Assembly: GCA_965237525.1 (NCBI GenBank)
Contig: CBDEFO010000007.1
Location: forward strand, 352,001-416,000
Source of the DNA: Candidatus Latescibacterota bacterium
Lineage (GTDB): Bacteria > Latescibacterota > CBDEFO01
Length of the DNA stretch: 64,000 nucleotides
Reading direction: 5' to 3'
Positions 1-64,000 of this stretch are shown here, piece by piece (position 1 is the first letter of the stretch; every line of letters begins with the position of its first letter). A program made the position numbers and the translations under genes. The notes under the pieces were generated by a model. It was not told the origin of the DNA. It made no database searches and was given only the letters and a program-made list of their open reading frames with translations.

Positions 1-2
1 AG

Positions 3-1040
3 CGCTGCTATCCCTTTCATTTTTATACTCAAGCCAGCCTGAAAATGTACGATAATCCAGATCTAATGGAGGCCATGTATCAGGCGGGATTCGATTCCGT
101 CTTTATCGGATTGGAATCTCCGTCGGCGGAAAGTCTCAAGTTTATGGGCGCTCAAAAGAACCTGGTCAAGGGGAAATCAATGCTTGAAAAGGTCCTCGAG
201 ATCGAAAAGAGGTACTTTAAAGTCTGGGCGGGTTTTATAGTCGGCTTCGACACCGATCCGGATGATATATCCGAAATAATGATCGATTTTATCAACAGCG
301 TTAATATCGAAATAGCTATGGTCGGACCTTTAGGCGTTATGAGGGGCACACCTGACTATATAAGGTATAATAGAGCAGGTAGATTGACCGACAAGCTGTA
401 CACGGGGAATTCGGGAATCTTTACAGACCAGTTGAGCTACATACCTCACGACAGAGATGGCAACCAGATAGATCCCAGCGTGATAATGGGACGTCACAAG
501 AAGATTGTAGAGACCCTAAACAGCCCCAAAGTTTACTTCAAGCGCGCTCTCAAGTATTTGAAGATTAAGGAAAGAGCACCGATTGTTGTTCCTCCGGTCG
601 GGAAATCTGAAATTAGAGGATTGTTCAATTCTATCTATAGACAGGGCCTTAGGGGGAACTACAAGTGGCAATATTGGTCGTTTCTAGCTAAGGTCTGTAT
701 ATACAATCTGAAGGATTTTCCTTCAGCTGTCAGGAGCGCTATCTTCGGCCATCATTTGATTACAATTACTCAGCAGGCGTCTGACGTGCACGAGTTGAAT
801 TCCTACCTGGATAAGTCGCTAAAACAGTTGAGTAAGAGTTACGATCAGTTGATAAAGGGATACGAAACGTCTTCAGCTGAGATGTGGGAATTTGGGAGGG
901 AACTAATTAAAGGGGCAAAGAAACGATACGGAAAGATCAAAGCCGACTATCAGGGGCAGGTGGAGGATGTTTACAATAGCTTTCTAGAAGAGGCGCAGAA
1001 GGTTATAGCTTCGTGTAAGTCCAAGAGATCCATTTTATAG
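3..1040 (+). CDS. B12-binding radical SAM protein, C-terminal part (DUF4070-like tail); 5' end lies outside the window
   Basis: Frame is open from base 3 (..FHFYTQASL..). Motifs AGFDSVFIGLES and AGFIVGFDTD are typical of this radical SAM subfamily. Confidence 0.8.
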   Translation, partial: RCYPFHFYTQASLKMYDNPDLMEAMYQAGFDSVFIGLESPSAESLKFMGAQKNLVKGKSMLEKVLEIEKRYFKVWAGFIVGFDTDPDDISEIMIDFINSVNIEIAMVGPLGVMRGTPDYIRYNRAGRLTDKLYTGNSGIFTDQLSYIPHDRDGNQIDPSVIMGRHKKIVETLNSPKVYFKRALKYLKIKERAPIVVPPVGKSEIRGLFNSIYRQGLRGNYKWQYWSFLAKVCIYNLKDFPSAVRSAIFGHHLITITQQASDVHELNSYLDKSLKQLSKSYDQLIKGYETSSAEMWEFGRELIKGAKKRYGKIKADYQGQVEDVYNSFLEEAQKVIASCKSKRSIL

Positions 1041-1087
1041 CTTTACGCTTGATAAGTTATGGTTAAGTTACGGCTTCGGCTCTCTGA

Positions 1088-2581
1088 TCAGATGACCGGA
1101 TCTAATTCCGGGTCGTCTCTTTCCACTCTTTCTTGCAATGTGCTGAAGAATTCTTCACGATTCGGCGTGGCAAGTGCGGTCAAGTTGGAGACAGGATCGA
1201 GGTTTTGTACCTGATCTTCGACCCCAAATGTCTTCCAGACGTTCCACAGTCCTTTCAGGCTCAAGCCAGAGATGCCTTTTACGACCCGATCCAAGCGTCT
1301 CAGGGGGTTATAGAACGAAAGGTACGCTTTCTTTATCTTCTCCTCGATGAGTTCTGCCGGTACACTATCTCGATGAAAGACTGCCTTGGTTCCGGAAAAA
1401 TTCGCCCAGTTGTCGTCGAAGATACGATCTTTAGTTCTGTCCCAGTCCACCGTCCCCGGGTAAGGCGTCAAAATAGAAAATTGAGCTTGATGGGCGTCCA
1501 GTTGCCTGGCGTAAGCGATGGTGCGATCGATGTCCGCTTCGGTCTCGTACATAAAACCGATAATAAAAGAGGTGAGCGCTCGGATGCCGTGATGGCGCAA
1601 AAGCTCAACCGCTAGCATTCCTGTATCGAGTTTCATCGCTTTGTTGCAATGCTTGAGAACGTGCTCATTTCCCGATTCAAGTCCAAGAAAGACATTGGAG
1701 CAGCCAGCCTTGGCCATGTGTTCCACAAGGTCAGGATTTTTGACCAGAATATCAGCTCGAGATTGACACCACCAGTAAACCTGCAATTTGCGTTCGATGA
1801 TCTCTGCGCAGAGCTCATGAATGCGCTTGACATTCGTTGTTAAAAGGTCGTCGACCAGTAATACCCCCTTAAATCCAAATTCTTCCAACAATAGCTCCAT
1901 CTCGTCGACTGAAAGTTGTGCCTCGCGCGAGCGCCATTTCCTCTTTTGATACAAAGTCGGCACAGAACAGAACGTGCAGGCGTACGGACAACCGCGGCTG
2001 GTGATCATACTGGTCACAGCCACGCCCCTCAGCCGCGTGGCTTTATAAGGTTCCATGTTCAAAAGGTGACGCGCCGGACCCGGCAGATTATCGACTGTCT
2101 CTATATCGGGACGCTGCGGATTGTCCACCACGACGCCATCTTCTTTATCGTACCACGACAGGCTCGGAACTTTGGTGGGATCAAAGCGCGAGCCCTTTTT
2201 GGCAAGTTCCCGCGCCAGAGCAGAAGCAGCAAGCTCTCCCTCGCCGCGGATAACAAAATCGACACAGTCGAGCTTGAGGGTCGTCTGAGTTGTAAAGGTC
2301 ACATGCGTTCCACCCAGCAACACACGGCAGCCAGCATCGTGCGCATTCCGGGCGTACTCCAGTGCCGAAGGATACTGCGGCGTGGTGCACGTAATGCCCA
2401 CCAGGTCGAACCCGTCGTACGATTCGGTTCCCTCATAGAAGGTCATATCCCGCACTTCGACCTCGTGACCATCTGCAGCAAGTTTGCCCGCAACGTAGAG
2501 TAATCCCAAGGGTGGGAGGATGACACGGGTGGCGTGATAGAGCGAATGCATAGGGGGCGTAATCAACAATATTTTCAGCAT
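1088..2581 (-). CDS. B12-binding domain radical SAM protein
   Basis: N-terminal PPLGLLYVA cobalamin-binding domain; TSRGCPYACTFC CxxxCxxC motif; GLESG. Confidence 0.9.
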   Translation of the reverse strand: MLKILLITPPMHSLYHATRVILPPLGLLYVAGKLAADGHEVEVRDMTFYEGTESYDGFDLVGITCTTPQYPSALEYARNAHDAGCRVLLGGTHVTFTTQTTLKLDCVDFVIRGEGELAASALARELAKKGSRFDPTKVPSLSWYDKEDGVVVDNPQRPDIETVDNLPGPARHLLNMEPYKATRLRGVAVTSMITSRGCPYACTFCSVPTLYQKRKWRSREAQLSVDEMELLLEEFGFKGVLLVDDLLTTNVKRIHELCAEIIERKLQVYWWCQSRADILVKNPDLVEHMAKAGCSNVFLGLESGNEHVLKHCNKAMKLDTGMLAVELLRHHGIRALTSFIIGFMYETEADIDRTIAYARQLDAHQAQFSILTPYPGTVDWDRTKDRIFDDNWANFSGTKAVFHRDSVPAELIEEKIKKAYLSFYNPLRRLDRVVKGISGLSLKGLWNVWKTFGVEDQVQNLDPVSNLTALATPNREEFFSTLQERVERDDPELDPVI

Positions 2582-3004
2582 CTAACTCTCCGTATAATCA
2601 CATTTCATTAAATAGAGAAATAGACTGAATTTCTGGGGATTTGCATGCTTGGTGTAGAGGCAATTTTATCGTAGTGAAGGGCCATCGGAGCTTTGAGCCA
2701 CCTATGACGTTGGCTAGCGGAAGACCGCTTTTGAAGCTGTCTGCTTTTGCTAACCAGCAATCATACTCTTTCCAGATGCAGTACAGATACTTGAAGCATT
2801 CTAATTCATTATCCTATACAAATAAAGGTATTTAAGCTTAACAGCTATTTTCGGCCTATTTTCGGTCGTATCACGCTTTAAGCGGTGAAAAGAGTGCTCC
2901 TACCGTTCAACGGTCAATGGTCGAAACGAAAAACTCTAAAATCGAACGTGCCAAATCTCAGCTTTCAGTGGATAAGCATTTTGCTGCTATTTATAGGCTC
3001 TTTA

Positions 3005-4051
3005 TTACACTTCAAGACTGAGCGATGCCGCTGCCTCTCTTATCTGCTTCCAGGTAGCATCTTCCACAAAGATGCCTTTTTCTTGTCTCTTCTGCCGTTC
3101 TCTTTCTTCTTTTTCACCGGGGATGAGTATTTCGTCGAATCCGGGCGCAAGCCGGGAGCTCTTAACGTGGTCTTTTAGGCTCTGGACCTGCTCTGTGAAG
3201 TAGTCGAGAGGCTTGAAGCTGGATATATCTATGGCCATCGCAAAGATCCCGTTTGCTCCTTTCAGGGGAGAATTAGCCTGACTACATCCGGCCCCCGTAA
3301 GCGCTCCCGACAGGATGTCGATCATAAAGGCAAGCCCAAATCCCTTATGTCCAGCTATGTCCCCCAACGGCAGAACGGATCCCTGGGGCGAACCGTAGAA
3401 GTCCGCTGGGTCTGTCGTGGGATTTCCCTCTGAGTCGATGATCCATCCCTTTGGGGTGCGTTCGTTTCTGTTCCTCTGAATTCTGACCTTGCCCTCTGCG
3501 ACGACGCTGCAGCTTATGTCCAGCGTTATGTGCCCCCTATCCACTGTGGGAACGGATATGCTGATAGGATTAGGAGAAAGCCTCCTTTCTCTTCCGCCCC
3601 AGGGAGACATAATCTGTCCACCGCCGTGATTGTTGACCATCATAACCCCGACCATGCCTTCTTTTGAGGCGATAGGGGTGTACTCGCCGAGCCTTCCAAC
3701 GTGGTTGGAGTTGAAGCTTCCGACTGCGCTGATTGAGCATTCTTTTGCTTTCTGGACGGCGATCTCCATCGCCTTAATGCCTGTGGGATGTCCAAACCCC
3801 CAGTTTCCGTCTAAGAGGGCTGTAGTTGGAGTCTCTGTGTCTATCTGTGTCTCTGCCTGTGGGATTATTTTGCCCTCTTTTATGAACTGGATGTACTGGG
3901 GCATCCTTATGACTCCGTGGGAATCGTGTCCTGTAAGGTTGGAGTTTACCAGGACTCGTGATACTATTTGGGCTGTCTCCTTTGACGCTCCTGTTGCCTT
4001 GAATATCTGTTCTGTGATTTGGGTTAACTCTTCAACTTTGAATATAGGCAA
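3005..4051 (-). CDS. Ldh_2 family (malate/L-lactate/sulfolactate dehydrogenase-like) oxidoreductase
   Basis: GHDSHG, NHVGRLG, NPISI, GHKGFGL and IPGE motifs. Start moved to TTG at 4051 after a GGAG RBS. Confidence 0.9.
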   Translation of the reverse strand: MPIFKVEELTQITEQIFKATGASKETAQIVSRVLVNSNLTGHDSHGVIRMPQYIQFIKEGKIIPQAETQIDTETPTTALLDGNWGFGHPTGIKAMEIAVQKAKECSISAVGSFNSNHVGRLGEYTPIASKEGMVGVMMVNNHGGGQIMSPWGGRERRLSPNPISISVPTVDRGHITLDISCSVVAEGKVRIQRNRNERTPKGWIIDSEGNPTTDPADFYGSPQGSVLPLGDIAGHKGFGLAFMIDILSGALTGAGCSQANSPLKGANGIFAMAIDISSFKPLDYFTEQVQSLKDHVKSSRLAPGFDEILIPGEKEERERQKRQEKGIFVEDATWKQIREAAASLSLEV

Positions 4052-4223
4052 TTGGATCTCCTTTTGTAGAAATTTTGGCAGAATGCCGGCACTCACAAAT
4101 AACGGTATTCTGCCATCTGGGGCTCGCGGCGGATAGCTCCCAAGGCGGCAGGCTCGCCGTGCCTTCACTTTATCTCTGGATAATTGGTGAGGATACCGCT
4201 ATCAAAGGAATTCGGATAGTCTC

Positions 4224-4592
4224 TTATCTCAAGGCTCTATCCGTATGAGCAGTTGACATTCCTCTGACCAGATGACGGGGTCTGATGCCGGGGCGTTTGA
4301 TTCCCGAAAACTGAAAATATTTGAACGTATGATCGGCATGAAGCGTGTGCTCTATCCTCTTGGGGGCGGCTACGAGCTCTCCGGGATCTAATTGATAGAC
4401 CTTCTTTGTCCCATCGGGGTGTCTCAGAGTGACTGTAGGTATTCCCTCTCTAAAGAGCCAGTATTCGTCGAAGTCGCGGTAGTGGAGCTCTACAGGAGTG
4501 TTTGGTGGAAGCATATATTCGTGAAAGGAAGGAATATCTATTTCGTCGAGGAATCTCGGACAACTGGGGGGATATTCTTTCTTTCCTGGCAA
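4224..4592 (-). CDS. Cupin-domain protein
   Basis: ELHY-DFDEYW and PGEL..PK..EHT cupin-like motifs. Confidence 0.6.
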   Translation of the reverse strand: MPGKKEYPPSCPRFLDEIDIPSFHEYMLPPNTPVELHYRDFDEYWLFREGIPTVTLRHPDGTKKVYQLDPGELVAAPKRIEHTLHADHTFKYFQFSGIKRPGIRPRHLVRGMSTAHTDRALR

Positions 4593-4696
4593 GTTTTATA
4601 ACGCACATATCGACCGTGATGTCCATAATAGCCATAAGATTGTATTTCTACTTGTAGAATTGAAAAACTTCGCACCAAACCAAAGCTTATTTGGCC

Positions 4697-5473
4697 TTAC
4701 CGCGTCTTTCTTATTTTATCTCTTATTTGGGCGGCTTTTTCAAATTCTTGATTGGCCACGGCGTGTTTGAGCTGTTCTTCAAGATCTGCTTTTGGACTCT
4801 GCGGCCTCGTGCGTTGCACGACTTCTGCCCAGTTTTTCAGAAAGGCTATCTCCCAGCTTGTTTCAATTTCATCCTCTTTCTTGTATTCTCTGAAAAAGCA
4901 TTCAATCTCAAGTATTCCTTTTTCTATGTTTTGCAATGCTTTCTTGTAGTCCTTTTTCTGAAGGCGAATGGAGCCCTTAGCTTTGGTGTTCATCATTAAT
5001 TACGTAGGGCCTGTATTGTTGAAACTCCCATTTGTCGTCCTCACTTGACGGCGTATTTTCTTACAAAGTCGAAGACGTTCAAGTTTCTTTTGTGTGTCTC
5101 TTTCTACGCCTTCGTATTCCTCAAGACCGAGTAAGCTCAGGTATCTGTAGTAGTATTGTATGGCTTCACACTGGAGTTTGGCGCAATCGTTGCTATCCAG
5201 TCCGAATCCCTCTTCTGTTCCATATTTGGTTCTATACTGTTCGATGGAGGAAAGATAATATTCCAAGAGGGATTCCTTGCCGTATGGCCTCCGTCCGTCA
5301 GGTCTTCCCGACACCTCCATCTGCCTGAGTCCCATACTGATGCGCAACTGTATCTTCTCTTTTCCGTCGCTCCCCTTTATCTTTCTGACGGATATTTGAT
5401 CGGATTTGTAGTCCCATCCTTCAAGTATGGGTGTTATATCCTTGTTCATATTAACGATCCTGTAAGAAATCAC
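4697..5473 (-). pseudogene. UvrB/UvrC-motif (UVR domain) protein split by frameshift(s)
   Basis: ORFs 5000-5473 and 4697-4996 form the N- and C-terminal halves; C-terminal UVR motif LKHAVANQEFEKAAQIRD. An extra A in an A-run near 5090 breaks the frame. Confidence 0.7.
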
Positions 5474-5521
5474 TTACCAGACAATAGCATCATCACTTAG
5501 GCCTGCTTGTCCTGTGCAGTC

Positions 5522-5812
5522 CTAGCATCGAGCCATTTTTTTCAAGGATTGGGGACTCTCGCCGAAGCGGTGACCTATTAAAAGCCCGGCTACGCTTAAA
5601 TCCTCATCTAATTCTGGCCAGTGGATAAATGCTCCATCCCCGAAGATTTCAAAATGGTTGCGTTCCTTCGGTGTCCCATGCCATAAACGAGGGTACCAGA
5701 CCAAGGGCACAATAATGGTACGGTCATCTACCAGGTCCACTGTCAGTGCATCGTCGCTCACGTTGACCTGTTGTGCACGGGCATCCTGCATATCACCGAC
5801 CAAAGAATTCAT
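5522..5812 (-). CDS. DUF2442 family antitoxin-like protein
   Basis: VPLVWYPRL...IHWPELDEDLSV signature. Confidence 0.85.
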   Translation of the reverse strand: MNSLVGDMQDARAQQVNVSDDALTVDLVDDRTIIVPLVWYPRLWHGTPKERNHFEIFGDGAFIHWPELDEDLSVAGLLIGHRFGESPQSLKKMARC

Positions 5813-5871
5813 AGTTGCTCACCTGACTGATAATCAATAGTCGCACAGAGTGTTCAGATTCGCGAATAGGC

Positions 5872-6943
5872 TCACAATTCCTCGAGACCCCGAGAACGCG
5901 ATACCTCCTGTCCTACTAATTGCACCTCATAGGACATTGGATACTCCAGGATACTTTCATAAAGCATCTTTTGGTCTGGGATTCTTGACAATATACTCTT
6001 CTCATACTCGGTAAGTCCTTGGCCAAACAGAAACTCCCGTAACTTTTCTAACTTACCCTCTGCGACTCTCAGGACAACTTGAATTTGCTCTGAGTCAAGG
6101 TCATTAAAGAAAATCACGGACTCCTCTATGTCTTTGTTCAATCCGATTGATTTTATGTGATGCAGAAGGCTCTCCATCGTTTTTCCGTCTGACGCAATAG
6201 TCTTTCGGATCTTCCGCCTTAGTCTAACTCGCCTTATTTTATCAACGGAGACACCGATCGATATCAAGAGACCCAGCGACAAGACCGCGGAGATGGCTAG
6301 CTTGGCAAGGTTTGTCCACACTCCCCCTGCTAATAAATCCCCAATGAAACTACCGCTATCTTGTACCGAGAATTTGGTGCTGAGGTCTATGATTTGCGCG
6401 CCGCGTACCACTCCATCAAATCGGGCTGTGTCAAAAGATATGTCGGGTTTCGTAGAAGAACAGAGAACTCCAATCCGAACAGATGTGCCTTCATTAAATG
6501 CCAGAAACTCTATGTTTAGGGTGTCTGGTGTCACCCGCGATAAAGAGCAGAAATCTCCGTATCCTTCGGTTTGTTTGACGACCTCCGCACTCAGGATTTT
6601 TGTTCCTTCAGGGGGCAGCCACCTCAAATAGTGGATGTCAGATCCGTCAATATCTGTCTGTCCCGAATTCATTATACCGAATTCAAGATTGGCAAGATTG
6701 GCAATGGACTGCCCACGATACGCAATGGTGACATCACGCGCAATCTTGTTGTCGGGGTCAAGAAGAGTTATCTTCTGAATCCCTTCAACGGTGATTTCTC
6801 CGTCCTTCTTGTGACAAGAAATAGAGCACGACAGGAATTGCTAGAGCAAGTATAAGAAACAGAAACTGAAAGAGGATGGCTACTTTGCTCCTTACAAGAC
6901 GCTCAAAGCGACCACTTGGTCGGTCGGCCTCTGTGGACCTCAT
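5872..6943 (-). pseudogene. Hypothetical membrane protein, probably one gene frameshifted near 6810
   Basis: ORF 5872-6672 is open upstream to about 6805. An ATG at 6943 in another frame encodes a hydrophobic N-terminal segment. Confidence 0.45.
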
Positions 6944-7031
6944 GAACTTCTCTCTTGTGATTCTGCTTGTGACAAAATGAGATTATTATTGGGAGATCAA
7001 AATTATTAAATTGAAGGACTAGCAAAGTGTT

Positions 7032-7232
7032 TCACAATTCCTTACACTTGCCTGCATGAAAATCCGCTATGGCCTTATTGGCCAGATCATCAAGCCTTCC
7101 TGATTGAACATCATTTTCAAACTGTTTGTCCCATTTCTGCGCATCAAACTTATCAAACCATTCTCTCAGAACGGCTAATTCATTTTTTGGTAACCGAGCA
7201 ATTGCTTCTTCAATTTCTTTTACAGCTTCCAT
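7032..7232 (-). CDS. Small antitoxin-like protein of the family usually paired with a ParE/RelE-like toxin
   Basis: Pattern EIEEAIARLP..REWF..FDAQKWDKQFENDVQSGRLDDLA..A..DF.AG, followed by an overlapping toxin start remnant. Confidence 0.65.
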   Translation of the reverse strand: MEAVKEIEEAIARLPKNELAVLREWFDKFDAQKWDKQFENDVQSGRLDDLANKAIADFHAGKCKEL

Positions 7233-7522
7233 TTGGTTTACCCCCGTCGGTAATCAAGTTTGGATTAAAGTACGATTCTAAGCTCTTTTCATTTCCTAAA
7301 ATTCTGTTTTCTTTGAGAATGCTTCTTTTCGGTCAATATTTATATTATTCTTAGTGATAACTCAATAAACTTCTTAATATTACAAGTTAAAAAATTAATG
7401 GTCAAGTACTTTTTTTGTTTTTTCAATAACCTCATCTGGGAGCATAGTTTTGCCTTGACGAATTTCCCGATATTCCCTAAATTGTTGATTCAGAGCGGGC
7501 ACTTATAAGGAATAATCTGAAG

Positions 7523-8275
7523 ATGGCTGATAGCACCTACGATCTGAAAATATCAAGCTTGCGTGAGGTTGTGGAGAAGAGCGACTTTGCAGGTCCTCCG
7601 ACTATTGATCTGGTGGCAAGAGCACAGAGGGGCGTGAGGCAAAAGGGTCGAAGACTGGGGGTCTTTCCGGCGTCGTTTAACCCCATTACTGTATCTCACG
7701 CCGAACTCATCTTCGAAGCGGCAGAGTCTGCCAGTTTAGATGAGATACTCCTGGTGTTGGACAAAAGGGCAATGGATAAAGAGATCTTCGGAGCCTCCTT
7801 GGAGGATAGGCTTTTTATGCTTATTCTGTTCTCACAAGACAGCCCGAGTATCTCTGTGGGGTTATCCAATAAAGGCCGTTTCTTGGACAAGCTCCCACCG
7901 TTGGAGAAGCTATATCCTCCGGATACGGAGATTTTCTTCATCGTGGGCTATGACACTATCGCAAGAGTGCTGGACAGGAAGTATTACGAAGACAGGGATT
8001 CTTCGCTTGATAGCCTCTTTGCAAAGAGCAAGTTTCTGGTGGCAAACAGGGGGGATAAGGGAATAGATGAAGTACATAATCTATTTGAGATGGAGGAAAA
8101 CAGGAGATTTTGTGACAGGGTGGATGTTCTTAAGATATCGGAACTTACAGCTTTTATCTCATCTACCAAGGTTAGAGATCGCACAAAAGAAGGGAAGCGC
8201 ATTGGCGACCTTGTGCCTCCCCAGATCGAGTCCTTTATTCAAAGGATGGGACTCTACAGAGCAAGTAGACAGTAG
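7523..8275 (+). CDS. Nicotinate/nicotinamide-nucleotide adenylyltransferase family protein
   Basis: ASFNPITVSH (HxGH-like), IVGYD and ISSTKVR motifs. Confidence 0.8.
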   Translation: MADSTYDLKISSLREVVEKSDFAGPPTIDLVARAQRGVRQKGRRLGVFPASFNPITVSHAELIFEAAESASLDEILLVLDKRAMDKEIFGASLEDRLFMLILFSQDSPSISVGLSNKGRFLDKLPPLEKLYPPDTEIFFIVGYDTIARVLDRKYYEDRDSSLDSLFAKSKFLVANRGDKGIDEVHNLFEMEENRRFCDRVDVLKISELTAFISSTKVRDRTKEGKRIGDLVPPQIESFIQRMGLYRASRQ

Positions 8276-8308
8276 AGTATGCAGGGTACCGGCGCCTATA
8301 CCCTTAAG

Positions 8309-8403
8309 ATTTCTTCGCTGCCCCTTGACTTCGCTCTGGGCTTCGGCTCGCAATGACTGATGGGAAGAGGTATCATTGCGCGGAGATTTATCCCGAAGCA
8401 ATC
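8309..8403. repeat. REP-like inverted pair (AGATT.CTTCG...CTCGCAATGAC / TCATTGCG...CGAAGCAATC)
   Basis: Intergenic between convergent genes; related sequence at 45897-46020. Confidence 0.5.
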
Positions 8404-8433
8404 GCCGTTGGACCGTCTTGCTCTATATGCCCT

Positions 8434-9399
8434 CTATCGTATCTTCAGCGTCTCCTCCAATCCCATAAGCGTGGAATACATCGCCTGTAGTGCCGTAATG
8501 GGAATAGAATTTTTTCGGGCATCCTCGATCATGGGACCTACACAGGTGCTAAACTCAGTAGGATACCCTTTCTGTATATCCTGGAGAGCGGAGTGAGTAG
8601 CTTTACTGCTGGCTAAGGGTGCTGTCATCACCCGCTCAACTGCATCCTCTACTGCACCCTGACACCACGTTTTGACGTGATAGGGACCAAGATCAATCAA
8701 GGGGATCCCTTTTGCTTCAGCTAAAGCGCTGAGTTCGCGAACCATGCCAACGTACTCCCTGGCGAGTAGCCGGTTTGATAAAGCGTCAGCATTATTCTGT
8801 CTTGCGAGGGTAGCAATAAGTCCAATCGGTATCCAGCCTACCATCTTTGACCACGTGGAGGACAGCACAGAATCGGAGGCTTGTGTGGTGAGACCTGCCT
8901 TTTGGAATATATCTACACTATATGCAACCCGCTCCGACGTCCCGCCGTCCAGTTCGCCAAATTGTGTAAGCCCATCGTACGTCCATTTCACCACACCTGG
9001 CTCCGGACGTTCCCCTGCGACGACGGCCACAGCCCCGATCACCTTTTCTTTCCCGAACGTGTTGACTAAAAGTTCATCCTTTATCACTCCGTTCTGTACA
9101 GAGGACACCGAATCGCGAACGTGTATATGTTCTGTATTCATCAGCGCTGCCTGTGTGTCCTGGGCCTTCATAGCGAAGATCAGGATATCGCATTCCCGGA
9201 CGCTTTGCGGATCATCTATGGCATCGATCTGAACTGTGAATTCCCGAAGCCCGGTGAGACGGAGTCCGTCCTTTCGAATGGACTCAATATGAGCTCCCGG
9301 GCGACCTACTATAGCTATCTCACATTCTCCACTTTTGGCTACAAGCGCTGCAATAGTGCCGCCCAGTCCGCCAGGTCCAACAATTACCACCTTTTTCAT
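8434..9399 (-). CDS. Ketopantoate reductase (PanE/ApbA) family protein
   Basis: GPGGLG Rossmann motif, SVQNG, SALQD..KG..TE. Confidence 0.85.
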   Translation of the reverse strand: MKKVVIVGPGGLGGTIAALVAKSGECEIAIVGRPGAHIESIRKDGLRLTGLREFTVQIDAIDDPQSVRECDILIFAMKAQDTQAALMNTEHIHVRDSVSSVQNGVIKDELLVNTFGKEKVIGAVAVVAGERPEPGVVKWTYDGLTQFGELDGGTSERVAYSVDIFQKAGLTTQASDSVLSSTWSKMVGWIPIGLIATLARQNNADALSNRLLAREYVGMVRELSALAEAKGIPLIDLGPYHVKTWCQGAVEDAVERVMTAPLASSKATHSALQDIQKGYPTEFSTCVGPMIEDARKNSIPITALQAMYSTLMGLEETLKIR

Positions 9400-9426
9400 G
9401 GTCCGTTCCGTTCCTTCCTTAATTTC

Positions 9427-9454
9427 GTAGGGCGCGGGTTTACTCCGCCCTTAC
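9427..9454. repeat. GTAG-type REP-like hairpin
   Basis: GTAGGGCG...CGCCCTTAC; similar hairpins at 10660-10708 and about 45801-45825. Confidence 0.45.
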
Positions 9455-9458
9455 ATTG

Positions 9459-10589
9459 TCATAGAGAGCCTCGATCCGCAATGGACACCTTCATCTCTAC
9501 TCTCTCTAATGGATTATCTCTTCTATCTTTTTGAACCTGTACTATCTTCTCTGCCACGTCGATACCCTCTATCGCCTGACCGAAAACGGTGTATTTCCCA
9601 TCCAAGTGAGTCACAGGGGCTACGCATATAAAAAACTGGCTGCCAGCGCTGTTCGGATCAGAAGACCTCGCCATCGATAGTGTCCCCGGTAGATGCTTAC
9701 GGGAGTTGAACTCAGCGTCGATGGTGTATCCCGGGTCACCTGTCCCGTCGTCGGAGCGGTCAGCGTTCTTACTGTTGCGATCACCTCCCTGAATCATAAA
9801 CCTGGGGATCACGCGGTGAAAGGTCGTCCCGTTATAGAATCCCGTTTTGGCGAGTTTTTTGAAGTTAGCCACGTGGTTTGGGGCATCTTTGAGGAAGAAC
9901 TCAAGCACTATCTTTCCGAACTTGGTCTCGATGACAGCAACTTCGTTAGGATCATCGGGATCTTTCTTCAAGGCGTCTTCTCTATGCTTCTGTACGCTGT
10001 TGTTCAGTTGATTTTTGATATTTGAAGCTTCCTTACCAATCTGGTTCGCTTTTTCTACCACATCGCCCTCCTGGTATCTTTTCTCAAGATCAGATAAAGT
10101 TTTGTCGAGGTCGTCAAGTCTCTTTTCAGATTCGGAAGTTGCGATCCCGAAGCCGGCAGCGTCTGAAACACTTTGCCACCCGGACTTTATAGCTTTTTGG
10201 GCCTTTCTGATGGCGTCTCTTGCATCAGATTCGGCCTGCCTGTCGGCGTTGCTCTTAGCCAGATCGGCTTTCTGCCTGGCCAAGAGAGCTGACTTTTTGG
10301 CGGCCTCGTAGTCCTTTTGCTGGATCTTCGCCTCGGCTTCAGCAAGCGCATTTTGTGATTCCGCCAGGTCAGCCCGGGCGTACTTCTCGGCACCTGCGGC
10401 CCGTGCAGCTTGTATAGCCCCTTCAGCTTCGCCTATCTCCTTTTGAGGGACATTAGAACACCCCAAGGAAGTAAACAGTAGGCAGTAGGCAGTGGACAGG
10501 GCAACCCAGCCCATCCCTATCTTGGAAACAGCCCTGTCTGTGCGTGTCCGCACACAGACAGCTGTGCCAAGGGTATTAGATTTGATCAT
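9459..10589 (-). CDS. Lipoprotein with DUF4398-like helical domain fused to a cyclophilin peptidyl-prolyl isomerase
   Basis: Lipobox LGC; ARAAGAEKYA; C-terminal FHRVIPRFMIQGGD, SAGSQFFI, LDGKYTVFGQ. Confidence 0.85.
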   Translation of the reverse strand: MIKSNTLGTAVCVRTRTDRAVSKIGMGWVALSTAYCLLFTSLGCSNVPQKEIGEAEGAIQAARAAGAEKYARADLAESQNALAEAEAKIQQKDYEAAKKSALLARQKADLAKSNADRQAESDARDAIRKAQKAIKSGWQSVSDAAGFGIATSESEKRLDDLDKTLSDLEKRYQEGDVVEKANQIGKEASNIKNQLNNSVQKHREDALKKDPDDPNEVAVIETKFGKIVLEFFLKDAPNHVANFKKLAKTGFYNGTTFHRVIPRFMIQGGDRNSKNADRSDDGTGDPGYTIDAEFNSRKHLPGTLSMARSSDPNSAGSQFFICVAPVTHLDGKYTVFGQAIEGIDVAEKIVQVQKDRRDNPLERVEMKVSIADRGSL

Positions 10590-10659
10590 CTGTCACCCCT
10601 TTCGTTATAAATTTAGGTGCCGCATCAAGAAATAGCACTAAAATCCAGCAATGAATAGT

Positions 10660-10708
10660 GTAGGGGTAGTGTTCCCCTGCCCTTAGGGCGAGGAGACCTC
10701 GCCCCTAC
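10660..10708. repeat. GTAG-type REP-like hairpin
   Basis: GTAGGGG...GGGCGAGGAGACCTCGCCCCTAC. Confidence 0.5.
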
Positions 10709-10915
10709 ACGGTGTTCAATTAGTACTAGATAACTCTGAAGAGTATACTAGGCAAGGGCGCTATTTCACAATGTGGTGTCTATGGCTAAAGAAGAGAATA
10801 ACTTAACTCTATAAAGTTAGGGAAAACCTGTGTCCAAGTCAAGATGAAAGTGAATGTGCAGTCGGGAGTTTTGAATCAGATAGATTCAGATTGGATGAGA
10901 TCTTAAGTATTCTTT

Positions 10916-13300
10916 TTATGACATTCTTCCAATTTTCCCTTTCAGTCCAATCGCGCGATCGACAGCGGAGAGGAAAGCTACCAAACCGAGGTTGGCTTCA
11001 TCTGTGTCTAAATGGTCACTTTCGGATTTCTTAACCAGGTACTTGTAGATTCCCAGAGAGAGGGCAATTGAGGCTACTTCCCCTTGTTCGTCTTCTTTAA
11101 GGGACGTTTTAACTCCCTCTTTCCAATCTTCTAACGTGTCTATCAGTCCCTCGAGGACTAATACAGCTTCGAGGTACCTTTCTCTTTGATAGGCATTTAT
11201 TGAGGCTTGGATAACCTGTCTTGTCTCTGCGCGCTCTCGTGGAGCAAGAAAGGAAGATCTGCTGCCAAGTCTGGCTCCTGCGGATTTTAGAAGGTCTGTT
11301 ACGTATAGGTCTCGTCTGTAGGCATCCAATCCTACTAATCTGTAGAAGGTCTTGCCGTCTCCTGCCATCTCTGCGATTGATGAGAGCAGTTGTCTTTTGA
11401 TTATGGGTGATTTGAGCTGGGGATAGGCATCAAAGCAGAGCCATACGATGTCCGTCTCTCCAAGCTCTGCAAGGGCGTCTACTACGACGGGGAGTATCTG
11501 ATGGTTTCTCCTTTCGTCCTGCGCCAATTTCTTGAGGGCATCTATTGCTTTTCTATCTCCGATCTTTCCCAGGGACATAACAGAGTTTATGCGGACCTGA
11601 AGGTCCGGGTCATATAGGTGGTCTATAAGGGGCTTTGTCCCTTCGTGAGAGCCTATCTGTCCTATCGCCCATGCTGCCTGGGGCTGTATGTTGGCTTCGG
11701 GGTCGTCCAGCTTTTCTATCAAGGCTGTTAGAGCTTTTTTGTGTCCTATCTCTCCCAGGGATCTTGCTGTCTGACGTCTGACTTCCTGGCTGGGGTCGTT
11801 CAGTGCTCTTATCAGGTCGTCCACAGCCAGGGGACTCTTCAGCACTCCCAGGATCCTTGCGGTTCTGAACCTGTCGCTTTCAGTATCGGACCTGGAGAAC
11901 AAGTACAGGTTGTAGAATACGCTGAAGGGGTTGGATGTCCACAGGTTTCTTATGACTTCGCCTGCTCCAACTTGGCTCGACTCTTTGACGTCGGGAAAGA
12001 AGTGTCCGCTGATAAGGGTCAAGGCAGAAGATAGCAAGAATATAATCTGAAGGCTCCCAACTGGGAAGTTTCCGATGGATAACTGCACCTCGGACAAGGC
12101 TTCGGCTAGGTATCCTCCCGCTATGGGGGCGATAAAGGCAGCTATTCCTGAGAACATGGCGTAGATAGCAATGTAGATAGATCTCCTCTTTTCGGGAGTG
12201 ACCCTTAAAAGTAGGTTGAAGGAGGTTAAGGTGATAGCTGCGGTGGACATGCCGCCAAGAATGTGGACTACGGGGATAAGCTGGTAGTTATCCTTTGTGT
12301 TGAACATCCACAGGATAGGCAGGAACATGGCGATTGAGGTGCTTATCTTGAGTATGGGTTTATTGCTGAATTTATCGGAGAGGAATCCCCAAAAAGGGTA
12401 TGAAAGGATGGTGCTCAGCGTTCCAAGGGCGGTAAAGAGGGCTATCGTGGAGTAGTTTATCTTAAGCTCTTCTATCATGAAGACGGCGTAAAAAGGAGCT
12501 GCGATTCCAGTGGCGAAGGACCAAAAGGCGATAAAGAGGGAGAACTTCAGGAAATTCTTATCCTGGAAGGGTATCTTCCAAAGATAAGATATACTCAAAT
12601 TCTCTTCTCTTTTTGCAGGAGGCTCAGGCCTTTGAAGGAAGAAGATAGTATCCAGTGCGATGAAGACAAAGGCGACTCCAAAGATTATTAGAAAGCCGTT
12701 GTATCCTTCGGGGAAGCCCTCAGGTCGACCGCTGAATTTGTCCAGGACTTTTCCGGCACCCAATGCGACCAGCATGCCCACTGCTCCGCCGACGGTGTTT
12801 CGTCTGCCGAAGAACCTGCCCCTCATATTTTCGGGCACCAGGTCGGAGGTCCATACCGTCCAGGCTGGTACTGCCATTGAAAAGGCGAGACTGGAGAGGA
12901 ATATAAGGGCTACTAAGGTGGTAATCCAGAGGTCTTGCGGGATAAAAAATGGTATGAAGATGGGCAGCGTCCACAGCGTTCTGAAGGTTTCGGCAAGTGA
13001 TACTACATAGGCTTTTCTGCGGCGGAGTTTCTCGACGAAGATGGACGCAACGGGCTGGAAGAGATTGGTCAGCGCCGGAAGGGAAGCAAGGATTCCTATC
13101 TGGAAATTAGAGGCTCCAAGAGTAAGCGCCAGCCCTGTGAAGAATACTCCGTTGGTGAGGCTGAACCAGCTTGTTCCGAATATACTCTGAAAGATGATCA
13201 GCCTCATCCCTTTGAGCATCTGGACTCTTGTAAGTTCGTTGCGAAGTTCTTCGGGTACTTCAGTTGGTCCAGGCTTGTTTCTCGGAAACTTACTTCTCAT
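10916..13300 (-). CDS. MFS transporter fused to C-terminal HEAT repeats
   Basis: About 12 hydrophobic helices (RGRFFGRR, WGFLSDKFSNK), then repeats such as LIRALNDPSQEVRRQTARSLGEIG. Confidence 0.85.
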   Translation of the reverse strand: MRSKFPRNKPGPTEVPEELRNELTRVQMLKGMRLIIFQSIFGTSWFSLTNGVFFTGLALTLGASNFQIGILASLPALTNLFQPVASIFVEKLRRRKAYVVSLAETFRTLWTLPIFIPFFIPQDLWITTLVALIFLSSLAFSMAVPAWTVWTSDLVPENMRGRFFGRRNTVGGAVGMLVALGAGKVLDKFSGRPEGFPEGYNGFLIIFGVAFVFIALDTIFFLQRPEPPAKREENLSISYLWKIPFQDKNFLKFSLFIAFWSFATGIAAPFYAVFMIEELKINYSTIALFTALGTLSTILSYPFWGFLSDKFSNKPILKISTSIAMFLPILWMFNTKDNYQLIPVVHILGGMSTAAITLTSFNLLLRVTPEKRRSIYIAIYAMFSGIAAFIAPIAGGYLAEALSEVQLSIGNFPVGSLQIIFLLSSALTLISGHFFPDVKESSQVGAGEVIRNLWTSNPFSVFYNLYLFSRSDTESDRFRTARILGVLKSPLAVDDLIRALNDPSQEVRRQTARSLGEIGHKKALTALIEKLDDPEANIQPQAAWAIGQIGSHEGTKPLIDHLYDPDLQVRINSVMSLGKIGDRKAIDALKKLAQDERRNHQILPVVVDALAELGETDIVWLCFDAYPQLKSPIIKRQLLSSIAEMAGDGKTFYRLVGLDAYRRDLYVTDLLKSAGARLGSRSSFLAPRERAETRQVIQASINAYQRERYLEAVLVLEGLIDTLEDWKEGVKTSLKEDEQGEVASIALSLGIYKYLVKKSESDHLDTDEANLGLVAFLSAVDRAIGLKGKIGRMS

Positions 13301-13751
13301 CGGTCTTATTGGAATCGTTCAAATTGTCCTCCTTCTCACCTTCTATGGTTTGGTGGGACCATGCTGTTCCCCTGCGGGGAGTATAGAGTACTTTTTCCTT
13401 CTCTTCCTTTTCCTTACAGGGGTGGCACAGGCTTGCAGTTGGAATTGCTTCTAATCTGTCTTTGCCTATGTCGCTGCCGCATACTTCGCACGTGCCATAT
13501 GTTTTGTCTTCTATCTTTTCTAACGCTAAATCGATGTCGTTGAGTTCTATCCTGTTGCTATCTCCAAGCGCCATCAGCAGTTCCAGGGAGGACGATACTG
13601 ACGCACTATCGGTGGCTGTGTCGGCCTGATCGGAGGGACGCTCATGCTGAAGCTGTCTAATATTCTCCTCCTGGAAGTCAATTCCCTTTATGATCTCCTG
13701 TTGACGTTCCAGCAGAAGTTTCTTATAGAATTGTAACTCCTTTTTCTTCAT
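13290..13751 (-). CDS. dksA: TraR/DksA family C4 zinc-finger protein
   Basis: SDQADTA; YGTCEVCG..I.KDRLEAIPTASLCHPC; GGAGG RBS before ATG 13751. Confidence 0.75.
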   Translation of the reverse strand: MKKKELQFYKKLLLERQQEIIKGIDFQEENIRQLQHERPSDQADTATDSASVSSSLELLMALGDSNRIELNDIDLALEKIEDKTYGTCEVCGSDIGKDRLEAIPTASLCHPCKEKEEKEKVLYTPRRGTAWSHQTIEGEKEDNLNDSNKTDEK

Positions 13752-14031
13752 CAAAACCTCCAATAGAAAACCTGCCGAATCCTCCCCTAAAAGTTCTTTC
13801 GATACTTTTTGGAGGCCCCTTTCATCGTGGGGAGAAAAGCAAAATTACAGTCAATATGAATTGTCAGAAAATAATAACGCCTGAGCTCCAAAAAAGATCC
13901 TGATCTTTTTTCAAAAAAAGTTCTTTCAACATTCTTTGGGACTTCGATTAGAATTTCATGGATATTGCGCCCAAATAAAGGATAATGCCGATCAGTTGTC
14001 AAGTAAAGGTTTTCTCTCCTGTTTCGTATTA

Positions 14032-14307
14032 TTCCCTAACTCTTTGTCTTATTTGGAGATAAAGGCTATTGACTTTCTTCTTGTTCCGTGTTACTTTATG
14101 GTATTCCCGTCTGTTCCAGTAGAAATTTAGTAGAAGTTTGGTAGAAAAGTCAAGGTCAATCGCTTCGACAACTTCAAAGAAGTAATGCCAGAGGACAAGA
14201 TGGACCGCAGGGATATTCCAGTGGATCGATGACTACAACAGAAAGCGTTTCCATTGGTCCCTGGGATGCAGAACTCCACAAGAACGGGAAAGAAGATTTT
14301 ATCTGCT
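14032..14307 (+). repeat. ~275-bp island-end repeat, copy 1 (arm-type repeats plus IS3-family transposase C-terminal remnant)
   Basis: Diverged copy at 22524-22797. Translates to IFQWIDDYNRKRFHWSLGCRTP, an IS3-type YN..R.H..LGY.TP motif. Confidence 0.75.
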
Positions 14308-14470
14308 CCTTCAGGGTGCTCAATAGATGTCGACTTTCTGGGGGTCACTATACATCCTCTATCATTTTCTGCTTTTATCTGGAAATGGGAATAGATTTTA
14401 TCAAGCACCTTATCTTGGGATAGTTATGTCTAGTTTAGCTATGGATGGAGCAGTTGTATAAGGAGGGACT

Positions 14471-17191
14471 ATGAGGCCCGCAACAGAGCTTGCCTGGGTA
14501 CACAGAGGCTTTGAGGAGTTTTCCAAAGGCTCATTCGACAATGGGGGAGATAACCTCTATGTGAACGCCAGGGGAACCATAGAAACGATCCACAGGTTTG
14601 ATGTCAATAACGACGGCTATGTGGACATTGTGTTCCCCAACTCGCATGGCTACATCGAGCGCGGACCCACATGGATTTACACCCAGGCAGAGGGCAGAGA
14701 CTGGCCCAGGCACGAGCTGCCTAACGACAGTGGGTGGATGAGTCGGGTCGTGGATGTCGACGGCGATGGGTACCTCGACCTGATCGTAGTGAATGCGGAG
14801 AACGGCGTTACATCGGAGCTGGACTCGTACATTTACTGGGGCGGCGCTGACGGGCTGAGCGGAGATCGCACCGAGCTTCCTACTGCAGGCGCGTACGATG
14901 TGGCCCTCTTTGACCTCACGGGTAACGGGTGCTTAGACATCATCCTGCCATCGGCATGGGTCGACCACCACAACGCGGGAAAACCCCGACTCATGCACGT
15001 GTATGAGCAGGTAGAGCCACGCAGGTTCAGAGACGCATCAGAGCGCTACGGGCTTCTCGGCGTCGCGGCCCTCTCGGTCGCCTGCGAAGACCTGAACGGA
15101 GACGGCTGGCCTGATCTTGTTGTGGCCAACTACCGCGAGGAATTCGAGTACGATATCGACTCTTTCATTTACTGGGGAACAGAAGACGGCTTTGACACTA
15201 TTTCGCCTCTCATGCTTCCCTCTCATTATGCTATGCAGGTTGTTCTGAGCGATCTGAATGGAGACGGGGCTAAGGAGGTCATCTTCACCGGAGGGAACAG
15301 GATCTATATCTACTGGAACAGGGGAGGCAGCTTTCGTCCCGACGACCTCACGGTTCTGGAAGCCGAAGGCAACACCACCATGTTCAGCCGGGGCGCAATA
15401 CGTGTGGAAGTAGCCGATGTGGATGGCGACGGCAGGAACGAGCTTGTCCTTGCCACGCTGGAAGGAGTAGAGATACGGGCACAGGACGACCTGCACAACG
15501 TGGCGGCCCTGCTGCCGATGAAGTACTGTAGCTGGGTGGAGAGCGCTGACCTCGACGGTGACGGACGGCTCGACTTGTTGACGTCCAGGTACCAGAACGG
15601 AAAGACATATGAGTCTGAATCGGCTGTTTTCTGGAACGGCCCGGAAGGATTCTCGTGCAACCGCGCCACCTGGCTTTCCACGGCGGGTGCAGTGGGCTGC
15701 ACCGCGGGAGACCTGGACGGCGATGGTAGACCAGAGATCATTTTCAACAATACACTTCGCGGCCCGTCCCAGTTCGATCCGGATTTTCCTGTATATGTCT
15801 ATCTCGGTAACGAGGGATGCGAGTACGACCCTTCTCGGAGGCTGGAGCTTCCGACAGGAGGGGAAGCCAACACCTATGCATTGGCTGATCTGGATCTGGA
15901 CGGTTATGCTGATCTAGCGTTTACGTCGCCGGAAGGCCTCCGGGTATTTCACGGCGGCCCCGACGGACTGGTGCCGGACAGGTACTCCATCTTGCCATGC
16001 CAAGCGCAGAAGATTCACTACGTGCTGGTCGGTGACTTCAACCGCGACGGCTGGCTGGACTTGCTTGCAGTCGCCTACACCTACGACGACAAGCCCGAGA
16101 CCATGGCCAACTCGTCGGTGATCTTCTACGGCGCACCTTCCGGATTTTCCCCCGAGCGTTCAACCGTACTGCCGACATATTGCGGCGGAAACGCTCAGCT
16201 CGCCGACGTCAACAAAGACGGCTGGCTCGACATCATCGTCTATAACAAACGAGGATACCTGTCGATGTACCTTGGAGGTCCTGACGGATACTCTGAAGAG
16301 AGGATCTGGAAGGTCCCCCTCAAAGGATCCGGTGCAGGCGGCGTGGCCGCCATCACCTGCGCCGACCTGAATGCCAATGGATGGCTGGACTTGATCGCGG
16401 TGGTCATGGGTCACTACACCCGCGACGACAGCGGATTCTACATCCTTTATGGGGGCCCTGATGGTTATTCCCAGGACAGAATCGAATTCCATCCCACAGA
16501 CGCTTCAAGCATCCTGGTATCCGTTGCGGATCTCAACAACGATGGGAACTTGGACCTCCTTGTCCCGGCTTATTCGACTAAGTTCTCCCGGGAGTTGCCA
16601 GCCTACATCTTCTGGGGTGATGGAAAGAGTTTCGACTTCGCGAATCCCCTGGTGATCCCCTGCGATTCCTCGTGTGCTTTCATGGCTGTTGACATAACTG
16701 GCAATGGGTACCTCGACCTGTTTACGGTCTGCCACCGCAATGATCTGGGACACCAGGTGGACTCCCTGCTCTTCTGGAACGGACCTGAGGGGATTTCATT
16801 CGACCGGGTGACCCGTTTGCCGGGTCTGGGACCCCATCTTGTATCTCCACGGGACTTCGGAAATGCCTACACCCGTGAGCCGCACGAGAATTATCTTTCC
16901 CCGGCCTACGATATGAATGGCGCCAAGCCGGTCAGGTTGAGCTGGAAGGCGGAGAAGCCTGAAAAAACGCAGCTCAGGTTCCAGCTTCGCTGGGCGGCGA
17001 GCCAAGACAAGCTTAAAAGTGTCCACTGGAAAGGACCGGCAGGGGAGGGAAGTTTCTATGAAGAGTCAGGGGAGCAGATCAATGGAGTGGATAGGGGTGC
17101 CAGATGGCTGCAGTACAAGGCGACGCTGGTTTACCTGAACGGCTGCCGTTCGCCGAAGCTGGAGGAAGTCCGCGTGGATTTCGAACGGTAA
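14471..17191 (+). CDS. FG-GAP/VCBS repeat beta-propeller protein
   Basis: Many DxNGDGxxDL repeats; AGGAGG RBS. Confidence 0.9.
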   Translation: MRPATELAWVHRGFEEFSKGSFDNGGDNLYVNARGTIETIHRFDVNNDGYVDIVFPNSHGYIERGPTWIYTQAEGRDWPRHELPNDSGWMSRVVDVDGDGYLDLIVVNAENGVTSELDSYIYWGGADGLSGDRTELPTAGAYDVALFDLTGNGCLDIILPSAWVDHHNAGKPRLMHVYEQVEPRRFRDASERYGLLGVAALSVACEDLNGDGWPDLVVANYREEFEYDIDSFIYWGTEDGFDTISPLMLPSHYAMQVVLSDLNGDGAKEVIFTGGNRIYIYWNRGGSFRPDDLTVLEAEGNTTMFSRGAIRVEVADVDGDGRNELVLATLEGVEIRAQDDLHNVAALLPMKYCSWVESADLDGDGRLDLLTSRYQNGKTYESESAVFWNGPEGFSCNRATWLSTAGAVGCTAGDLDGDGRPEIIFNNTLRGPSQFDPDFPVYVYLGNEGCEYDPSRRLELPTGGEANTYALADLDLDGYADLAFTSPEGLRVFHGGPDGLVPDRYSILPCQAQKIHYVLVGDFNRDGWLDLLAVAYTYDDKPETMANSSVIFYGAPSGFSPERSTVLPTYCGGNAQLADVNKDGWLDIIVYNKRGYLSMYLGGPDGYSEERIWKVPLKGSGAGGVAAITCADLNANGWLDLIAVVMGHYTRDDSGFYILYGGPDGYSQDRIEFHPTDASSILVSVADLNNDGNLDLLVPAYSTKFSRELPAYIFWGDGKSFDFANPLVIPCDSSCAFMAVDITGNGYLDLFTVCHRNDLGHQVDSLLFWNGPEGISFDRVTRLPGLGPHLVSPRDFGNAYTREPHENYLSPAYDMNGAKPVRLSWKAEKPEKTQLRFQLRWAASQDKLKSVHWKGPAGEGSFYEESGEQINGVDRGARWLQYKATLVYLNGCRSPKLEEVRVDFER

Positions 17192-17515
17192 GAGGCTGGA
17201 CGTGTAGCTCCATCGACGAGCTATGAATTGGCTTGTACAGAAGAAAGTATACAGTCTGTATATAATTCCTACAAAACTTATGATAATTATGACTTAACAG
17301 AATGATATTTTTAATATTACAGGTTTTTTCTTAATATTTCAGTGGTGTCTTATATAGCTCAAATAGCTGTATATTAGGTTCTTAGCATAGAAAACTGTAT
17401 ATGCCTTAGGTATGCTCCCTTGAGATAGGGCCATTGCAAGGGAGCAGGCTGATATTTTTTAAAGTGTTTGGATTCCTCTAACCAGATGCATCGAAAGTAA
17501 GAAAGGAGGTGTGTC

Positions 17516-18637
17516 ATGTTTAGCTTTATACAGCTATTTGTCAGCAGGACTATCCCTTTCTTGCTACTTGTGCTAGTGCCAGCGATTTGTTTGGCACGGA
17601 TGGCCCAGGGCGAGGCCAATCAGACCGTGCAAGCTGATCCACCATTCTCGGGCACTATCTTCATCGACCCGGACATCATCACCTCGTCAGACCCGACCAC
17701 GTTTCAGAGGGTCTCGTACTCCGGGCAGGGTTCTCGAAGGATGTTTGACCGACGAGTCAATAACTGGATCACTGTGAATGCATACGTGTTCAACGCAAGC
17801 TTTGACGACGGACTGACCGCCGAGATTCAGGTCAATCCGGAATTCGGCAGCTCTTCTGCTGCTTTGGGGGAGGCGCAGAAGTACGGGTGGGTAATCGGTC
17901 AACTGCCGACCACGCTTCGAGCCGACACGCAGACTGTCTGGATTCACAAAGGCACTCAGCCATTTGGAGGCGGGAACAATAATCTGCTCATCCATACCGG
18001 CCAGGCCGACCTCTACGAGGATGACGGTATTCTTGAGGAGACATTGTTTCACGAGGCGGCGCACACGTCGCTCGACGCAGATCACGCCGCCGCATCCGGT
18101 TGGCTAGCCGCCCAGACTGACGATGGCGAGTTCATCTCCACGTATGCGAGCGATTTTCCAGACCGAGAAGATATTGCAGAGAGCTTCCTAGTCTATTTGG
18201 CGGTGCGTTATCGGTCAGATCGGATATCCCAGTCACTTGAAGAGAGGATATTGCAGACAATCCCAAACCGGATTTCCTACTTTGACAATCAATCATTCGA
18301 TATGTATCCGATCGATTCGGCAAGTGTAGTCATAGAGGGAGTTGGTTATGAAGTGCCGAAGGAATTCGCCCTATCCCAGAATTATCCCAATCCATTCAAC
18401 CCCCAGACAGTGATCCATTACGATCTTCTTGTCCAAAGTCATGTTAATATATCTCTCTTTAATATTATGGGACAGAAGGTTACGACATTGGTGGACGGTT
18501 ATAGATCAGCTGGCAGTTACTGTGTAGTATGGAATGGAAAAGATAACAATCAAAAGAACCTTGCCAGCGGAGTGTATCTGTATCGGATGGAGGCGGATGG
18601 ATTTGTGCAGACGAGGAAGCTGTTAATAGCGAAATAG
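17516..18637 (+). CDS. Secreted zincin-like (HExxH) protein with C-terminal FlgD-Ig/T9SS-type sorting domain
   Basis: Signal peptide; LFHEAAH with downstream EDIAESF; C-terminal QNYPNPFNP...LASGVYLYRM. Confidence 0.8.
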   Translation: MFSFIQLFVSRTIPFLLLVLVPAICLARMAQGEANQTVQADPPFSGTIFIDPDIITSSDPTTFQRVSYSGQGSRRMFDRRVNNWITVNAYVFNASFDDGLTAEIQVNPEFGSSSAALGEAQKYGWVIGQLPTTLRADTQTVWIHKGTQPFGGGNNNLLIHTGQADLYEDDGILEETLFHEAAHTSLDADHAAASGWLAAQTDDGEFISTYASDFPDREDIAESFLVYLAVRYRSDRISQSLEERILQTIPNRISYFDNQSFDMYPIDSASVVIEGVGYEVPKEFALSQNYPNPFNPQTVIHYDLLVQSHVNISLFNIMGQKVTTLVDGYRSAGSYCVVWNGKDNNQKNLASGVYLYRMEADGFVQTRKLLIAK

Positions 18638-19425
18638 AGTCTGTCGGCAGAATCGTCATCTAATAACCCAGAAATCGCTTCATATATGCCAGTGGGGGAA
18701 TATATCATCAGTGTCAAAAGAATAGATTCTACAGTGATATCCCCCCTGTGCAGGCGTTATCGGATTATTTCTGGGAAGAGTCTGTAGTGGTCCAGATGTT
18801 CTTTAACTTATAGCCAAGTTCTTGTGGGATCCCTTTAAAAGGAAGGAAAAGCGTGGTAGCAGCTTGGGAGTGGAGGAGCTTTTTATACAGAGCCCGAGAG
18901 TTTGACATCAACACCGTAAGATACACCGATCCTCGAGGAGGAGCTATCAACTTTTGGGTGGGTCCGGATCAGGACCTACGCGTTTGATTAAAATTAAAAT
19001 GTTGGGATGTCAGGAGTAGTCTTTCACCGAAAGGGATGTATATCTGAAGTTCGGATATCACACCTAAATAGAAAGATATGAGAAATACTTCGTATATAAG
19101 CAAGTTACCTGCCATTGTGACCTGACCCCACCCAGAAGATAGCGAAAAATCACCTCATGAACGATTCATTAGTGCAGGATTTTGCGATAATGAAAGCGAC
19201 AGGTGAGATCTTGTGGGCGCCCATCATCCCGTGCTTCATATCGTCCAGGTGGAAACTAGCGTTTGGCCTGTTGCCGACTTTCTGGTCTGCCGGGCATATG
19301 TCTGATGCTGATCTGCGTTCTGCACTTTGTCTAATCATTGGGCTGATTTACCAGGTTCTTTTGCTGGTTTTGCTGCTAAAGCGATTCAACCGAGTCGAGC
19401 GACATCAATCCAACGCATCCTACCA

Positions 19426-20083
19426 ATGACGATCAACGCATACTGTACCAGGAATCGGTTTGTGTTTCTGCTAATTGCGCTGGCAATTGTGCTTCTCGGT
19501 TATCCGTACCTGGCAGACACTCGAGTTGGAGCGTTTTTGGGTGGGATGATCTCGCTCGTTTTGATGATCGCGAGTGGGTACGCCGTTTGGGTTCGGAAGC
19601 GGGTGTTCTTCTTTGCGTGCGGGTTGATGTTAATTACGACTACTACTGAGTATTATGTCGCTCGTGGCAGGCAGCCGGGGGAATCCGCTGGTTGAGGGGG
19701 CATTCTCCGTTTTCTACGCGTATATGACAGTCGTTATTTTTCTGGAAGTTCTTGGGACAGATCAGGTTCGCCGGGATACCATCTATGGCGCAGTATGTGT
19801 CTACCTGCTCATTGGGTTAACGTTTGGGTCGCTGTATGACTTGATCGAGACCCTGTATCCTGGCTCCTTCAGGGCTAACGTAATTGCAGATCCAGCGCAA
19901 CATCTGGGGTGGCGAAAGCTGATCTTTTACAGCTTCATGACCCTTACGACAGTTGGGTACGGGGATATTACACCGGTTACTTCTCCAGCACAATCGCTGG
20001 CTATTGCCGAGGGTACCCTGGGCGTGCTCTATGTGGCTGTTTTGATTGCGCGCATAGTTGGAATTTACATCAGCTCAAAATGA
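19426..20083 (+). pseudogene. Potassium channel family (Ion_trans_2) protein, frameshifted near 19645
   Basis: YSFMTLTTVGYGDITP selectivity filter in the downstream frame; the TM N-terminus is in another frame. Confidence 0.75.
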
Positions 20084-20133
20084 GAACTAGTAGGATGTCG
20101 GCTTGAATCTTTACAATTTCTAAGGAGAGTCTT

Positions 20134-20345
20134 ATGGCTACCAAGAAAATCAGATATACCGGGTTGGGTCATATGGGTGGAGGAATGACTGAACATCTGT
20201 TGAAGAACGGCTTCACAGTAACAGTATAAGACGTAAACCCCAACGCTATAGCTTCTCTCCAAAGACCAGGGTCCTTGACGGCAGGCTCATCGAAAGCGAA
20301 TCCCCCTGTGTAGAAGAGATCTTACAGATATGCAGGCAGCGAAAT
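20134..20345 (+). pseudogene. Remnant of a 3-hydroxyisobutyrate dehydrogenase-like oxidoreductase
   Basis: AAGGAG RBS, then MATKKIRYTGLGHMGGGMTEHLLKNGFTVTV-stop-DVNP. Confidence 0.55.
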
Positions 20346-20694
20346 AGAATTGGGGGAAATCAAGATGATCTAAACGAGTTGTATTGCAAAGACGATATGT
20401 TCTTCAGCCTAGCAAAACACATCGTGTTTACATCTGAGAAATCACCGGACTGGTGACTCAGGAGATTCTGCGAAGGTGTGGATAGTGCACCTTCCGACGG
20501 ACGGACACAGGGTCGCTGTCAAAATCGCACGGGTGCCAGCAGTTAGCGATAACCTTACGATCCACCGCACAAATTCATTGACACCCTCTGTCCAATTTTG
20601 TATCTTCCCTCCTCGTTAGCCTACTCCTTACGTAGCTACCAATCCGTCAGATTCCCCATAGAATTACTTAGCAAGAAAATAACGCAGTGTTGTG

Positions 20695-20739
20695 TTGACT
20701 GTGATAGAAATTGTCATTAGTATTAAAGGTAACGCTACA
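20695..20739 (+). promoter_or_regulatory. Sigma70-like promoter with downstream LacI-like operator
   Basis: TTGACT-17 nt-TAGTAT, followed by the near-palindrome GGTAACGCTACA. Confidence 0.35.
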
Positions 20740-21061
20740 GCATTAAGTTCCTTTATAACTGGCAGATGGTTATGATATTCGCACAATTGAGGAATTACTC
20801 GGCCATAAGGCTGTCAAAACGACAATGATTTATACTCACGTTCTAAACCGTGGTAGAAACGGAGTGGTCGAGGGCTAACTCTGTACGTCAACCAGGTAAC
20901 CAGGAGGTGACCATCAAGAGATGGGCATGTACGGGAGCTTTGATCAGCGGGTCAGACTGGGCTGTCTGACCGTGCAGAGCACTGTCCGTGTATTCGAGAA
21001 GCGGTATAGGTGAATTGTGTCTTTTTGGCGAGTAATCTTACTGCAAACGGAGGGTGTAACC

Positions 21062-21906
21062 ATGCTATCACCACAACAGGTCGAACACTACCACCGCGAG
21101 GGGTACAGCGTCTATCCGGGATTCCTGTCCGGGGGAGAGGTCGCGGCCTTTCACGCCGAGATGGAGGCCATCACCGCGGACAATACGCTTGCACATCACG
21201 ACAACACGCGTCTGGAGATGGAGCCGAAGCAGGCCCCGGATGGGACCCTGGTCCGGCGTATCTACGAGCCCTGCACTTACTACGAGCGCTTCCGGGAGTT
21301 CTCCGAATCGGACCGATTACTGGATTGTGTGGAGCAGTTACTCGGCTCGAATATCCTTTTCCATTACAGCAAAATTAACATGAAGCCTGCCGGGATCGGA
21401 TCACCCGTTGAATGGCATCAGGATCTCTCCTACTACCCCCTTACGAACCGGGACTCCGTCTCTATCCTCTTCTACCTGGGGATGACGCCACCGTGCAAAA
21501 CGGTTGCCTGCAGGTGATCCCACGTCGCCATCAGACATCCTTGATGGAGCATAGCTCTGACGGGCTTTTCCGCGGCAGGGTAACAGAGCCGGTGGACGCG
21601 ACGCAGGCGGTGCCGCTAGAAGGCGAAGTGGGCTCGGCCATCTTTATGAGCTGTATGACCCCGCACGCCTCTGTCACGAACACGTCAAGAGAGCCGCGTC
21701 GGACACTCATTCTGAGTTACCGGGCCGCGGATGCATACCTGATCTATTGTGGTGAGATAACGGGGTTTGTCGAAGAGCACGTCCGACTGGTGCGCGGTCA
21801 GCGCTCCCCTGTGGCCCGTCTCACGATGGACGAATTCCCAATTCCCCAGTATGAGAGTAAGCTCGTGTCACTCTATGAATTGCAGGAGCAGACCCGCGAC
21901 GATTGA
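21062..21906 (+). pseudogene. Phytanoyl-CoA dioxygenase (PhyH) family protein, frameshifted near 21478
   Basis: EWHQD motif, then DDATVQNGCLQVIP and PHAS..N in another frame; the shift lies in a G-run. Confidence 0.8.
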
Positions 21907-21951
21907 TGATCTGCTCACTGTCCCCAACGATGTTGTCAAGAATCGTTGACC

Positions 21952-21970
21952 CCCGATAGATTCAATCGGG
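21952..21970 (+). repeat. 19-bp palindromic micro-element
   Basis: CCCGATAGATTCAATCGGG. Confidence 0.85.
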
Positions 21971-22070
21971 TGTGACCCGTGTGAACGCTCTTATAAGGAA
22001 CCACACATGATTGAGATCTCGGCTACGACCCCGTTTGCCGCACCGCCCACGTGGGCGGTACTGGAACGAC

Positions 22071-22128
22071 TGGACTTAGACGCTAAAATAAGCTTGGATT
22101 AAATTTAGCCAAACCGTTACCAACTTCT
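22071..22128 (+). repeat. Putative mobile-element end, copy 1
   Basis: TGGACTTAGACG(C/T)TAAAATAAGC.. shared with 29432-29489; truncates an ORF starting at 22007. Confidence 0.5.
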
Positions 22129-22523
22129 GCCAGTTGAAAACTTTAGCCCCAATGCCACACGATTGACCGAAAGGATTTTAAGGTTAGCTTGGGATGAACG
22201 TGTGCCTTACATGCCTTTCGTGTCTCTTCCCAAAAGTCAGATTGACTCAAGTTTCTATAATTGCTTATTTATCATAATCCTATATCTGATTGAGACCATC
22301 TGATTCGGCACAGAATAAATAAAGAAATAGAAAAATTTAAGCAAGACACTCCTGCCTTGCTGAATCAAAAACTTTGTACAACTCAACAGCTCTATGCTTA
22401 AACCTCTCTGCTTTGCCAATCATCTCTTCTACCTTATATCTCTGTGCCAAAATCTTCACAGCAAGCCCTGCAAGAGCATCTGACTTGTAGTCAGATATGG
22501 TTTTTCCTTTCGGTTTAATGTGT

Positions 22524-22797
22524 TTCCCTAACTTGTTGTTCTGTATTTAGATAAGGGCTATTGACTTTATTCTTGTTTAGTGTTATTTTATGGTATTCCC
22601 GCTCGTTCAGTAGAAATCTAGTAGAAGTTAGTAGAAGAATCAAGGTCGATCGGTTCGACAACTTCAAAGAAGTAATGCCAGAGGACAAGGCGGACCGCAG
22701 GGATATTCCAAAGGATCGATGACGACAACAGAAAGCGTTTCCATTCGTCCTTGGGATATAAGACCCGAGAAGACTAGAGGAAACAGTTTTATCTGCT
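22524..22797 (+). repeat. ~275-bp island-end repeat, copy 2
   Basis: Homologous to 14032-14307, including three AGTAGAA repeats and the IS3 remnant. Confidence 0.75.
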
Positions 22798-22858
22798 ACC
22801 CCAGCTTGCGTAATTGATGTCGCTTTCCAGGGAGGCAGTACAAAAGAGGAGGCTCAAC

Positions 22859-23521
22859 ATGGCAGGGACAGAAAAGGGGTTCTCGGAGAACGACAGGAAG
22901 GTGCTCGACGTCACGTTTAATTCGACAGGGGAGAGCGTCAACAACGCGTGGGGCTGGCGGATTCCCCGGAACCCGGATCGGGTGACAGGTGAGTTAACGG
23001 AAGCCGAGCAAGAGGTCACCGAGATGGCCCGGAAGGATACTCGCCAGACGCGCGAGGTCTCACGCGTGAAAACCTACACATACTGGGCGCCGTTCAACTA
23101 CGACAACGTAACCGTGGAGTTGGGACGTCCCGGGACTGGAGTCGAATTCAACATGGACGGTGCGGAATTAGACATCTATCCGTACGGTGCCATTACGATT
23201 GAGGAGGAAGAACCCATAGTCGCGGTCACCGTCATCGGGAGCGGCTGTTCTAACCAAGCCTGTGTGTGGTTAGAGGGGGAGCCCGTGGAATGGAAATATC
23301 CTCGGACCGGCGTGCGCATGATGAAACGCGACCTTTGGGGGATGCACGTACGCTACGACGCGTGGCGGTCCACGGACGAAAGCTGGAACGACGCTGGCCT
23401 GAGCAGCGCGCGATTTGATCTGCCGGACTGTAGGAAGGTCATCGTGGGTGGAAGCTCAGTGGGTGCAGACCCGCACTACTGCATGCGCATCATCCGGGTC
23501 GACGTGAAGGAGAACCTCTGA
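22859..23521 (+). CDS. Hypothetical protein
   Basis: Long ORF with AGGAGG RBS before ATG 22859; no recognised motif. Confidence 0.5.
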   Translation: MAGTEKGFSENDRKVLDVTFNSTGESVNNAWGWRIPRNPDRVTGELTEAEQEVTEMARKDTRQTREVSRVKTYTYWAPFNYDNVTVELGRPGTGVEFNMDGAELDIYPYGAITIEEEEPIVAVTVIGSGCSNQACVWLEGEPVEWKYPRTGVRMMKRDLWGMHVRYDAWRSTDESWNDAGLSSARFDLPDCRKVIVGGSSVGADPHYCMRIIRVDVKENL

Positions 23522-24071
23522 CGGGTGCGCTTAGATGTGTGTCTCAAAAGCTCGTTCCCACTTCCTCCGGGGAAGAGACAAGGTGACACGGTGATTGGGA
23601 GATTCCGGTCTTGAGGGGAAGAATTGTTTCGGCCACATGGCGGAGCTGTTGGACGTTGTCGTCAATCCGTTAGGCCGCTATGGAATGGCGAAAAGGAAAA
23701 CAGTGGACAACGCAGTGCGCCGCTTCCTGCTTCGCAACGCATGCCTTTATGCATGGCAAATCCGCAAGTAAAAGGGAGATTGAGAGATGGCTGAGAGACT
23801 CATCTTCCGAAATGCCGCAAGCCCGGCCATCGGCTCTGCACAGTATGACATGCAGTCATAAGATTTTCACATAAAGATGTCGTGATATGTGAATGGTAGG
23901 AGCCGTTTTCAACGGCGATGATTACTTGCATCGCTTCGTTGTAGGCTTCGCCTGTGCGCAGATAAAATCTGCTCCTACCGCTCACGTATTGGATGAATTC
24001 ATGACGACATTCACATTTTAAATCGGTATCAGTGGTTCACAGCGTAGAAATGTCTCGAGGAGGATCTTGCC

Positions 24072-25559
24072 TTGACTCACATCCACAATCAGAGCCCGCT
24101 CGTATCGAAGCATTTGTTCATCGACGATCGGTTTGTCGAGGAACTGTCTGGTCTGAAACGTCGCTTCCACCAAGCCGTCAAGTGTGATGAAAATCCCGTT
24201 ATCCGCGCAGAGAAGCCCTGGGAGAAGGACGCGGCTTTCATCGATTCGGCGATCGCCATCTACGACGAAGCGCAGGGCATCTTCCGAGCATGGTATCAGG
24301 GCGGAGCATGCTACGGTCCTGAGGATGGTTCGAACATGTGCTATGCCACCTCACAGGACGGGATCCACTGGGACAAGCCTTCGCTGGGTTTGATCGAGTT
24401 CGAAGGGAACAAGGACAACAACATCGTGCTGATGGCCAATTGCATGATGCACGATCCTGCACCGATTATGGATCGGATCGATCCCGACCCTCAACGTCGC
24501 TACAAGGCGGTCTGGTGGGGAGGCAGGAAGGACCCATCCCAGAAAAACGGGTGGCAGCTAGGCCATTGCGTCGGATTCTCTCCGGACGGTATTCATTGGC
24601 ACGAGCACCCGGAGAATCCGGTCTGGCCCGGGGACGCCGAAGTGGCGGTGCCCGCCGGCTTGGAGCGAACCTCGGGCAGATTTGCGATGTACAGCAGTGC
24701 TGACGGCTATGGGATGCGGGTTACCGGGCGGAGTGAAAGTGACGATTTCGTCCATTGGGACCTTCCGCCCAAGTTCCTCCTCCAGCCTGATGACGAAGAT
24801 CCTCCAGGCACTGAAGTCGCGGGTCTGGCGCCGATCAATTATGAGGGCACACAGCTCGGGATGCTCTGGATTTCCCGTAATCTGCCCGAGTTTACCAAGC
24901 AGGAATGGCAGCAGATTGTCGAACAGAATAAACGCCAGGGGTTCTTCGGTCCACCGATCGAGATGAACAATGTCCGATGCCGCGTGATGTACACCGAACT
25001 CGCCGCAAGCCCCGACGGTGTCAACTGGCAGCGCGTCCATCGCCAGCCTCTGTTCCCCTTCGGCCCCGAGGGGAGTTGGGATGAGTGTATCTGCCTGGCC
25101 GCGAGGCCGTTCGCACACGAGGACAAGATATACGTCTATTACACCGGCCATGGACGCACCAAACCCACGCCTGGCTGCACGGGACCTGAGAAGATCGGCC
25201 AGTGGAACGTCGAAACCGGTTTAGCTACGTTGCGCCTGGACGGGTTCGCCTCACTGGAGGCGTACTCATCGCCGGGCGTGCTCGTCACCAAGACGTTTCC
25301 TTTCAAAGGGACGGGCGTTGTGGTCAACACAGATGCAGGGAAGGGATCGGTTCGGCTGGAAATACTCGACGATCAAGGCCAACCGATCCCCGGGTTCACT
25401 AGGGAACAAGCCCGGCCGATTACGGGCAACCACCTGCGGGCGCGGGCAGCCTGGACCTCCGAGGCTGCCCCGACAGACCTTCGGGGCCGCCGCACCCGAT
25501 TGAAGCTTTATATAGAAAACGGCCATCTGTACTCGCTGTCGATCACTGCCGACGGATAG
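24072..25559 (+). CDS. Five-bladed beta-propeller glycoside hydrolase-like protein (GH32/43/130 clan-like)
   Basis: YATSQDGIHWDKPSLG, SPDGIHW and GLATLRLDGFASL motifs; GAGGAGG RBS. Confidence 0.75.
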   Translation: MTHIHNQSPLVSKHLFIDDRFVEELSGLKRRFHQAVKCDENPVIRAEKPWEKDAAFIDSAIAIYDEAQGIFRAWYQGGACYGPEDGSNMCYATSQDGIHWDKPSLGLIEFEGNKDNNIVLMANCMMHDPAPIMDRIDPDPQRRYKAVWWGGRKDPSQKNGWQLGHCVGFSPDGIHWHEHPENPVWPGDAEVAVPAGLERTSGRFAMYSSADGYGMRVTGRSESDDFVHWDLPPKFLLQPDDEDPPGTEVAGLAPINYEGTQLGMLWISRNLPEFTKQEWQQIVEQNKRQGFFGPPIEMNNVRCRVMYTELAASPDGVNWQRVHRQPLFPFGPEGSWDECICLAARPFAHEDKIYVYYTGHGRTKPTPGCTGPEKIGQWNVETGLATLRLDGFASLEAYSSPGVLVTKTFPFKGTGVVVNTDAGKGSVRLEILDDQGQPIPGFTREQARPITGNHLRARAAWTSEAAPTDLRGRRTRLKLYIENGHLYSLSITADG

Positions 25560-26034
25560 TCGGAATGGGACGGAGGGATGTTCAACGTTGCCGTGATCAG
25601 ACGAGGCATATCGGCCTTGGGTTTTGCCCCGCATAGATAGGAAAGGCTACCAACATGTTACCAGGTCGCACTGAGTCAGAGCTGACTTTCAGCAACCAGC
25701 CGTGTCCAGCGTCGAATGGAATGGTTCAGCGTACTGTATCACCAGACCATACAGTGCGAAGAAGAACAAGCCAGAAGACGGAGGTGTGGAGTTTCCACAC
25801 TGTCTCGGTGAAGTGTTCAACGGACTGATTGCTGAGGCGTTCTCTATCGAGGGGTCTATGAACGACCGCAGTTCGAGGAAGAAGGGCAAGAAGCGAAACC
25901 CGGAAGTTGGACTCATCAAGAGAGGTATGTAGTGGGCGAGTTTACCATAGTGGCGAGAGCGAAGCAGGATAACTGCTGATCCGCGTTGGCGGTCTAGCCA
26001 TCCGTGGCAAGGAACGCCCAACCGGCTGGCACAT

Positions 26035-26165
26035 CCTATAACACGTGTACCCGCGGCTTCTGTCGCTTCGTTCCCTCCGGCCAACAGCCTGTGTCACGTC
26101 GGTTGCTGATAAGCACAACCGACGCGCCGATCCGCCTGCGCCAGTTCGGGAACAAACGTTATGGG
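26035..26165 (+). other. attC-like integron cassette recombination site
   Basis: CCTATAAC...GTTATGGG R boxes; pairing L arms TGTACCCG/CGGGAACA; internal hairpin CGTCGGTTG...CAACCGACG. Confidence 0.6.
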
Positions 26166-26186
26166 AAATGTTAAAGGAGGTACGCA

Positions 26187-27251
26187 ATGAAGTATGAACG
26201 TATACCTGTGTATTTAGTCACATTGCTTTCCACATTGTTCTTCGCCAAGCTCGATCAGATAATAGCAAACGATGCACCTGTTGTTGTAAGTGTCGGCAAA
26301 AGTATTAGCCCTCGTAAAGATGTACCGGTCAGAATGGTATCAGAATCTGTATCAATCACAATTGACAACACTATTGCGCGGGTTTACTGCACCTTCGATT
26401 TTCACAATGAAGGCCCCTCTGACACACTAGAAGTTGGATTCCCGAGGGGGTGGGAAAAGGATCTCTACGACTTCCTAGCTAAGGTGGACGGTAAGTTTGT
26501 GCCTGTACGAACTGGAGCACATAAACCCATACACCCGTTTAACTTGGATAAGATCGTCGATTGGAAAATATTTGAAGTGCCTTTCTTGACTAAGGGCAGC
26601 AAGGTGAAAGTACGTAATTGGTATTGGACTGTTTTATCTAATACGAAGTACGACGGACTGTCCGACCAACGATTCGTATACATCCTGAAAACGGGTGCAC
26701 TGTGGGCAGGAACTATTGGCGATGCTACAATCACCATTACCCTGCGGAACACCCATCCTGACCAGATTACAAAGCTAGAACCGTCCGGTTACGTTCAGGA
26801 AGGTCAAAGAATCACTTGGCAATTCAGGGATTTTGAGCCGAAGGAAGACATAGAAATTCATCTTATGCAAGATTTTCTCTATGGACGACTCCTTCGGTCT
26901 CAGATGTTGCTCAAACAAGACCCAAATAACGCCGAAGGTCATTTTCTATCCGGGACAGTGTATTTCAATCAAGAAGGGGTTTTTAGTTCAAAAGCTCAGG
27001 ATTCGTTCTCCAAAGCCCTAAGTCTCAATCCCAAATTATGGGATGCTCGATGGTATCTTGTGGCTATTTACTATTTAAAAGAAAACTGGGATGCACTTCA
27101 ATATGAACTCGAAACAATAATAGAGGGTAATCCTGAATACATTTGTAGGGATGAGGCCTTCTCGAACTATATGTACGCGGATTTGCCAACTCACATACCA
27201 CAAGGATTCTTAGAGAGTGTTCGTCACCACCTAAGCGAAATAGAGAAATAA
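26187..27251 (+). CDS. Exported DUF4424-like protein with C-terminal TPR; probable gene cassette
   Basis: Signal peptide; VRMVSESV, VGFP and YILKTGALWAGTIG; TPR-like C-terminus; flanked by GTTATGGG and CCCATAAC. Confidence 0.7.
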   Translation: MKYERIPVYLVTLLSTLFFAKLDQIIANDAPVVVSVGKSISPRKDVPVRMVSESVSITIDNTIARVYCTFDFHNEGPSDTLEVGFPRGWEKDLYDFLAKVDGKFVPVRTGAHKPIHPFNLDKIVDWKIFEVPFLTKGSKVKVRNWYWTVLSNTKYDGLSDQRFVYILKTGALWAGTIGDATITITLRNTHPDQITKLEPSGYVQEGQRITWQFRDFEPKEDIEIHLMQDFLYGRLLRSQMLLKQDPNNAEGHFLSGTVYFNQEGVFSSKAQDSFSKALSLNPKLWDARWYLVAIYYLKENWDALQYELETIIEGNPEYICRDEAFSNYMYADLPTHIPQGFLESVRHHLSEIEK

Positions 27252-27586
27252 GTTAGCACTTCCCATAACATTCAGAGAAACGATGGCCAAAATTTGAAAG
27301 ACCCAAAATGGGGGGAACGCCGTTATGTTCAGAGCGATTCTTTTGGTATATTTCAGTTTTCTGTCTGTTCATGCCGTGGCCTTTGAAACAAGCCTCGGAC
27401 CATTTGAGAGCCGTAAACGTTTTCGGTCTCCATCTGATTCTCTACGACTCCATAGCGCCCCATCTATCCACTCGTGGGTCATAAAGAATCTAAAAGTAAT
27501 ATCAGGTGCCGAAATTGCATACGATCAAAAACGCTTTAGGACTCTAGCAACAGGTCTATTTGTAGCTGAAAACTCGGGCAGCATTA

Positions 27587-29107
27587 GAAGCCTTGTGAAA
27601 AACCCTTAGATTCAGAAAATAGTATAAAACAAGCATTGATAAAGCAGCTCCGATGTATTATATTATGTTATTGATAATATTATACATGGAGGAAACAATG
27701 ACCCCACAAAAGCAGGAACAGACAAATCCGATGTTTCACTATTTTCAGATGGAGGATTTAGTTCCCGAGGATCATATCCTTCGTCAGATTGATGAGGCAG
27801 TTGATTTTTCATTTGTACGAGACGTTGTATCAGATTGTTATTGCCCTGACAATGGCAGACCCGGTATTGATCCTGAATTAGTTGTTCGAATGATCCTTAT
27901 TGGCTATCTGTATAATTTGAGTGAGAATCGGCTCTGTCAGGAAGTGGGGATGCATGCGGCATATCGGTTGTTTTGTCATCAGACATTTGATGATGCGGTT
28001 CCGGATAGGAGCACGATCAACAAGCTTCGCAATCACAAGTGGGCATCCAGTGGGTTGTTTGAACGGATAATGCGTCAGGTAGTCCAGTGTTGCATAGATG
28101 TCGGTCTTGTGAGCGGTAAACACCTTAGTGTCGACGGCACTCAGATACAAGCTGATGCTTCAGTGAAAAGTATTGAGCCGATAGAACCCCCTGTTTCTCT
28201 TGATGATTATCTCAAGGGAATCGGTTTTGAAGGTGATAAGACAAAGGGTAGGTCCGGGCATCCTCAGGATAAAGACTTTCATGGTGAAAAGTGGACGAAC
28301 CAAACACACCGTTCGACTACAGACCCCGACGCGCGCTTATACAGCAAATCGAAGGGCAAAGGGGCTTTTCTCTCGTTTATGGGCCATGATCTGATCGACA
28401 CAAAAAGCAGAGTAATCCTTGAGACTCAGGGCACGCAGGCGACAGGGACAGCAGAGCCCGAAAGTGCCCTTAAGATGGTAGATGACCTTGAAACATACAC
28501 CATGCCCAAAGACATTCAGACACTTAGTGCCGATACCGGTTACGGTTCTGGTAATTTTATCGCTGATGTACTTGACCGGGGAATCATACCCCATATTCCT
28601 CTGCGAGCCGATGAGAAGATTGAACCGATTCCTACATGGAAAAACAAGACAAATCCAGCACATATTCAGGCCGAACGGGATAGAAAAGTGCGAGAGGCGA
28701 AAGCCAGAAATCATGCACGGTCTATCTCATTAACAGCTGACTACAAACTCTCCCGGAGACTCCGTAAACGCAGTGAACATATCTTTGCTGAAGCCAGGCA
28801 ACAACACGGTATGGGACGAGCCCGTTACAGAGGACCAGCCTCACTGAATGAACAGTTGAATCTTGTTGCAACAGTACAGAATCTCAAGAGGCTTGTATCT
28901 TTCATAAGAAGGGGGAAAGCGTCTATGTGTGCCCTGTCTGTCAAAGACAGTGCATCCTGTTCTTCAAACAGCTCCTGTTCCTTGCTGACCAGAACTCTGA
29001 TAAGACTATTTTGCTTATTCCACAGCAAAACGATACGATATGCTACTCTTTGACCCATAATCGGCGCTTCAGACGCTGCCTGGGACATAACTATTTCACA
29101 AGGCTTT
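27587..29107 (+). mobile_element. IS1182-family insertion sequence, copy 1 (1521 bp)
   Basis: Terminal IRs GAAGCCTTGTGAAA / TTTCACAAGGCTTT; TA (or TTA) target duplication. Confidence 0.9.
27653..29053 (+). CDS. IS1182-family DDE transposase
   Basis: DUF772-like N-terminus (GRPGIDP, VPDRSTI); VDGTQIQADAS, ADTGYG and RSEHIFAEA. Confidence 0.9.
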   Translation: MYYIMLLIILYMEETMTPQKQEQTNPMFHYFQMEDLVPEDHILRQIDEAVDFSFVRDVVSDCYCPDNGRPGIDPELVVRMILIGYLYNLSENRLCQEVGMHAAYRLFCHQTFDDAVPDRSTINKLRNHKWASSGLFERIMRQVVQCCIDVGLVSGKHLSVDGTQIQADASVKSIEPIEPPVSLDDYLKGIGFEGDKTKGRSGHPQDKDFHGEKWTNQTHRSTTDPDARLYSKSKGKGAFLSFMGHDLIDTKSRVILETQGTQATGTAEPESALKMVDDLETYTMPKDIQTLSADTGYGSGNFIADVLDRGIIPHIPLRADEKIEPIPTWKNKTNPAHIQAERDRKVREAKARNHARSISLTADYKLSRRLRKRSEHIFAEARQQHGMGRARYRGPASLNEQLNLVATVQNLKRLVSFIRRGKASMCALSVKDSASCSSNSSCSLLTRTLIRLFCLFHSKTIRYATL

Positions 29108-29431
29108 TAGAGGAACCTACTATGGCGTGATTTCTTACCTTTCGGTAGAGGACTACAATAGGTTCAGGGGAGCAAGGAAGGATTTTGAATATGCGCAGAA
29201 AGATACTATTGAATATCTCCAATATCGGGCCGAAGGTACCGGCTTTATCCGTTTGGACAATCACGTCATATCAGTCGATCTTACAAGTCAGAACGCGGCT
29301 AATTTGCTTCAGGTAAGAGACCCAGTTGTTGAGTTCTGGATCAGAGTCATCGATAAAGATTCCAAGCCTATAGGCTGGTATCTTACTCATGATGAATTCG
29401 TAACCAAGGTACATCAGAGATCCTACACCAA

Positions 29432-29489
29432 TGGACTTAGACGTTAAAATAAGCCTGGATCAAAGTTCGCCCAACCGCTACGAGCTTCT
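29432..29489 (+). repeat. Putative mobile-element end, copy 2
   Basis: Similar to 22071-22128; overlaps and supplies the end of the upstream ORF. Confidence 0.5.
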
Positions 29490-29707
29490 GGCACTGGTGG
29501 AAGCGAGGTTGCAGAATGACGGCCGCTGGTGCGTCCAGTTGGAGAAACTGACCACGGAGATGATCTCGTATGACTACATGGGTCGGTTCGAGACGTTCCA
29601 GCATGACTTCCGAATTCTACTCGAGAGTCTCGGAGCCGACGATTGCCTAACCATCCGTTGCAACTGAACTGAGTCGTTAGACTGAGGGGCCTGGCGAAAG
29701 GAAAAAA

Positions 29708-30556
29708 ATGGAAAACGCAGTGTGCCGTACCTATCGCTACATCAAGGTCCGCCCGATCGCCGGTGCGCTCGGCGCCGAAATCGAAGGCGTGGATATCGGG
29801 CGGCCCCTGGAACGTGAAGTCGTTTCGGAGATCCGCCAGGCCTTCCTCGACCATCTGGTGATCTTCTTCCGCAACCAAGAACTCACTCCACAGGAGCAGC
29901 TCGCCTTTGCCCAGCAGTTCGGCCAGCCAATGGAATACCCACAGATGAAGGGACTGCCCGAATGTCCGTTGATCACAGCGGTGATCAAGCTGGAGCACGA
30001 GCAGGTGAATTTCGGCGGCGTCTGGCATTCTGACACCACTTATCTGGAGCGTCCGCCGATGGCGAGCATGCTCTACGCGGTCGAGATTCCGCCCTACGGC
30101 GGCGATACGATTTTCGCCAACCAGTATATGGCCTACGAGACCCTCTCGGAGGGTCTTAAGAAGACGCTCGAAGGCCTGGTCGGCGTCAACACCTCGACGA
30201 AACCCGAGGTCGCCAAGACGCGAGAGGACCGCTTACGCGACGCAGGCGCGGAACTGAAAGTGCTAGGCGCAGCGCATCCTGTGGTTCGCACGCACCCGGA
30301 GACTGGGCGCAAGGCGCTTTACGTCAACAACGCCCACACGACGCACTTCGAGGGTTGGACGGAGCAGGAGAGCCGGTCTCTGCTCGACTACCTCTTCGAG
30401 CACCAAGTCAGGACTGAGTTCACCTGCCGCTTTCGCTGGGGGCAAGGCTCCCTCGCCCTCTGGGATAATCGCTGCGCCCAGCACAATCCAGTGAATGACT
30501 ATCAGGGGTTCAGGCGCATAATGCATCGTGTCACGCTGGCCGGACGATCAAGATGA
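29708..30556 (+). CDS. TauD/TfdA family 2-oxoglutarate dioxygenase
   Basis: WHSDT, GGDTIFAN, HPVVRTHPETGRK and WDNRCAQH. Confidence 0.92.
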   Translation: MENAVCRTYRYIKVRPIAGALGAEIEGVDIGRPLEREVVSEIRQAFLDHLVIFFRNQELTPQEQLAFAQQFGQPMEYPQMKGLPECPLITAVIKLEHEQVNFGGVWHSDTTYLERPPMASMLYAVEIPPYGGDTIFANQYMAYETLSEGLKKTLEGLVGVNTSTKPEVAKTREDRLRDAGAELKVLGAAHPVVRTHPETGRKALYVNNAHTTHFEGWTEQESRSLLDYLFEHQVRTEFTCRFRWGQGSLALWDNRCAQHNPVNDYQGFRRIMHRVTLAGRSR

Positions 30557-30728
30557 GGGTTCCGCCCCTTCTGCTGTGGTATTACCCAATCATTGGTTAC
30601 ATAGTCCACATTTGAGTCTTGCATAAGTAGAGATTATTTTGTATATTTAGTGTAACAAGATAGTAGCTTTAATCTACAATGCCAACGAATCCATGGGGAT
30701 CGCTTCCCCGTAGGAGTACGAAGAGCGT

Positions 30729-30771
30729 AAAAGCCGATGACTGGGTACCCCATCGAGTCGTCGGCTTTTTT
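30729..30771 (+). terminator. Intrinsic terminator-like hairpin
   Basis: AAAAGCCGATGACT...AGTCGTCGGCTTTTTT. Confidence 0.55.
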
Positions 30772-30889
30772 GTTGGAAGACGCAAAGGAGGCAAAACTTA
30801 TGAAAAAAAATAAAAAGAAAATAGGTCGAAAGACGAAGCTAACGCCTAAGCTACAAGAGGCATTATGCAACATCCTCCAGGAGGGCTAA

Positions 30890-32299
30890 TTGGAACAATC
30901 AGTATTGGTACGGTTAGGGGTCTGCGCAGCTATCGGGGCACTCGGTTGGGTCGTTCCCGCGCCGGACGGGATCAGCACGAGCGGGTGGCACCTGGTCGGG
31001 ATTTTCGTCGCCACCATTGCAAGTTTCCTCATCAAGCCGTTGGCGATGGGGCCCATGGTTCTGCTGGCTCTGGTTGCGCTTGCGGCCACAGGCACGATCG
31101 AATTGAAAGCCCTGCTGCATGGGTTTGGAGACCAGACCGTGTGGCTGGTGGTCGCCGCGTTCCTGATCGCCGGCACGGTTGAGCGAACCGGGTTCGGCAG
31201 GCGCATCGCGTTGTTGCTGGTCAAGCGCCTCGGTAGGTCCATGCTGGGCCTTGGCTATGCGCAGTGTGGTGCGGAGCTCATCCTTGGGCCAGTGGTGCCG
31301 TCCAACACCGCGCGCGGCGGCGGGATCCTCGCGCCGATCGCCCAATCCCTCGCCAGGTCGTTGCAGTCGGAGCCAGATACCGAGACTCGCGAGAAAGCTG
31401 GGGCATACCTGACCCTGGTGGGTGCCCACGCCAATCTGATCACCGCGGCAATGTTCATGACCGGTATGGCGGCGAACCCATTGGTTGCCAATGCGGCTGC
31501 AGATGTACTCGGCATCGAATTCGGCTGGGGCGCGTGGGCCCTCGGCGGCTTGGTGCCGGGGCTGGTCGGTCTCGGACTGCTGCCGTTGTGGATGCGCTTG
31601 TTGTCTACGCCGGAGTTGAAGAGCACCGCAGAGGCTCAGAAGCGGGCTACTCAAGAGCTCGACGGGATGGGTGCCCTTTCGCGCGAGGAGAAGATTACGG
31701 GGGCCGTTTTCGTGCTCCTGCTGGTTCTGTGGTCGACGAAGCCAATTAACGGTATGGGCACGGCACTCGTTGCCTGGATCGGCGTGCTGGTTCTGCAGCT
31801 GACCGAAGTCGACGCGTGGGACGACGTCAAGAACAACGCCAAGGCTTGGGACTGTCTCGTATGGCTGGGCGGCCTGCTTACTATGGCCAACGCTCTCAAA
31901 GGCCTGGGCGTCGTCGACTGGTTTGCCGTGTCCGTGCAGACCCAGGTCTCCGGGCTTTCCGGCCTTGTCGTTGTTGTGACGCTGGGCCTCATCTACTTCT
32001 ATTCCATGTACGGTTTCTCCATGCTCACGGCTCATATCTCCGCGATGGTGGCTGCGTTCTTTGCCGTGGCTCTAGCCTCAGACACGCCCCCGTTTTTGAC
32101 GGTGGCAGTACTCGCCTACTTCTCGAACCTATGCGCTTGCACGACGAACTACTCGACGGGGCCGGTCATCATCTACTTCGGCCTCGGCTACGTGGACCCG
32201 GGCAAGTGGTTCCGGATCGGCTTCCTCATGTCACTTTTCCACCTCGTGATCTGGCTCGGCGTAGGCTTGGCATGGTGGAAGCTGATTGGGTGGTGGTAG
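30890..32299 (+). CDS. DASS family anion transporter (CitT/TtdT-like)
   Basis: PSNTARGGG, MFMTGMAANP and WWKLIGWW C-terminus; the true start is uncertain. Confidence 0.9.
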   Translation: MEQSVLVRLGVCAAIGALGWVVPAPDGISTSGWHLVGIFVATIASFLIKPLAMGPMVLLALVALAATGTIELKALLHGFGDQTVWLVVAAFLIAGTVERTGFGRRIALLLVKRLGRSMLGLGYAQCGAELILGPVVPSNTARGGGILAPIAQSLARSLQSEPDTETREKAGAYLTLVGAHANLITAAMFMTGMAANPLVANAAADVLGIEFGWGAWALGGLVPGLVGLGLLPLWMRLLSTPELKSTAEAQKRATQELDGMGALSREEKITGAVFVLLLVLWSTKPINGMGTALVAWIGVLVLQLTEVDAWDDVKNNAKAWDCLVWLGGLLTMANALKGLGVVDWFAVSVQTQVSGLSGLVVVVTLGLIYFYSMYGFSMLTAHISAMVAAFFAVALASDTPPFLTVAVLAYFSNLCACTTNYSTGPVIIYFGLGYVDPGKWFRIGFLMSLFHLVIWLGVGLAWWKLIGWW

Positions 32300-32945
32300 G
32301 CGCCGACCGCCAAGAACACGATGCCCGCAAGCCCGACGAGGCGGGCTTCGCAGCAGAGCTACAGACGTGAGGTGCACAGGGTGGAGGTCACTCAACTTGC
32401 GTGAACGGACCTGCGAATTGGCCACAAAGGATCCCACGATGCCGGACAAACTCTTCAATTGTGAAGTGGTTCGTTGGCGTTTGCCGTAAGACGAGGCCGG
32501 GATGATTCGCGGCGAGAAAGAACTCGGTGAGCTTCCACCTGACATGATATATGTGTCGTACCCGAACGCGCATTTCTTCGGGGATGAAGTCGTGTTCTTC
32601 TACGACTTCGGTCCTCAACTCGATGCCTCCACAGACCCACCCTCCTGGCCGCCCTACCGAAAGATCGTCATCCGTCCGATCTCGTGGCTGCATGAGAAGT
32701 AATAACGAGAGAAGAGGTACTGCCAAGTATGTTACTCATTCGATAACAGTCACAGGACTGGACGTTTTGCGAAATTGCAATTTTTTTAGTTTTGTAGTTC
32801 TCTCAAAATGTTTGGATGACAGATGACACTTAAACGCCAAATTGAACAAGCGCAGGGAGATGCCGTAGTCTTAGACAGGCTCTATAGACAAGCCGTAGCC
32901 GCTGGAGAGGAGAGTACTTTTAAGGAGGCAATAGCTCAATATTTA

Positions 32946-34485
32946 AAAGGCTTGTGAAATAGTTATCTTGTAGGCAGCGTCTGAAACGCCAATTATGGGT
33001 CAAACAGTAGCATATCGTATCGTTTTGCTATGGGATAAGCAAAATAGTCTCATCAGAGTTCTCGTCAGCAAGGAATAGGAGCTGTTTGAAGAACAGGATG
33101 CACTCTCTTCGACAGATAGAGCACATGCAGATGCTTTCCCCCTTCTTATGAAGGACACAAGCCTCTTGAGATTCTGTACCGTTGCAACAAGATTTAACTG
33201 TTCATTCAGTGAGGCTAGTCCTCTGTAACGGGCTCGTCCCATACCGTGCTGTTGCTTGGCTTCAGCAAAGATATGTTCACTGCGTTTACGGAGTCTCTGG
33301 GAGAGTTTGTAGTCAGCTGTTAATGAGATAGACCGTGCATGATTTCTGGCTTTCGCCTCTCGCACTTTTCTATCCCATTCGGTCTGAATATGTGCGAAAT
33401 TTGTCTTCTTTTTTCCAAGTAGGAATGGGATCAATCTCTTCACCTGATCGCAGAGGAATGTGGGGTATGATCCCCCGGTCACATACATCGGCGATAAAAT
33501 TACCTGAACCGTAACCTTTATCGGCAGCAAGTGTCCGAACGTCTTCGGGAATGGTGTACGTCTCAAGGTCATCAACCATCTTAAGGGCACTTTCGGACTC
33601 TGCTGTCCCTGTCGCCTGTGTGCCCTGTGTCTCAAGGATTACTCTGCTTTTTGTGTCCCCGATAGATTCAATCGGGGATCAGATCACGGCCCATAAACGA
33701 GAGAAAAGCCCCTTTGCCCTTTGATTTCCTGTACAAGCGGGCGTCGGGGTCTGTAATCGAACGATGTGTTTGGTTCGTCCACTTTTCACCATGAAAGTCT
33801 TTATCCTGAGGATGCACAGACCTACCCTTTGTCTTATCACCTTCAAAACCAATTCCCTTGAGGTAGTCATCAAGAGAAACAGGAGGTTCTATCGGCTCAA
33901 TACTCTTCACTGAAGCATCAGCTTGTATCTGAGTGCCATCAACACTAAGGTGTTTACCGCTCACAAGACCGACATCTATGCAGCACTGGACTACCTGATA
34001 CATTATCCGTTCAAACAACCCACTCGATGCCCACTTGTGATTGCGAAGCTTGTTGATCGTGCTTCTATCCGGAACCGCATCCTCAAATGTCTGATGACAA
34101 AACAACCGATATGCCGCATGCATCCCCACTTCCTGACAGAGCCGATTCTCACTCAAATTATACAGATAGCCAATAAGGATAATTCGAACAACCAATTCAG
34201 GATCAATGCCAGGTGTGCCATTGTCAGGGCAATAACAATCTGATACAACGCCTAGTACAAATGAAAAATCAACTGCCTCATCAATCTGACGGAGGATATG
34301 ATCCTCGGGAACTAAATCCTCCATCTGAAAATAGTGAACAATCGGATTTGTCTGTTCCTTCTTTTGTGGGGTCATTCTTTCCTACATGTATAATATTATC
34401 AATAACATAATATAATACATTGGACCTGCTTTATCAATGCTTTTTTTATACTATTTTCTGAATCTAAGGGTTTTCACAAGGCTTC
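32946..34485 (-). mobile_element. IS1182-family insertion sequence, copy 2 (diverged; transposase frameshifted)
   Basis: Same terminal IRs in reverse; transposase broken into ORFs 33668-34375, 33370-33579 and 33000-33635; carries a 19-bp insertion. Confidence 0.9.
33658..33676 (+). repeat. 19-bp palindromic micro-element inserted in the transposase
   Basis: Absent at the equivalent site (GATC^GACAC) of IS copies 1 and 3. Confidence 0.95.
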
Positions 34486-34724
34486 TAAGAGATGCAGGTA
34501 TTCGACGGATTCGGTTTCACGATCTGTGTCACACTTACGCCAGCTTGTTGATCGCCCATGGGGAAAGTCCCAAGTATATCCAGAATCAGCTTGGACACGC
34601 GTCCATCACAACGACACTGGATCGGTATGGTCATCTGATGCCGGAGGTTCATCGGGAGGCAGCAAAGCGACTGGACGACCAGTTGTTTGGCGGGTTTAGG
34701 AGATTTACAGTAGAAAAACAGTAG
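34486..34724 (+). pseudogene. Tyrosine integrase C-terminal remnant
   Basis: RIRFHDLCHTYASLLI..GESPKYIQNQLGHASITTTLDRYGHL; the catalytic Arg of HxxR reads Cys; the N-terminus is missing. Confidence 0.85.
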
Positions 34725-34773
34725 AAAAAACGCAACGGGCTTCGACAGAGTTTTCGTAGCCCGTTGCGTTTTT
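34725..34773 (+). terminator. Bidirectional terminator-like hairpin after the integrase
   Basis: AAAAAACGCAACGGGCT...AGCCCGTTGCGTTTTT. Confidence 0.65.
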
Positions 34774-34860
34774 ATGTCGTATTCAGAAGGACGCGAACCA
34801 TGAGCTTATTGATCAGTTGTCAAGTAATTTTTTTCCACTGTTCCCCCCGTCGCTTTCTAC

Positions 34861-35955
34861 TTATTTCACCATTCCTCTGGCCTTGACCTTCCAGGCTAAT
34901 TCGACTTTATCGTTTCTTATTCCGACTATTTCGTCCCACAGGTTGGATACTACACAGGCGTGTACGGGGATTATCTCCAATCTGTCACCGATCTTTATAT
35001 CTTTGGAAGGCTTGTCCAACCTCAGGATTCCGTGTTCTTCGTTCGACCAATCGTAGATGACTCCGTCTATTCCCTTGATTATTCCCAGTCCCTTTGCAAA
35101 GGGATGCGTGTCGCTTGTGAAGGTTTTATTTCCTCCATCTATGACGGCTCTGTCTCGTGCAGGTCTGCTGACTACTGTGGATATGACACTAAGGGCACAT
35201 CTTTCCTGGTCTACTACGTTCAACCCTACGGCTGATGCGTCGTAATAGACGTAGTTTCCGGGTCTTTCTTCAGTGACTCCTTTGATCTTGCAGGTCTCTG
35301 CCGAGGTGGGCGTGGCACCCATGCTGATTTCTTCGATGTTGAAGCCGTCACCCCGCAGTAGATCAGCGTTTGCTACCATTTCTTCGGCAGATTCTGTGCC
35401 TATCTTTATTCCCTGTTTTCTGTCATCGGTAGTATGTACATGCCCTGCGTGAGAGTATATCCCTATGATATTGATGCCGTTGAGCTTGGATACGTCTCTT
35501 GCAAACTGCAAAGTCGGCTCTCCCGGTAGAACCCCTGTGCGCTTAAAGCCTGTGTCTACCTCTATCAGTACGTCTACGGAAAGCCCTCTTGATTTTAGGT
35601 AATCTGACATCATCGAGGCGGCTTCCAGATCCTCTACGGAGGTTCTTATTTTGCATCTTCCCATTAGGGCTTCTAATCGCCGCATCTTACGTTCACCTAT
35701 AAGGGGATAGGCGACAAATATGTCTTCTATTCCCTCACAGCACATAATCTCCGCTTCGCCGAGTTTGGCGACTGTGATGCCTACAGCTCCTGCTCCTATC
35801 TGCATTCGGGCGATCTCCGGTATCTTATGGCTCTTGATGTGGGGACGGAGTTTGACCCCATAGCTCTGGACTGCATCCTGCATTTCGCAAATATTTCTGG
35901 AGAGTTTGTCCAGATCTACAACAGCTACGGGAGTTTCGAGTTGATCTTTGTGCAT
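34861..35955 (-). CDS. D-threonine aldolase/DSD1 family PLP-dependent enzyme
   Basis: LRPHIKSHK PLP lysine; RPGNYVYYD; NEEHG; IPVHAC. Confidence 0.9.
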   Translation of the reverse strand: MHKDQLETPVAVVDLDKLSRNICEMQDAVQSYGVKLRPHIKSHKIPEIARMQIGAGAVGITVAKLGEAEIMCCEGIEDIFVAYPLIGERKMRRLEALMGRCKIRTSVEDLEAASMMSDYLKSRGLSVDVLIEVDTGFKRTGVLPGEPTLQFARDVSKLNGINIIGIYSHAGHVHTTDDRKQGIKIGTESAEEMVANADLLRGDGFNIEEISMGATPTSAETCKIKGVTEERPGNYVYYDASAVGLNVVDQERCALSVISTVVSRPARDRAVIDGGNKTFTSDTHPFAKGLGIIKGIDGVIYDWSNEEHGILRLDKPSKDIKIGDRLEIIPVHACVVSNLWDEIVGIRNDKVELAWKVKARGMVK

Positions 35956-36185
35956 GTCCTACGCTCCTGTGGATAACTATTATGGGCTTGACTTGTGGAT
36001 TTGTCGGCCTTATATTTCTTGGGTTGGCAATGGAATAAGATAAGCATTTGTCTTTCAAATATCCAGTTAAATTTGTGCATTTTGCACCGAACATAGTCAA
36101 AATATGCAGACAGCCAACAGTATACAGGGATGGGAGGCGGTGCCCTGTCTACTGACCACTGTCTACTGAAATGTGAGGAGGGACA

Positions 36186-36704
36186 GTGGAAATACTTAAA
36201 ATTTTTTATTCCTTCGCCAAGGTCGGGATCTTTGGATATGGCGGAGGACCTTCGATGTTACCTCTGATCCAGGAGGAGGTTGTGGATGTGAACAGGTGGA
36301 TGACCGTCGAGGAGTTTACAGACGCTCTTGCTATGGGAAATTCGCTTCCGGGACCGATAGCTACCAAGATGGCTGCCTATGTGGGATTTAAGATCTCTGG
36401 CATCCTGGGGGCTATATCGGGGATAATAGGCGTAATATTCCCTTCGGCCGTGGCTATGTTGGTTCTGGCCACAATATTTTTTGAGATAAAGGATTCTCCC
36501 AAGACCAAGTCGGTCCTCGAGGCGGTAAGGCCGGTGATCGTGGCGCTTATGTTTATGATAGTTTACGAGATATTCCCCAAGTCTGTGATTTCGTGGCACA
36601 CGGCAGCAATAGCTCTTGCTGCATTTGTGTTAGTGGTCTTTTTTAACGTTCACCCTGCGCTGACAATTTTAGGGGCGGCGATCATAGGTTTCATATTCTA
36701 CTAA
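36186..36704 (+). CDS. Chromate transporter (short, monodomain ChrA family)
   Basis: FGYGGGP and LPGPIAT motifs. Confidence 0.85.
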   Translation: MEILKIFYSFAKVGIFGYGGGPSMLPLIQEEVVDVNRWMTVEEFTDALAMGNSLPGPIATKMAAYVGFKISGILGAISGIIGVIFPSAVAMLVLATIFFEIKDSPKTKSVLEAVRPVIVALMFMIVYEIFPKSVISWHTAAIALAAFVLVVFFNVHPALTILGAAIIGFIFY

Positions 36705-36732
36705 TCGATCAAAAAAGGGAGAGATGCCCTGA

Positions 36733-37400
36733 AGACAGATAGAAAAACAGTGCTGATTGCTGCTGCTGCGGGAAATATCGGATCCAATATAGCTAAAGCT
36801 CTCAGTCCTTATCATGTTCTGACCTTGATATATTGTAAGGTTGGACAAGGGATTATTTAAGCGGACGTGCGCCGGTACAATAAATGCTTGACGGAGCACT
36901 TTGAATCTATAGATGTGCTGCTCAATTTTGCCTCCAATCCGTGTGCATCAATATCGTGGAGGGAGGCAGGAGTTAATTTCAGTTTGCCTGCCAACGCGCT
37001 AAATTCATGCGTCTACGGTGGTGTAAAGCGAATCGGAATGGCAAGCTCCAATCATACCTTAAGCGGATACGAACATGCTGAACAGCCACCGGAGACTTAC
37101 ACTCCTGAAACAGAACCGAACCTTGGAAATCCCTATGGGCTGTAAAGTATATAGAGGAGAAGCTATCTTTAAGTTTTCATCAGGCGTACGCGTTGGAGGT
37201 GGTTATGTTCAAGATAGGTTGGGTCAGAACGGATGAAAATCCTCCTCTCTACGCACTGGCCGGGGCTATGTGTTGTGGCTGAGCAATGACGCCGCCGCAC
37301 AGCTTTCCCGAAAAGTTGTGGAGGCCCAGAATATCACCTATCACGTTTTGAGCGCCACTCGATGACGTGCGACGGGCTTTGGGATATGAATCGGCAGATG
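36733..37400 (+). pseudogene. Degraded NAD-dependent epimerase/dehydratase
   Basis: KTVLIAAAAGNIGSNIAKAL, MASSNH and GNPYGL fragments in shifting frames. Confidence 0.55.
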
Positions 37401-37427
37401 GCGCGATGAAAACAAGGTAAAGAGGAT

Positions 37428-38777
37428 ATGAACTACAAGGAGGCGTACGATTATGTCTACAGCTTCATAGACTACGAGAGGGTAAGAGACAGTAGATACG
37501 ACCGCCGCTCTTACAATATAGAGAGGACTTCGGCTCTGCTTGAACTCTTGGGGAATCCGCACAGGGATTTTGACGCTGTGCACATCGCTGGCACGAAGGG
37601 AAAGGGGTCAACCGCTGCGATGGTGGCGTCTATCTTGAGGTCAGCGGGGCTTTCCGTAGGTCTCTTTACGTCTCCTCATCTTCTCGATTTCAGAGAGCGG
37701 ATAAATGTCGGTGGGAAGATGATCTCTAGAGAAGATATATGTCGAGAGGTCGAGCGTATTGAGCCTTGTGTGCGAAAGATAACGAGAAAGCCTGAGTTTA
37801 AGGACCTGACTTTCTGGGAGGTGTTGACGTCTCTATCTTTTGACTATTTTTCTCAAAAGAAGGTAAATTTTGCTGTGGTCGAAGTGGGAATGGGCGGGAG
37901 GTTGGACGCCACGAATGTTCTTTCTCCCGCCCTTTCGGCTATTACTCCTATCGGCTTGGATCATATGGATAAGTTGGGGGATACGGTGGAGAGGATAGCG
38001 TCGGAGAAAGCGGGGATTATCAAGGAGAACGGAGTCGTAATAAGCGGGGTTCAGCCCCCGAAAGCCGCAGAGGTCATCTGCTCTTTCTGTGAGCGTAAAG
38101 GGGCCAGGTTGGTGGAATTGGGCGTGGATGTCATATTCAAAAGGGAGTCCTTCTGCATGTCAAGTCAGGTTTTTTCTCTGAGGACTCCGACAAGAAGGTA
38201 CGAGGATCTCAGGATCCCTTTGATAGGACGGCATCAGGTGGAGAACGCCGCTATGGCGGCGGCGATTGTCGACCTCTTATCTCTTTCGGAAGATATTCCG
38301 CCCGAACAGAGAGGTGCCCTATCTGAAGGGGCAATTAGAGATGGATTGTCTTCTGTAGTATTGCCGGGGCGCCTTCAGATAGTCTCCCAAAAGCCGACCC
38401 TTGTTTTAGATGGGGCGCATAATCCGGATAAGGCTAAAGCTCTCAGAGAGGCCGTGGAGGAGTTTTTTAGATACAACAGGTTGATATTAGTATTCGGAGC
38501 AAATCTGGACAAGGACATACCGGCATTCTGGAGAGAGATCGGGGATATGTGTGATATAGTAGTGCTGACGAAGGTGGATTTCCCGAAGGCGGTGGAGCCT
38601 GAGTTTATAGCTGAGGGGATAGAAAAGCCTAAAAGCAAGGTGATAATAACTCAGAATGTGGCTGAGGCTATAGACAAAGCGCGCTCGGAGGCTGCCCCGG
38701 ATGATCTTATATTGGTAACGGGCTCTTTCTATGTTGTAGGAGATGCTATGAAGCACTTAGGGATAGAGGCTTCATAG
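37428..38777 (+). CDS. folC: Folylpolyglutamate synthase/dihydrofolate synthase
   Basis: HIAGTKGKGST, TSPHL, EVGMGGRLDATN and LDGAHNP. Confidence 0.95.
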   Translation: MNYKEAYDYVYSFIDYERVRDSRYDRRSYNIERTSALLELLGNPHRDFDAVHIAGTKGKGSTAAMVASILRSAGLSVGLFTSPHLLDFRERINVGGKMISREDICREVERIEPCVRKITRKPEFKDLTFWEVLTSLSFDYFSQKKVNFAVVEVGMGGRLDATNVLSPALSAITPIGLDHMDKLGDTVERIASEKAGIIKENGVVISGVQPPKAAEVICSFCERKGARLVELGVDVIFKRESFCMSSQVFSLRTPTRRYEDLRIPLIGRHQVENAAMAAAIVDLLSLSEDIPPEQRGALSEGAIRDGLSSVVLPGRLQIVSQKPTLVLDGAHNPDKAKALREAVEEFFRYNRLILVFGANLDKDIPAFWREIGDMCDIVVLTKVDFPKAVEPEFIAEGIEKPKSKVIITQNVAEAIDKARSEAAPDDLILVTGSFYVVGDAMKHLGIEAS

Positions 38778-38786
38778 GAGCATAAT

Positions 38787-39533
38787 CTATTCGTTAATGC
38801 AAAAGAGCGAGTTTTTGGCTGGTATATCACTCTTGATGCCCGAGTAGTGATAAACCCTGGTGATCTCTTTCCCATTTTCAATTATGGGTGTCGGCCCTTC
38901 GATGACAAAGTCGGAAAAGTGGGGAGTGTTGAACGCTACAAATGCCAGACTCAACGCCTCGATGTTCCGATCGTACCTGTTTGTCAGATCAGGAAACAAA
39001 ACAGGGCCAGTATCGACCTGATAGATGCTTTTTCCCTCATTGGCGTTCAGAGTCTTGACGGGATATTCGATGATCGCTCGCATCTTGGTGTTATCGTTCC
39101 ATATCTCAGTCCTTCCGACGACCGGAAGACCCTTCAGCGCTGTCTGTACGACCTTTGCATTATCATCGAGGACCTGTACCGAACTTGCTTTCTTGATGAC
39201 AAATCTGTGTCCTCCCCAGACATCTTTTGCCTTGCGGTATTCGATGTAGTTTGCCCTGCGGGGTTCGATGTAGTCCGGATTGCAGAGGGCGTGTCTTCTG
39301 AAGAAGACGATGTCCTCTTGACTGAAGACAGGCAGGAAATCGTAGTTGGGATCCTGGAAGAGATCTTTTTCTGCAAAGGTGTGTTCGCTCTTGCACGATG
39401 CACACTGGTAGTAACCGTCTTGGGTCCCATTCTCCTCATCTATGATCTTACAGTAGGACTCGACCCAAAACTGGGGTGCATTTTCTGGTCCTGTCGTACA
39501 GACAAACGATTTCCCAAAGTCAATGCAGTCCAT
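38787..39533 (-). CDS. Conserved hypothetical protein
   Basis: 248-aa ORF with AGGAG RBS and CASCKSEHTF motif; directly downstream of the aminotransferase. Confidence 0.65.
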   Translation of the reverse strand: MDCIDFGKSFVCTTGPENAPQFWVESYCKIIDEENGTQDGYYQCASCKSEHTFAEKDLFQDPNYDFLPVFSQEDIVFFRRHALCNPDYIEPRRANYIEYRKAKDVWGGHRFVIKKASSVQVLDDNAKVVQTALKGLPVVGRTEIWNDNTKMRAIIEYPVKTLNANEGKSIYQVDTGPVLFPDLTNRYDRNIEALSLAFVAFNTPHFSDFVIEGPTPIIENGKEITRVYHYSGIKSDIPAKNSLFCINE

Positions 39534-39594
39534 TATTTTCTCCTTGCTATAACTTCAATCGTCTTCACGGAATTACTGTAATAATCTGACGCCG

Positions 39595-40830
39595 CTACAG
39601 CAGTTCATCCACATTTTCCACCACCTTCTCTACGGCTCTGATTATATCTTTCATATCTTCCTCTGTTCCCAAAAGAACGCTGTGTTTAAGCCAGCCCACT
39701 GTCTCCTTGCAGATTCTCTCGCAGTTGGGAAGATAGACTTTTGTGTAGTCTATTTCCACTGCGTAGTAGAGACGCGATACGGGACGGTATTTGGGTCCTT
39801 CTCCCATATTCTGGAAGAATGGATTCTTGTAGAGAGGTATGTCATAACCCGTTCCGAAGGGTACTCCTTCAGCGTTGACGCCTTCTATGAAGCGTTCCCT
39901 TGGGAGTCCCTCGAATTTATCCTGGTCATATCTGAGCAGGTAGAGGTGATTTGAGCTCCTGCCGACTCGAGGGTCTCTCTTTGCCGGGGTAATTCCGTCT
40001 ATTTGTGAGAATCCTTCCGTGAGTATGGCTGCGTTTTTCTCTCTGAGGTGGCTGTGTTGCTCGAATCTTTCGAGTTGCGCGAGGAGAATGGCACCCTGAA
40101 TTTCAGTCATTCTGTAGTTTGTGCCAAGGATGTAGTGTTCGTACCAGGGCTTGTTCTTACCCCTGCCGCAGTTGATGAAGGATCGAGCCTGATCTGCAAT
40201 TTCCTCGTTATTGGTGAGGAGTATGCCGCCTTCTCCTGCGGTTATGTTCTTGCTCATCTGGAAGCTGAAACAGCCCACATCTCCGATAGCTCCGACCTTT
40301 GTTCCGTTCCATATGCTTCCCCAGGCTTGAGCGGCATCCTCTATTACGCCGAGATTGTGTTTTTTGGCGATCTCCTTGATCTCATCCATATTGGCGGGGA
40401 GTCCGGCAAAGTGGACGGGGAGGATGGCTTTGGTCCTTTCGGTTATGGCGTCTTCTAGCTTTTGGGGGTCTATATTCCATGTGTCAAGTTCGATGTCCAC
40501 AAAGATGGGGACGGCGTTCATCTTTAACACTGAACTTGCGGTAGCCATAAATGTGTAGGGCGGGACTATGACTTCGTCTCCCGCGCCGATTCCCAAAGAT
40601 AGGATGGCAGTCTCTAAGGCCGTTGTGCCACTCGTGGTGGTGATGCCAAATGTTGCATCGTGGTAAGCTGCGTACTTCTCCTCGAACTCGTGAACTTTCT
40701 CTCCGTACCACCATTTTCCGCTACTGAGTACCTCGTTTACGAGTTCTTTTTCTCTTTCGCCGTGCACTGGCCAGCCTGCAAAAGGTTTCACGCGGACTTT
40801 CTCTCCTCCGTTGATGGCTAACTTGGGCAT
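39595..40830 (-). CDS. DegT/DnrJ/EryC1/StrS aminotransferase
   Basis: SGTTALE, IEDAAQA and FSFQMSKNITAGEGG. Confidence 0.93.
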   Translation of the reverse strand: MPKLAINGGEKVRVKPFAGWPVHGEREKELVNEVLSSGKWWYGEKVHEFEEKYAAYHDATFGITTTSGTTALETAILSLGIGAGDEVIVPPYTFMATASSVLKMNAVPIFVDIELDTWNIDPQKLEDAITERTKAILPVHFAGLPANMDEIKEIAKKHNLGVIEDAAQAWGSIWNGTKVGAIGDVGCFSFQMSKNITAGEGGILLTNNEEIADQARSFINCGRGKNKPWYEHYILGTNYRMTEIQGAILLAQLERFEQHSHLREKNAAILTEGFSQIDGITPAKRDPRVGRSSNHLYLLRYDQDKFEGLPRERFIEGVNAEGVPFGTGYDIPLYKNPFFQNMGEGPKYRPVSRLYYAVEIDYTKVYLPNCERICKETVGWLKHSVLLGTEEDMKDIIRAVEKVVENVDELL

Positions 40831-40882
40831 CCTTTCCCTTCCTTTTTTCTGACAGGGCTGAGAGGAGTCGCCCTGTCTATCC

Positions 40883-40901
40883 CCTGATTAAGTCTATCGG
40901 G
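40883..40901 (-). repeat. 19-bp micro-element variant
   Basis: Reverse complement reads CCCGATAGACTTAATCAGG. Confidence 0.7.
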
Positions 40902-40914
40902 AGCTACTGCTTAC

Positions 40915-41552
40915 TTGTTTTATAGGCGGATTATCCTGCAAAGCGTTGCAGTTTGTGCGCCGCAGAGGCAGAAGTCTCTGTCTTTTATGGCCGGTCCGTA
41001 TGGTTCGGGGTCTGATTCATTAAGTTGTACTTCATCCACATCTCTCCGATTCGAACGTCGGATTCGTATATGGTTCTACGGTTTGTCCCAACGCACCAGA
41101 GGAAATCGGATTCCCAAGTTATACCGTGAGGTCTGCTTCCGGGCGCGGGGAATGAGTGGAGGACCGACAGGTCTTCCGGGTCGAGTTGATAGGTCGTGGC
41201 AGAGGGCGGATTTGAGACCCAGAGCTTCCCCTCTTTCCATTGATGCGGTGTGATCCCCTGCTCGTGGGCTCGGCAGAGGGAAAGGATCTGATTGTGGAAC
41301 CGTTATAAGGTGAGACTTTGAGTATCCTCCGGTCGAGGGTGGAGGAAATCCACCGGCGCCGCCCGAAAAAGTTATGCCGCCGGGTCGGTAGGATTCGGTC
41401 TGAAGGTTCAGAACTAAGGAACTGCCCTCGTCGCTTACCCTTTGGACTCGATCTGTGCCCTGGTCGATTCTCCAGAGGCCCTCATCCTTCGCTAGATGTC
41501 CGCCAGGATGTGAGTTAGGGGATTTGAAGGGTGTTTCCACTTTTATAGGCAT
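40915..41552 (-). pseudogene. Degraded beta-propeller-like gene remnant
   Basis: MPIKVETPFKSP..HPGG..LW.IDQ..TESYRPGGITF.GG, then frames break down. Confidence 0.35.
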
Positions 41553-41589
41553 AGCAAAAATCTCCAATGATAAGAGGAGGCAAATGAGA

Positions 41590-42957
41590 TCATATCTCTC
41601 CCACAAATCTTCCGGGACTCAATATTCCCTTGGAGTCAAACTTGGTCTTAATGAGTTTCATAAGGTGCAGGTCTTCTCCCATTTTCCCCCATACGTCTAT
41701 CTTTTCCTTTATCTGTGTAGGAGCCGATTCTACTACTAAACTCCCTCCTGAATCGGAAGTCCTTCTCCTGAGCTCTTCTATGGCCTCAATGACCACATCA
41801 GTTTCTGCGCTTAATTCCGAAAGATAGATGTAGAGTACGCCAGACCCCGCATGGCTAATCGCCGGAATATCTGTGTCGTATCTTTCGGATATATCTTCAG
41901 AGGCCCTTAATATATCGCCCACGTGTGAAGGCAAAACAGACGCCTTGCAGATTATGGGTATTTCTGCTTCTGCTTTCCTCCCGAAATTTCTCACGCTGTC
42001 CCACAGCTTTTCATGTTCACCACCTTCGATGCATTCTATATGGAGCGGATCCTTGGTCTCTATTATCTTTCTGATGTCCGACAATTGTCTTTGCACAGCC
42101 TCTTTTAGCCCTTCAACTGAGGCCACGAGGTTGAACCTCGACTCCGTGCGGAAGTTGTCCTTCTGTATGGATATATCCGCCTGCTCTGACACGCCGGAAG
42201 ATGCTGCGGAATTTAGAAGTTCTATAGCGCTGGGAATTAGTTGTGATGATAGGATTTCGGAGGCGGATTTCAGCGCAGGCTCGATAGATGAAAAGCGGGC
42301 AATAAGCGATCCTTCTGACTCCGGCAAGGGATAGAGCTTGAAGTTCAACTCGACTATAATTCCTAACGTTCCCAGAGAGTTTATATAAAGCTTGTTAAGA
42401 TCGTAGCCAGTTACGTTCTTGACGACCCTGCTCCCTGAATTTACTATGTCTCCATTGGCCCTTACTACTTTTGTCCCTATCACTAAATCCCGTGCTGTTC
42501 CGTACAAAAGCCTCTTGGGCCCGCTCGAATTGGACGCTATGATGCCTCCTATTGTGGCTTTGGAGCAATAAGGAGGGTCTAGGGGTATGCACTGTCCCTT
42601 CTCTTTCAACTGAGCTTGCAAATCATCCATCACGATCCCAGCCTGAACCGATGCGACGAGGTCTGCCACTTCGTGAAATATGATCCTGTTCAGGCGCAAT
42701 GTCGAAAGTACTATGTCTATTCTCTGGGGAGGAGCACCCAGGCGCATCTTTGTTCCGCCGCCTCTCGGGAGGATAGACATGTCCTCACAGGATGCGATTT
42801 TCATAATGTCTGATATTTGTTCTACCATTTCGGGAAAGATGGTTATTTGGGGAGACATACCGTCCACTGCGTAAAGTTCCAATTTGGATGGAGGAGCGAC
42901 GTTGGAAGAGCCGACTATATCCTCCATTTTCCTTGTCAATCGGTCGTGGTCAGGCAT
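41590..42957 (-). CDS. glcE: Glycolate oxidase FAD-binding subunit
   Basis: ATIGGIIA.N.SGP.RL.YG..RDLVIG, VVKNVTGYDL and FD..GILSPGRF. Confidence 0.8.
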   Translation of the reverse strand: MPDHDRLTRKMEDIVGSSNVAPPSKLELYAVDGMSPQITIFPEMVEQISDIMKIASCEDMSILPRGGGTKMRLGAPPQRIDIVLSTLRLNRIIFHEVADLVASVQAGIVMDDLQAQLKEKGQCIPLDPPYCSKATIGGIIASNSSGPKRLLYGTARDLVIGTKVVRANGDIVNSGSRVVKNVTGYDLNKLYINSLGTLGIIVELNFKLYPLPESEGSLIARFSSIEPALKSASEILSSQLIPSAIELLNSAASSGVSEQADISIQKDNFRTESRFNLVASVEGLKEAVQRQLSDIRKIIETKDPLHIECIEGGEHEKLWDSVRNFGRKAEAEIPIICKASVLPSHVGDILRASEDISERYDTDIPAISHAGSGVLYIYLSELSAETDVVIEAIEELRRRTSDSGGSLVVESAPTQIKEKIDVWGKMGEDLHLMKLIKTKFDSKGILSPGRFVGEI

Positions 42958-43022
42958 AGCGCGAAGTTCTATTTTCCATGGTTGTTAGATCGCTCAAGTT
43001 AGAGTTCGTTTCCAGTTTTATC

Positions 43023-44444
43023 CTACTCCACTTCTAACCCTAGTTCTACCCTTAATTTGTTGAAATCAAATTCGAACTGCCGGTCTGGCATCCTGAGCTG
43101 TGTGTTTTCCCAGTCGTTGATGAGATCAGCTACTTTCTCCCTGCCTTTAGGAGTCTTTACTGCTTCCTTCGGAGTCTTGTCTTGTAAGGCAGGGATTCTT
43201 TGATCTGTCCAGTTCATATACTCCTGCTCCAGGAATTCCACTAGCTGTTGCCTGGCATCCTCTGATAGCGTATCCAAGTCGAGAGCGCTTGATTCTCCTG
43301 ATGCTTCTGGCAATGCATCAGGAAGCTCATCGGAATCATATGGATTGTGTGTTGTATCTTTATGCTTAATTAAATCTCCAAGGTTCTTCACCAATCGGTT
43401 TCTCAAGTATTTATCACGAGGTTTGCTGTTGCAGTCAGTAAGTATATGGTCTAAGCCAACCTTAATGTTTCCTTTGGTTACAGTCTGCATCATAGCCTTC
43501 TTCTTATTCTCAATAGTCCACGCAAATTCCGACTCATCTTCCTTGTCACCGTCGTACTCGAAATTTCTCATTGATTTCAGTTTCACTATTATGTCTTCCC
43601 TGTTAGTAGGCTTAAAGGTATATCTAGATGTTGTGAAGACTAACTTGTCCCCATCTGTATTTCTGATTTCTGGAAGAGTAGGGTTAAGAATTTCTTCAAC
43701 ACAATTGTGATAGCGCGCTAGAAAGTCGATGTCATATTCCAGCAGATCAACAGCAGCAAAAGAACGATGTTTTCTAATTCTGTTGATGAATCCTGTTATA
43801 TACTCTCTGAACCTCGATGGTGTCAGCGAATAAGGTCCTGTTGCACTCAAAGTATATTCTCCATCCAAGCCAACTACCTGTCCAAGTATAATGTCCCACT
43901 TCTTGAGAGTCTTGGAACCAGAAACTTCACGGACAAAACGCTCACGCTCCACAGCAAGATCCTTAAGCAGTATCCCTTTCTCTGGCTCAACTGCTTCTAT
44001 CTGCCAAAAGCTTAGAGGTTCTTTTTGTGCACTTTCCAAATACCTCTTTGTGAAGGAATCTACCTTCCATCCTATCCTCTTGAGAAACTGGGCTACGGTC
44101 GTGTGTTCGCACGGAAATTGAAGATCAGGATTATATCGTGCCTCATCACCAGGATACCAGTGGTACATAAACCAAGGAGTGAACAACTGAAGGTAGGGGC
44201 TGTTAGAAATATCCTCTTTTGGTTCCATTTCCGTTATCCAGAAGTCGTCCCAGGCTTCAAAGATAGCTTCTTCACCATAAATCTTTTTGGCGTAGCCAAG
44301 AAGGAGGTCTGGAACTTGGTCAGCAGTCTTTCGGAGAAGATGATGGGTGAGGACTATAGTTGATGTCTTTTCCTTGAGCATACAGCATTTCTTGTATTTC
44401 TTTCCGCTGCCGCAGGGACAGGGATCGTTGCGGCGGGGGGGCAT
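43023..44444 (-). CDS. SEC-C motif domain protein
   Basis: N-terminal RNDPCPCGSGKKYKKCC; C-terminal IPALQDKTPKEA. Confidence 0.8.
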   Translation of the reverse strand: MPPRRNDPCPCGSGKKYKKCCMLKEKTSTIVLTHHLLRKTADQVPDLLLGYAKKIYGEEAIFEAWDDFWITEMEPKEDISNSPYLQLFTPWFMYHWYPGDEARYNPDLQFPCEHTTVAQFLKRIGWKVDSFTKRYLESAQKEPLSFWQIEAVEPEKGILLKDLAVERERFVREVSGSKTLKKWDIILGQVVGLDGEYTLSATGPYSLTPSRFREYITGFINRIRKHRSFAAVDLLEYDIDFLARYHNCVEEILNPTLPEIRNTDGDKLVFTTSRYTFKPTNREDIIVKLKSMRNFEYDGDKEDESEFAWTIENKKKAMMQTVTKGNIKVGLDHILTDCNSKPRDKYLRNRLVKNLGDLIKHKDTTHNPYDSDELPDALPEASGESSALDLDTLSEDARQQLVEFLEQEYMNWTDQRIPALQDKTPKEAVKTPKGREKVADLINDWENTQLRMPDRQFEFDFNKLRVELGLEVE

Positions 44445-44462
44445 GGCGGGTCTCCTGAAAGG

Positions 44463-45776
44463 TCAAGTGTTACTATTGCTGTAGGCTCTATCCAGAAGCT
44501 CTACCGGATGAACGACCTCTACGTCCAGATTAGCGCTCTTAAGACCGTACTTAATCTGAATCATGCAGCCTGGGTTTCCGGTGGCCACTGTCTCGGCTCC
44601 CGATGCGGCTATGTTAGCTATTTTTCTTTCCAAAATCTCCATCGAGACATCTGCATTTGAGATATTGTAGATGCCTGCGCTGCCGCAGCACCAATCGGCT
44701 TCCTTGAGTCTGACCAACTCAAGACCGGGAATTGACTTCAAAAGCTCCTTGGGCTGATCTGATACCCTCTGTCCGTGAAGCAGGTGGCACGGCTCGTCAT
44801 AGGCTACTCTGGATTTGATCTCTCCTTCGGGCGGCCGGAAGGATATTTCGCACAGAAACTCCGATATGTCCTTTACCTGACGACTAAACTCTTCAGCTCT
44901 CTCAGCATAAACATGATCGTTCTTCAGAAGTTCGCCGTACTCTTTCATAGTCGCTCCACAGCCTGCGGCGTTGACTACAATCGCTTCCAGGTCCAATTTT
45001 TCAAAGACATCGATATTATGCGTTGCTAACTGTTTGGCTTTCTCTCTTTCGCCGTTGTGAGCGTGCAGAGCGCCGCAGCAGGTCTGATCTTTTGGAGTTA
45101 GCACCTCGCATCCGTTTTCGGCAAGGACCCTTACACAGGCTCTGTTTACTTCGCCAAATACGATGCCCATCATGCATCCTGATAGGAAGCCCACTCTACA
45201 TTTCTTTTCACTTACGGCTCCTGTGATCTCTTCTAATGGACGTTGCATCCTGAGTGTTGAGACATCTGGAGTTAGGCTCTCAAGCACCTCCAGATTCCCT
45301 GGGAGTATCCTCAGCAGTCCTGAAGTCCTCACTAAAGCCTGCATTCCCGAAATCTTATACAATCTCAACGCGAATCCCAAAAGGGACATCATCTTTTTTG
45401 AGGGAAGCAGTTTGTGAAATCCTATATATCTTACTGTGCGGCTTATCAGACCTCTTTGTCTCCTCTGCTCAAGCTGATCCCTCGCACTTTCCATAACTCT
45501 TCCAAAGTGCACACCTGAGGGACAGGCTGTCTCGCACGCTCTGCATTCCAGACACAGATAGATATGTTCGTCTAGTCTTTCGGTAATGGGGAGTTTGTCC
45601 TCGGCCATGCCTTTTATCAGATATAACCTCCCTCTCGGAGAGTCCATCTCATTTCCCAGGATTCTATACGTGGGGCAGTCGGAAAGGCACAGCCCGCAGT
45701 GAACGCACTCTAATATATCGTCGTAGGACAGCTCGCCCCTTGTGTCGAATTTGTACTCTGTTGATTTATCTCGCAT
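44463..45776 (-). CDS. glcF: Glycolate oxidase iron-sulfur subunit
   Basis: CVHCGLC, CLECRACETACP, two CCG domains and ANPGC-like GNPGC. Confidence 0.85.
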   Translation of the reverse strand: MRDKSTEYKFDTRGELSYDDILECVHCGLCLSDCPTYRILGNEMDSPRGRLYLIKGMAEDKLPITERLDEHIYLCLECRACETACPSGVHFGRVMESARDQLEQRRQRGLISRTVRYIGFHKLLPSKKMMSLLGFALRLYKISGMQALVRTSGLLRILPGNLEVLESLTPDVSTLRMQRPLEEITGAVSEKKCRVGFLSGCMMGIVFGEVNRACVRVLAENGCEVLTPKDQTCCGALHAHNGEREKAKQLATHNIDVFEKLDLEAIVVNAAGCGATMKEYGELLKNDHVYAERAEEFSRQVKDISEFLCEISFRPPEGEIKSRVAYDEPCHLLHGQRVSDQPKELLKSIPGLELVRLKEADWCCGSAGIYNISNADVSMEILERKIANIAASGAETVATGNPGCMIQIKYGLKSANLDVEVVHPVELLDRAYSNSNT

Positions 45777-45896
45777 AAGTTTTTGTGATTTCCCTCGAAT
45801 GTGGGGTGAGGTAACCTCGCCCTACCTCCTTGCAATTAAGTATGGGGTCAAAATAATCTGGACAAGATTATAGAGTTCCAAAATAGTAATAACTAT

Positions 45897-46020
45897 TCAG
45901 AGAGAGGCAATCTATGTGAGATTGCTTCCCCCCGATAGATTCAATCGGGGGTTGCTCGCAATGACACTGGGATTTGGTCGTCATGACATTGCTTGGCTTC
46001 GTCCTTTGGTCATTGCTAGG
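45897..46020. repeat. REP-like cluster (GAGATTGCTTC...CTCGCAATGAC) containing a 19-bp micro-element at 45931-45949
   Basis: Related to 8309-8403; CCCGATAGATTCAATCGGG lies inside it. Confidence 0.6.
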
Positions 46021-46035
46021 GGCAAGGCCCCGAGT

Positions 46036-46073
46036 TCCGATCCCCAATTGATGCTGTTGGGGATTCAATCGGG
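46036..46073. repeat. Nested pair of 19-bp micro-elements
   Basis: Inner copy 46043-46061 sits within outer TCCGATC^GATTCAATCGGG. Confidence 0.75.
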
Positions 46074-46288
46074 GACTCAAGAGAGGTCCTTGTCTACTTA
46101 TATCCGATAAGTTTTGTCAAGCTATATAATATATCACATCCTGTCTTGTAATCCAAGAGTTTTATGGATTCCAAGTAAAATGGCCCAGTCAATTTTGACT
46201 GAGCCATTAAAGCCGGTGTCATGTGCGAATACTCACATGCTACAGGAGAGTGTATGCAAACGCTCAACTGGCCGCTTCCACGAGGTCT

Positions 46289-48189
46289 TCAGTCTCCTTT
46301 GCTCTGGGCTGCGGAGTAGGACCTGTAAGCGATCAGCCCTTCTATAACGAGCCATATGGCTAAGGCTAATATTACTGATCCTAAGGCAGTTGGAATCCAC
46401 TGTTCAGCTCTGCCTGTCTTGATTATGTTCAGGGCCATCGCATATACTGTCACGATCAGCATAAAGACCATTGGCAGGACAGTGGAAAGTTGGGGTTTCC
46501 TGGATTTGAAAAGATAGACGCTTACCGTAAGGAGACCTAAGCCCGCAAGTAGCTGATTCGTTGTCCCAAAGAGCAGTAGAAGCACTATCCCCGCAGGCTG
46601 CCAGACGGTCTGTCCTGCTGCGCTTACCGTCGGAATCTTTAAAAGGCCGAAGAAACCTATGACTATGACGGCCAGAAAAGTGGCCACGTAGCGATTAGTT
46701 ATCGGGGCTATTTTCACGCTTTCGCCTATGGATTCGATATTGTAGCGCAAAAGACGAGTCGCAGAATCTAATGTTGTCATCGCAAATGCGACTACCATCA
46801 CCGAGATAAAGACGCCGGCAACTTCAACGCTTACACCGAGTTGTGAGACAAAGACCGCCGCGCCCTCGATGAAGGCATTGAGCTTCACTCCGATGCCTCC
46901 CTCGTTTATTGCCTTCCATGTTCCGTAGACATCCGTGAAGAGCTTGCCTCGTGCGCTGAATGTCGCTGCACATGCCATGATGACCAGAGTCGCCAGAAGT
47001 CCCTCAGCCAGCATAGCTCCGTAGCTGACAGCACGGGCGTCTCTTTCGTTCTGGAGCTGGCGGGCTGTTGTGCCCGATGCGACCAGGTTGTGGAACCCGG
47101 AGATGGCTCCGCAGGCCACTGTGATGAAGAGGAAGGGGAACCATGGCACAGCGGATTCATCAGAGGCTGCGTTGGGATTTATGGCGGGAGCCTCGATCTG
47201 TGGATTCATGATTACCAGACCCACGATAACTGCCGCCATGCCTAAATAGAGCTTATAGGAATTGAGGTAATCCCGCGGCTGAAGGAGCAGCCAGACGGGC
47301 AAAACTGAGGCCACAAAGGCGTAGGCCCAGAAGAACTACTATCCAGAAGGTGCGGGTGTCGGCAGCAGCGGCGTTCACGTCGACTGCAAAGGAGTCCTGT
47401 CCCTTCTGCTTGAAGTAGGCTGCAGCCTGACCCGGAAGGTTGGCGTTTCCCACTCCCATCTTGGCCGCTTTTAGTTTTGTATCTGCCAATTCGCCCGATG
47501 CAACAGCGGCATCCAGAGCGGTTCTAGCCTCAGGCTCCAGAAACCACTTATAGACAGGGATGGGATTATATACGCCGACGCCGATGAAGATGAACATAAG
47601 GGCCAAGCCCACTAGGGTCGCCGGTCCCCAAGCTGGTACGGTATTTATAGACCGCAGTGCCTATAAGAGAAGCGATAATCATCAACGAAAAGACGGGGAT
47701 AATGGCTTCAGGGTGGAGAAACGTGAATATGACAGCGATTACGAAGACAAAGAGTCCCATTGCCAAGGTGAGCAAAAAGAAGATGATCCATAAGAATAGC
47801 ATGCGGGCTCTTTCGCCTATTATCTCCCGTGTCAGATCGCCTATGGATCTGCCCTGGTGTCTGAGGGAGATGGCTAAAGCAGCAAAGTCGTGCACACCTC
47901 CCAGAAAGATAGTGCCCAAGACCACCCACAAAAGGGCCGGCAACCATCCCCAATAGACGGCCACTGCAGGACCGATGATTGGGCCAAGTCCGGCGATGGA
48001 TGCAAAGTGGTGACCGAAGAGGACGACGCGCTTTGTAGGGACGAAGTCCACTCCGTCGTTCAGTTCATTTGCGGGGGTCTTATCGCTGTCACCCAGGCCT
48101 AATATCTTGTCCCGTAGAAATGTCCCGTAGAATCTATAGGCCAACAGAAAAGCGCCTATAGATAGTACAACCGCAAATAAGGAGTTCAT
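46289..48189 (-). pseudogene. cstA: Carbon starvation protein A, two frameshifts
   Basis: GHHFASIAGLGPIIGP, LPVWLLLQPRDYL and ACGAISGFH across three frames; both shifts are extra G in G-runs. Confidence 0.85.
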
Positions 48190-48222
48190 ATTGATCTCTC
48201 AATTATTCAGTTGAACTTCGGT

Positions 48223-48813
48223 CTATGACAATACGCCCCTGATCTCATAAGACACTCTCTTAAACTCCTCATCAGACAGAACGGGTAAAGCGCCTTCCGT
48301 TGAAAGTTCCATCTCCAGATCTATCCACGATTTGCAGCCTCCGTATTCCTCAAGGTCCGGTATCTCGTAAGGTTGAGGAAGCCGAAAGACCCTCAGGAGC
48401 AAGAGCTGAAGATGGACATCTTTTCTCCAGTGGAATCTCTCTTCCATGTACTCGTCTGACCAGATGTGGTAGTCGGAAAGGGCGCAGACTGTGTCCAAAT
48501 TAAGGACATCTACCACATCTTGAACCACGGCGTAACTACTTATAGTCACGCTGCCACCTACAGCACTTTTAATTGTCTTTTCCAGATCGGGAACAAATAG
48601 GGGCTTGATCAGGCCTTGGTCTTGATGCTCATACGTAGGGTAGAGGAAAAACTCCCAGTTTTCCAGGGTAAATTCGTCCCTATCCTCTGCGATGCCGCCT
48701 TTCCTGAGCAGTATAGATTGACGGCCTTGGTGCATCGCTTTCACAGCCGTAGCCCATTCCTTTAGGACTTTTCTATTCTTAGGCTTCAGTTTATCCACTA
48801 ATGGTACCTCCAA
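48223..48813 (-). CDS. DUF1802 family protein
   Basis: LKEWA...G.QSILLRKGGI, FFLYPTYEHQ and YGGCKSWI. Confidence 0.85.
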   Translation of the reverse strand: MEVPLVDKLKPKNRKVLKEWATAVKAMHQGRQSILLRKGGIAEDRDEFTLENWEFFLYPTYEHQDQGLIKPLFVPDLEKTIKSAVGGSVTISSYAVVQDVVDVLNLDTVCALSDYHIWSDEYMEERFHWRKDVHLQLLLLRVFRLPQPYEIPDLEEYGGCKSWIDLEMELSTEGALPVLSDEEFKRVSYEIRGVLS

Positions 48814-48844
48814 TATATGAATGGAGCATAACCCAGTTTTTAAA

Positions 48845-49387
48845 TTACTCGCTGTAGCGCCATTCGGTGTCGCTTACTCCCGCTCTTTTGTTGGCTAATC
48901 TAGATAGGACGAATAGTAGATCAGAGAGCCTGTTGAGGTAAATTATTGTATTTGCGTCCACATCCTCGTCTTTGGATAGGGCTACGGCTCTCCTTTCGGC
49001 TCTGCGGCATATCCCTCTGGAAATATGCAGAAACGCCGCGGCAGATGATCCGCCGGGAAGGATAAAGTTACTCAAAGGATCGAGCTCTCCTTCGCACTTA
49101 TCTATGATATTCTCTATCTGGTTTACTCTTTGGGAGGAAATTGATGGCGCCTTTTCCTTCGAGACAGCCGATGCTAATTGAGCGCCCAGGATATGGAGGT
49201 CATTCTGAATCCCTTCCAAAATGGGGTCTATCTCCTTATCTTGGTTGAACGACCTTACTACGCCTAGAGACGAATTAAGTTCATCCACAGTTCCGTAAGC
49301 CTCGACTCTGAGCGAACTTTTTAAGATTCTTCCGCCTCGAAGCAGGCCTGTGTATCCGTCATCCCCCGATTTAGTGTATATTTTCAT
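48845..49387 (-). CDS. pduO: PduO-type cob(I)alamin adenosyltransferase
   Basis: IYTKSGDDG, AYGTVDELNS, FILPGG, CRRAERR and YLNRLSDLLF. Confidence 0.9.
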   Translation of the reverse strand: MKIYTKSGDDGYTGLLRGGRILKSSLRVEAYGTVDELNSSLGVVRSFNQDKEIDPILEGIQNDLHILGAQLASAVSKEKAPSISSQRVNQIENIIDKCEGELDPLSNFILPGGSSAAAFLHISRGICRRAERRAVALSKDEDVDANTIIYLNRLSDLLFVLSRLANKRAGVSDTEWRYSE

Positions 49388-49482
49388 AATGTGCGATCTG
49401 TTTGCAGATAACAAGTCGACAGATCGAGTATTTCAGGATTTAAGACAGTAGATGATCCGAAGAATGACTTCTCAAAACTGTC

Positions 49483-49501
49483 CCCAATAGAATCAATTGG
49501 G
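49483..49501 (+). repeat. 19-bp micro-element, A-T stem variant
   Basis: GTC^CCCAATAGAATCAATTGGG^GATC. Confidence 0.8.
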
Positions 49502-49655
49502 GATCAACATCCCATCTATATCATCGGGATGCCACCAAGGGATACCTTTCTTCCACTTTTTCTGTGCATCAAAAAGCTGGGACGGACAGACTTCACATAG
49601 AATGGGAACTACTTCTGGAAAGGTGTTCTCACAAGTATCAGCACTAACACCAGTC

Positions 49656-49674
49656 CCCGATAGGTTCAATCGGG
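49656..49674 (+). repeat. 19-bp micro-element
   Basis: CCCGATAGGTTCAATCGGG. Confidence 0.85.
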
Positions 49675-50047
49675 GGCTCCTGCCACCGAAAGAGAGACAT
49701 TATGGCGCAAATAGATTAATGACAGCAACAGCTCCTGATATGGCGCACGCCGTCGCTTGCGTCCTCCACCTGTGGCACGTTTGCGATTAGGTTGCAACGC
49801 AAAAGACTGTGGCAAAGCAAAAGACTGCTAACGACGTTCCACTAACACAGGCAACACTGATGCCAAAAGCTCAGATAAAGCCTCGAAACCTTATCAAGGT
49901 TAGGAAGATTTATCAGGGTAAGTTCCTTACGTAAGCTATTAAAAAAGACGAACCGATTACCTTCTGGAACATTTCAACAAAAGATTCTACGCAAGAAACT
50001 TGCCAAAGTCCAGTATTATTTCTTGGACTTTCTAATGAGGCCTACTT

Positions 50048-50896
50048 TTAGAACGGACGATCTCCATTGATCGTCACTCTGTGCATGCAACGTCGATATC
50101 CGTGGTAGTCGTTGATCGCATAATGCTGCGTACAGCGATTGTCCCAAAAGGCGATCGCATTTTGCGTCCAACGGTAGCGGCAGGTGAATTCCGGTTTGGC
50201 GGTATGCTGGTAGAGAAACTCCAGCAACGGCTGGCTTTCCTGCCGGGTCATGCCCTTAATACGCGATGTGAAAAAGGGGTTGACATAGAGTAACTTCCGG
50301 TCCGTCTCCGGGTGGGTTCGCAGGACGGGGTGCTCGACCGAGGGCAGCTCTTCCCGGGCTGCTTCCACGTCGGTTTCGCTGACCTTGGTCCTTCCGTGGC
50401 GTGCCGACTCCTTGAAGACTTTAGTGTAGTCATGTATAGCCCACAGCCCGTCGAGCAGATTTTTCATCCCTTCCGAGAGAGCTTCATACACAAGGTACAT
50501 GTTGGCAAAGAGAGTATCGCCACCATAGGGGGCTATGATCTGAGCATGCAATATCGAGCCAAGCGGTGGTTTTTCAAGAAAAGACATGTCCGAATGCCAA
50601 CCGTTGCCAACGTTGGTCATCTTATCTTCCTGCTTATCGATGACGATGATTTCCGGATGTTCTTCCAGATTGGGCAGGAACGGGTGTACGCTCAGTTCAC
50701 CGAACCTGTGTCCGAATACCTTGAGCGCGTCCGGTGTGATTTTCTGACCCGGGAAGAATACAACCAGATGCTCCAGATGCGCCCTGTGGATTTCGTCAAA
50801 GGTTTCGTTGTTGAGCGGCTTTGACAGATCAACACCAGTGATCTCTGCCCCCAGCGCGCTAGTGATTGGATTGACGTTGATATGCTTATATTTCAT
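50048..50896 (-). CDS. TauD/TfdA family dioxygenase
   Basis: WHSDM, GGDTLFAN, HPVLRTHPET and WDNRCTQH; probable start ATG 50896. Confidence 0.9.
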   Translation of the reverse strand: MKYKHINVNPITSALGAEITGVDLSKPLNNETFDEIHRAHLEHLVVFFPGQKITPDALKVFGHRFGELSVHPFLPNLEEHPEIIVIDKQEDKMTNVGNGWHSDMSFLEKPPLGSILHAQIIAPYGGDTLFANMYLVYEALSEGMKNLLDGLWAIHDYTKVFKESARHGRTKVSETDVEAAREELPSVEHPVLRTHPETDRKLLYVNPFFTSRIKGMTRQESQPLLEFLYQHTAKPEFTCRYRWTQNAIAFWDNRCTQHYAINDYHGYRRCMHRVTINGDRPF

Positions 50897-51384
50897 CCCC
50901 TCATTTTCACCTCCTTGTTCGACTGATTGAAAGTTCCTGATAACGGGTGTCCAGGGATGGCTCCGTCTTTGGATAGGGCTACGGCTCTCCTTTCGGCTCT
51001 GCGGCATATCCCTCTGGAAAGATGAAGAAACGCCGCGGCAGATGATCCGCCGGGGAGGATAAAGTTCCTCAAGGGATCGAGCTCTCCTTCGCACTTGTCT
51101 ATGATATTCTCTATCTGGTCTACTCTTTTCAATGAGATTGATGGAATGTCGTCCTGCAGGACAGCCGACGCCAGTTGAGCGCCCAGGATATGGAGGTCGT
51201 TCTGGATCTCTTCCAATATAGAATCTATATCTTTGTCCTTGTTAAACGATCTTACTATACCTATGGAGGCGTTGAGTTCATCCACAGTTCCGTAAGCCTC
51301 GACTCTCTGTGAACTTTTTGAGATTCTTCCGCCTCGAAGCAGGCCTGTGTGCCCGTCATCCCCCGATTTCGTGTATATTTTCAT
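50893..51384 (-). pseudogene. pduO: 3'-truncated second copy of pduO
   Basis: Matches 48845-49387 up to ..RAVALSKD (about 50965), then diverges; lacks YLNRLSD. Confidence 0.8.
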
Positions 51385-51509
51385 ATTGTAATATCTGTTT
51401 GCAGATAACAAGTCAACAGATCGAGTATTCAGATCTGTGATTCAAAACAATCTACTCAAATTTAACCTTATCCACTTTTGAAGTCACGGATGCCGGTTGA
51501 AAGGGGACT

Positions 51510-51992
51510 TTATTTTTCACGAAGTTCGATCAACACTCCGTCTGATGATTCGGGATGTATGAAGGCGACCTTCTTCCCTTCTGACCCTTCTCTTGGAGCA
51601 GGTTCTATAAAGTTCATTCCCTCGCGTCTGCAAGATTCGATAGATTCGTCTATATCTTCTACGGAGAAGCAGATGTGATGAACGCCACCTTTTTTATCTC
51701 TCAGAAATTTGGAGATGGGCCCCTCTCCAGACAGAGGTTCTAGAAGCTCTATCCGGCACCCTTTGCAGTCTATAAAGGAGACCTTTACGTTTTCGCTCTC
51801 GATTGTTTCCTGACCAGCTATCTCAAATCCCAACGACTTAGAGTAAACTCTTAAAGCCATATCAATGTCCTGGACTGCTATGGCTATGTGATCTATGCTG
51901 TTAGCGTCGAACTTCACTTTGCAAATATCATCCTTTCCATCTAACCCAATAGTTGCAGTTCCCTCCAACAAGGTTGTACAACAATATATCAA
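51510..51992 (-). CDS. mce: Methylmalonyl-CoA epimerase
   Basis: IDHIAIAV, IELLEP, GVHHI, VAFIHP and GVLIEL; the true start may be GTG near 51917. Confidence 0.85.
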   Translation of the reverse strand: MIYCCTTLLEGTATIGLDGKDDICKVKFDANSIDHIAIAVQDIDMALRVYSKSLGFEIAGQETIESENVKVSFIDCKGCRIELLEPLSGEGPISKFLRDKKGGVHHICFSVEDIDESIESCRREGMNFIEPAPREGSEGKKVAFIHPESSDGVLIELREK

Positions 51993-52136
51993 AGATTTGC
52001 GGCTCTGTCAACAGAAAACCATAGGATGACCTTTCAAAACTTCTTGACAAAGGTACTATATATGCCTTTATTATTTAGGGAAAGATGGGACAATGCTAAG
52101 TACAGTGTAGTTGCTATAATCTTTAGGATGAATAGA

Positions 52137-52526
52137 ATGCTTGAGGTCGGATTGAAAGGTGAAATGAGGATGACAGTTTCACCTGAGCATTCGGCGAAAC
52201 TTGTGCATCCTAAAAGGCCGGATGTTTTGGGCACGATGCCGCTCATAGGCTTAATTGAAAGGACGGCGGCAAAGGTGGTGGACGCTTACTTGGAGCCAGG
52301 TTTGATCACTGTCGGAACGGCCGTGAACGTCACACATAGTGCTCCCGTACCGATGTGGATGGAAGTGGCGTGTCGTGTGAGGATAGTTGAAATTGATGGT
52401 CGGAAGATAGTCTTCGATGTGGAGATTTTGGATGAGGAGGGGATTATGTCGTATCCGTCTCTCTTAAAGTTGTTTTCGGTCGATAGAGAAGGATTTGGGG
52501 AGTGTGGTAGATATGATGGAATTTAA
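52137..52526 (+). CDS. Hot-dog fold thioesterase (FlK-like), C-terminus possibly degenerate
   Basis: VLGT..LI.LIE.TA, TVGT.VNVTHSAP and EIDGRK..F.VE. Confidence 0.7.
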   Translation: MLEVGLKGEMRMTVSPEHSAKLVHPKRPDVLGTMPLIGLIERTAAKVVDAYLEPGLITVGTAVNVTHSAPVPMWMEVACRVRIVEIDGRKIVFDVEILDEEGIMSYPSLLKLFSVDREGFGECGRYDGI

Positions 52527-52651
52527 GAGGAGCAAGAAGACGGATATATTGGTCGGAGGGTTCGTGATCGTAGCTATCGGCCTTTTGGTCTTTACGATAG
52601 TGCTCAAACAGGGGTTGACATTAGGGCATTATCCGCTCTTTGTGGAGTTTA

Positions 52652-54172
52652 GAAGCCTTGTGAAAAACCCTTAGATTCAGAAAGTAGTATAGAACAAGCA
52701 TTGATAAAGCAGCTCCGATGTATTATATTATGTTATTGATAATATTATACATGGAGGAAACAATGACCCCACAAGAGCAGGAACAGACAAATCCGATGTT
52801 TCACTATTTTCAGATGGAGGATTTAGTTCCCGAGGATCATATCCTTCGTCAGATTGATGAGGCAGTTGATTTTTCATTTGTACGAGACGTTGTATCAGAT
52901 TGTTATTGCCCTGACAATGGCAGACCCGGTATTGATCCTGAATTAGTTGTTCGAATGATCCTTATTGGCTATCTGTATAATTTGAGTGAGAATCGGCTCT
53001 GTCAGGAAGTGGGGATGCATGCGGCATATCGGTTGTTTTGTCATCAGACATTTGAGGATGCGGTTCCGGATAGGAGCACGATCAACAAGCTTCGCAATCA
53101 CAAGTGGGCATCCAGTGGGTTGTTTGAACGGATAATGCGTCAGGTAGTCCAGTGTTGCATAGATGTCGGTCTTGTGAGCGGTAAACACCTTAGTGTCGAC
53201 GGCACTCAGATACAAGCTGATGCTTCAGTGAAAAGTATTGAGCCGATAGAACCCCCTTTTTCTCTTGATGATTATCTCAAGGGAATCGGTTTTGAAGGTG
53301 ATAAGACAAAGGGTAGGTCCGGGCATCCTCAGGATAAAGACTTTCATGGTGAAAAGTGGACGAACCAAACACACCGTTCGACTACAGACCCCGACGCGCG
53401 CTTATACAGCAAATCGAAGGGCAAAGGGGCTTTTCTCTCGTTTATGGGCCATGATCTGATCGACACAAAAAGCAGAGTAATCCTTGAGACTCAGGGCACG
53501 CAGGCGACAGGGACAGCAGAGCCCGAAAGTGCCCTTAAGATGGTAGATGACCTTGAAACATACACCATGCCCAAAGACATTCAGACACTTAGTGCCGATA
53601 CCGGTTACGGTTCTGGTAATTTTATCGCTGATGTACTTGACCGGGGAATCATACCCCATATTCCTCTGCGAGCCGATGAGAGGATTGAACCGATTCCTAC
53701 ATGGAAAAACAAGACAAATTCAGCACATATTCAGGCCGAACGGGATAGAAAAGTGCGAGAGGCGAAAGCCAGAAATCATGCACGGTCTATCTCATTAACA
53801 GCTGACTACAAACTCTCCCGGAGACTCCGTAAACGCAGTGAACATATCTTTGCTGAAGCCAGGCAACAATACGGTATGGGACGAGCCCGTTACAGAGGAC
53901 CAGCCTCACTGAATGAACAGTTGAATCTTGTTGCAACAGTACAGAATCTCAAGAGGCTTGTATCTTTCATAAGAAGGGGGAAAGCGTCTATGTGTGCCCT
54001 GTCTGTCAAAGACAGTGCATCCTGTTCTTCAAACAGCTCCTGTTCCTTGCTGACCAGAACTCTGATAAGACTATTTTGCTTATTCCACAGCAAAACGATA
54101 CGATATGCTACTCTTTGACCCATAATCGGCGCTTCAGACGCTGCCTGGGACATAACTATTTCACAAGGCTTT
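52652..54172 (+). mobile_element. IS1182-family insertion sequence, copy 3 (1521 bp)
   Basis: Near-identical to copy 1; same IRs; TA/TTA duplication. Confidence 0.92.
52718..54118 (+). CDS. IS1182-family DDE transposase
   Basis: Differs from 27653-29053 at a handful of residues. Confidence 0.9.
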   Translation: MYYIMLLIILYMEETMTPQEQEQTNPMFHYFQMEDLVPEDHILRQIDEAVDFSFVRDVVSDCYCPDNGRPGIDPELVVRMILIGYLYNLSENRLCQEVGMHAAYRLFCHQTFEDAVPDRSTINKLRNHKWASSGLFERIMRQVVQCCIDVGLVSGKHLSVDGTQIQADASVKSIEPIEPPFSLDDYLKGIGFEGDKTKGRSGHPQDKDFHGEKWTNQTHRSTTDPDARLYSKSKGKGAFLSFMGHDLIDTKSRVILETQGTQATGTAEPESALKMVDDLETYTMPKDIQTLSADTGYGSGNFIADVLDRGIIPHIPLRADERIEPIPTWKNKTNSAHIQAERDRKVREAKARNHARSISLTADYKLSRRLRKRSEHIFAEARQQYGMGRARYRGPASLNEQLNLVATVQNLKRLVSFIRRGKASMCALSVKDSASCSSNSSCSLLTRTLIRLFCLFHSKTIRYATL

Positions 54173-54976
54173 TAAGTCGATAGGAAATATAGGAGTGGGC
54201 GCGAAGGTGAAGTTGAGAGGCTTTGAGGTGGGAAAGGTCAAGCAAGTTGAGTTTTATCCTGAACCGCAAAAAGAGGGTGTCTTTTTTGTGGTAGAGTTGG
54301 CTATCAAGAACGAATATCCTGTTATTGAGGGAACAGTGGGAGAGGTTAAGGGAGGGGGGATTGTGGGCGATAGTTTTATAAATTTAGACGTTTCGAGTCA
54401 GGGGCACCTGCCGTTTAAGGCCGGTGCTACTGTGAAGGGTAAGGAAGCTCTAGATACCGGGACACTTATGGCCAAGGCAGTCACTATGCTGGAGAGGATG
54501 ACTGAAATGTCAGAGAGGATAAGGGACGCAGAAATTGGGGGTAGATTCAAGAAGTTTGTGGAGGTAGTTCACAAGATTTCAACAGATGTGGAGGGTTTGA
54601 GCAAGGACGCCCAGTCTATGCTCACAAGGAGCGAGTCCCTAATTGCGACCGTGGAGCCGGGCCTTAAGAAGTCTATAGATAAGTTGAATGAAGACCTGGA
54701 TTACTCGAAGGAGACGTTGACGAGTCTGAACGAAATATTAGGTGACAACAGTGAGAACATAAAGGATGCGCTGGAGGCTCTCCAGAGGAGTTTGAATCAG
54801 ATGGAGAAGTTGATGTCCAATCTGGACAATCTAACTGTAGAAAATAGAGCGCAAATAGATTCGACGCTCAAAAACATGGAGGATATTTCGGCGTCTTTCA
54901 AGGATGTGGCGAGGCATCCGTGGAAGATCATATTCGGGGGTGTGAAGGGAGGACAAGGGGACAGTCGTCAGTAGCT

Positions 54977-55014
54977 CCCGATTGAACCCCCAATTGAATC
55001 TATTGGGGGGCGGG
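54977..55014 (-). repeat. Nested pair of 19-bp micro-elements
   Basis: Inner CCCAATTGAATCTATTGGG (54989-55007) within a degenerate outer copy. Confidence 0.7.
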
Positions 55015-55077
55015 GGTAGACAGGCAAAGGCAGTAGGGGAGAACCTGTGTGTTTGCCCAGATGAAAGGAGACAAACG

Positions 55078-55815
55078 TTGTTCAAATCCAGAGTTCCGGT
55101 CTTTGATGGAAATGTGGCTTTGGGGAGGAGGCACGATGCGAGGGTGAGCGTGGACACCCCGGAGGGTCTTCTGATGGTTATGGAAAGACTTGGAATAGAT
55201 AAGGCATTAGTTTACAATCCCTATGGGGTTACATACGATAGCGTTAAGGGGAATAGAGAGATTCTGAAAACCGTTGAGGGGTTTTCAGAGCTTGTGCCTC
55301 AGTTTGTAGCCAATTTCCCAGCTGAGTCATTTGAGGATTTTAAGGAAGGTGTTAAGGATAAAGGGATAAAGAGTCTGAGGGCATACCCAAAGACACACAC
55401 GTATCCATTCGTGTCGTGGATGGTGGGGGATTGGATGGAGTGGATAGAGGATGAGGGGATAGCCTTATGGCTCCCAATTGATGAGGTGGACATCAAGGAC
55501 CTCTATGAGATGGCAAGGGCGCATCCGGCGATAAACATAGTGCTGGTGGGGGTGCATTACACCCACCAAATTGTGATTTTTGGAATGATGGAGCACTTAC
55601 CGAATCTCTACGTGGAACTTTCACGGTATTACGTTATGGAACCTGTCGAAAGATTTGTGAGCAGATTCGGTTCCCAAAGGTTGATATTCGGCTCGGGCTC
55701 CCCTGACATGGACGGAGGGGCGTATCTTTATTATCTGAACAACTGCGGGCTATCTGACAACGTTTTGAGGGCTATCTGCCGGGATAATCTGGAGGTTCTT
55801 CTAAATGGCGATTGA
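55078..55815 (+). CDS. Amidohydrolase_2 family protein with degenerate metal motif
   Basis: FDGNV (in place of DxHxH), PNLYVELS and RLIFGSGSP; AGGAG RBS before TTG 55078. Confidence 0.75.
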   Translation: MFKSRVPVFDGNVALGRRHDARVSVDTPEGLLMVMERLGIDKALVYNPYGVTYDSVKGNREILKTVEGFSELVPQFVANFPAESFEDFKEGVKDKGIKSLRAYPKTHTYPFVSWMVGDWMEWIEDEGIALWLPIDEVDIKDLYEMARAHPAINIVLVGVHYTHQIVIFGMMEHLPNLYVELSRYYVMEPVERFVSRFGSQRLIFGSGSPDMDGGAYLYYLNNCGLSDNVLRAICRDNLEVLLNGD

Positions 55816-56563
55816 CGGAGCTAAGGTCATAGATTTTCACTGTCACATAGGCACCTGGCAGCGCTTGTGTATGTACGACGATCTGGAGGATATGATAAGG
55901 GTTATGGATTCTGCCGGGGTAGATATGGCGTGTCTCTTTAACAACTTCCGGGGGAATGCTAGTTTCGGGAACGATGAAGTAGCCAAAGCTGTGGAGCGCT
56001 ATCCGGACAGGTTCATAGGGTTTGCTTTCGTGACTCCGCACTACCCTGAGGAGGTGGAAAACGAGCTACTTAGGGTGATCGATAGACTCAAAATGAGGGC
56101 GATAAAGATATATCCTCCGTATTTTGGGAGGTCTGTGGAGGATCCCGCATGGGAAGGGATATTCAAGTTTGCAAATGAAAGGGGTTTAACGATTATATCG
56201 CACACAGATGTTACTGGCGGTCCCAGTAATCCGTCTTTCTTCGTGCCGTTAGCCCAGAAATATAAGAATGTAAAGTGGGTGTTGGGACATGCGGGCGTGA
56301 CTCCCCCAGGGAGAATTGAGGCCATAGAGGCGGCGAGAAAGTGTTCAAATATCTATCTTGAGATATGTTCGTCTTACAGCACTTTCGGGTCTGTGGAATT
56401 CCTCGTAAACGGAGCGGGGGAGGATAGAGTGTTGTTTGGGTCTGACATGCCTCTTATGGATCCGAGGATACATTTAGGGAGGGTTATGACCGCTGATATA
56501 TCTGAGAAGTCAAGACACAAGGTGTTAGGAGAGAATTCCTTAAGGCTTCTAGGTCTTAGCTGA
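55805..56563 (+). CDS. Amidohydrolase_2 family protein, copy 1
   Basis: IDFHCH, LGHAG and RVLFGSDMP. Confidence 0.9.
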   Translation: MAIDGAKVIDFHCHIGTWQRLCMYDDLEDMIRVMDSAGVDMACLFNNFRGNASFGNDEVAKAVERYPDRFIGFAFVTPHYPEEVENELLRVIDRLKMRAIKIYPPYFGRSVEDPAWEGIFKFANERGLTIISHTDVTGGPSNPSFFVPLAQKYKNVKWVLGHAGVTPPGRIEAIEAARKCSNIYLEICSSYSTFGSVEFLVNGAGEDRVLFGSDMPLMDPRIHLGRVMTADISEKSRHKVLGENSLRLLGLS

Positions 56564-56602
56564 GGATCTATTACAAATGCAAATAAAGTTTCTCCACACT
56601 TT

Positions 56603-56845
56603 GTGATTTTTGGAATGATGGAGCACTTACCGAATCTCTACGTGGAGCTTTCACGGTATTACGTTATGGAACCTGTCGAAAGATTTGTGAGCAGTTTCGG
56701 TTCCCAAAGGTTAATATTCGGGTCGGGCTTCCCTGAGATGGATGGAGGGGCGTATCTTTATTATCTGAACAACTGCGGGCTATCTGATAACGTTTTGAGG
56801 GCTATCTGCCGGGATAATCTGGAGGTTCTTCTAAATGGCGATTGA
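56603..56845 (+). pseudogene. Duplicated 3' fragment of the first amidohydrolase
   Basis: Repeats the last ~80 aa of 55078-55815. Confidence 0.85.
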
Positions 56846-57593
56846 TGGAGCTAAGGTCGTAGATTTTCACTGTCACATAGGCACCTGCCAGCGCTTGCGT
56901 ATGTACGACGATCTGGAGGATTTGATAAGGGTTATGGATTCTGCCGGGGTAGATATGGCCTGTCTCTTTAACATCCACCGGGGGAATGCTAGCTTCGGCA
57001 ACGATGAAGTAGCCAAAGCTGTGGAGCGCTATCCGGACAGGTTCATAGGGTTTGCTTTCGTGACTCCGCACTACCCTGAGGAGGTGGAAAACGAGCTACT
57101 TAGGGTGATCGATAGACTCAAAATGAGGGCGATAAAGATATATCCTCCGTATTTTGGGAGGTCTGTGGAGGATCCCGCATGGGAAGGGATATTCAAGTTT
57201 GCAAATGAAAGGGGTTTAACGATTATATCGCACACAGATGTTACTGGCGGTCCCAGTAATCCGTCTTTCTTCGTGCCGTTAGCCCAGAAATATAAGAATG
57301 TAAAGTGGGTGTTGGGACATGCGGGCGTGACTCCCCCAGGGAGAATTGAGGCCATAGAGGCGGCGAGAAAGTGTTCAAATATCTATCTTGAGATATGTTC
57401 GTCTTACAGCACTTTCGGGTCTGTGGAATTCCTCGTAAACGGAGCGGGGGAGGATAGAGTGTTGTTTGGGTCTGACATGCCTCTTATGGATCCGAGGATA
57501 CATTTAGGGAGGGTTATGACCGCTGATATATCTGAGGAGGCAAGACACAAGGTTTTGGGAGAAAATGCCTTAAGGCTTCTGGATCTTGGCTGA
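56835..57593 (+). CDS. Amidohydrolase_2 family protein, copy 2
   Basis: Near-identical paralogue of 55805-56563. Confidence 0.9.
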   Translation: MAIDGAKVVDFHCHIGTCQRLRMYDDLEDLIRVMDSAGVDMACLFNIHRGNASFGNDEVAKAVERYPDRFIGFAFVTPHYPEEVENELLRVIDRLKMRAIKIYPPYFGRSVEDPAWEGIFKFANERGLTIISHTDVTGGPSNPSFFVPLAQKYKNVKWVLGHAGVTPPGRIEAIEAARKCSNIYLEICSSYSTFGSVEFLVNGAGEDRVLFGSDMPLMDPRIHLGRVMTADISEEARHKVLGENALRLLDLG

Positions 57594-58965
57594 GGATCTA
57601 TTACAAATGCAAATAAAATTTCTCCACACTGCCGATATTCACATCGGCGTAGAAAATCACGGGCTGATAGATCCTTCTACGGGTCTCCATACCAGGACGC
57701 AGGACTTTGAAAAGTGCTTGGATTTTGTGTATGAGAAGGGCATGGAGGAGGAGATCGATCTGGTGGCCTTTTCGGGAGACGCTTATAAGAACTGCCATCC
57801 CAGTCCGACTCATCAAAGGATCTTTGCTTCGTTTGTTAAGAAGTTCAGCGGTGCGGGCGTTCCTTTTGTGATGGTCGTGGGGAATCATGATATTCCTGGA
57901 GCCTTTGGGAGGGCGACTTCTATTGATATTTTTGGGACTTTGGGGATTTCAAAGGTGTCTGTGGCGACCAGTCCAAGGATCTTTAATATCGAGACAAAGT
58001 CCGGGCCTATTCAGGTCGCGTGTCTGCCTTGGCCCACTCAGAGCCGTCTTATGACAAAGGACGAATATAGTGGGCTGTCTTCTTTTGAGATTACCAGGGA
58101 GATTGAGAGCATATGCGCGGACATTGTTGAGAAATTTGCTGATGAATTGGACAAGCGAATTCCATCTGTGCTCCTAGCTCACGTGACTGCGGCTGACGCG
58201 GAATATTCGAAATCTGAAAGGACTGCGGTGATAGGAAGAGATCCTACGCTCTTGACAAGTGTTCTGACAAATAGTCAGTTCGATTACGTGGCTTTGGGGC
58301 ACATACACAAATTCCAGGATTTGAATCCAAGGGGAAGGCCCCACGTTGTGTATCCGGGGAGCGTCGAGCGCGTGGACTTCGGCGAGGAGAAGGAGGAAAA
58401 GGGATTCTGTCTGGTGACTATAAAAGATAAGAGCCAAAGGCCTGGCGTCAGAACTAAATCGGAGGATGAGAATCTTTCTCTTTTTTCGGCGGTTTCCCGT
58501 GAGAAGAAAGATAACGGACCTTTGGAAAGGGAGGTGAGATATGAGTTTATAGAGACTCCCGCAAGACCCTTTGTGACCATCATATCTGATGTGAAAAAGG
58601 GGGAAGACCCGACTCAGGTTATCTTAAGAGAGATAAAAAAGCACGACCTTAAGGATGCTGTTGTGAGGGTTCTTTACACTGTGTACGAGGACGTCATAGG
58701 TTCTGTGGATTATAGGGCGATAGATAAGGCTTTAAGGGACACTGGCGCTTTCTACGTTGCAGGGATCATTCCGAAAGTTGACATCCCTGAGAGGATCAGG
58801 AGGTCTGAGGTGTCCGAGGAGTTAGGCGTCCAGGAAGCTCTGGATAAGTACATTGACAACACTCCTGAGTTTGAACCTTTTCGTAAGGAATTAAAAAAGT
58901 ACGCCGCCCAGTTAGAGGCTGAGCTTGAAAGACAGGGTGAAAATGTAGACAGCAGCTCCCGATAG
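57586..58965 (+). CDS. sbcD: Exonuclease SbcCD subunit D (Mre11 family)
   Basis: LHTADIHIG, SGD, VGNHD, YVALGHIH and YPGS..R.DFGE. Confidence 0.93.
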   Translation: MAEDLLQMQIKFLHTADIHIGVENHGLIDPSTGLHTRTQDFEKCLDFVYEKGMEEEIDLVAFSGDAYKNCHPSPTHQRIFASFVKKFSGAGVPFVMVVGNHDIPGAFGRATSIDIFGTLGISKVSVATSPRIFNIETKSGPIQVACLPWPTQSRLMTKDEYSGLSSFEITREIESICADIVEKFADELDKRIPSVLLAHVTAADAEYSKSERTAVIGRDPTLLTSVLTNSQFDYVALGHIHKFQDLNPRGRPHVVYPGSVERVDFGEEKEEKGFCLVTIKDKSQRPGVRTKSEDENLSLFSAVSREKKDNGPLEREVRYEFIETPARPFVTIISDVKKGEDPTQVILREIKKHDLKDAVVRVLYTVYEDVIGSVDYRAIDKALRDTGAFYVAGIIPKVDIPERIRRSEVSEELGVQEALDKYIDNTPEFEPFRKELKKYAAQLEAELERQGENVDSSSR

Positions 58966-59002
58966 TCCCCGATAGGTTCACTCGGGGATAGGTTCAATCG
59001 GG
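58958..59002 (+). repeat. Nested pair of 19-bp micro-elements; supplies the sbcD stop codon
   Basis: Inner CCCGATAGGTTCACTCGGG at 58968-58986 in GTC^GAT context. Confidence 0.8.
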
Positions 59003-59196
59003 GGTAGACAGGAGCACCTTCTCCCTCCGTATACTGCGTAGTGCAGGGGTTGGGTTACCCAGCCCTCGGGGCGACCACTTCGTGCTTGTTGCCTCCACTC
59101 TCCTGCAAGGCAGGAAGTGCGCTGACCCCTTCAAATGTGCTATTTTTTGCTTTGTTAATCTTACCGACTGCTACTCTAAAGGGATAGTATATCACC

Positions 59197-62100
59197 ATGA
59201 TTCCTGTTAAGTTGTCATTGAGAAATTTCCTGAGTTACGGGGAAGATGTGCGCCCTTTAGATTTTTCAGGGTTTCATGTTGCGTGCCTTTCTGGGGAGAA
59301 CGGTCACGGAAAGTCAGCGCTTTTAGATGCTATGACCTGGTCTCTCTGGGGCCAAGCCAGAAAATCCAGAAGTAGGGGCGCAAACGAAGGCTTATTGAAG
59401 ATCGGTGCGTCTGAGATGAGGGTGGAATTTGAGTTCGATCTTGAGGAGCAGAGATTCAGAGTGATAAGATCCTTCAGGAGGGGAAAAGGGAGCGGGCGTC
59501 CGAGTTTGGAGTTTCAGGTCTATGATAACGATAAGGGCAAATACAGGGTCCTTTCCGATGTGTCGTCCATGAGAAGGACACAGGAGGAGATAGATGATGC
59601 TCTAAAGATGGATTACGATACGTTCATAAACTCTGCGTTTATACTTCAAGGACGGGCTGATGAGTTTACGAGGAAGACCCCGACAGAGAGGAAACAGATT
59701 CTGGCAGACATTCTAGGTCTCTCCAAGTACGATCTTCTCTGGGAGCTGTCGAGGTCTCACTATAATAAGTTGGATAATGAGATAGAAGGTTATTGTAGGG
59801 AGTCTCAAAGGATCGATGAGGAGCTTTCGCACAAGGATCTTTATAAAGAACAAATTGACGGGCTGACAGTCAGACTGTCGGAGCTGTCCAGAGGTATTGA
59901 GTCTCTGGAGAAGGTGTTTTCAGAACTTCGGGAAAAAAAGGGGGATCTAGAAAGGAAGCGAGAACAGGTAGAGGATTTGGAATCTGAACTTGACAGAATC
60001 CAGGACGAGATTGATGACATAAAGGGACAGATAGATTCATCCAGCGATCAGATCAGTGAATATGAGAAGATAATATGCAAAGAAGATGAGATTAAGAGTG
60101 ATATCTCCACGTACAATAGATTGATGGATCAGGAAAGAGAGTTTACCCAAAGACTTGGTAGGCTGAGAGATCTGGAATCTCGGAAAGCGGATGTCGATAG
60201 GAAGGTCGAAGAGGCAAAACATGAGGTTGAAAAGTGCAGGAATCTGTGGGAGGAGAGGCTCGGTTCAGCGGAAAACGTTTTAGATGAGGCAAAGGAGATT
60301 TTGAAGAGGGAAAAGGAGATTGCGAATGGGTATAAAGAGTTGATGAAGTCCAGGCGAGAAAATGAGAAGATGGAGGGTCTGAGAAGGAGTCAAGATGAGC
60401 TGCTAAAGGCGGAGCTGGAGATTCAAAGGAAAATCGAGAAGCTTAAGTCCGGGCTCGAGGTGGAGCTCGGGACCTTAAGGAATCAGATTACGGAATTGGA
60501 TAGTAAAGCAGATGCCCAAGAGCATCTCAAAGGGAGGTTGGAAAAGATCAGGCAGGAATTGGAACGCTTAGAGGTTTTAGAAAGTGAAAGTGAGAATATA
60601 AGGGATAAGGGCAGCGAATTGAACGTCAAGATAGATGGAGACATAAAGGGGGTCCAGGATTTGGAGAAGGAGATAGCGGAGGAGAACGATAAACTGGATC
60701 TGATCAAGGAGAGCCAAGATAGTTCCTGTCCGCTGTGTGAAAGCCATATAGATGAGGAAAAAAGGGAGAATATCGTAAGGAAGATGGAGGAGAAGATTGA
60801 AAAGGTGAAGGCGGAGATTGCGGTCATACAGGGGGAGTTAGAGGAGGATGAGAAAGAAAGATCGGAACTTAGGAGAAAGTATAGGGAGGCAAAGGAGGTC
60901 TTAGAGTCTCTGCCTTCGATCAGAAGCGGAGCGGCTCAGGCTGAGGCTTTGTTCAACGAAGCAGTCGAGGCTGAGGGTAAGATAGCAGAGCTTAAAGAAG
61001 ATGAGGAAGCGGTGCGAAGGAGGCTGGATGAGAGGGATTTTGCCCCAGAGGAGAGGGAGGATCTGGAGAAGGTGAAAAGACAGATCGAGAAGTTAGGTTA
61101 CAATACCCAAAAGCACGAGGAGATCGGGGAGACTCTGCAAAAGTTGAAGGGTTATGAGGCAGAAAAGGCGCGTCTGGATTCGACTTTAGAACGATACAAC
61201 GCTGCAAAGGAGGCGATACCTGGGATAAAGGAGGAGATAAGGACTGCCAAGCTATATCTAGATGAAAAAAAGTACGCCGAAAAGGAGCAGAAGGAAGTTG
61301 AGAGGGTTTTGGACGAGATCCAAAAGGTCGAATACGACAAGCGTGAGCACGAAAAGATAAGACTAGAGTTGGATAGCCTAAGCCAGGCCCCCGTACAGGC
61401 TGAGAGGCTTAGGGATGCGCGGGATAAGATAGATGCGGTAAAAGAGGTACTGAAGATATTGGAGAAGAGATTTGAAGATAGGATGAAAAGACAGGATGAG
61501 ACCAAAGGGAATGTCAAAGGATTGAAAGTGGAGATAGCGGGTACAGTAGATGTGGAGCAGAAGATCTCAGGGATTGAAAAGACGCTTCGGGATTCCAGAG
61601 TAAATAGGGAGAAGCTCCTTGGAGAACAGGGCAGCGCTCAGGCGAGGTACGATAAGTGTCTTGAACTTGAGGAGGAGAAAAAGGAGGTTACTGAGTCTTT
61701 AAGGAAGGCACAAGAGGAGAGGGATATTTACGATAAGCTTAGAAGGGCCTTCGGAAAGGATGGGATTCAGGCTCTCATAATTGAGAACGCTATCCCTGAA
61801 ATTGAAGATGAGGCGAACGATATACTGTCAAGACTGACAGATAATAAGACGCATATCTCGATCGAGTCTCAAAGGGGTCTAAAATCAGGAGGATTAAGGG
61901 AGACATTGGATATCAAGATCAGCGATGAGCTGGGGGAAAGGGATTACGAGCTTTACAGCGGGGGAGAGGCGTTCAGGACAAACTTCGCGCTGAGGATAGC
62001 CCTGTCAAAACTTCTGGCCCGGAGGGCGGGAACAAAGCTACGGACTTTAGTGATAGATGAGGGTTTCGGGACGCAGGATTCGGAGGGATTAGGACATCTG

Positions 62101-62244
62101 GTTGGAGCCATAGATAAGATAAGTAAGGATTTCGACAAGATACTTGTGGTTACGCATTTAGAGGAGTTGAAACGGGCTTTTCCCGTCAGGATTGAAGTGA
62201 GAAAAAATGCTCGATCTGGATCGGAATTCGAGATCGTTACTTGA
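59197..62244 (+). CDS. sbcC: SbcC/Rad50 SMC-family ATPase
   Basis: Walker A GENGHGKS, long coiled coil, CPLC zinc hook, YSGGE signature and Walker B IDEGFG. Confidence 0.93.
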   Translation: MIPVKLSLRNFLSYGEDVRPLDFSGFHVACLSGENGHGKSALLDAMTWSLWGQARKSRSRGANEGLLKIGASEMRVEFEFDLEEQRFRVIRSFRRGKGSGRPSLEFQVYDNDKGKYRVLSDVSSMRRTQEEIDDALKMDYDTFINSAFILQGRADEFTRKTPTERKQILADILGLSKYDLLWELSRSHYNKLDNEIEGYCRESQRIDEELSHKDLYKEQIDGLTVRLSELSRGIESLEKVFSELREKKGDLERKREQVEDLESELDRIQDEIDDIKGQIDSSSDQISEYEKIICKEDEIKSDISTYNRLMDQEREFTQRLGRLRDLESRKADVDRKVEEAKHEVEKCRNLWEERLGSAENVLDEAKEILKREKEIANGYKELMKSRRENEKMEGLRRSQDELLKAELEIQRKIEKLKSGLEVELGTLRNQITELDSKADAQEHLKGRLEKIRQELERLEVLESESENIRDKGSELNVKIDGDIKGVQDLEKEIAEENDKLDLIKESQDSSCPLCESHIDEEKRENIVRKMEEKIEKVKAEIAVIQGELEEDEKERSELRRKYREAKEVLESLPSIRSGAAQAEALFNEAVEAEGKIAELKEDEEAVRRRLDERDFAPEEREDLEKVKRQIEKLGYNTQKHEEIGETLQKLKGYEAEKARLDSTLERYNAAKEAIPGIKEEIRTAKLYLDEKKYAEKEQKEVERVLDEIQKVEYDKREHEKIRLELDSLSQAPVQAERLRDARDKIDAVKEVLKILEKRFEDRMKRQDETKGNVKGLKVEIAGTVDVEQKISGIEKTLRDSRVNREKLLGEQGSAQARYDKCLELEEEKKEVTESLRKAQEERDIYDKLRRAFGKDGIQALIIENAIPEIEDEANDILSRLTDNKTHISIESQRGLKSGGLRETLDIKISDELGERDYELYSGGEAFRTNFALRIALSKLLARRAGTKLRTLVIDEGFGTQDSEGLGHLVGAIDKISKDFDKILVVTHLEELKRAFPVRIEVRKNARSGSEFEIVT

Positions 62245-62246
62245 TG

Positions 62247-62284
62247 CCCAATCCCCGATAGACTTAATCGGGCATTCCATTGGG
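62247..62284 (+). repeat. Nested pair of 19-bp micro-elements
   Basis: Inner CCCGATAGACTTAATCGGG (62254-62272); removing it leaves a 19-nt CCCAATCCATTCCATTGGG. Confidence 0.75.
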
Positions 62285-62308
62285 GGGAAGCAAGGAGGAA
62301 AAGCGATC

Positions 62309-63016
62309 ATGGCTGCTCTTTCAAGATGGATGATTCTGGTGCATCTTGTTTGTCTGGCAGTCTCTTGCTATGCACAGGATGAGCGGCACGGCCGCTTTGT
62401 CGGGGAGGATGGCAACAAGTCCCCGATTGAATCTATCGGGGATCATATGAAAAGGGACGCCGGGATGGTACAGATCGAGAATTTCAAGATAGACAGGTAC
62501 GAGTATCCGAATATCGTGGGGGAATATCCGCTTTATAATGTGAGTTGGTACGAAGCTCAGGCTAAGTGTAAATCTAAAGGGAAACGCCTATGTTCTGAAG
62601 CAGAATGGGAAAGAGCTTGCACCGGGATGAATAATCACGTGTATCCTTATGGGAACAGTTTCGATGAAGACAAGTGCAATACGCCCCATCAAGTGGATGG
62701 AAACTGGGGACGCGACAGGGGTATTGCAAAGATAGGAAAGTGGAAAGAATGTGTCAGCGACTATGGTGTCTATGATATGAGCGGGAATGTGTGGGAGTGG
62801 GTCGATGGGGTCTACTCTTCAAGGGAGGGATGGCGTGTGGTCAAGGGGGGATCGTGGTTTCAAAACGTGAACTTCGCGACGTGTTCTGCCAGATACGGAA
62901 GATATCTGACTCCAGATTACAGGCTGGATCTGATAGGCTTTAGATGTTGTCAGTCCCCGATTGAACCTATCGGGGATCAGTCTGTAGCGGTAGAAACAGA
63001 TGGGGACCAGAATTAA
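62309..63016 (+). CDS. FGE-sulfatase (SUMF1/EgtB/PvdO) domain exported protein
   Basis: Signal peptide; RLCSEAEWERAC, GVYDMSGNVWEW and IGFRCC; AGGAGG RBS. Confidence 0.88.
   Translation: MAALSRWMILVHLVCLAVSCYAQDERHGRFVGEDGNKSPIESIGDHMKRDAGMVQIENFKIDRYEYPNIVGEYPLYNVSWYEAQAKCKSKGKRLCSEAEWERACTGMNNHVYPYGNSFDEDKCNTPHQVDGNWGRDRGIAKIGKWKECVSDYGVYDMSGNVWEWVDGVYSSREGWRVVKGGSWFQNVNFATCSARYGRYLTPDYRLDLIGFRCCQSPIEPIGDQSVAVETDGDQN
62422..62440 (-). repeat. 19-bp micro-element inside a CDS
   Basis: GTC^CCCGATTGAATCTATCGGG^GATC; translated as SPIESIGD. Confidence 0.85.
62956..62974 (-). repeat. 19-bp micro-element inside a CDS
   Basis: GTC^CCCGATTGAACCTATCGGG^GATC; translated as SPIEPIGD. Confidence 0.85.
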
Positions 63017-63057
63017 AGATTTGCAAGAACCTGCCGATAACGTACGTAATCGCAGGT

Positions 63058-63233
63058 TCTCCTCCTTTATTAAGGCTTAAGGGGGCGGGATGCCGCTTAC
63101 AGGCGGAGCGATTGTTTCCTGCATCGTCTTCCAGTGCGCGGAGGTCCAGGCAGAAGCGTGATCCGCTTCTGTACGATGGTCCCAAATTCTGAAGTAAGTT
63201 GAGGCTGTTCTCATTGTGAGATCAGCCTTTTCT
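63058..63233. ncRNA. Candidate structured ncRNA (long rod, 6S-like architecture)
   Basis: Long imperfect hairpin 63087-63183, followed by a terminator-like hairpin 63202-63233. Confidence 0.3.
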
Positions 63234-63389
63234 TATATTGCGACAACTATCTATAATATATCTCACTTAAAATAAAGCACTTATAGGAAGTCAGCTTTCA
63301 GCTAATCGCCCTCCTCTTTCTCCTTGGAGTTCCTCTGGTGACCCCCAAGATTCAGTTTGTCAATGGAATCCCTCAGGTGATCTGGAGCA

Positions 63390-63830
63390 AGATGGGCTTA
63401 GCGTAGTATCATCTCAATCTGGTTTGTGTCCTATGAGCTTTTGGACTGTGGCAAGGTCAACACCAGAAATCACAAGCCATGAGGCGAAGCTGTGCCTCAG
63501 ATTGTGAAACTTAGTGTTAGTCATGCCTGCCCTTTCTAGAGCGCCTGCAAAGTCGTTCCTCACCTCTTGGCAGCAGCTAACTTTCTTGCTGTAGAACACA
63601 TAGGGCTAGAAATATGTCGTGGATGTCTGCGTAAGGTTTCCCCTAAAATCTGCTTCACGGGTTTAGTGCGGTTGTCGCAGTTTCCAGTGCGAAGACTTTT
63701 TCTATTTTTGACTACTTTTACTCCCTGTTAAGAGTCTACATCCTCCCAAATTGAGTTTAAGGATCTCACCCTTTCTAAGGCCCCTATAAAGAGCATCAAC
63801 TATAACGGGATACAGATGTCGTGCGTTCTC
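63390..63830 (-). pseudogene. Tyrosine integrase remnant
   Basis: GLRKGEIL and FHNLRHSFASWLV.SGVDL.TVQKLIGHK fragments in broken frames. Confidence 0.8.
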
Positions 63831-64000
63831 AATGTCCGCCACGGGCGTTTCACTCCTGTCTCCAGATGCTCTTCATCTGCCACGCTTCCAGAGAGCGCAA
63901 GGCCGCATCGCGACCCTGAGCACGAATGGATACGCCCACGCTGTCCTTACGCTCGGGGTATACCCGGAGGGCGAGACATTGTCTGCCGTTGGCGAAGACT

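Follow-up and report, generated by a model that had tools for sequence, protein, structure and literature searches.

A recently mobile 23-nt hairpin in a Latescibacterota genome and its possible spread by short-patch copying

Hairpin copies in the window

The window is a 64,000-nt stretch of a Candidatus Latescibacterota bacterium genome (G000, 96.6% complete), which we compared with G001, a 95% identical relative that was independently assembled as a single contig. A short palindrome recurs along the stretch, with 19 strand-matches to its consensus against a mean of 0.11 after shuffling. The original prediction described a family of 19-bp insertion elements with twelve stand-alone or inner copies and four outer copies of nests, and all of these were found, the twelve coordinates at three mismatches or fewer. 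As it had also stated, no candidate enzyme was seen among the 24 ORFs scanned in the window, and an Rfam scan of the window gave no match.

One copy (21950..21972, plus strand; 19-mer 21952–21970 plus 2 nt either side) stands alone with a consensus core and has no ortholog pair in the compared part of G001. Another (33656..33678, plus strand) lies in an IS5/IS1182-type transposase gene as a clean insertion of net +19 at TC^GA, which frameshifts the gene and gives it a stop codon, leaving split ORFs at 33668–34375 (DUF772) and 33000–33635 (DDE). The host IS copy (32943..34488, minus strand) is approximately 92% identical to a 134-copy IS family of G000, and the paralogs compared are hairpin-free, the majority with a 476-aa open frame.

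Other copies lie within repeats. A decayed copy (40881..40903, minus strand) occupies a CCTGTCTA..CTACTG heptamer-type repeat, and a copy with CC..GG ends (45929..45951, plus strand) occupies a CGTC/SRM-type REP arm (GAGATTGCTTC..TCGCAATGAC); both are common to G001. The hairpin is also nested in itself. At 46036..46073 a variant with an A-T stem pair (46043–46061, minus strand) sits in an outer copy, and 45 nt are missing from G001; at 54977..55014 (minus strand) the same type of variant (54989–55007) sits in an outer copy, where G001 has a single copy. The nest at 58958..59002 (plus strand, inner copy 58968–58986) is shorter by 10 nt in both G001 and run X4, and that at 62247..62284 (plus strand), whose inner copy (62254–62272) lies in an A-T-variant outer copy, is common to G001.

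An A-T variant at pair 4/16 (49481..49503, plus strand, GTC^GATC context) is matched by G001 in its left part, the alignment breaking rightward, and a GG-loop variant (49654..49676, plus strand) is matched in its right part, the alignment breaking leftward. An FGE-sulfatase-like ORF (62207–63016) contains an in-frame gain (62420..62442, minus strand; net +15, with 11 target bases replaced) that is read as SPIESIGD, and by its 3' end is a copy in GTC^GATC context (62954..62976, minus strand) that is common to G001. The contexts given in the prediction are as described, i.e., GTC^GATC at 33658, 49483, 62422 and 62956, and TC^GAT at 58968 and 46043. A contig from a second study (X2) runs through all four copies between 58968 and 62956, as does contig X1, which may be the source sample.

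Sequence, fold and distribution of the unit

Approximately 600 copies occur in G000, 518 of them with two mismatches or fewer. In G001 the exact 21-mer occurs 210 times, in part at other sites. Conservation continues past the 19-mer: the preceding base is C in 94% of copies and the following base G in 93%, and the bases at −2 and +2 are complementary in 417 of 543 copies, compared with 244 expected. The conserved paired unit reaches 2 nt beyond the 19-mer on both sides, and TC^GA mostly belongs to the unit. Instead of the proposed 19-bp unit, the element behaves as a 23-nt hairpin, YC-CCCGATAGATTCAATCGGG-GR (YC + 19 + GR), whose conserved extent is 21–23 nt, or 27 nt with a tail.

The predicted fold has an 8-bp stem and a 7-nt loop. 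A compensated stem, as the prediction claimed, is borne out at pair 4/16, which is G-C in 444, A-T in 33 and T-A in 8 of 543 copies (these compensatory changes, like those at −2/+2, may descend from few events), and the A-T swap is present at 46043, 49483 and 54989 as described. The inner G-C pair of the prediction is absent from the fold and shows no covariation.

In G000, 62 of 518 copies are interior to ORFs of at least 150 aa, as delimited with a simple ORF caller. Convergent gene pairs are not enriched (62 of 452 copies, vs 13.5% of intergenic length). No orientation bias was seen relative to GC skew (339 vs 324, the skew being weak in these genomes) or to transcription (35 vs 29 within ORFs, 160 vs 170 between co-directional ORFs, with a crude ORF caller). 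The same core is present in unrelated phyla, and G061, a groundwater 'Deltaproteobacteria' genome, has 46 arms which combine it with an ATGAC tag. This tagged CGTC/SRM-type REP arm is the likely parent of the hairpin, which would be such an arm minus its GTCAT tag. Viral contigs contained no exact match to the repeat, and none of the sequencing runs listed as holding it is an RNA run (contig-level data, which are blind to rare alleles).

Gains compared with empty alleles

The comparison of these two genomes covered 2.8 of the 4.54 Mb of G001. Orthologous sites in G001 share 136 of 292 analysable G000 copies and, in the compared set, 56 copies are specific to G000 and 27 to G001. Since G001 is an independent assembly and contig X2 spans four copies, an origin of the repeat as adapter or assembly artefact, a concern that the prediction had raised, is excluded. 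The repeat is, as proposed, very small, non-autonomous, recently mobile and without a GTAG tag.

The 83 independent gains range from +15 to +30 in net length, with peaks at +19 and +27. Expressed relative to the 23-nt unit, the peaks are −4 (n=26) and +4 (n=16), and no gain falls at zero. Target bases are lost relative to the 23-mer in 54 gains, 51 of which lose 2–8. The four junction bases are changed in 23 of the 26 net +19 gains, compared with a background divergence of 5.8%, and clean insertions account for the other three (TC^GA, CC^GG and AC^GT), window copy 33658 among them. Clean 19-bp presence/absence is therefore the exception, and the predicted TC^GA target preference is not supported, as the empty alleles of these 26 gains have TCGA in 2 and YCGR in 4. 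Positions ±2 are paired in 24 of the 26 occupied alleles and 12 of the 26 empty ones. Of the 26 empty sites, 20 have C at −1 and 9 have a CG core; together with the clean insertions, this could mean that an enzyme cuts C^G and that conversion merely amplifies its products.

Pre-existing repeats host 51 of the 83 gains: 23 are in the hairpin itself, 22 in SRMs or MITEs, 4 in heptamer repeats and 2 in GTAG repeats. The suggestion that copies are footprints of a larger excised element is not supported, as the empty alleles show either undamaged host repeats or a transposase frame that is intact. For 24 of 499 copies, compared with 3.6 in the null, the 23-mer is bordered by 4-nt direct repeats, 20 of them being CAAG, CAGG, TTGA or their complements. 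Target-site duplication by a staggered cut was rejected as the rule, as it fits 3 of the 16 +4 gains and most gains lose target bases. Gains in coding sequence add five to nine codons, the frame being kept via a variable replacement length.

Donor flanks and a two-site MITE

Copies share flanks with one another. After de-duplication G000 has 499 copies, 114 of which match another copy over at least 6 nt of flank on each side (mean 23.6 and maximum 41 in the null), and the internal variant matches that of the best flank partner in 36 of 86 non-consensus copies (null 3.7%, maximum 17.8%). For 28 gains at unique sites, the target-derived flanks match the donor over a mean of 6.7 nt, compared with 3.0 at local random sites (p=6e-6), a difference that a fixed target preference would also produce. 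Nine of the 28 match at chance level and three of these nine have no donor explaining their new bases, which counts against copying. Variant sharing at 2–10 kb at first suggested local hopping (27 vs 5.3), but with duplicated units and one paralogous cluster removed this fell to 14 vs 9.8, with 42 of 300 shuffles as high, and we dropped the idea.

A MITE of ~265 bp with two hairpin sites is present in all four empty/occupied combinations. Three of seven orthologous MITE pairs differ in place by the same change, TCGT to TC[19]GAC, and private SNPs 13–14 nt from the changed site persist. On the MITE tree occupied sites do not cluster (24 changes vs 22.8 when shuffled), and at least five changes are forced by well-supported branches, the tree being largely star-like. 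These in-place changes may be gains or losses by conversion in either direction.

Proposed route of spread

Because target bases are usually replaced and the flanks of another copy are carried along, spread is likely by short copy-over, or gene conversion, and not by a transposase at a fixed site. Our main reading, to which we give a probability of roughly 0.6, is that the repeat is a selfish 23-nt hairpin which usually overwrites target bases and spreads by microhomology-guided short-patch copying from an existing copy. What we observed in its favour is that copies differ in presence between the relatives, junction bases are replaced, internal variants go with their flanks, a MITE changes in place beside persisting SNPs, and targets resemble donor flanks more than chance predicts. 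The many gains within existing repeats and the tagged G061 arms also speak for it. The stem of a single-stranded donor would fold and bring its flanks together, so that approximately 5–12 nt per side could pair with a similar target, such as the hairpin's own loop, a CGTC/SRM arm, a heptamer array or a chance look-alike. Host repair or replication synthesis would then fix the patch. Candidate sources of such a donor would be transforming DNA, nuclease fragments, RNA, or a replication gap or template switch. The donor's register would set the net length (+19, +20, +27, etc.), and selection would retain multiples of three inside genes.

DprA and MutS are present (MutS in both G000 and G001), and Ku and RecT were found in neither. 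MutS normally restrains events of this type, which counts against the model.

Alternative explanations

A hairpin-directed enzyme acting on single-stranded DNA, i.e., the RAYT-like HUH or Ssn-like GIY-YIG protein of G000, might cut and join or free the hairpin and be required for its spread, with flank carry-over reflecting cuts a few bases outside the stem; we consider this unlikely. G000 does have an intact RAYT-like ORF outside the window (G000:C8:1476118-1476648; NF047646 E=2e-17, below cut-off), although a PF01797 search found none. A hairpin copy is nested in the REP downstream of this gene, 70 bp away, but the REPs around the gene are its own GTAG type (GTAGGGGC..). The one Ssn-like gene of G000 likewise lies between inverted SRMs other than the hairpin, so both genes are flanked by different, tagged repeats. 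A GTAG foot is present in 28 of 499 copies (94% lack it) and 4 of 83 gains, and the HGTCWY tag, which the related G061 arms carry 5' of the stem, in 8 of 499. The match between the core and those tagged arms, the 1–13 Y1 matches in each of four other carrier genomes, and the CCTG/CTTG tail in 11 of 21 gains of +26/+27 are all consistent with such an enzyme; the lack of a constant target word and of a GC-skew bias is not. E. coli-type RAYTs reportedly follow a CT cleavage rule, and by hand count CT/AG occurs in 16 of 26 lost 4-mers, but outside self-nests the share, 6 of 15, is close to the chance level, so we rejected it. SsnA cuts single-stranded DNA adjoining such hairpins (PMC11893778). Yet searches of G001 found no RAYT, Ssn or IS110 and no small GIY-YIG match, and G001 has its 27 lineage-specific copies; the RAYT-like and Ssn-like genes could have been recently lost from it. 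The suggested mobilisation by a HUH/RAYT-like enzyme is therefore possible but not favoured. An RNA route, which is said to have been proposed for cyanobacterial repeats of this kind, is distinctly unlikely: read-through transcripts containing the hairpin and its flanks would anneal to a nicked target and be reverse-transcribed or serve as repair template. This would likewise yield flank carry-over and variable target loss, and RT-domain ORFs are present in G001 (two) and G062 (one), but an RT search had no match in G000, G061 or G063, and neither a transcription orientation bias nor a one-strand excess of G-T wobble-compatible changes was seen. That the searches found no RAYT, Ssn or IS110 in G001 and no RT in G000, although both lineages have their own copies, speaks for copying.

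A hypothetical dedicated recombinase or nuclease that inserts a fixed unit at C^G, with replacements as later or secondary changes, would suit the three clean insertions, the CG core of 9 of 26 empty sites and the presence of the core in unrelated phyla. We judge it very unlikely, as the junction is altered in 23 of 26 gains, well over background, variants are linked to flanks, occupancy is scattered on the MITE tree, and inspection by eye found no nuclease-like gene among 43 ORFs with copies on both sides. A collapsed remnant or footprint left by a DDE element, or else a micro-MITE mobilised by a DDE transposase, is hardly credible. The local MITE also starts CCCGA and finishes TCGGG, and the 4-nt direct repeats of 24 copies hint at duplication, but the MITE makes YTAR duplications and no hairpin gain has one, the 4-nt repeats are mostly of the CAAG/CAGG/TTGA type, duplication fits few +4 gains, and empty alleles are intact. 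A link to the 134-copy IS5/IS1182-type family was rejected, since the ends of this abundant IS are unrelated to the hairpin and 0 of 134 full copies contain it. The inverted-repeat replacement described for IS1272 concerns insertion of a full IS (PMC5678879).

Relation to known repeats

In its features the hairpin behaves like the small dispersed repeats (SDRs) of Nostocaceae, which Elhai et al. reportedly described in 2008. SDRs are approximately 20–27 nt, non-coding repeats with a compensated stem, self-nested, found in heptamer arrays and minitransposons, and recently mobile. We know of no enzyme for them. The hairpin resembles them in size, compensated stem, lack of coding capacity and of a known enzyme, nesting in itself, heptamer repeats and MITEs, and recent mobility as seen at empty orthologous sites. 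Among the papers listed by full-text searches, none concerned this repeat or SDR-type junction replacement, the latter of which Elhai et al. 2008 may discuss. Nostocaceae SDRs are also treated in PMC4390886, PMC5861425 and PMC2884548. SDR5 is described as inserting precisely in HIP1 (PMC4390886), whereas most hairpin gains overwrite the target and bring donor flanks.

Like CGTC-tagged REPs and Ssn-related motifs (SRMs), the hairpin has a GC-rich 8-bp stem starting YCCCGA, and SRM arms are frequent hosts; unlike them, it has a 7-nt loop (theirs is 4–5), is not in dimers, and enters other repeats and genes (PMC3733652 and PMC11893778). It shares with GTAG REPs and REPINs of RAYT (TnpA_REP) systems (subclass 2.4 type) a short hairpin, hundreds of copies and mostly extragenic placement (PMC6006769 and PMC3116915), but mostly lacks their foot, is not enriched between convergent genes, and differs from the REPs flanking the G000 RAYT. 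Rickettsia palindromic elements (RPEs) are likewise present in frame in coding genes, as is window copy 62422. RPEs are about 40–50 codons in size. The hairpin adds far fewer, and RPEs keep frame via a fixed unit length. RPEs are mentioned in PMC3733652. Bacterial MITEs are similarly non-autonomous with terminal inverted repeats, but the hairpin is far shorter, loses target bases and does not, as a rule, make constant-length target duplications.

Significance

How bacterial repeats of 20–30 bases multiply has been a standing question since a conversion idea for REPs, reportedly floated in a 1988 review, and the 2008 SDR description. Here two close genomes and a two-site MITE provide junction-level evidence that the unit is copied onto a similar target together with the flanks of its donor, so the question can be reduced to a simple donor/target assay. 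The hairpin is also a source of coding variation, because it knocks out genes (the window transposase) and adds peptides of 5–9 residues. Should the folding of a hairpin allow an insertion to be delivered by very short homology arms, this would be relevant to oligonucleotide genome editing.

A more tentative idea, which we hold to be possible but less likely than not, is that the hairpin is a genetic parasite without any enzyme: simply by folding, any copy would become a donor that converts look-alike sites via host DNA repair, each new copy would add flanks and so widen the range of targets, and the same 23-mer would have spread in this way across several phyla. If true, this would make it a minimal kind of mobile element that requires no protein of its own, and would account for the movement of SDR-type repeats.

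Copies and anatomy of the hairpin

The 19-nt palindromic core has 19 strand-matches to its consensus in the window at up to three mismatches (0.11 expected), and these cover all 12 stand-alone or inner copies of the original prediction. The outer copies of all four nests are confirmed too, as are the A-T swaps and the contexts GTC^GATC and TC^GAT. Orthologous copies are common to the source genome (G000) and its one congener (G001), and copies also lie on a contig assembled in a second study, so an adapter or assembly artefact is excluded. G000 (4.58 Mb, 8 contigs) has 166, 390, 518 and 597 sites at 0, 1, 2 and 3 mismatches. A simple ORF caller puts 401 of the 518 copies outside long ORFs and 62 inside them, in frame. 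Copies show no orientation bias relative to GC skew (339 vs 324) or transcription and are not enriched between convergent genes.

Of the 518 copies, 94% have C at position -1 and 93% have G at +1. The bases at -2 and +2 are complementary in 417 of 543 copies after de-duplication (244 expected), with no covariation further out in this set, and they pair in 41 of 43 distinct metagenome contexts (33 as CC..GG). A 23-nt hairpin, YC+19+GR, is therefore the best description of the unit; its predicted fold is an 8-bp stem with a 7-nt loop. Compensated forms occur at position 4/16 (A-T 33, T-A 8), each of which may have descended from one event. The hairpin has a shorter sibling in G000, CCCCGATTTAATCGGGG (3-nt loop, about 17 copies), which is itself targeted at C1:48713 and C4:403017; a further palindrome, GGGCAGACACACGGGTCTGCCC, has 22 exact copies.

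Other features deserve mention. An sbcD-sbcC-like pair (window 57586-62244, + strand), of a hairpin-processing nuclease family, has one hairpin nest at its internal junction (58958-59002) and another directly after sbcC (62247-62284), which is probably coincidence. An IS5/IS1182-type IS (DUF772 + DDE, YTAR-type flanks) lies at 27584-29109 (+), 52649-54174 (+) and 32943-34488 (-); G000 has 134 full-length copies >95% identical, but G001 has 2 at 98%, making this a very recent burst that occupies about 4% of the G000 genome. Contig C2:17900-25400 of G000 duplicates part of C4:542400-549700, including prfA, and is likely assembly redundancy.

Occupied and empty sites

G001 is ~95% identical to G000 across the window and was compared over 2.8 of 4.54 Mb. 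Placement of both flanks succeeded for 309 of 596 copies in G000 and for 257 of 314 in G001. Among analysable cases, 136/292 (G000) and 132/250 (G001) are shared unchanged, 97/292 and 57/250 have no full copy between the other genome's anchors, and the remainder differ in nesting. We kept events with a net length (occupied minus empty allele) of +15 to +30 and anchors ≤45 nt apart (88), and removing repeats of the same multicopy unit left 83 gains, 56 occupied in G000 and 27 in G001. Motif rules place 51 of these inside pre-existing repeats (23 in the hairpin itself, 22 in CGTC/SRM arms, 4 in heptamer arrays, 2 in GTAG REPs) and 32 in unique DNA.

Relative to 23 nt, net lengths peak at -4 (n=26) and +4 (n=16), and a difference of 0 is never seen. 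The predicted clean 19-bp presence/absence holds for three of the 26 net +19 gains; in the other 23 the four junction bases are changed (background 5.8%). One clean case is window 33658, for which paralogous IS copies, about 92% identical, supply the empty allele; the insertion puts the transposase gene out of frame, which fixes the direction as gain. Window 62422 is an in-frame +15 replacement. A CCTG/CTTG tail is present in 11 of 21 gains of +26/+27 and in most of the +4 class. A target-site duplication was considered for the +4 class and rejected as the rule, as it fits only 3/16, although 4-nt direct repeats flank 24/499 copies (null 3.6).

Probable copying from a donor

Of the 499 G000 copies that are not part of larger duplications, 114 have ≥6 nt in common with another copy on both sides (null mean 23.6). 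Host repeats that copies share account for some of these, and the internal variant is therefore the discriminating test: it matches that of the best flank partner in 36 of 86 non-consensus copies vs 3.7% when shuffled. Local clustering of variants was lost after de-duplication. Target-derived flanks were compared with existing copies for 28 of the 32 gains in unique DNA, those with ≤8 new bases on either side: they match some copy by 6.7 nt, against 3.0 nt for random sites nearby to which the same new bases were given (p=6e-6); in 9 of the 28 the donor match is at chance level.

An SRM (CGTC-REP) pair lies within a ~265-bp MITE (ends CCCGA..TCGGG, YTAR duplications), of which G000 has 53 copies (e.g., C4:159395 and C4:74076) and the fetched G001 sequence has 26. 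The MITE is mobile, because many of its G001 sites are empty in G000. Each SRM arm is either empty or holds an arm-specific hairpin variant, and all four combinations are seen. Seven orthologous pairs, at 6 distinct G000 loci, could be compared; in three of them the two members differ in place, and private SNPs lying 13-14 nt off are kept. A tree of 72 copies with patches left out requires 24 changes in occupancy, against a shuffled mean of 22.8, and well-supported branches force at least 5 of them; the tree is mostly unresolved, and gain and loss are not distinguishable case by case. Two G001 copies (C1:549662 and C1:559005, L025/L029 region) have it at the usual position but in opposite orientation or hybrid form, which suggests that the loop was inverted in place or that the sites were filled independently.

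Candidate enzymes and rival explanations

Processing by a RAYT or Ssn enzyme is unlikely. PF01797 has no match in G000 or G001; NF047646 finds, below cut-off, one intact RAYT-like ORF of subclass 2.4 type (G000 C8:1476118-1476648, +) that PF01797 misses. GTAG REPs lie around and inside it, the internal one in frame, an arrangement known from subclass 2.4 (PMC6006769), and one hairpin copy is nested within the downstream REP. A small Ssn-like GIY-YIG gene (G000 C4:479893-480114, -) sits between inverted SRM repeats. The RAYT-like gene is missing at the orthologous G001 locus and was not found elsewhere in G001, nor were the Ssn-like gene and the single IS110 match of G000. GTAG stands at the foot of 28/499 copies and a GTCWY tag near 8/499. 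The hairpin differs in both tag and cognate gene from GTAG/RAYT systems and, as far as the consulted parts of PMC3733652 and PMC11893778 describe them, from CGTC/Ssn systems.

RNA-templated copying is somewhat less likely again, with two RT domains in G001 and none in G000. Therefore, no mobility enzyme searched is common to both lineages, although recent loss is possible. MutS and DprA have matches in both genomes, Ku and RecT in neither. A putative C^G-specific enzyme is improbable. The empty sites of the 26 net +19 gains have C at -1 in 20, a CG core in 9 and YCGR in 4, with TCGA in only 2 of these, and the proposed TC^GA target preference is not supported. The footprint of a DDE element is very improbable.

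Spread among genomes

A 21-nt pattern has 249 matches in G000, 210 in G001 and none in 59 other genomes of phylum Ca. Latescibacterota. Four groundwater-type 'Deltaproteobacteria' genomes carry the core as well, with 37, 12, 9 and 6 matches (≤1 mismatch), and so do one Anaerolineales genome (3), two more records (one each) and 96 metagenome stretches; no viral contig does. In metagenome contigs of other organisms (L221, L259, L280, L283, L294) it lies within open reading frames, encoding PRLNLSG, PDRFNRG and PPIDSIGG. One of the groundwater genomes (G061) has 46 arms of the form CCCGATAGANNCATTCGGG-N-ATGAC, and this tagged arm is the likely parent of the hairpin.

Mechanism and significance

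We consider microhomology-guided short-patch copying the most likely process (probability about 0.6). In this process the stem of a single-stranded donor would fold and present the joined flanks to a similar target, and host synthesis would then fix the patch, with terminal base pairs and nearby donor bases overwriting the target. Joined flanks commonly read GATC|GATT, and the hairpin's own loop, GATAGATT, resembles them. This likeness would account for the nesting at the outer copy's TAGA that is seen in the majority of self-nests.

The hairpin works like cyanobacterial SDRs, a likeness of features. Their size, compensated stem, nesting and hosts were reportedly described by Elhai et al. in 2008. 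PMC4390886, PMC5861425, PMC2884548 and PMC3116915 also served for the comparison, and PMC3184786 has no match to SDR terms. Precise insertion, as reported for SDR5, does not hold here and the likeness is one of features, so we do not file the hairpin as an SDR member. Among the papers listed by full-text search we found none on this repeat, and the supplementary repeat tables of PMC3733652 and PMC11893778 could contain the core. The hairpin is a real, recently active and very small mobile element, SDR-like in kind, and the value of the family is that it offers evidence at junction level for conversion-type spread.

Follow-up and report, generated by a model that had tools for sequence, protein, structure and literature searches.

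Introduction

Small dispersed repeats (SDR) of 21–27 nt were reportedly described in Nostoc by Elhai et al. in 2008. These repeats form hairpins, move without genes of their own and by no known enzyme, and nest in their own copies and in heptamer arrays. One of them, SDR5, is treated in PMC4390886. The Neisseria nuclease SsnA binds ssDNA, cleaves it next to its hairpin and requires the tag for cutting; the study demonstrates cutting, not mobility, and reports no joining of DNA by SsnA (PMC11893778). CGTC-tagged REPs, including Neisseria dRS3, have stems of 8–9 bp and loops of 4–5 nt, and no dedicated transposase is known for them (PMC3733652). For SDRs and CGTC REPs alike, the gene-free spread of repeats of 20–30 bases still awaits an explanation. 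The REP/REPIN sequences served by RAYT are abundant, short, mostly extragenic palindromes that move as doublets and leave singlets as remnants (PMC3116915). The Haloquadratum SMRs (80–110 bp; PMC3119063), with their deletion-coupled insertions, and the GC42 clusters of yeast mtDNA (PMC4478555), which have a fixed short duplication, have no transposase, target other mobile DNA and lose or change flanking bases at insertion.

We describe here a micro-element found in a window of 64,000 nucleotides (the whole stretch of DNA that was analysed) of a Candidatus Latescibacterota genome (G000). The element works like a Nostoc SDR and is kin to the CGTC REPs and SRMs, and it lies outside the CGTC REPs (by tag and loop), the SRMs (by pattern), REP–RAYT (by the absence of Y1) and the MITEs (by the absence of a fixed duplication). 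With the SDRs it shares a hairpin of 21–27 nt that is present or absent between relatives; it differs in phylum and probably in sequence, in having variable junctions and no single octamer target like HIP1, and in its visible link to nuclease-flanking repeats. In other bacteria, a GTC-tagged form of this stem-loop stands beside GIY-YIG genes of ~95 aa, the setting of NTS/SRM repeats. In G000, by contrast, the hairpin is without the tag and probably without the tail, its loop is longer and single hairpins enter genes: the GTCATC tag stands on the left side of 0 of 569 copies, the published degenerate SRM pattern also matches 0 of 569, and the tagged 9-nt form fails as well. The 8-bp stem fits the CGTC-tagged REPs, and forms with a tag, an A-T first pair and a CCA tail in loci L218 and L216 are CGTC-REP-like, but G000 has no CGTC or TGTC tag, its loop is 7 nt, the CCA tail is missing at the site described first below, and the micro-element moves as a single unit. 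The copies resemble REP/REPIN sequences in being abundant, short palindromes that are mostly extragenic; unlike in REP/REPIN systems, singlets are gained here and no RAYT is present. The likeness to SMRs and GC42 is one of description. No account of the element or of Ssn-driven mobility was found in the literature searched; subscription papers and bioRxiv supplements lay outside that search.

A filled site in one copy of an insertion sequence

Three copies of one insertion sequence (IS) in the window were aligned. Copies 1 and 3 read CTGATC^GACACAAAAAG at 28391 and 53456, and copy 2, on the - strand, carries 19 extra bases with no shift ambiguity. The features compared were as follows.

33658–33676, - strand: 19-bp invariant core of the micro-element, equal to the net gain at copy 2
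33656–33678, - strand: 23-bp hairpin unit (TC + core + GA), folding as ssDNA into an 8-bp stem and a 7-nt loop at -7.2 kcal/mol (z -3.0)
28391–28407, + strand: empty site of IS copy 1, within an intact ORF (27653–29053, 466 aa)
53456–53472, + strand: empty site of IS copy 3, within an intact ORF (52718–54118, 466 aa)

A preliminary description of this DNA had stated that exactly 19 bp were gained in copy 2 and that no target base was duplicated or lost there, and the alignment agrees. It had also held that the insertion arrived in an already existing IS lineage. Extended to all genomic IS copies, the alignment bears this out, with the empty 12-mer in 135 copies against 1 filled (137 matches genome-wide span the site). 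The 135 empty copies rule out an ancestral segment lost from the other copies.

Sequence data likewise carry the insertion. Two Logan contigs span the filled form, each with 0 differences and 0 gaps: record 2 of X1, which covers 33347–33717 (371 nt) at a depth of 10.5, and record 14 of X2, which covers 33565–33715 (151 nt). This support consists of assembled contigs, the two public runs belong to separate studies, and X1 may be the source sample of the assembly. Logan contigs of high depth, in which the IS copies are collapsed, lack the 19 bp. An assembly artefact is ruled out by the spanning contigs of the two runs.

The host insertion sequence

The host IS is ~1.5 kb long, consists of a DUF772 + DDE transposase and terminal inverted repeats, both of which are present, and is taken by us to be of the IS1182 type from its domain set. 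The features of copy 2 are as follows.

32943–34488, - strand: host IS copy 2 (transposase with DUF772 + DDE_Tnp_1 + DDE_Tnp_1_6)
33668–34375, - strand: 5' transposase fragment of 235 aa, ending inside the inserted hairpin
33409, no strand assigned: second lesion, an independent frameshifting insertion of 1 bp

The 19 bp had been thought to frameshift the transposase. The frame does stop inside the inserted hairpin, but the hairpin is not the sole lesion: when the 19 bp were removed in silico, the frame of copy 2 still stopped at codon 328. Because the 1-bp insertion near 33409 is independent, the hairpin may have landed in a transposase copy that was already inactive. Copy 2 is old: its identity to the young copies, two of which lie in the window at 27585–29110 and 52650–54175, is ~93%. 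G001, a genome of the same genus, lacks it at the orthologous site and has ~1.9 kb of other sequence there (C1:367641–369553).

G000 holds 136 near-full copies of the host IS. Insertions of at least 8 nt occurred in 2 of 152 IS matches and both were this hairpin, one in copy 2 and one in a fragment of 426 bp (86% identical, net +20). Insertions of this size were absent from all 134 copies of at least 98% identity, which indicates that the hairpin activity is likely older than the IS burst; at present this activity is likely low or finished. The burst itself is recent: 134 copies are 98–100% identical, and all matches make up ~4.6% of G000, whereas the 2.8 Mb compared from G001 contain 5 near-full copies.

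Copy number, spread and flanking bases

The core occurs 569 times in G000 at ≤3 mismatches, and 131 of these copies are exact. In the window, the 19-mer was found at 11 sites (15 strand matches; ≤3 mismatches) against 0.03 expected. Other exact copies in the window are as follows.

21952–21970, - strand: exact core copy
45931–45949, - strand: exact core copy
62422–62440, + strand: exact core copy, read through in frame in an ORF of 269 aa with an FGE-sulfatase domain (62207–63016)

The last ORF also holds variant core copies at 62254 and 62956. G001 has 318 core copies at ≤1 mismatch, and the core was found in none of 59 other genomes of the phylum. A looser hairpin pattern gave 328 matches in G000, 291 in G001 and 0–4 in 119 other genomes, and within one class, 16 of the 61 genomes had 4–62 matches to a related pattern. 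The identical 21-mer also occurs in records titled Deltaproteobacteria and Thermodesulfobacteriota and in one Nanoarchaeia contig. On that contig, which is possibly mis-binned, it frameshifts an IS256-like transposase gene (L195:507–527), a second transposase case.

The bases next to the core are strongly biased among the 569 copies, with C at -1 in 92% and G at +1 in 93%; TC^GA accounts for 251 copies and CC^GG for 154. A methyltransferase or HIP-type target was rejected, since neither TCGA nor CCGG is over-represented (o/e 0.94 and 0.90).

Junctions and the extent of the unit

We compared G000 with 2.8 of the 4.54 Mb of G001. Of 340 comparisons at unique sites (both directions), 181 showed a shared copy and 31 a cleanly empty site; in 51 the copies were nested or clustered, and 77 could not be classified. 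We then discarded one duplicate, three pairs with long indels and four with poor anchoring, which left 23 ortholog pairs. The net gains in these pairs, many of which sit in repeats and so have an "empty" allele that is perhaps not the ancestral one, were 18 (3 pairs), 19 (6), 20 (6), 21 (2), 26 (2) and 27 (4), and 2 of the 6 net-19 pairs were clean insertions. Pairs within multicopy repeats showed nets of mainly 20 and some of 19. The genus thus offers a catalogue of junctions, consisting of the 23 anchored pairs and the pairs within repeats.

Identity to the empty allele at positions -2, -1, +1 and +2 was 0.35, 0.35, 0.39 and 0.48 in the 23 pairs, whereas the control values at 81 shared sites were 0.96, 0.91, 0.96 and 0.94. 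Since the inner flank bases mismatch the empty allele while the control stays at 0.91–0.96, the outer YC and GR belong to the element, and the true unit is a 23-bp hairpin, YC + 19 + GR. Most events swap out 2–5 target bases and a few duplicate 3–4; further junction types are a clean insertion at C^G and an extra 4-base CCTG/CAGG arm on the 23-mer, which gives 27. The preliminary description had taken the 19 bp to define the length of the element. This view was not sustained, as the nets range from 18 to 27 and the YC and GR on either side of the core move together with it. At copy 2, the exact ends of the unit are ambiguous because its outer 2 + 2 bases equal the target TCGA, and for the same reason the event resembles a clean 19-bp insertion. 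Taken alone, the copy-2 site is an unrepresentative case for the family.

The earlier argument against a DDE mechanism, drawn from the lack of a target duplication, is supported. A constant target-site duplication, as expected of MITEs mobilised by DDE enzymes, was not found across the family (2-bp duplication in 2 of 569 copies), and a classical DDE mechanism is unlikely; the absence of lost bases holds for the copy-2 site but not for most events.

In 327 copies with independent flanks, positions -2 and +2 covary (T-A 142, C-G 76, T-G 19, C-A 17; Fisher p 1e-29), and the loop allele is linked to the flank class (chi-square p 0.005). Compensatory double changes number 21 at stem pair 4/16. Flanks forming arbitrary palindromes are rare (AC^GT 1, GC^GC 1). 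Mirror synthesis of arbitrary target bases as a general rule was ruled out by these flank data. Microhomology on either side was found in 5 of the 23 pairs (p 0.14), indicating no enrichment, and target matches on both sides were found in 2 of 23, above chance.

Insertion targets and effects on genes

As in the Nostoc SDRs, the hairpins nest in their own remnants and in heptamer arrays: 36% lie within 35 bp of the former (background 12%) and 24% within the same distance of the latter (background 4%). The corresponding value for GTCATTGC-type REPs is 29% (background 6%), and only 6% of copies lie near GTAG REPs. ORFs of at least 200 aa make up 73% of the genome, and 71 of the 569 copies lie well inside such ORFs, some of which are antisense shadows. 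Where both alleles lie in ORFs of at least 250 aa, 6 of 6 independent nets were multiples of 3, against 6 of 24 elsewhere (p 0.0016). These frame-preserving nets speak against a fixed 19-mer, which could not give multiples of 3; the in-frame gene copies have nets of 18, 21 and 27. The element contributes short in-frame peptides to dozens of genes.

Several larger repeats of G000 contain the element. A two-armed repeat of ~140 bp with GTCATTGC-type arms (C2:17900–18150 and dozens of other places) was entered once in each arm by the micro-element, which then hitchhiked (30 and 7 near-identical copies); the middle of this repeat is perhaps what is left of the first part of a GIY-YIG gene. At C1:85237 and 8 more places, a long repeat of many copies that includes an ORF of ~300 aa carries the element at a net of +20, with A replaced by GT + core, and is filled in G000 and empty in G001. 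Tandem gene duplications of ~2.8 kb at C8:738000–752700 have element copies and dimers at each leader.

Kinship with tagged repeats and Ssn-like genes

A stem-loop identical to that of the element forms an arm of a CGTC-type tagged repeat elsewhere (L146, L216, L218 and L221), and exact tagged copies number 16 in G064 and 5 in G061. A scan of metagenomes for the tagged hairpin together with a YVYI motif, a pattern selective for GIY-YIG genes, gave 10 loci. Eight of them have a complete small GIY-YIG gene (two of these eight look identical), one has a broken GIY-YIG gene and one has none. Several of the 10 carry the GTC-tagged hairpin on both sides of the gene, and L229 has an SRM of the published type opposite. 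Among 20 unselected ssn-like genes, the strict hairpin was found at 1 and a close variant at 3 more, and GTCATTGC-type REPs, judged by eye, flank 8. Protein P0001 is 56–58% identical to the product of a Neisseria gonorrhoeae ORF, presumably the SsnA ortholog. Other CCTG/CTTG-led micro-hairpins of different sequence lie inside Ssn-flanking repeats (L258, L266, L268, L232 and L241), which suggests that several parallel micro-hairpin families exist.

The sole small GIY-YIG gene of G000 (C4, 479.8–480.1 kb) has another repeat, an NTS-like one, on its flanks. The gene is intact (95 aa) and lies between inverted copies of this repeat with a dRS3-type core (C4:479800–480200); its product is 59–62% identical to P0001 and P0002 and gave only a weak NCBIfam match below the cut-off. 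No small GIY-YIG gene was found in G001, and several genomes with the exact core gave no ssn-like match. The hairpin family and ssn-like genes co-occurred weakly within one class, in 8 of 16 against 10 of 45 genomes (p 0.055), among kin that are non-independent and MAGs that are incomplete.

Mechanism of spread

We favour, with a probability of about one half, the reading that a gene-less hairpin of ~23 bp, which originated from an Ssn-type stem-loop, is patched into nicks or breaks with no DDE or HUH transposase. The reading draws on the copy number, the presence/absence between two species, the 23-bp unit, the variable junctions, the frame-preserving nets within genes, the preference for other repeats and the kinship, all of which were observed; its enzymatic steps would be as follows. 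The stem-loop would derive from the tagged repeat that flanks the genes of small Ssn-like GIY-YIG nucleases. A single-strand nuclease of the Ssn type would free the hairpin, cut targets near hairpin repeats, or both. Host repair would join the hairpin oligonucleotide via 0–4 bases of microhomology, and the tagless hairpin would be copied into nicks or breaks by patch-type repair. Among the helpers searched for, Ku was found in neither G000 nor G001, and four-helix-bundle and GxxExxY candidates were not found in G000. Several results count against the reading: the copies of G000 lack the tag that SsnA needs for cutting, the only small GIY-YIG gene of G000 lies between other repeats and none was found in G001, the co-occurrence with ssn-like genes is weak, and microhomology is not enriched. 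The sequence of the free hairpin ties it to repeats next to the genes of nucleases whose chemistry is known, which brings the question within reach of tests on a single small protein and some oligonucleotides.

A wider form of this proposal is put forward tentatively, and we consider it rather doubtful: Ssn-type GIY-YIG nucleases might drive an undescribed "cut-and-patch" mobility whose whole unit is a tag-free hairpin of 23–27 nt, crossing phyla with identical sequence, entering other Ssn repeats, transposases and genes, and writing peptides of 6–9 residues into proteins. If true, it would supply the missing enzyme for the CGTC REPs and SDR-like elements.

RNA-templated spread, by reverse transcription or RNA-templated repair of hairpin transcripts, is unlikely. 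The variable junctions with donor-derived flanks fit the flank co-conversion proposed for organelle GC clusters (PMC4478555), and G001 has two RT genes, but no RT was found in the family carriers G000, G061 and G064, the hairpin has no Rfam match, and the kinship with repeats of an ssDNA nuclease points to DNA.

Even less probable is a precise element of 19 (or 21) bp that inserts bluntly at the C^G of palindromic 4-mers and whose flanks are altered later by hairpin-perfecting template switches or mutation. Clean net-19 cases are copy 2 and C8:1336270 (both TC^GA), L113:538 (AC^GT, where the flanks are clearly those of the target) and C8:767988 (TC^CA), and such an element would fit the pairs matched by the target on both sides. 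The nets differ from 19 in 17 of the 23 pairs, however, the four inner flank bases are mostly unlike the empty allele, the scarcity of AC^GT and GC^GC indicates that the flanks do not mirror arbitrary targets, and the in-frame gene copies need other nets. Precise 19-bp insertion is thus largely refuted as a general rule and may be a minority route.

Spread in the manner of REPs, for which a RAYT/IS200 HUH transposase, since lost, would have worked in trans, appears improbable. It would fit a hairpin with no fixed duplication, the GTAG-type REP motifs in G000 and the Y1 genes of G061, G062 and G064. Against it, Y1 transposase (PF01797) gave 0 matches in G000 and G001 (96.6% and 98% complete), the element has no GTAG tag and few of its copies lie near GTAG REPs. 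HUH integration is not known to delete target bases, which also counts against this explanation. That the hairpin arose where the two ends of a larger element with a gene came together (an excision footprint or deletion product) is just as improbable, as pairs of orphan halves 120–700 bp apart numbered 2 in G000 and 2.8 Mb of G001, with no ORF >58 aa, and no such gene adjoins the 14 viral CYTG-led matches, so that a long gene-bearing form was found at none of these places.

Other genes in the window

Genes for SbcD/SbcC (Mre11/Rad50-like), which are hairpin-cutting enzymes, lie at 57586–62244 and are adjoined by element copies at 58968 and 62254, probably by coincidence. At 55805–57593, two near-duplicate ORFs of 252 aa stand in tandem 1030 bp apart, and the first encodes an amidohydrolase. 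The CstA gene at 46289–48189 is split over two ORFs (207 and 341 aa) and is possibly frameshifted.
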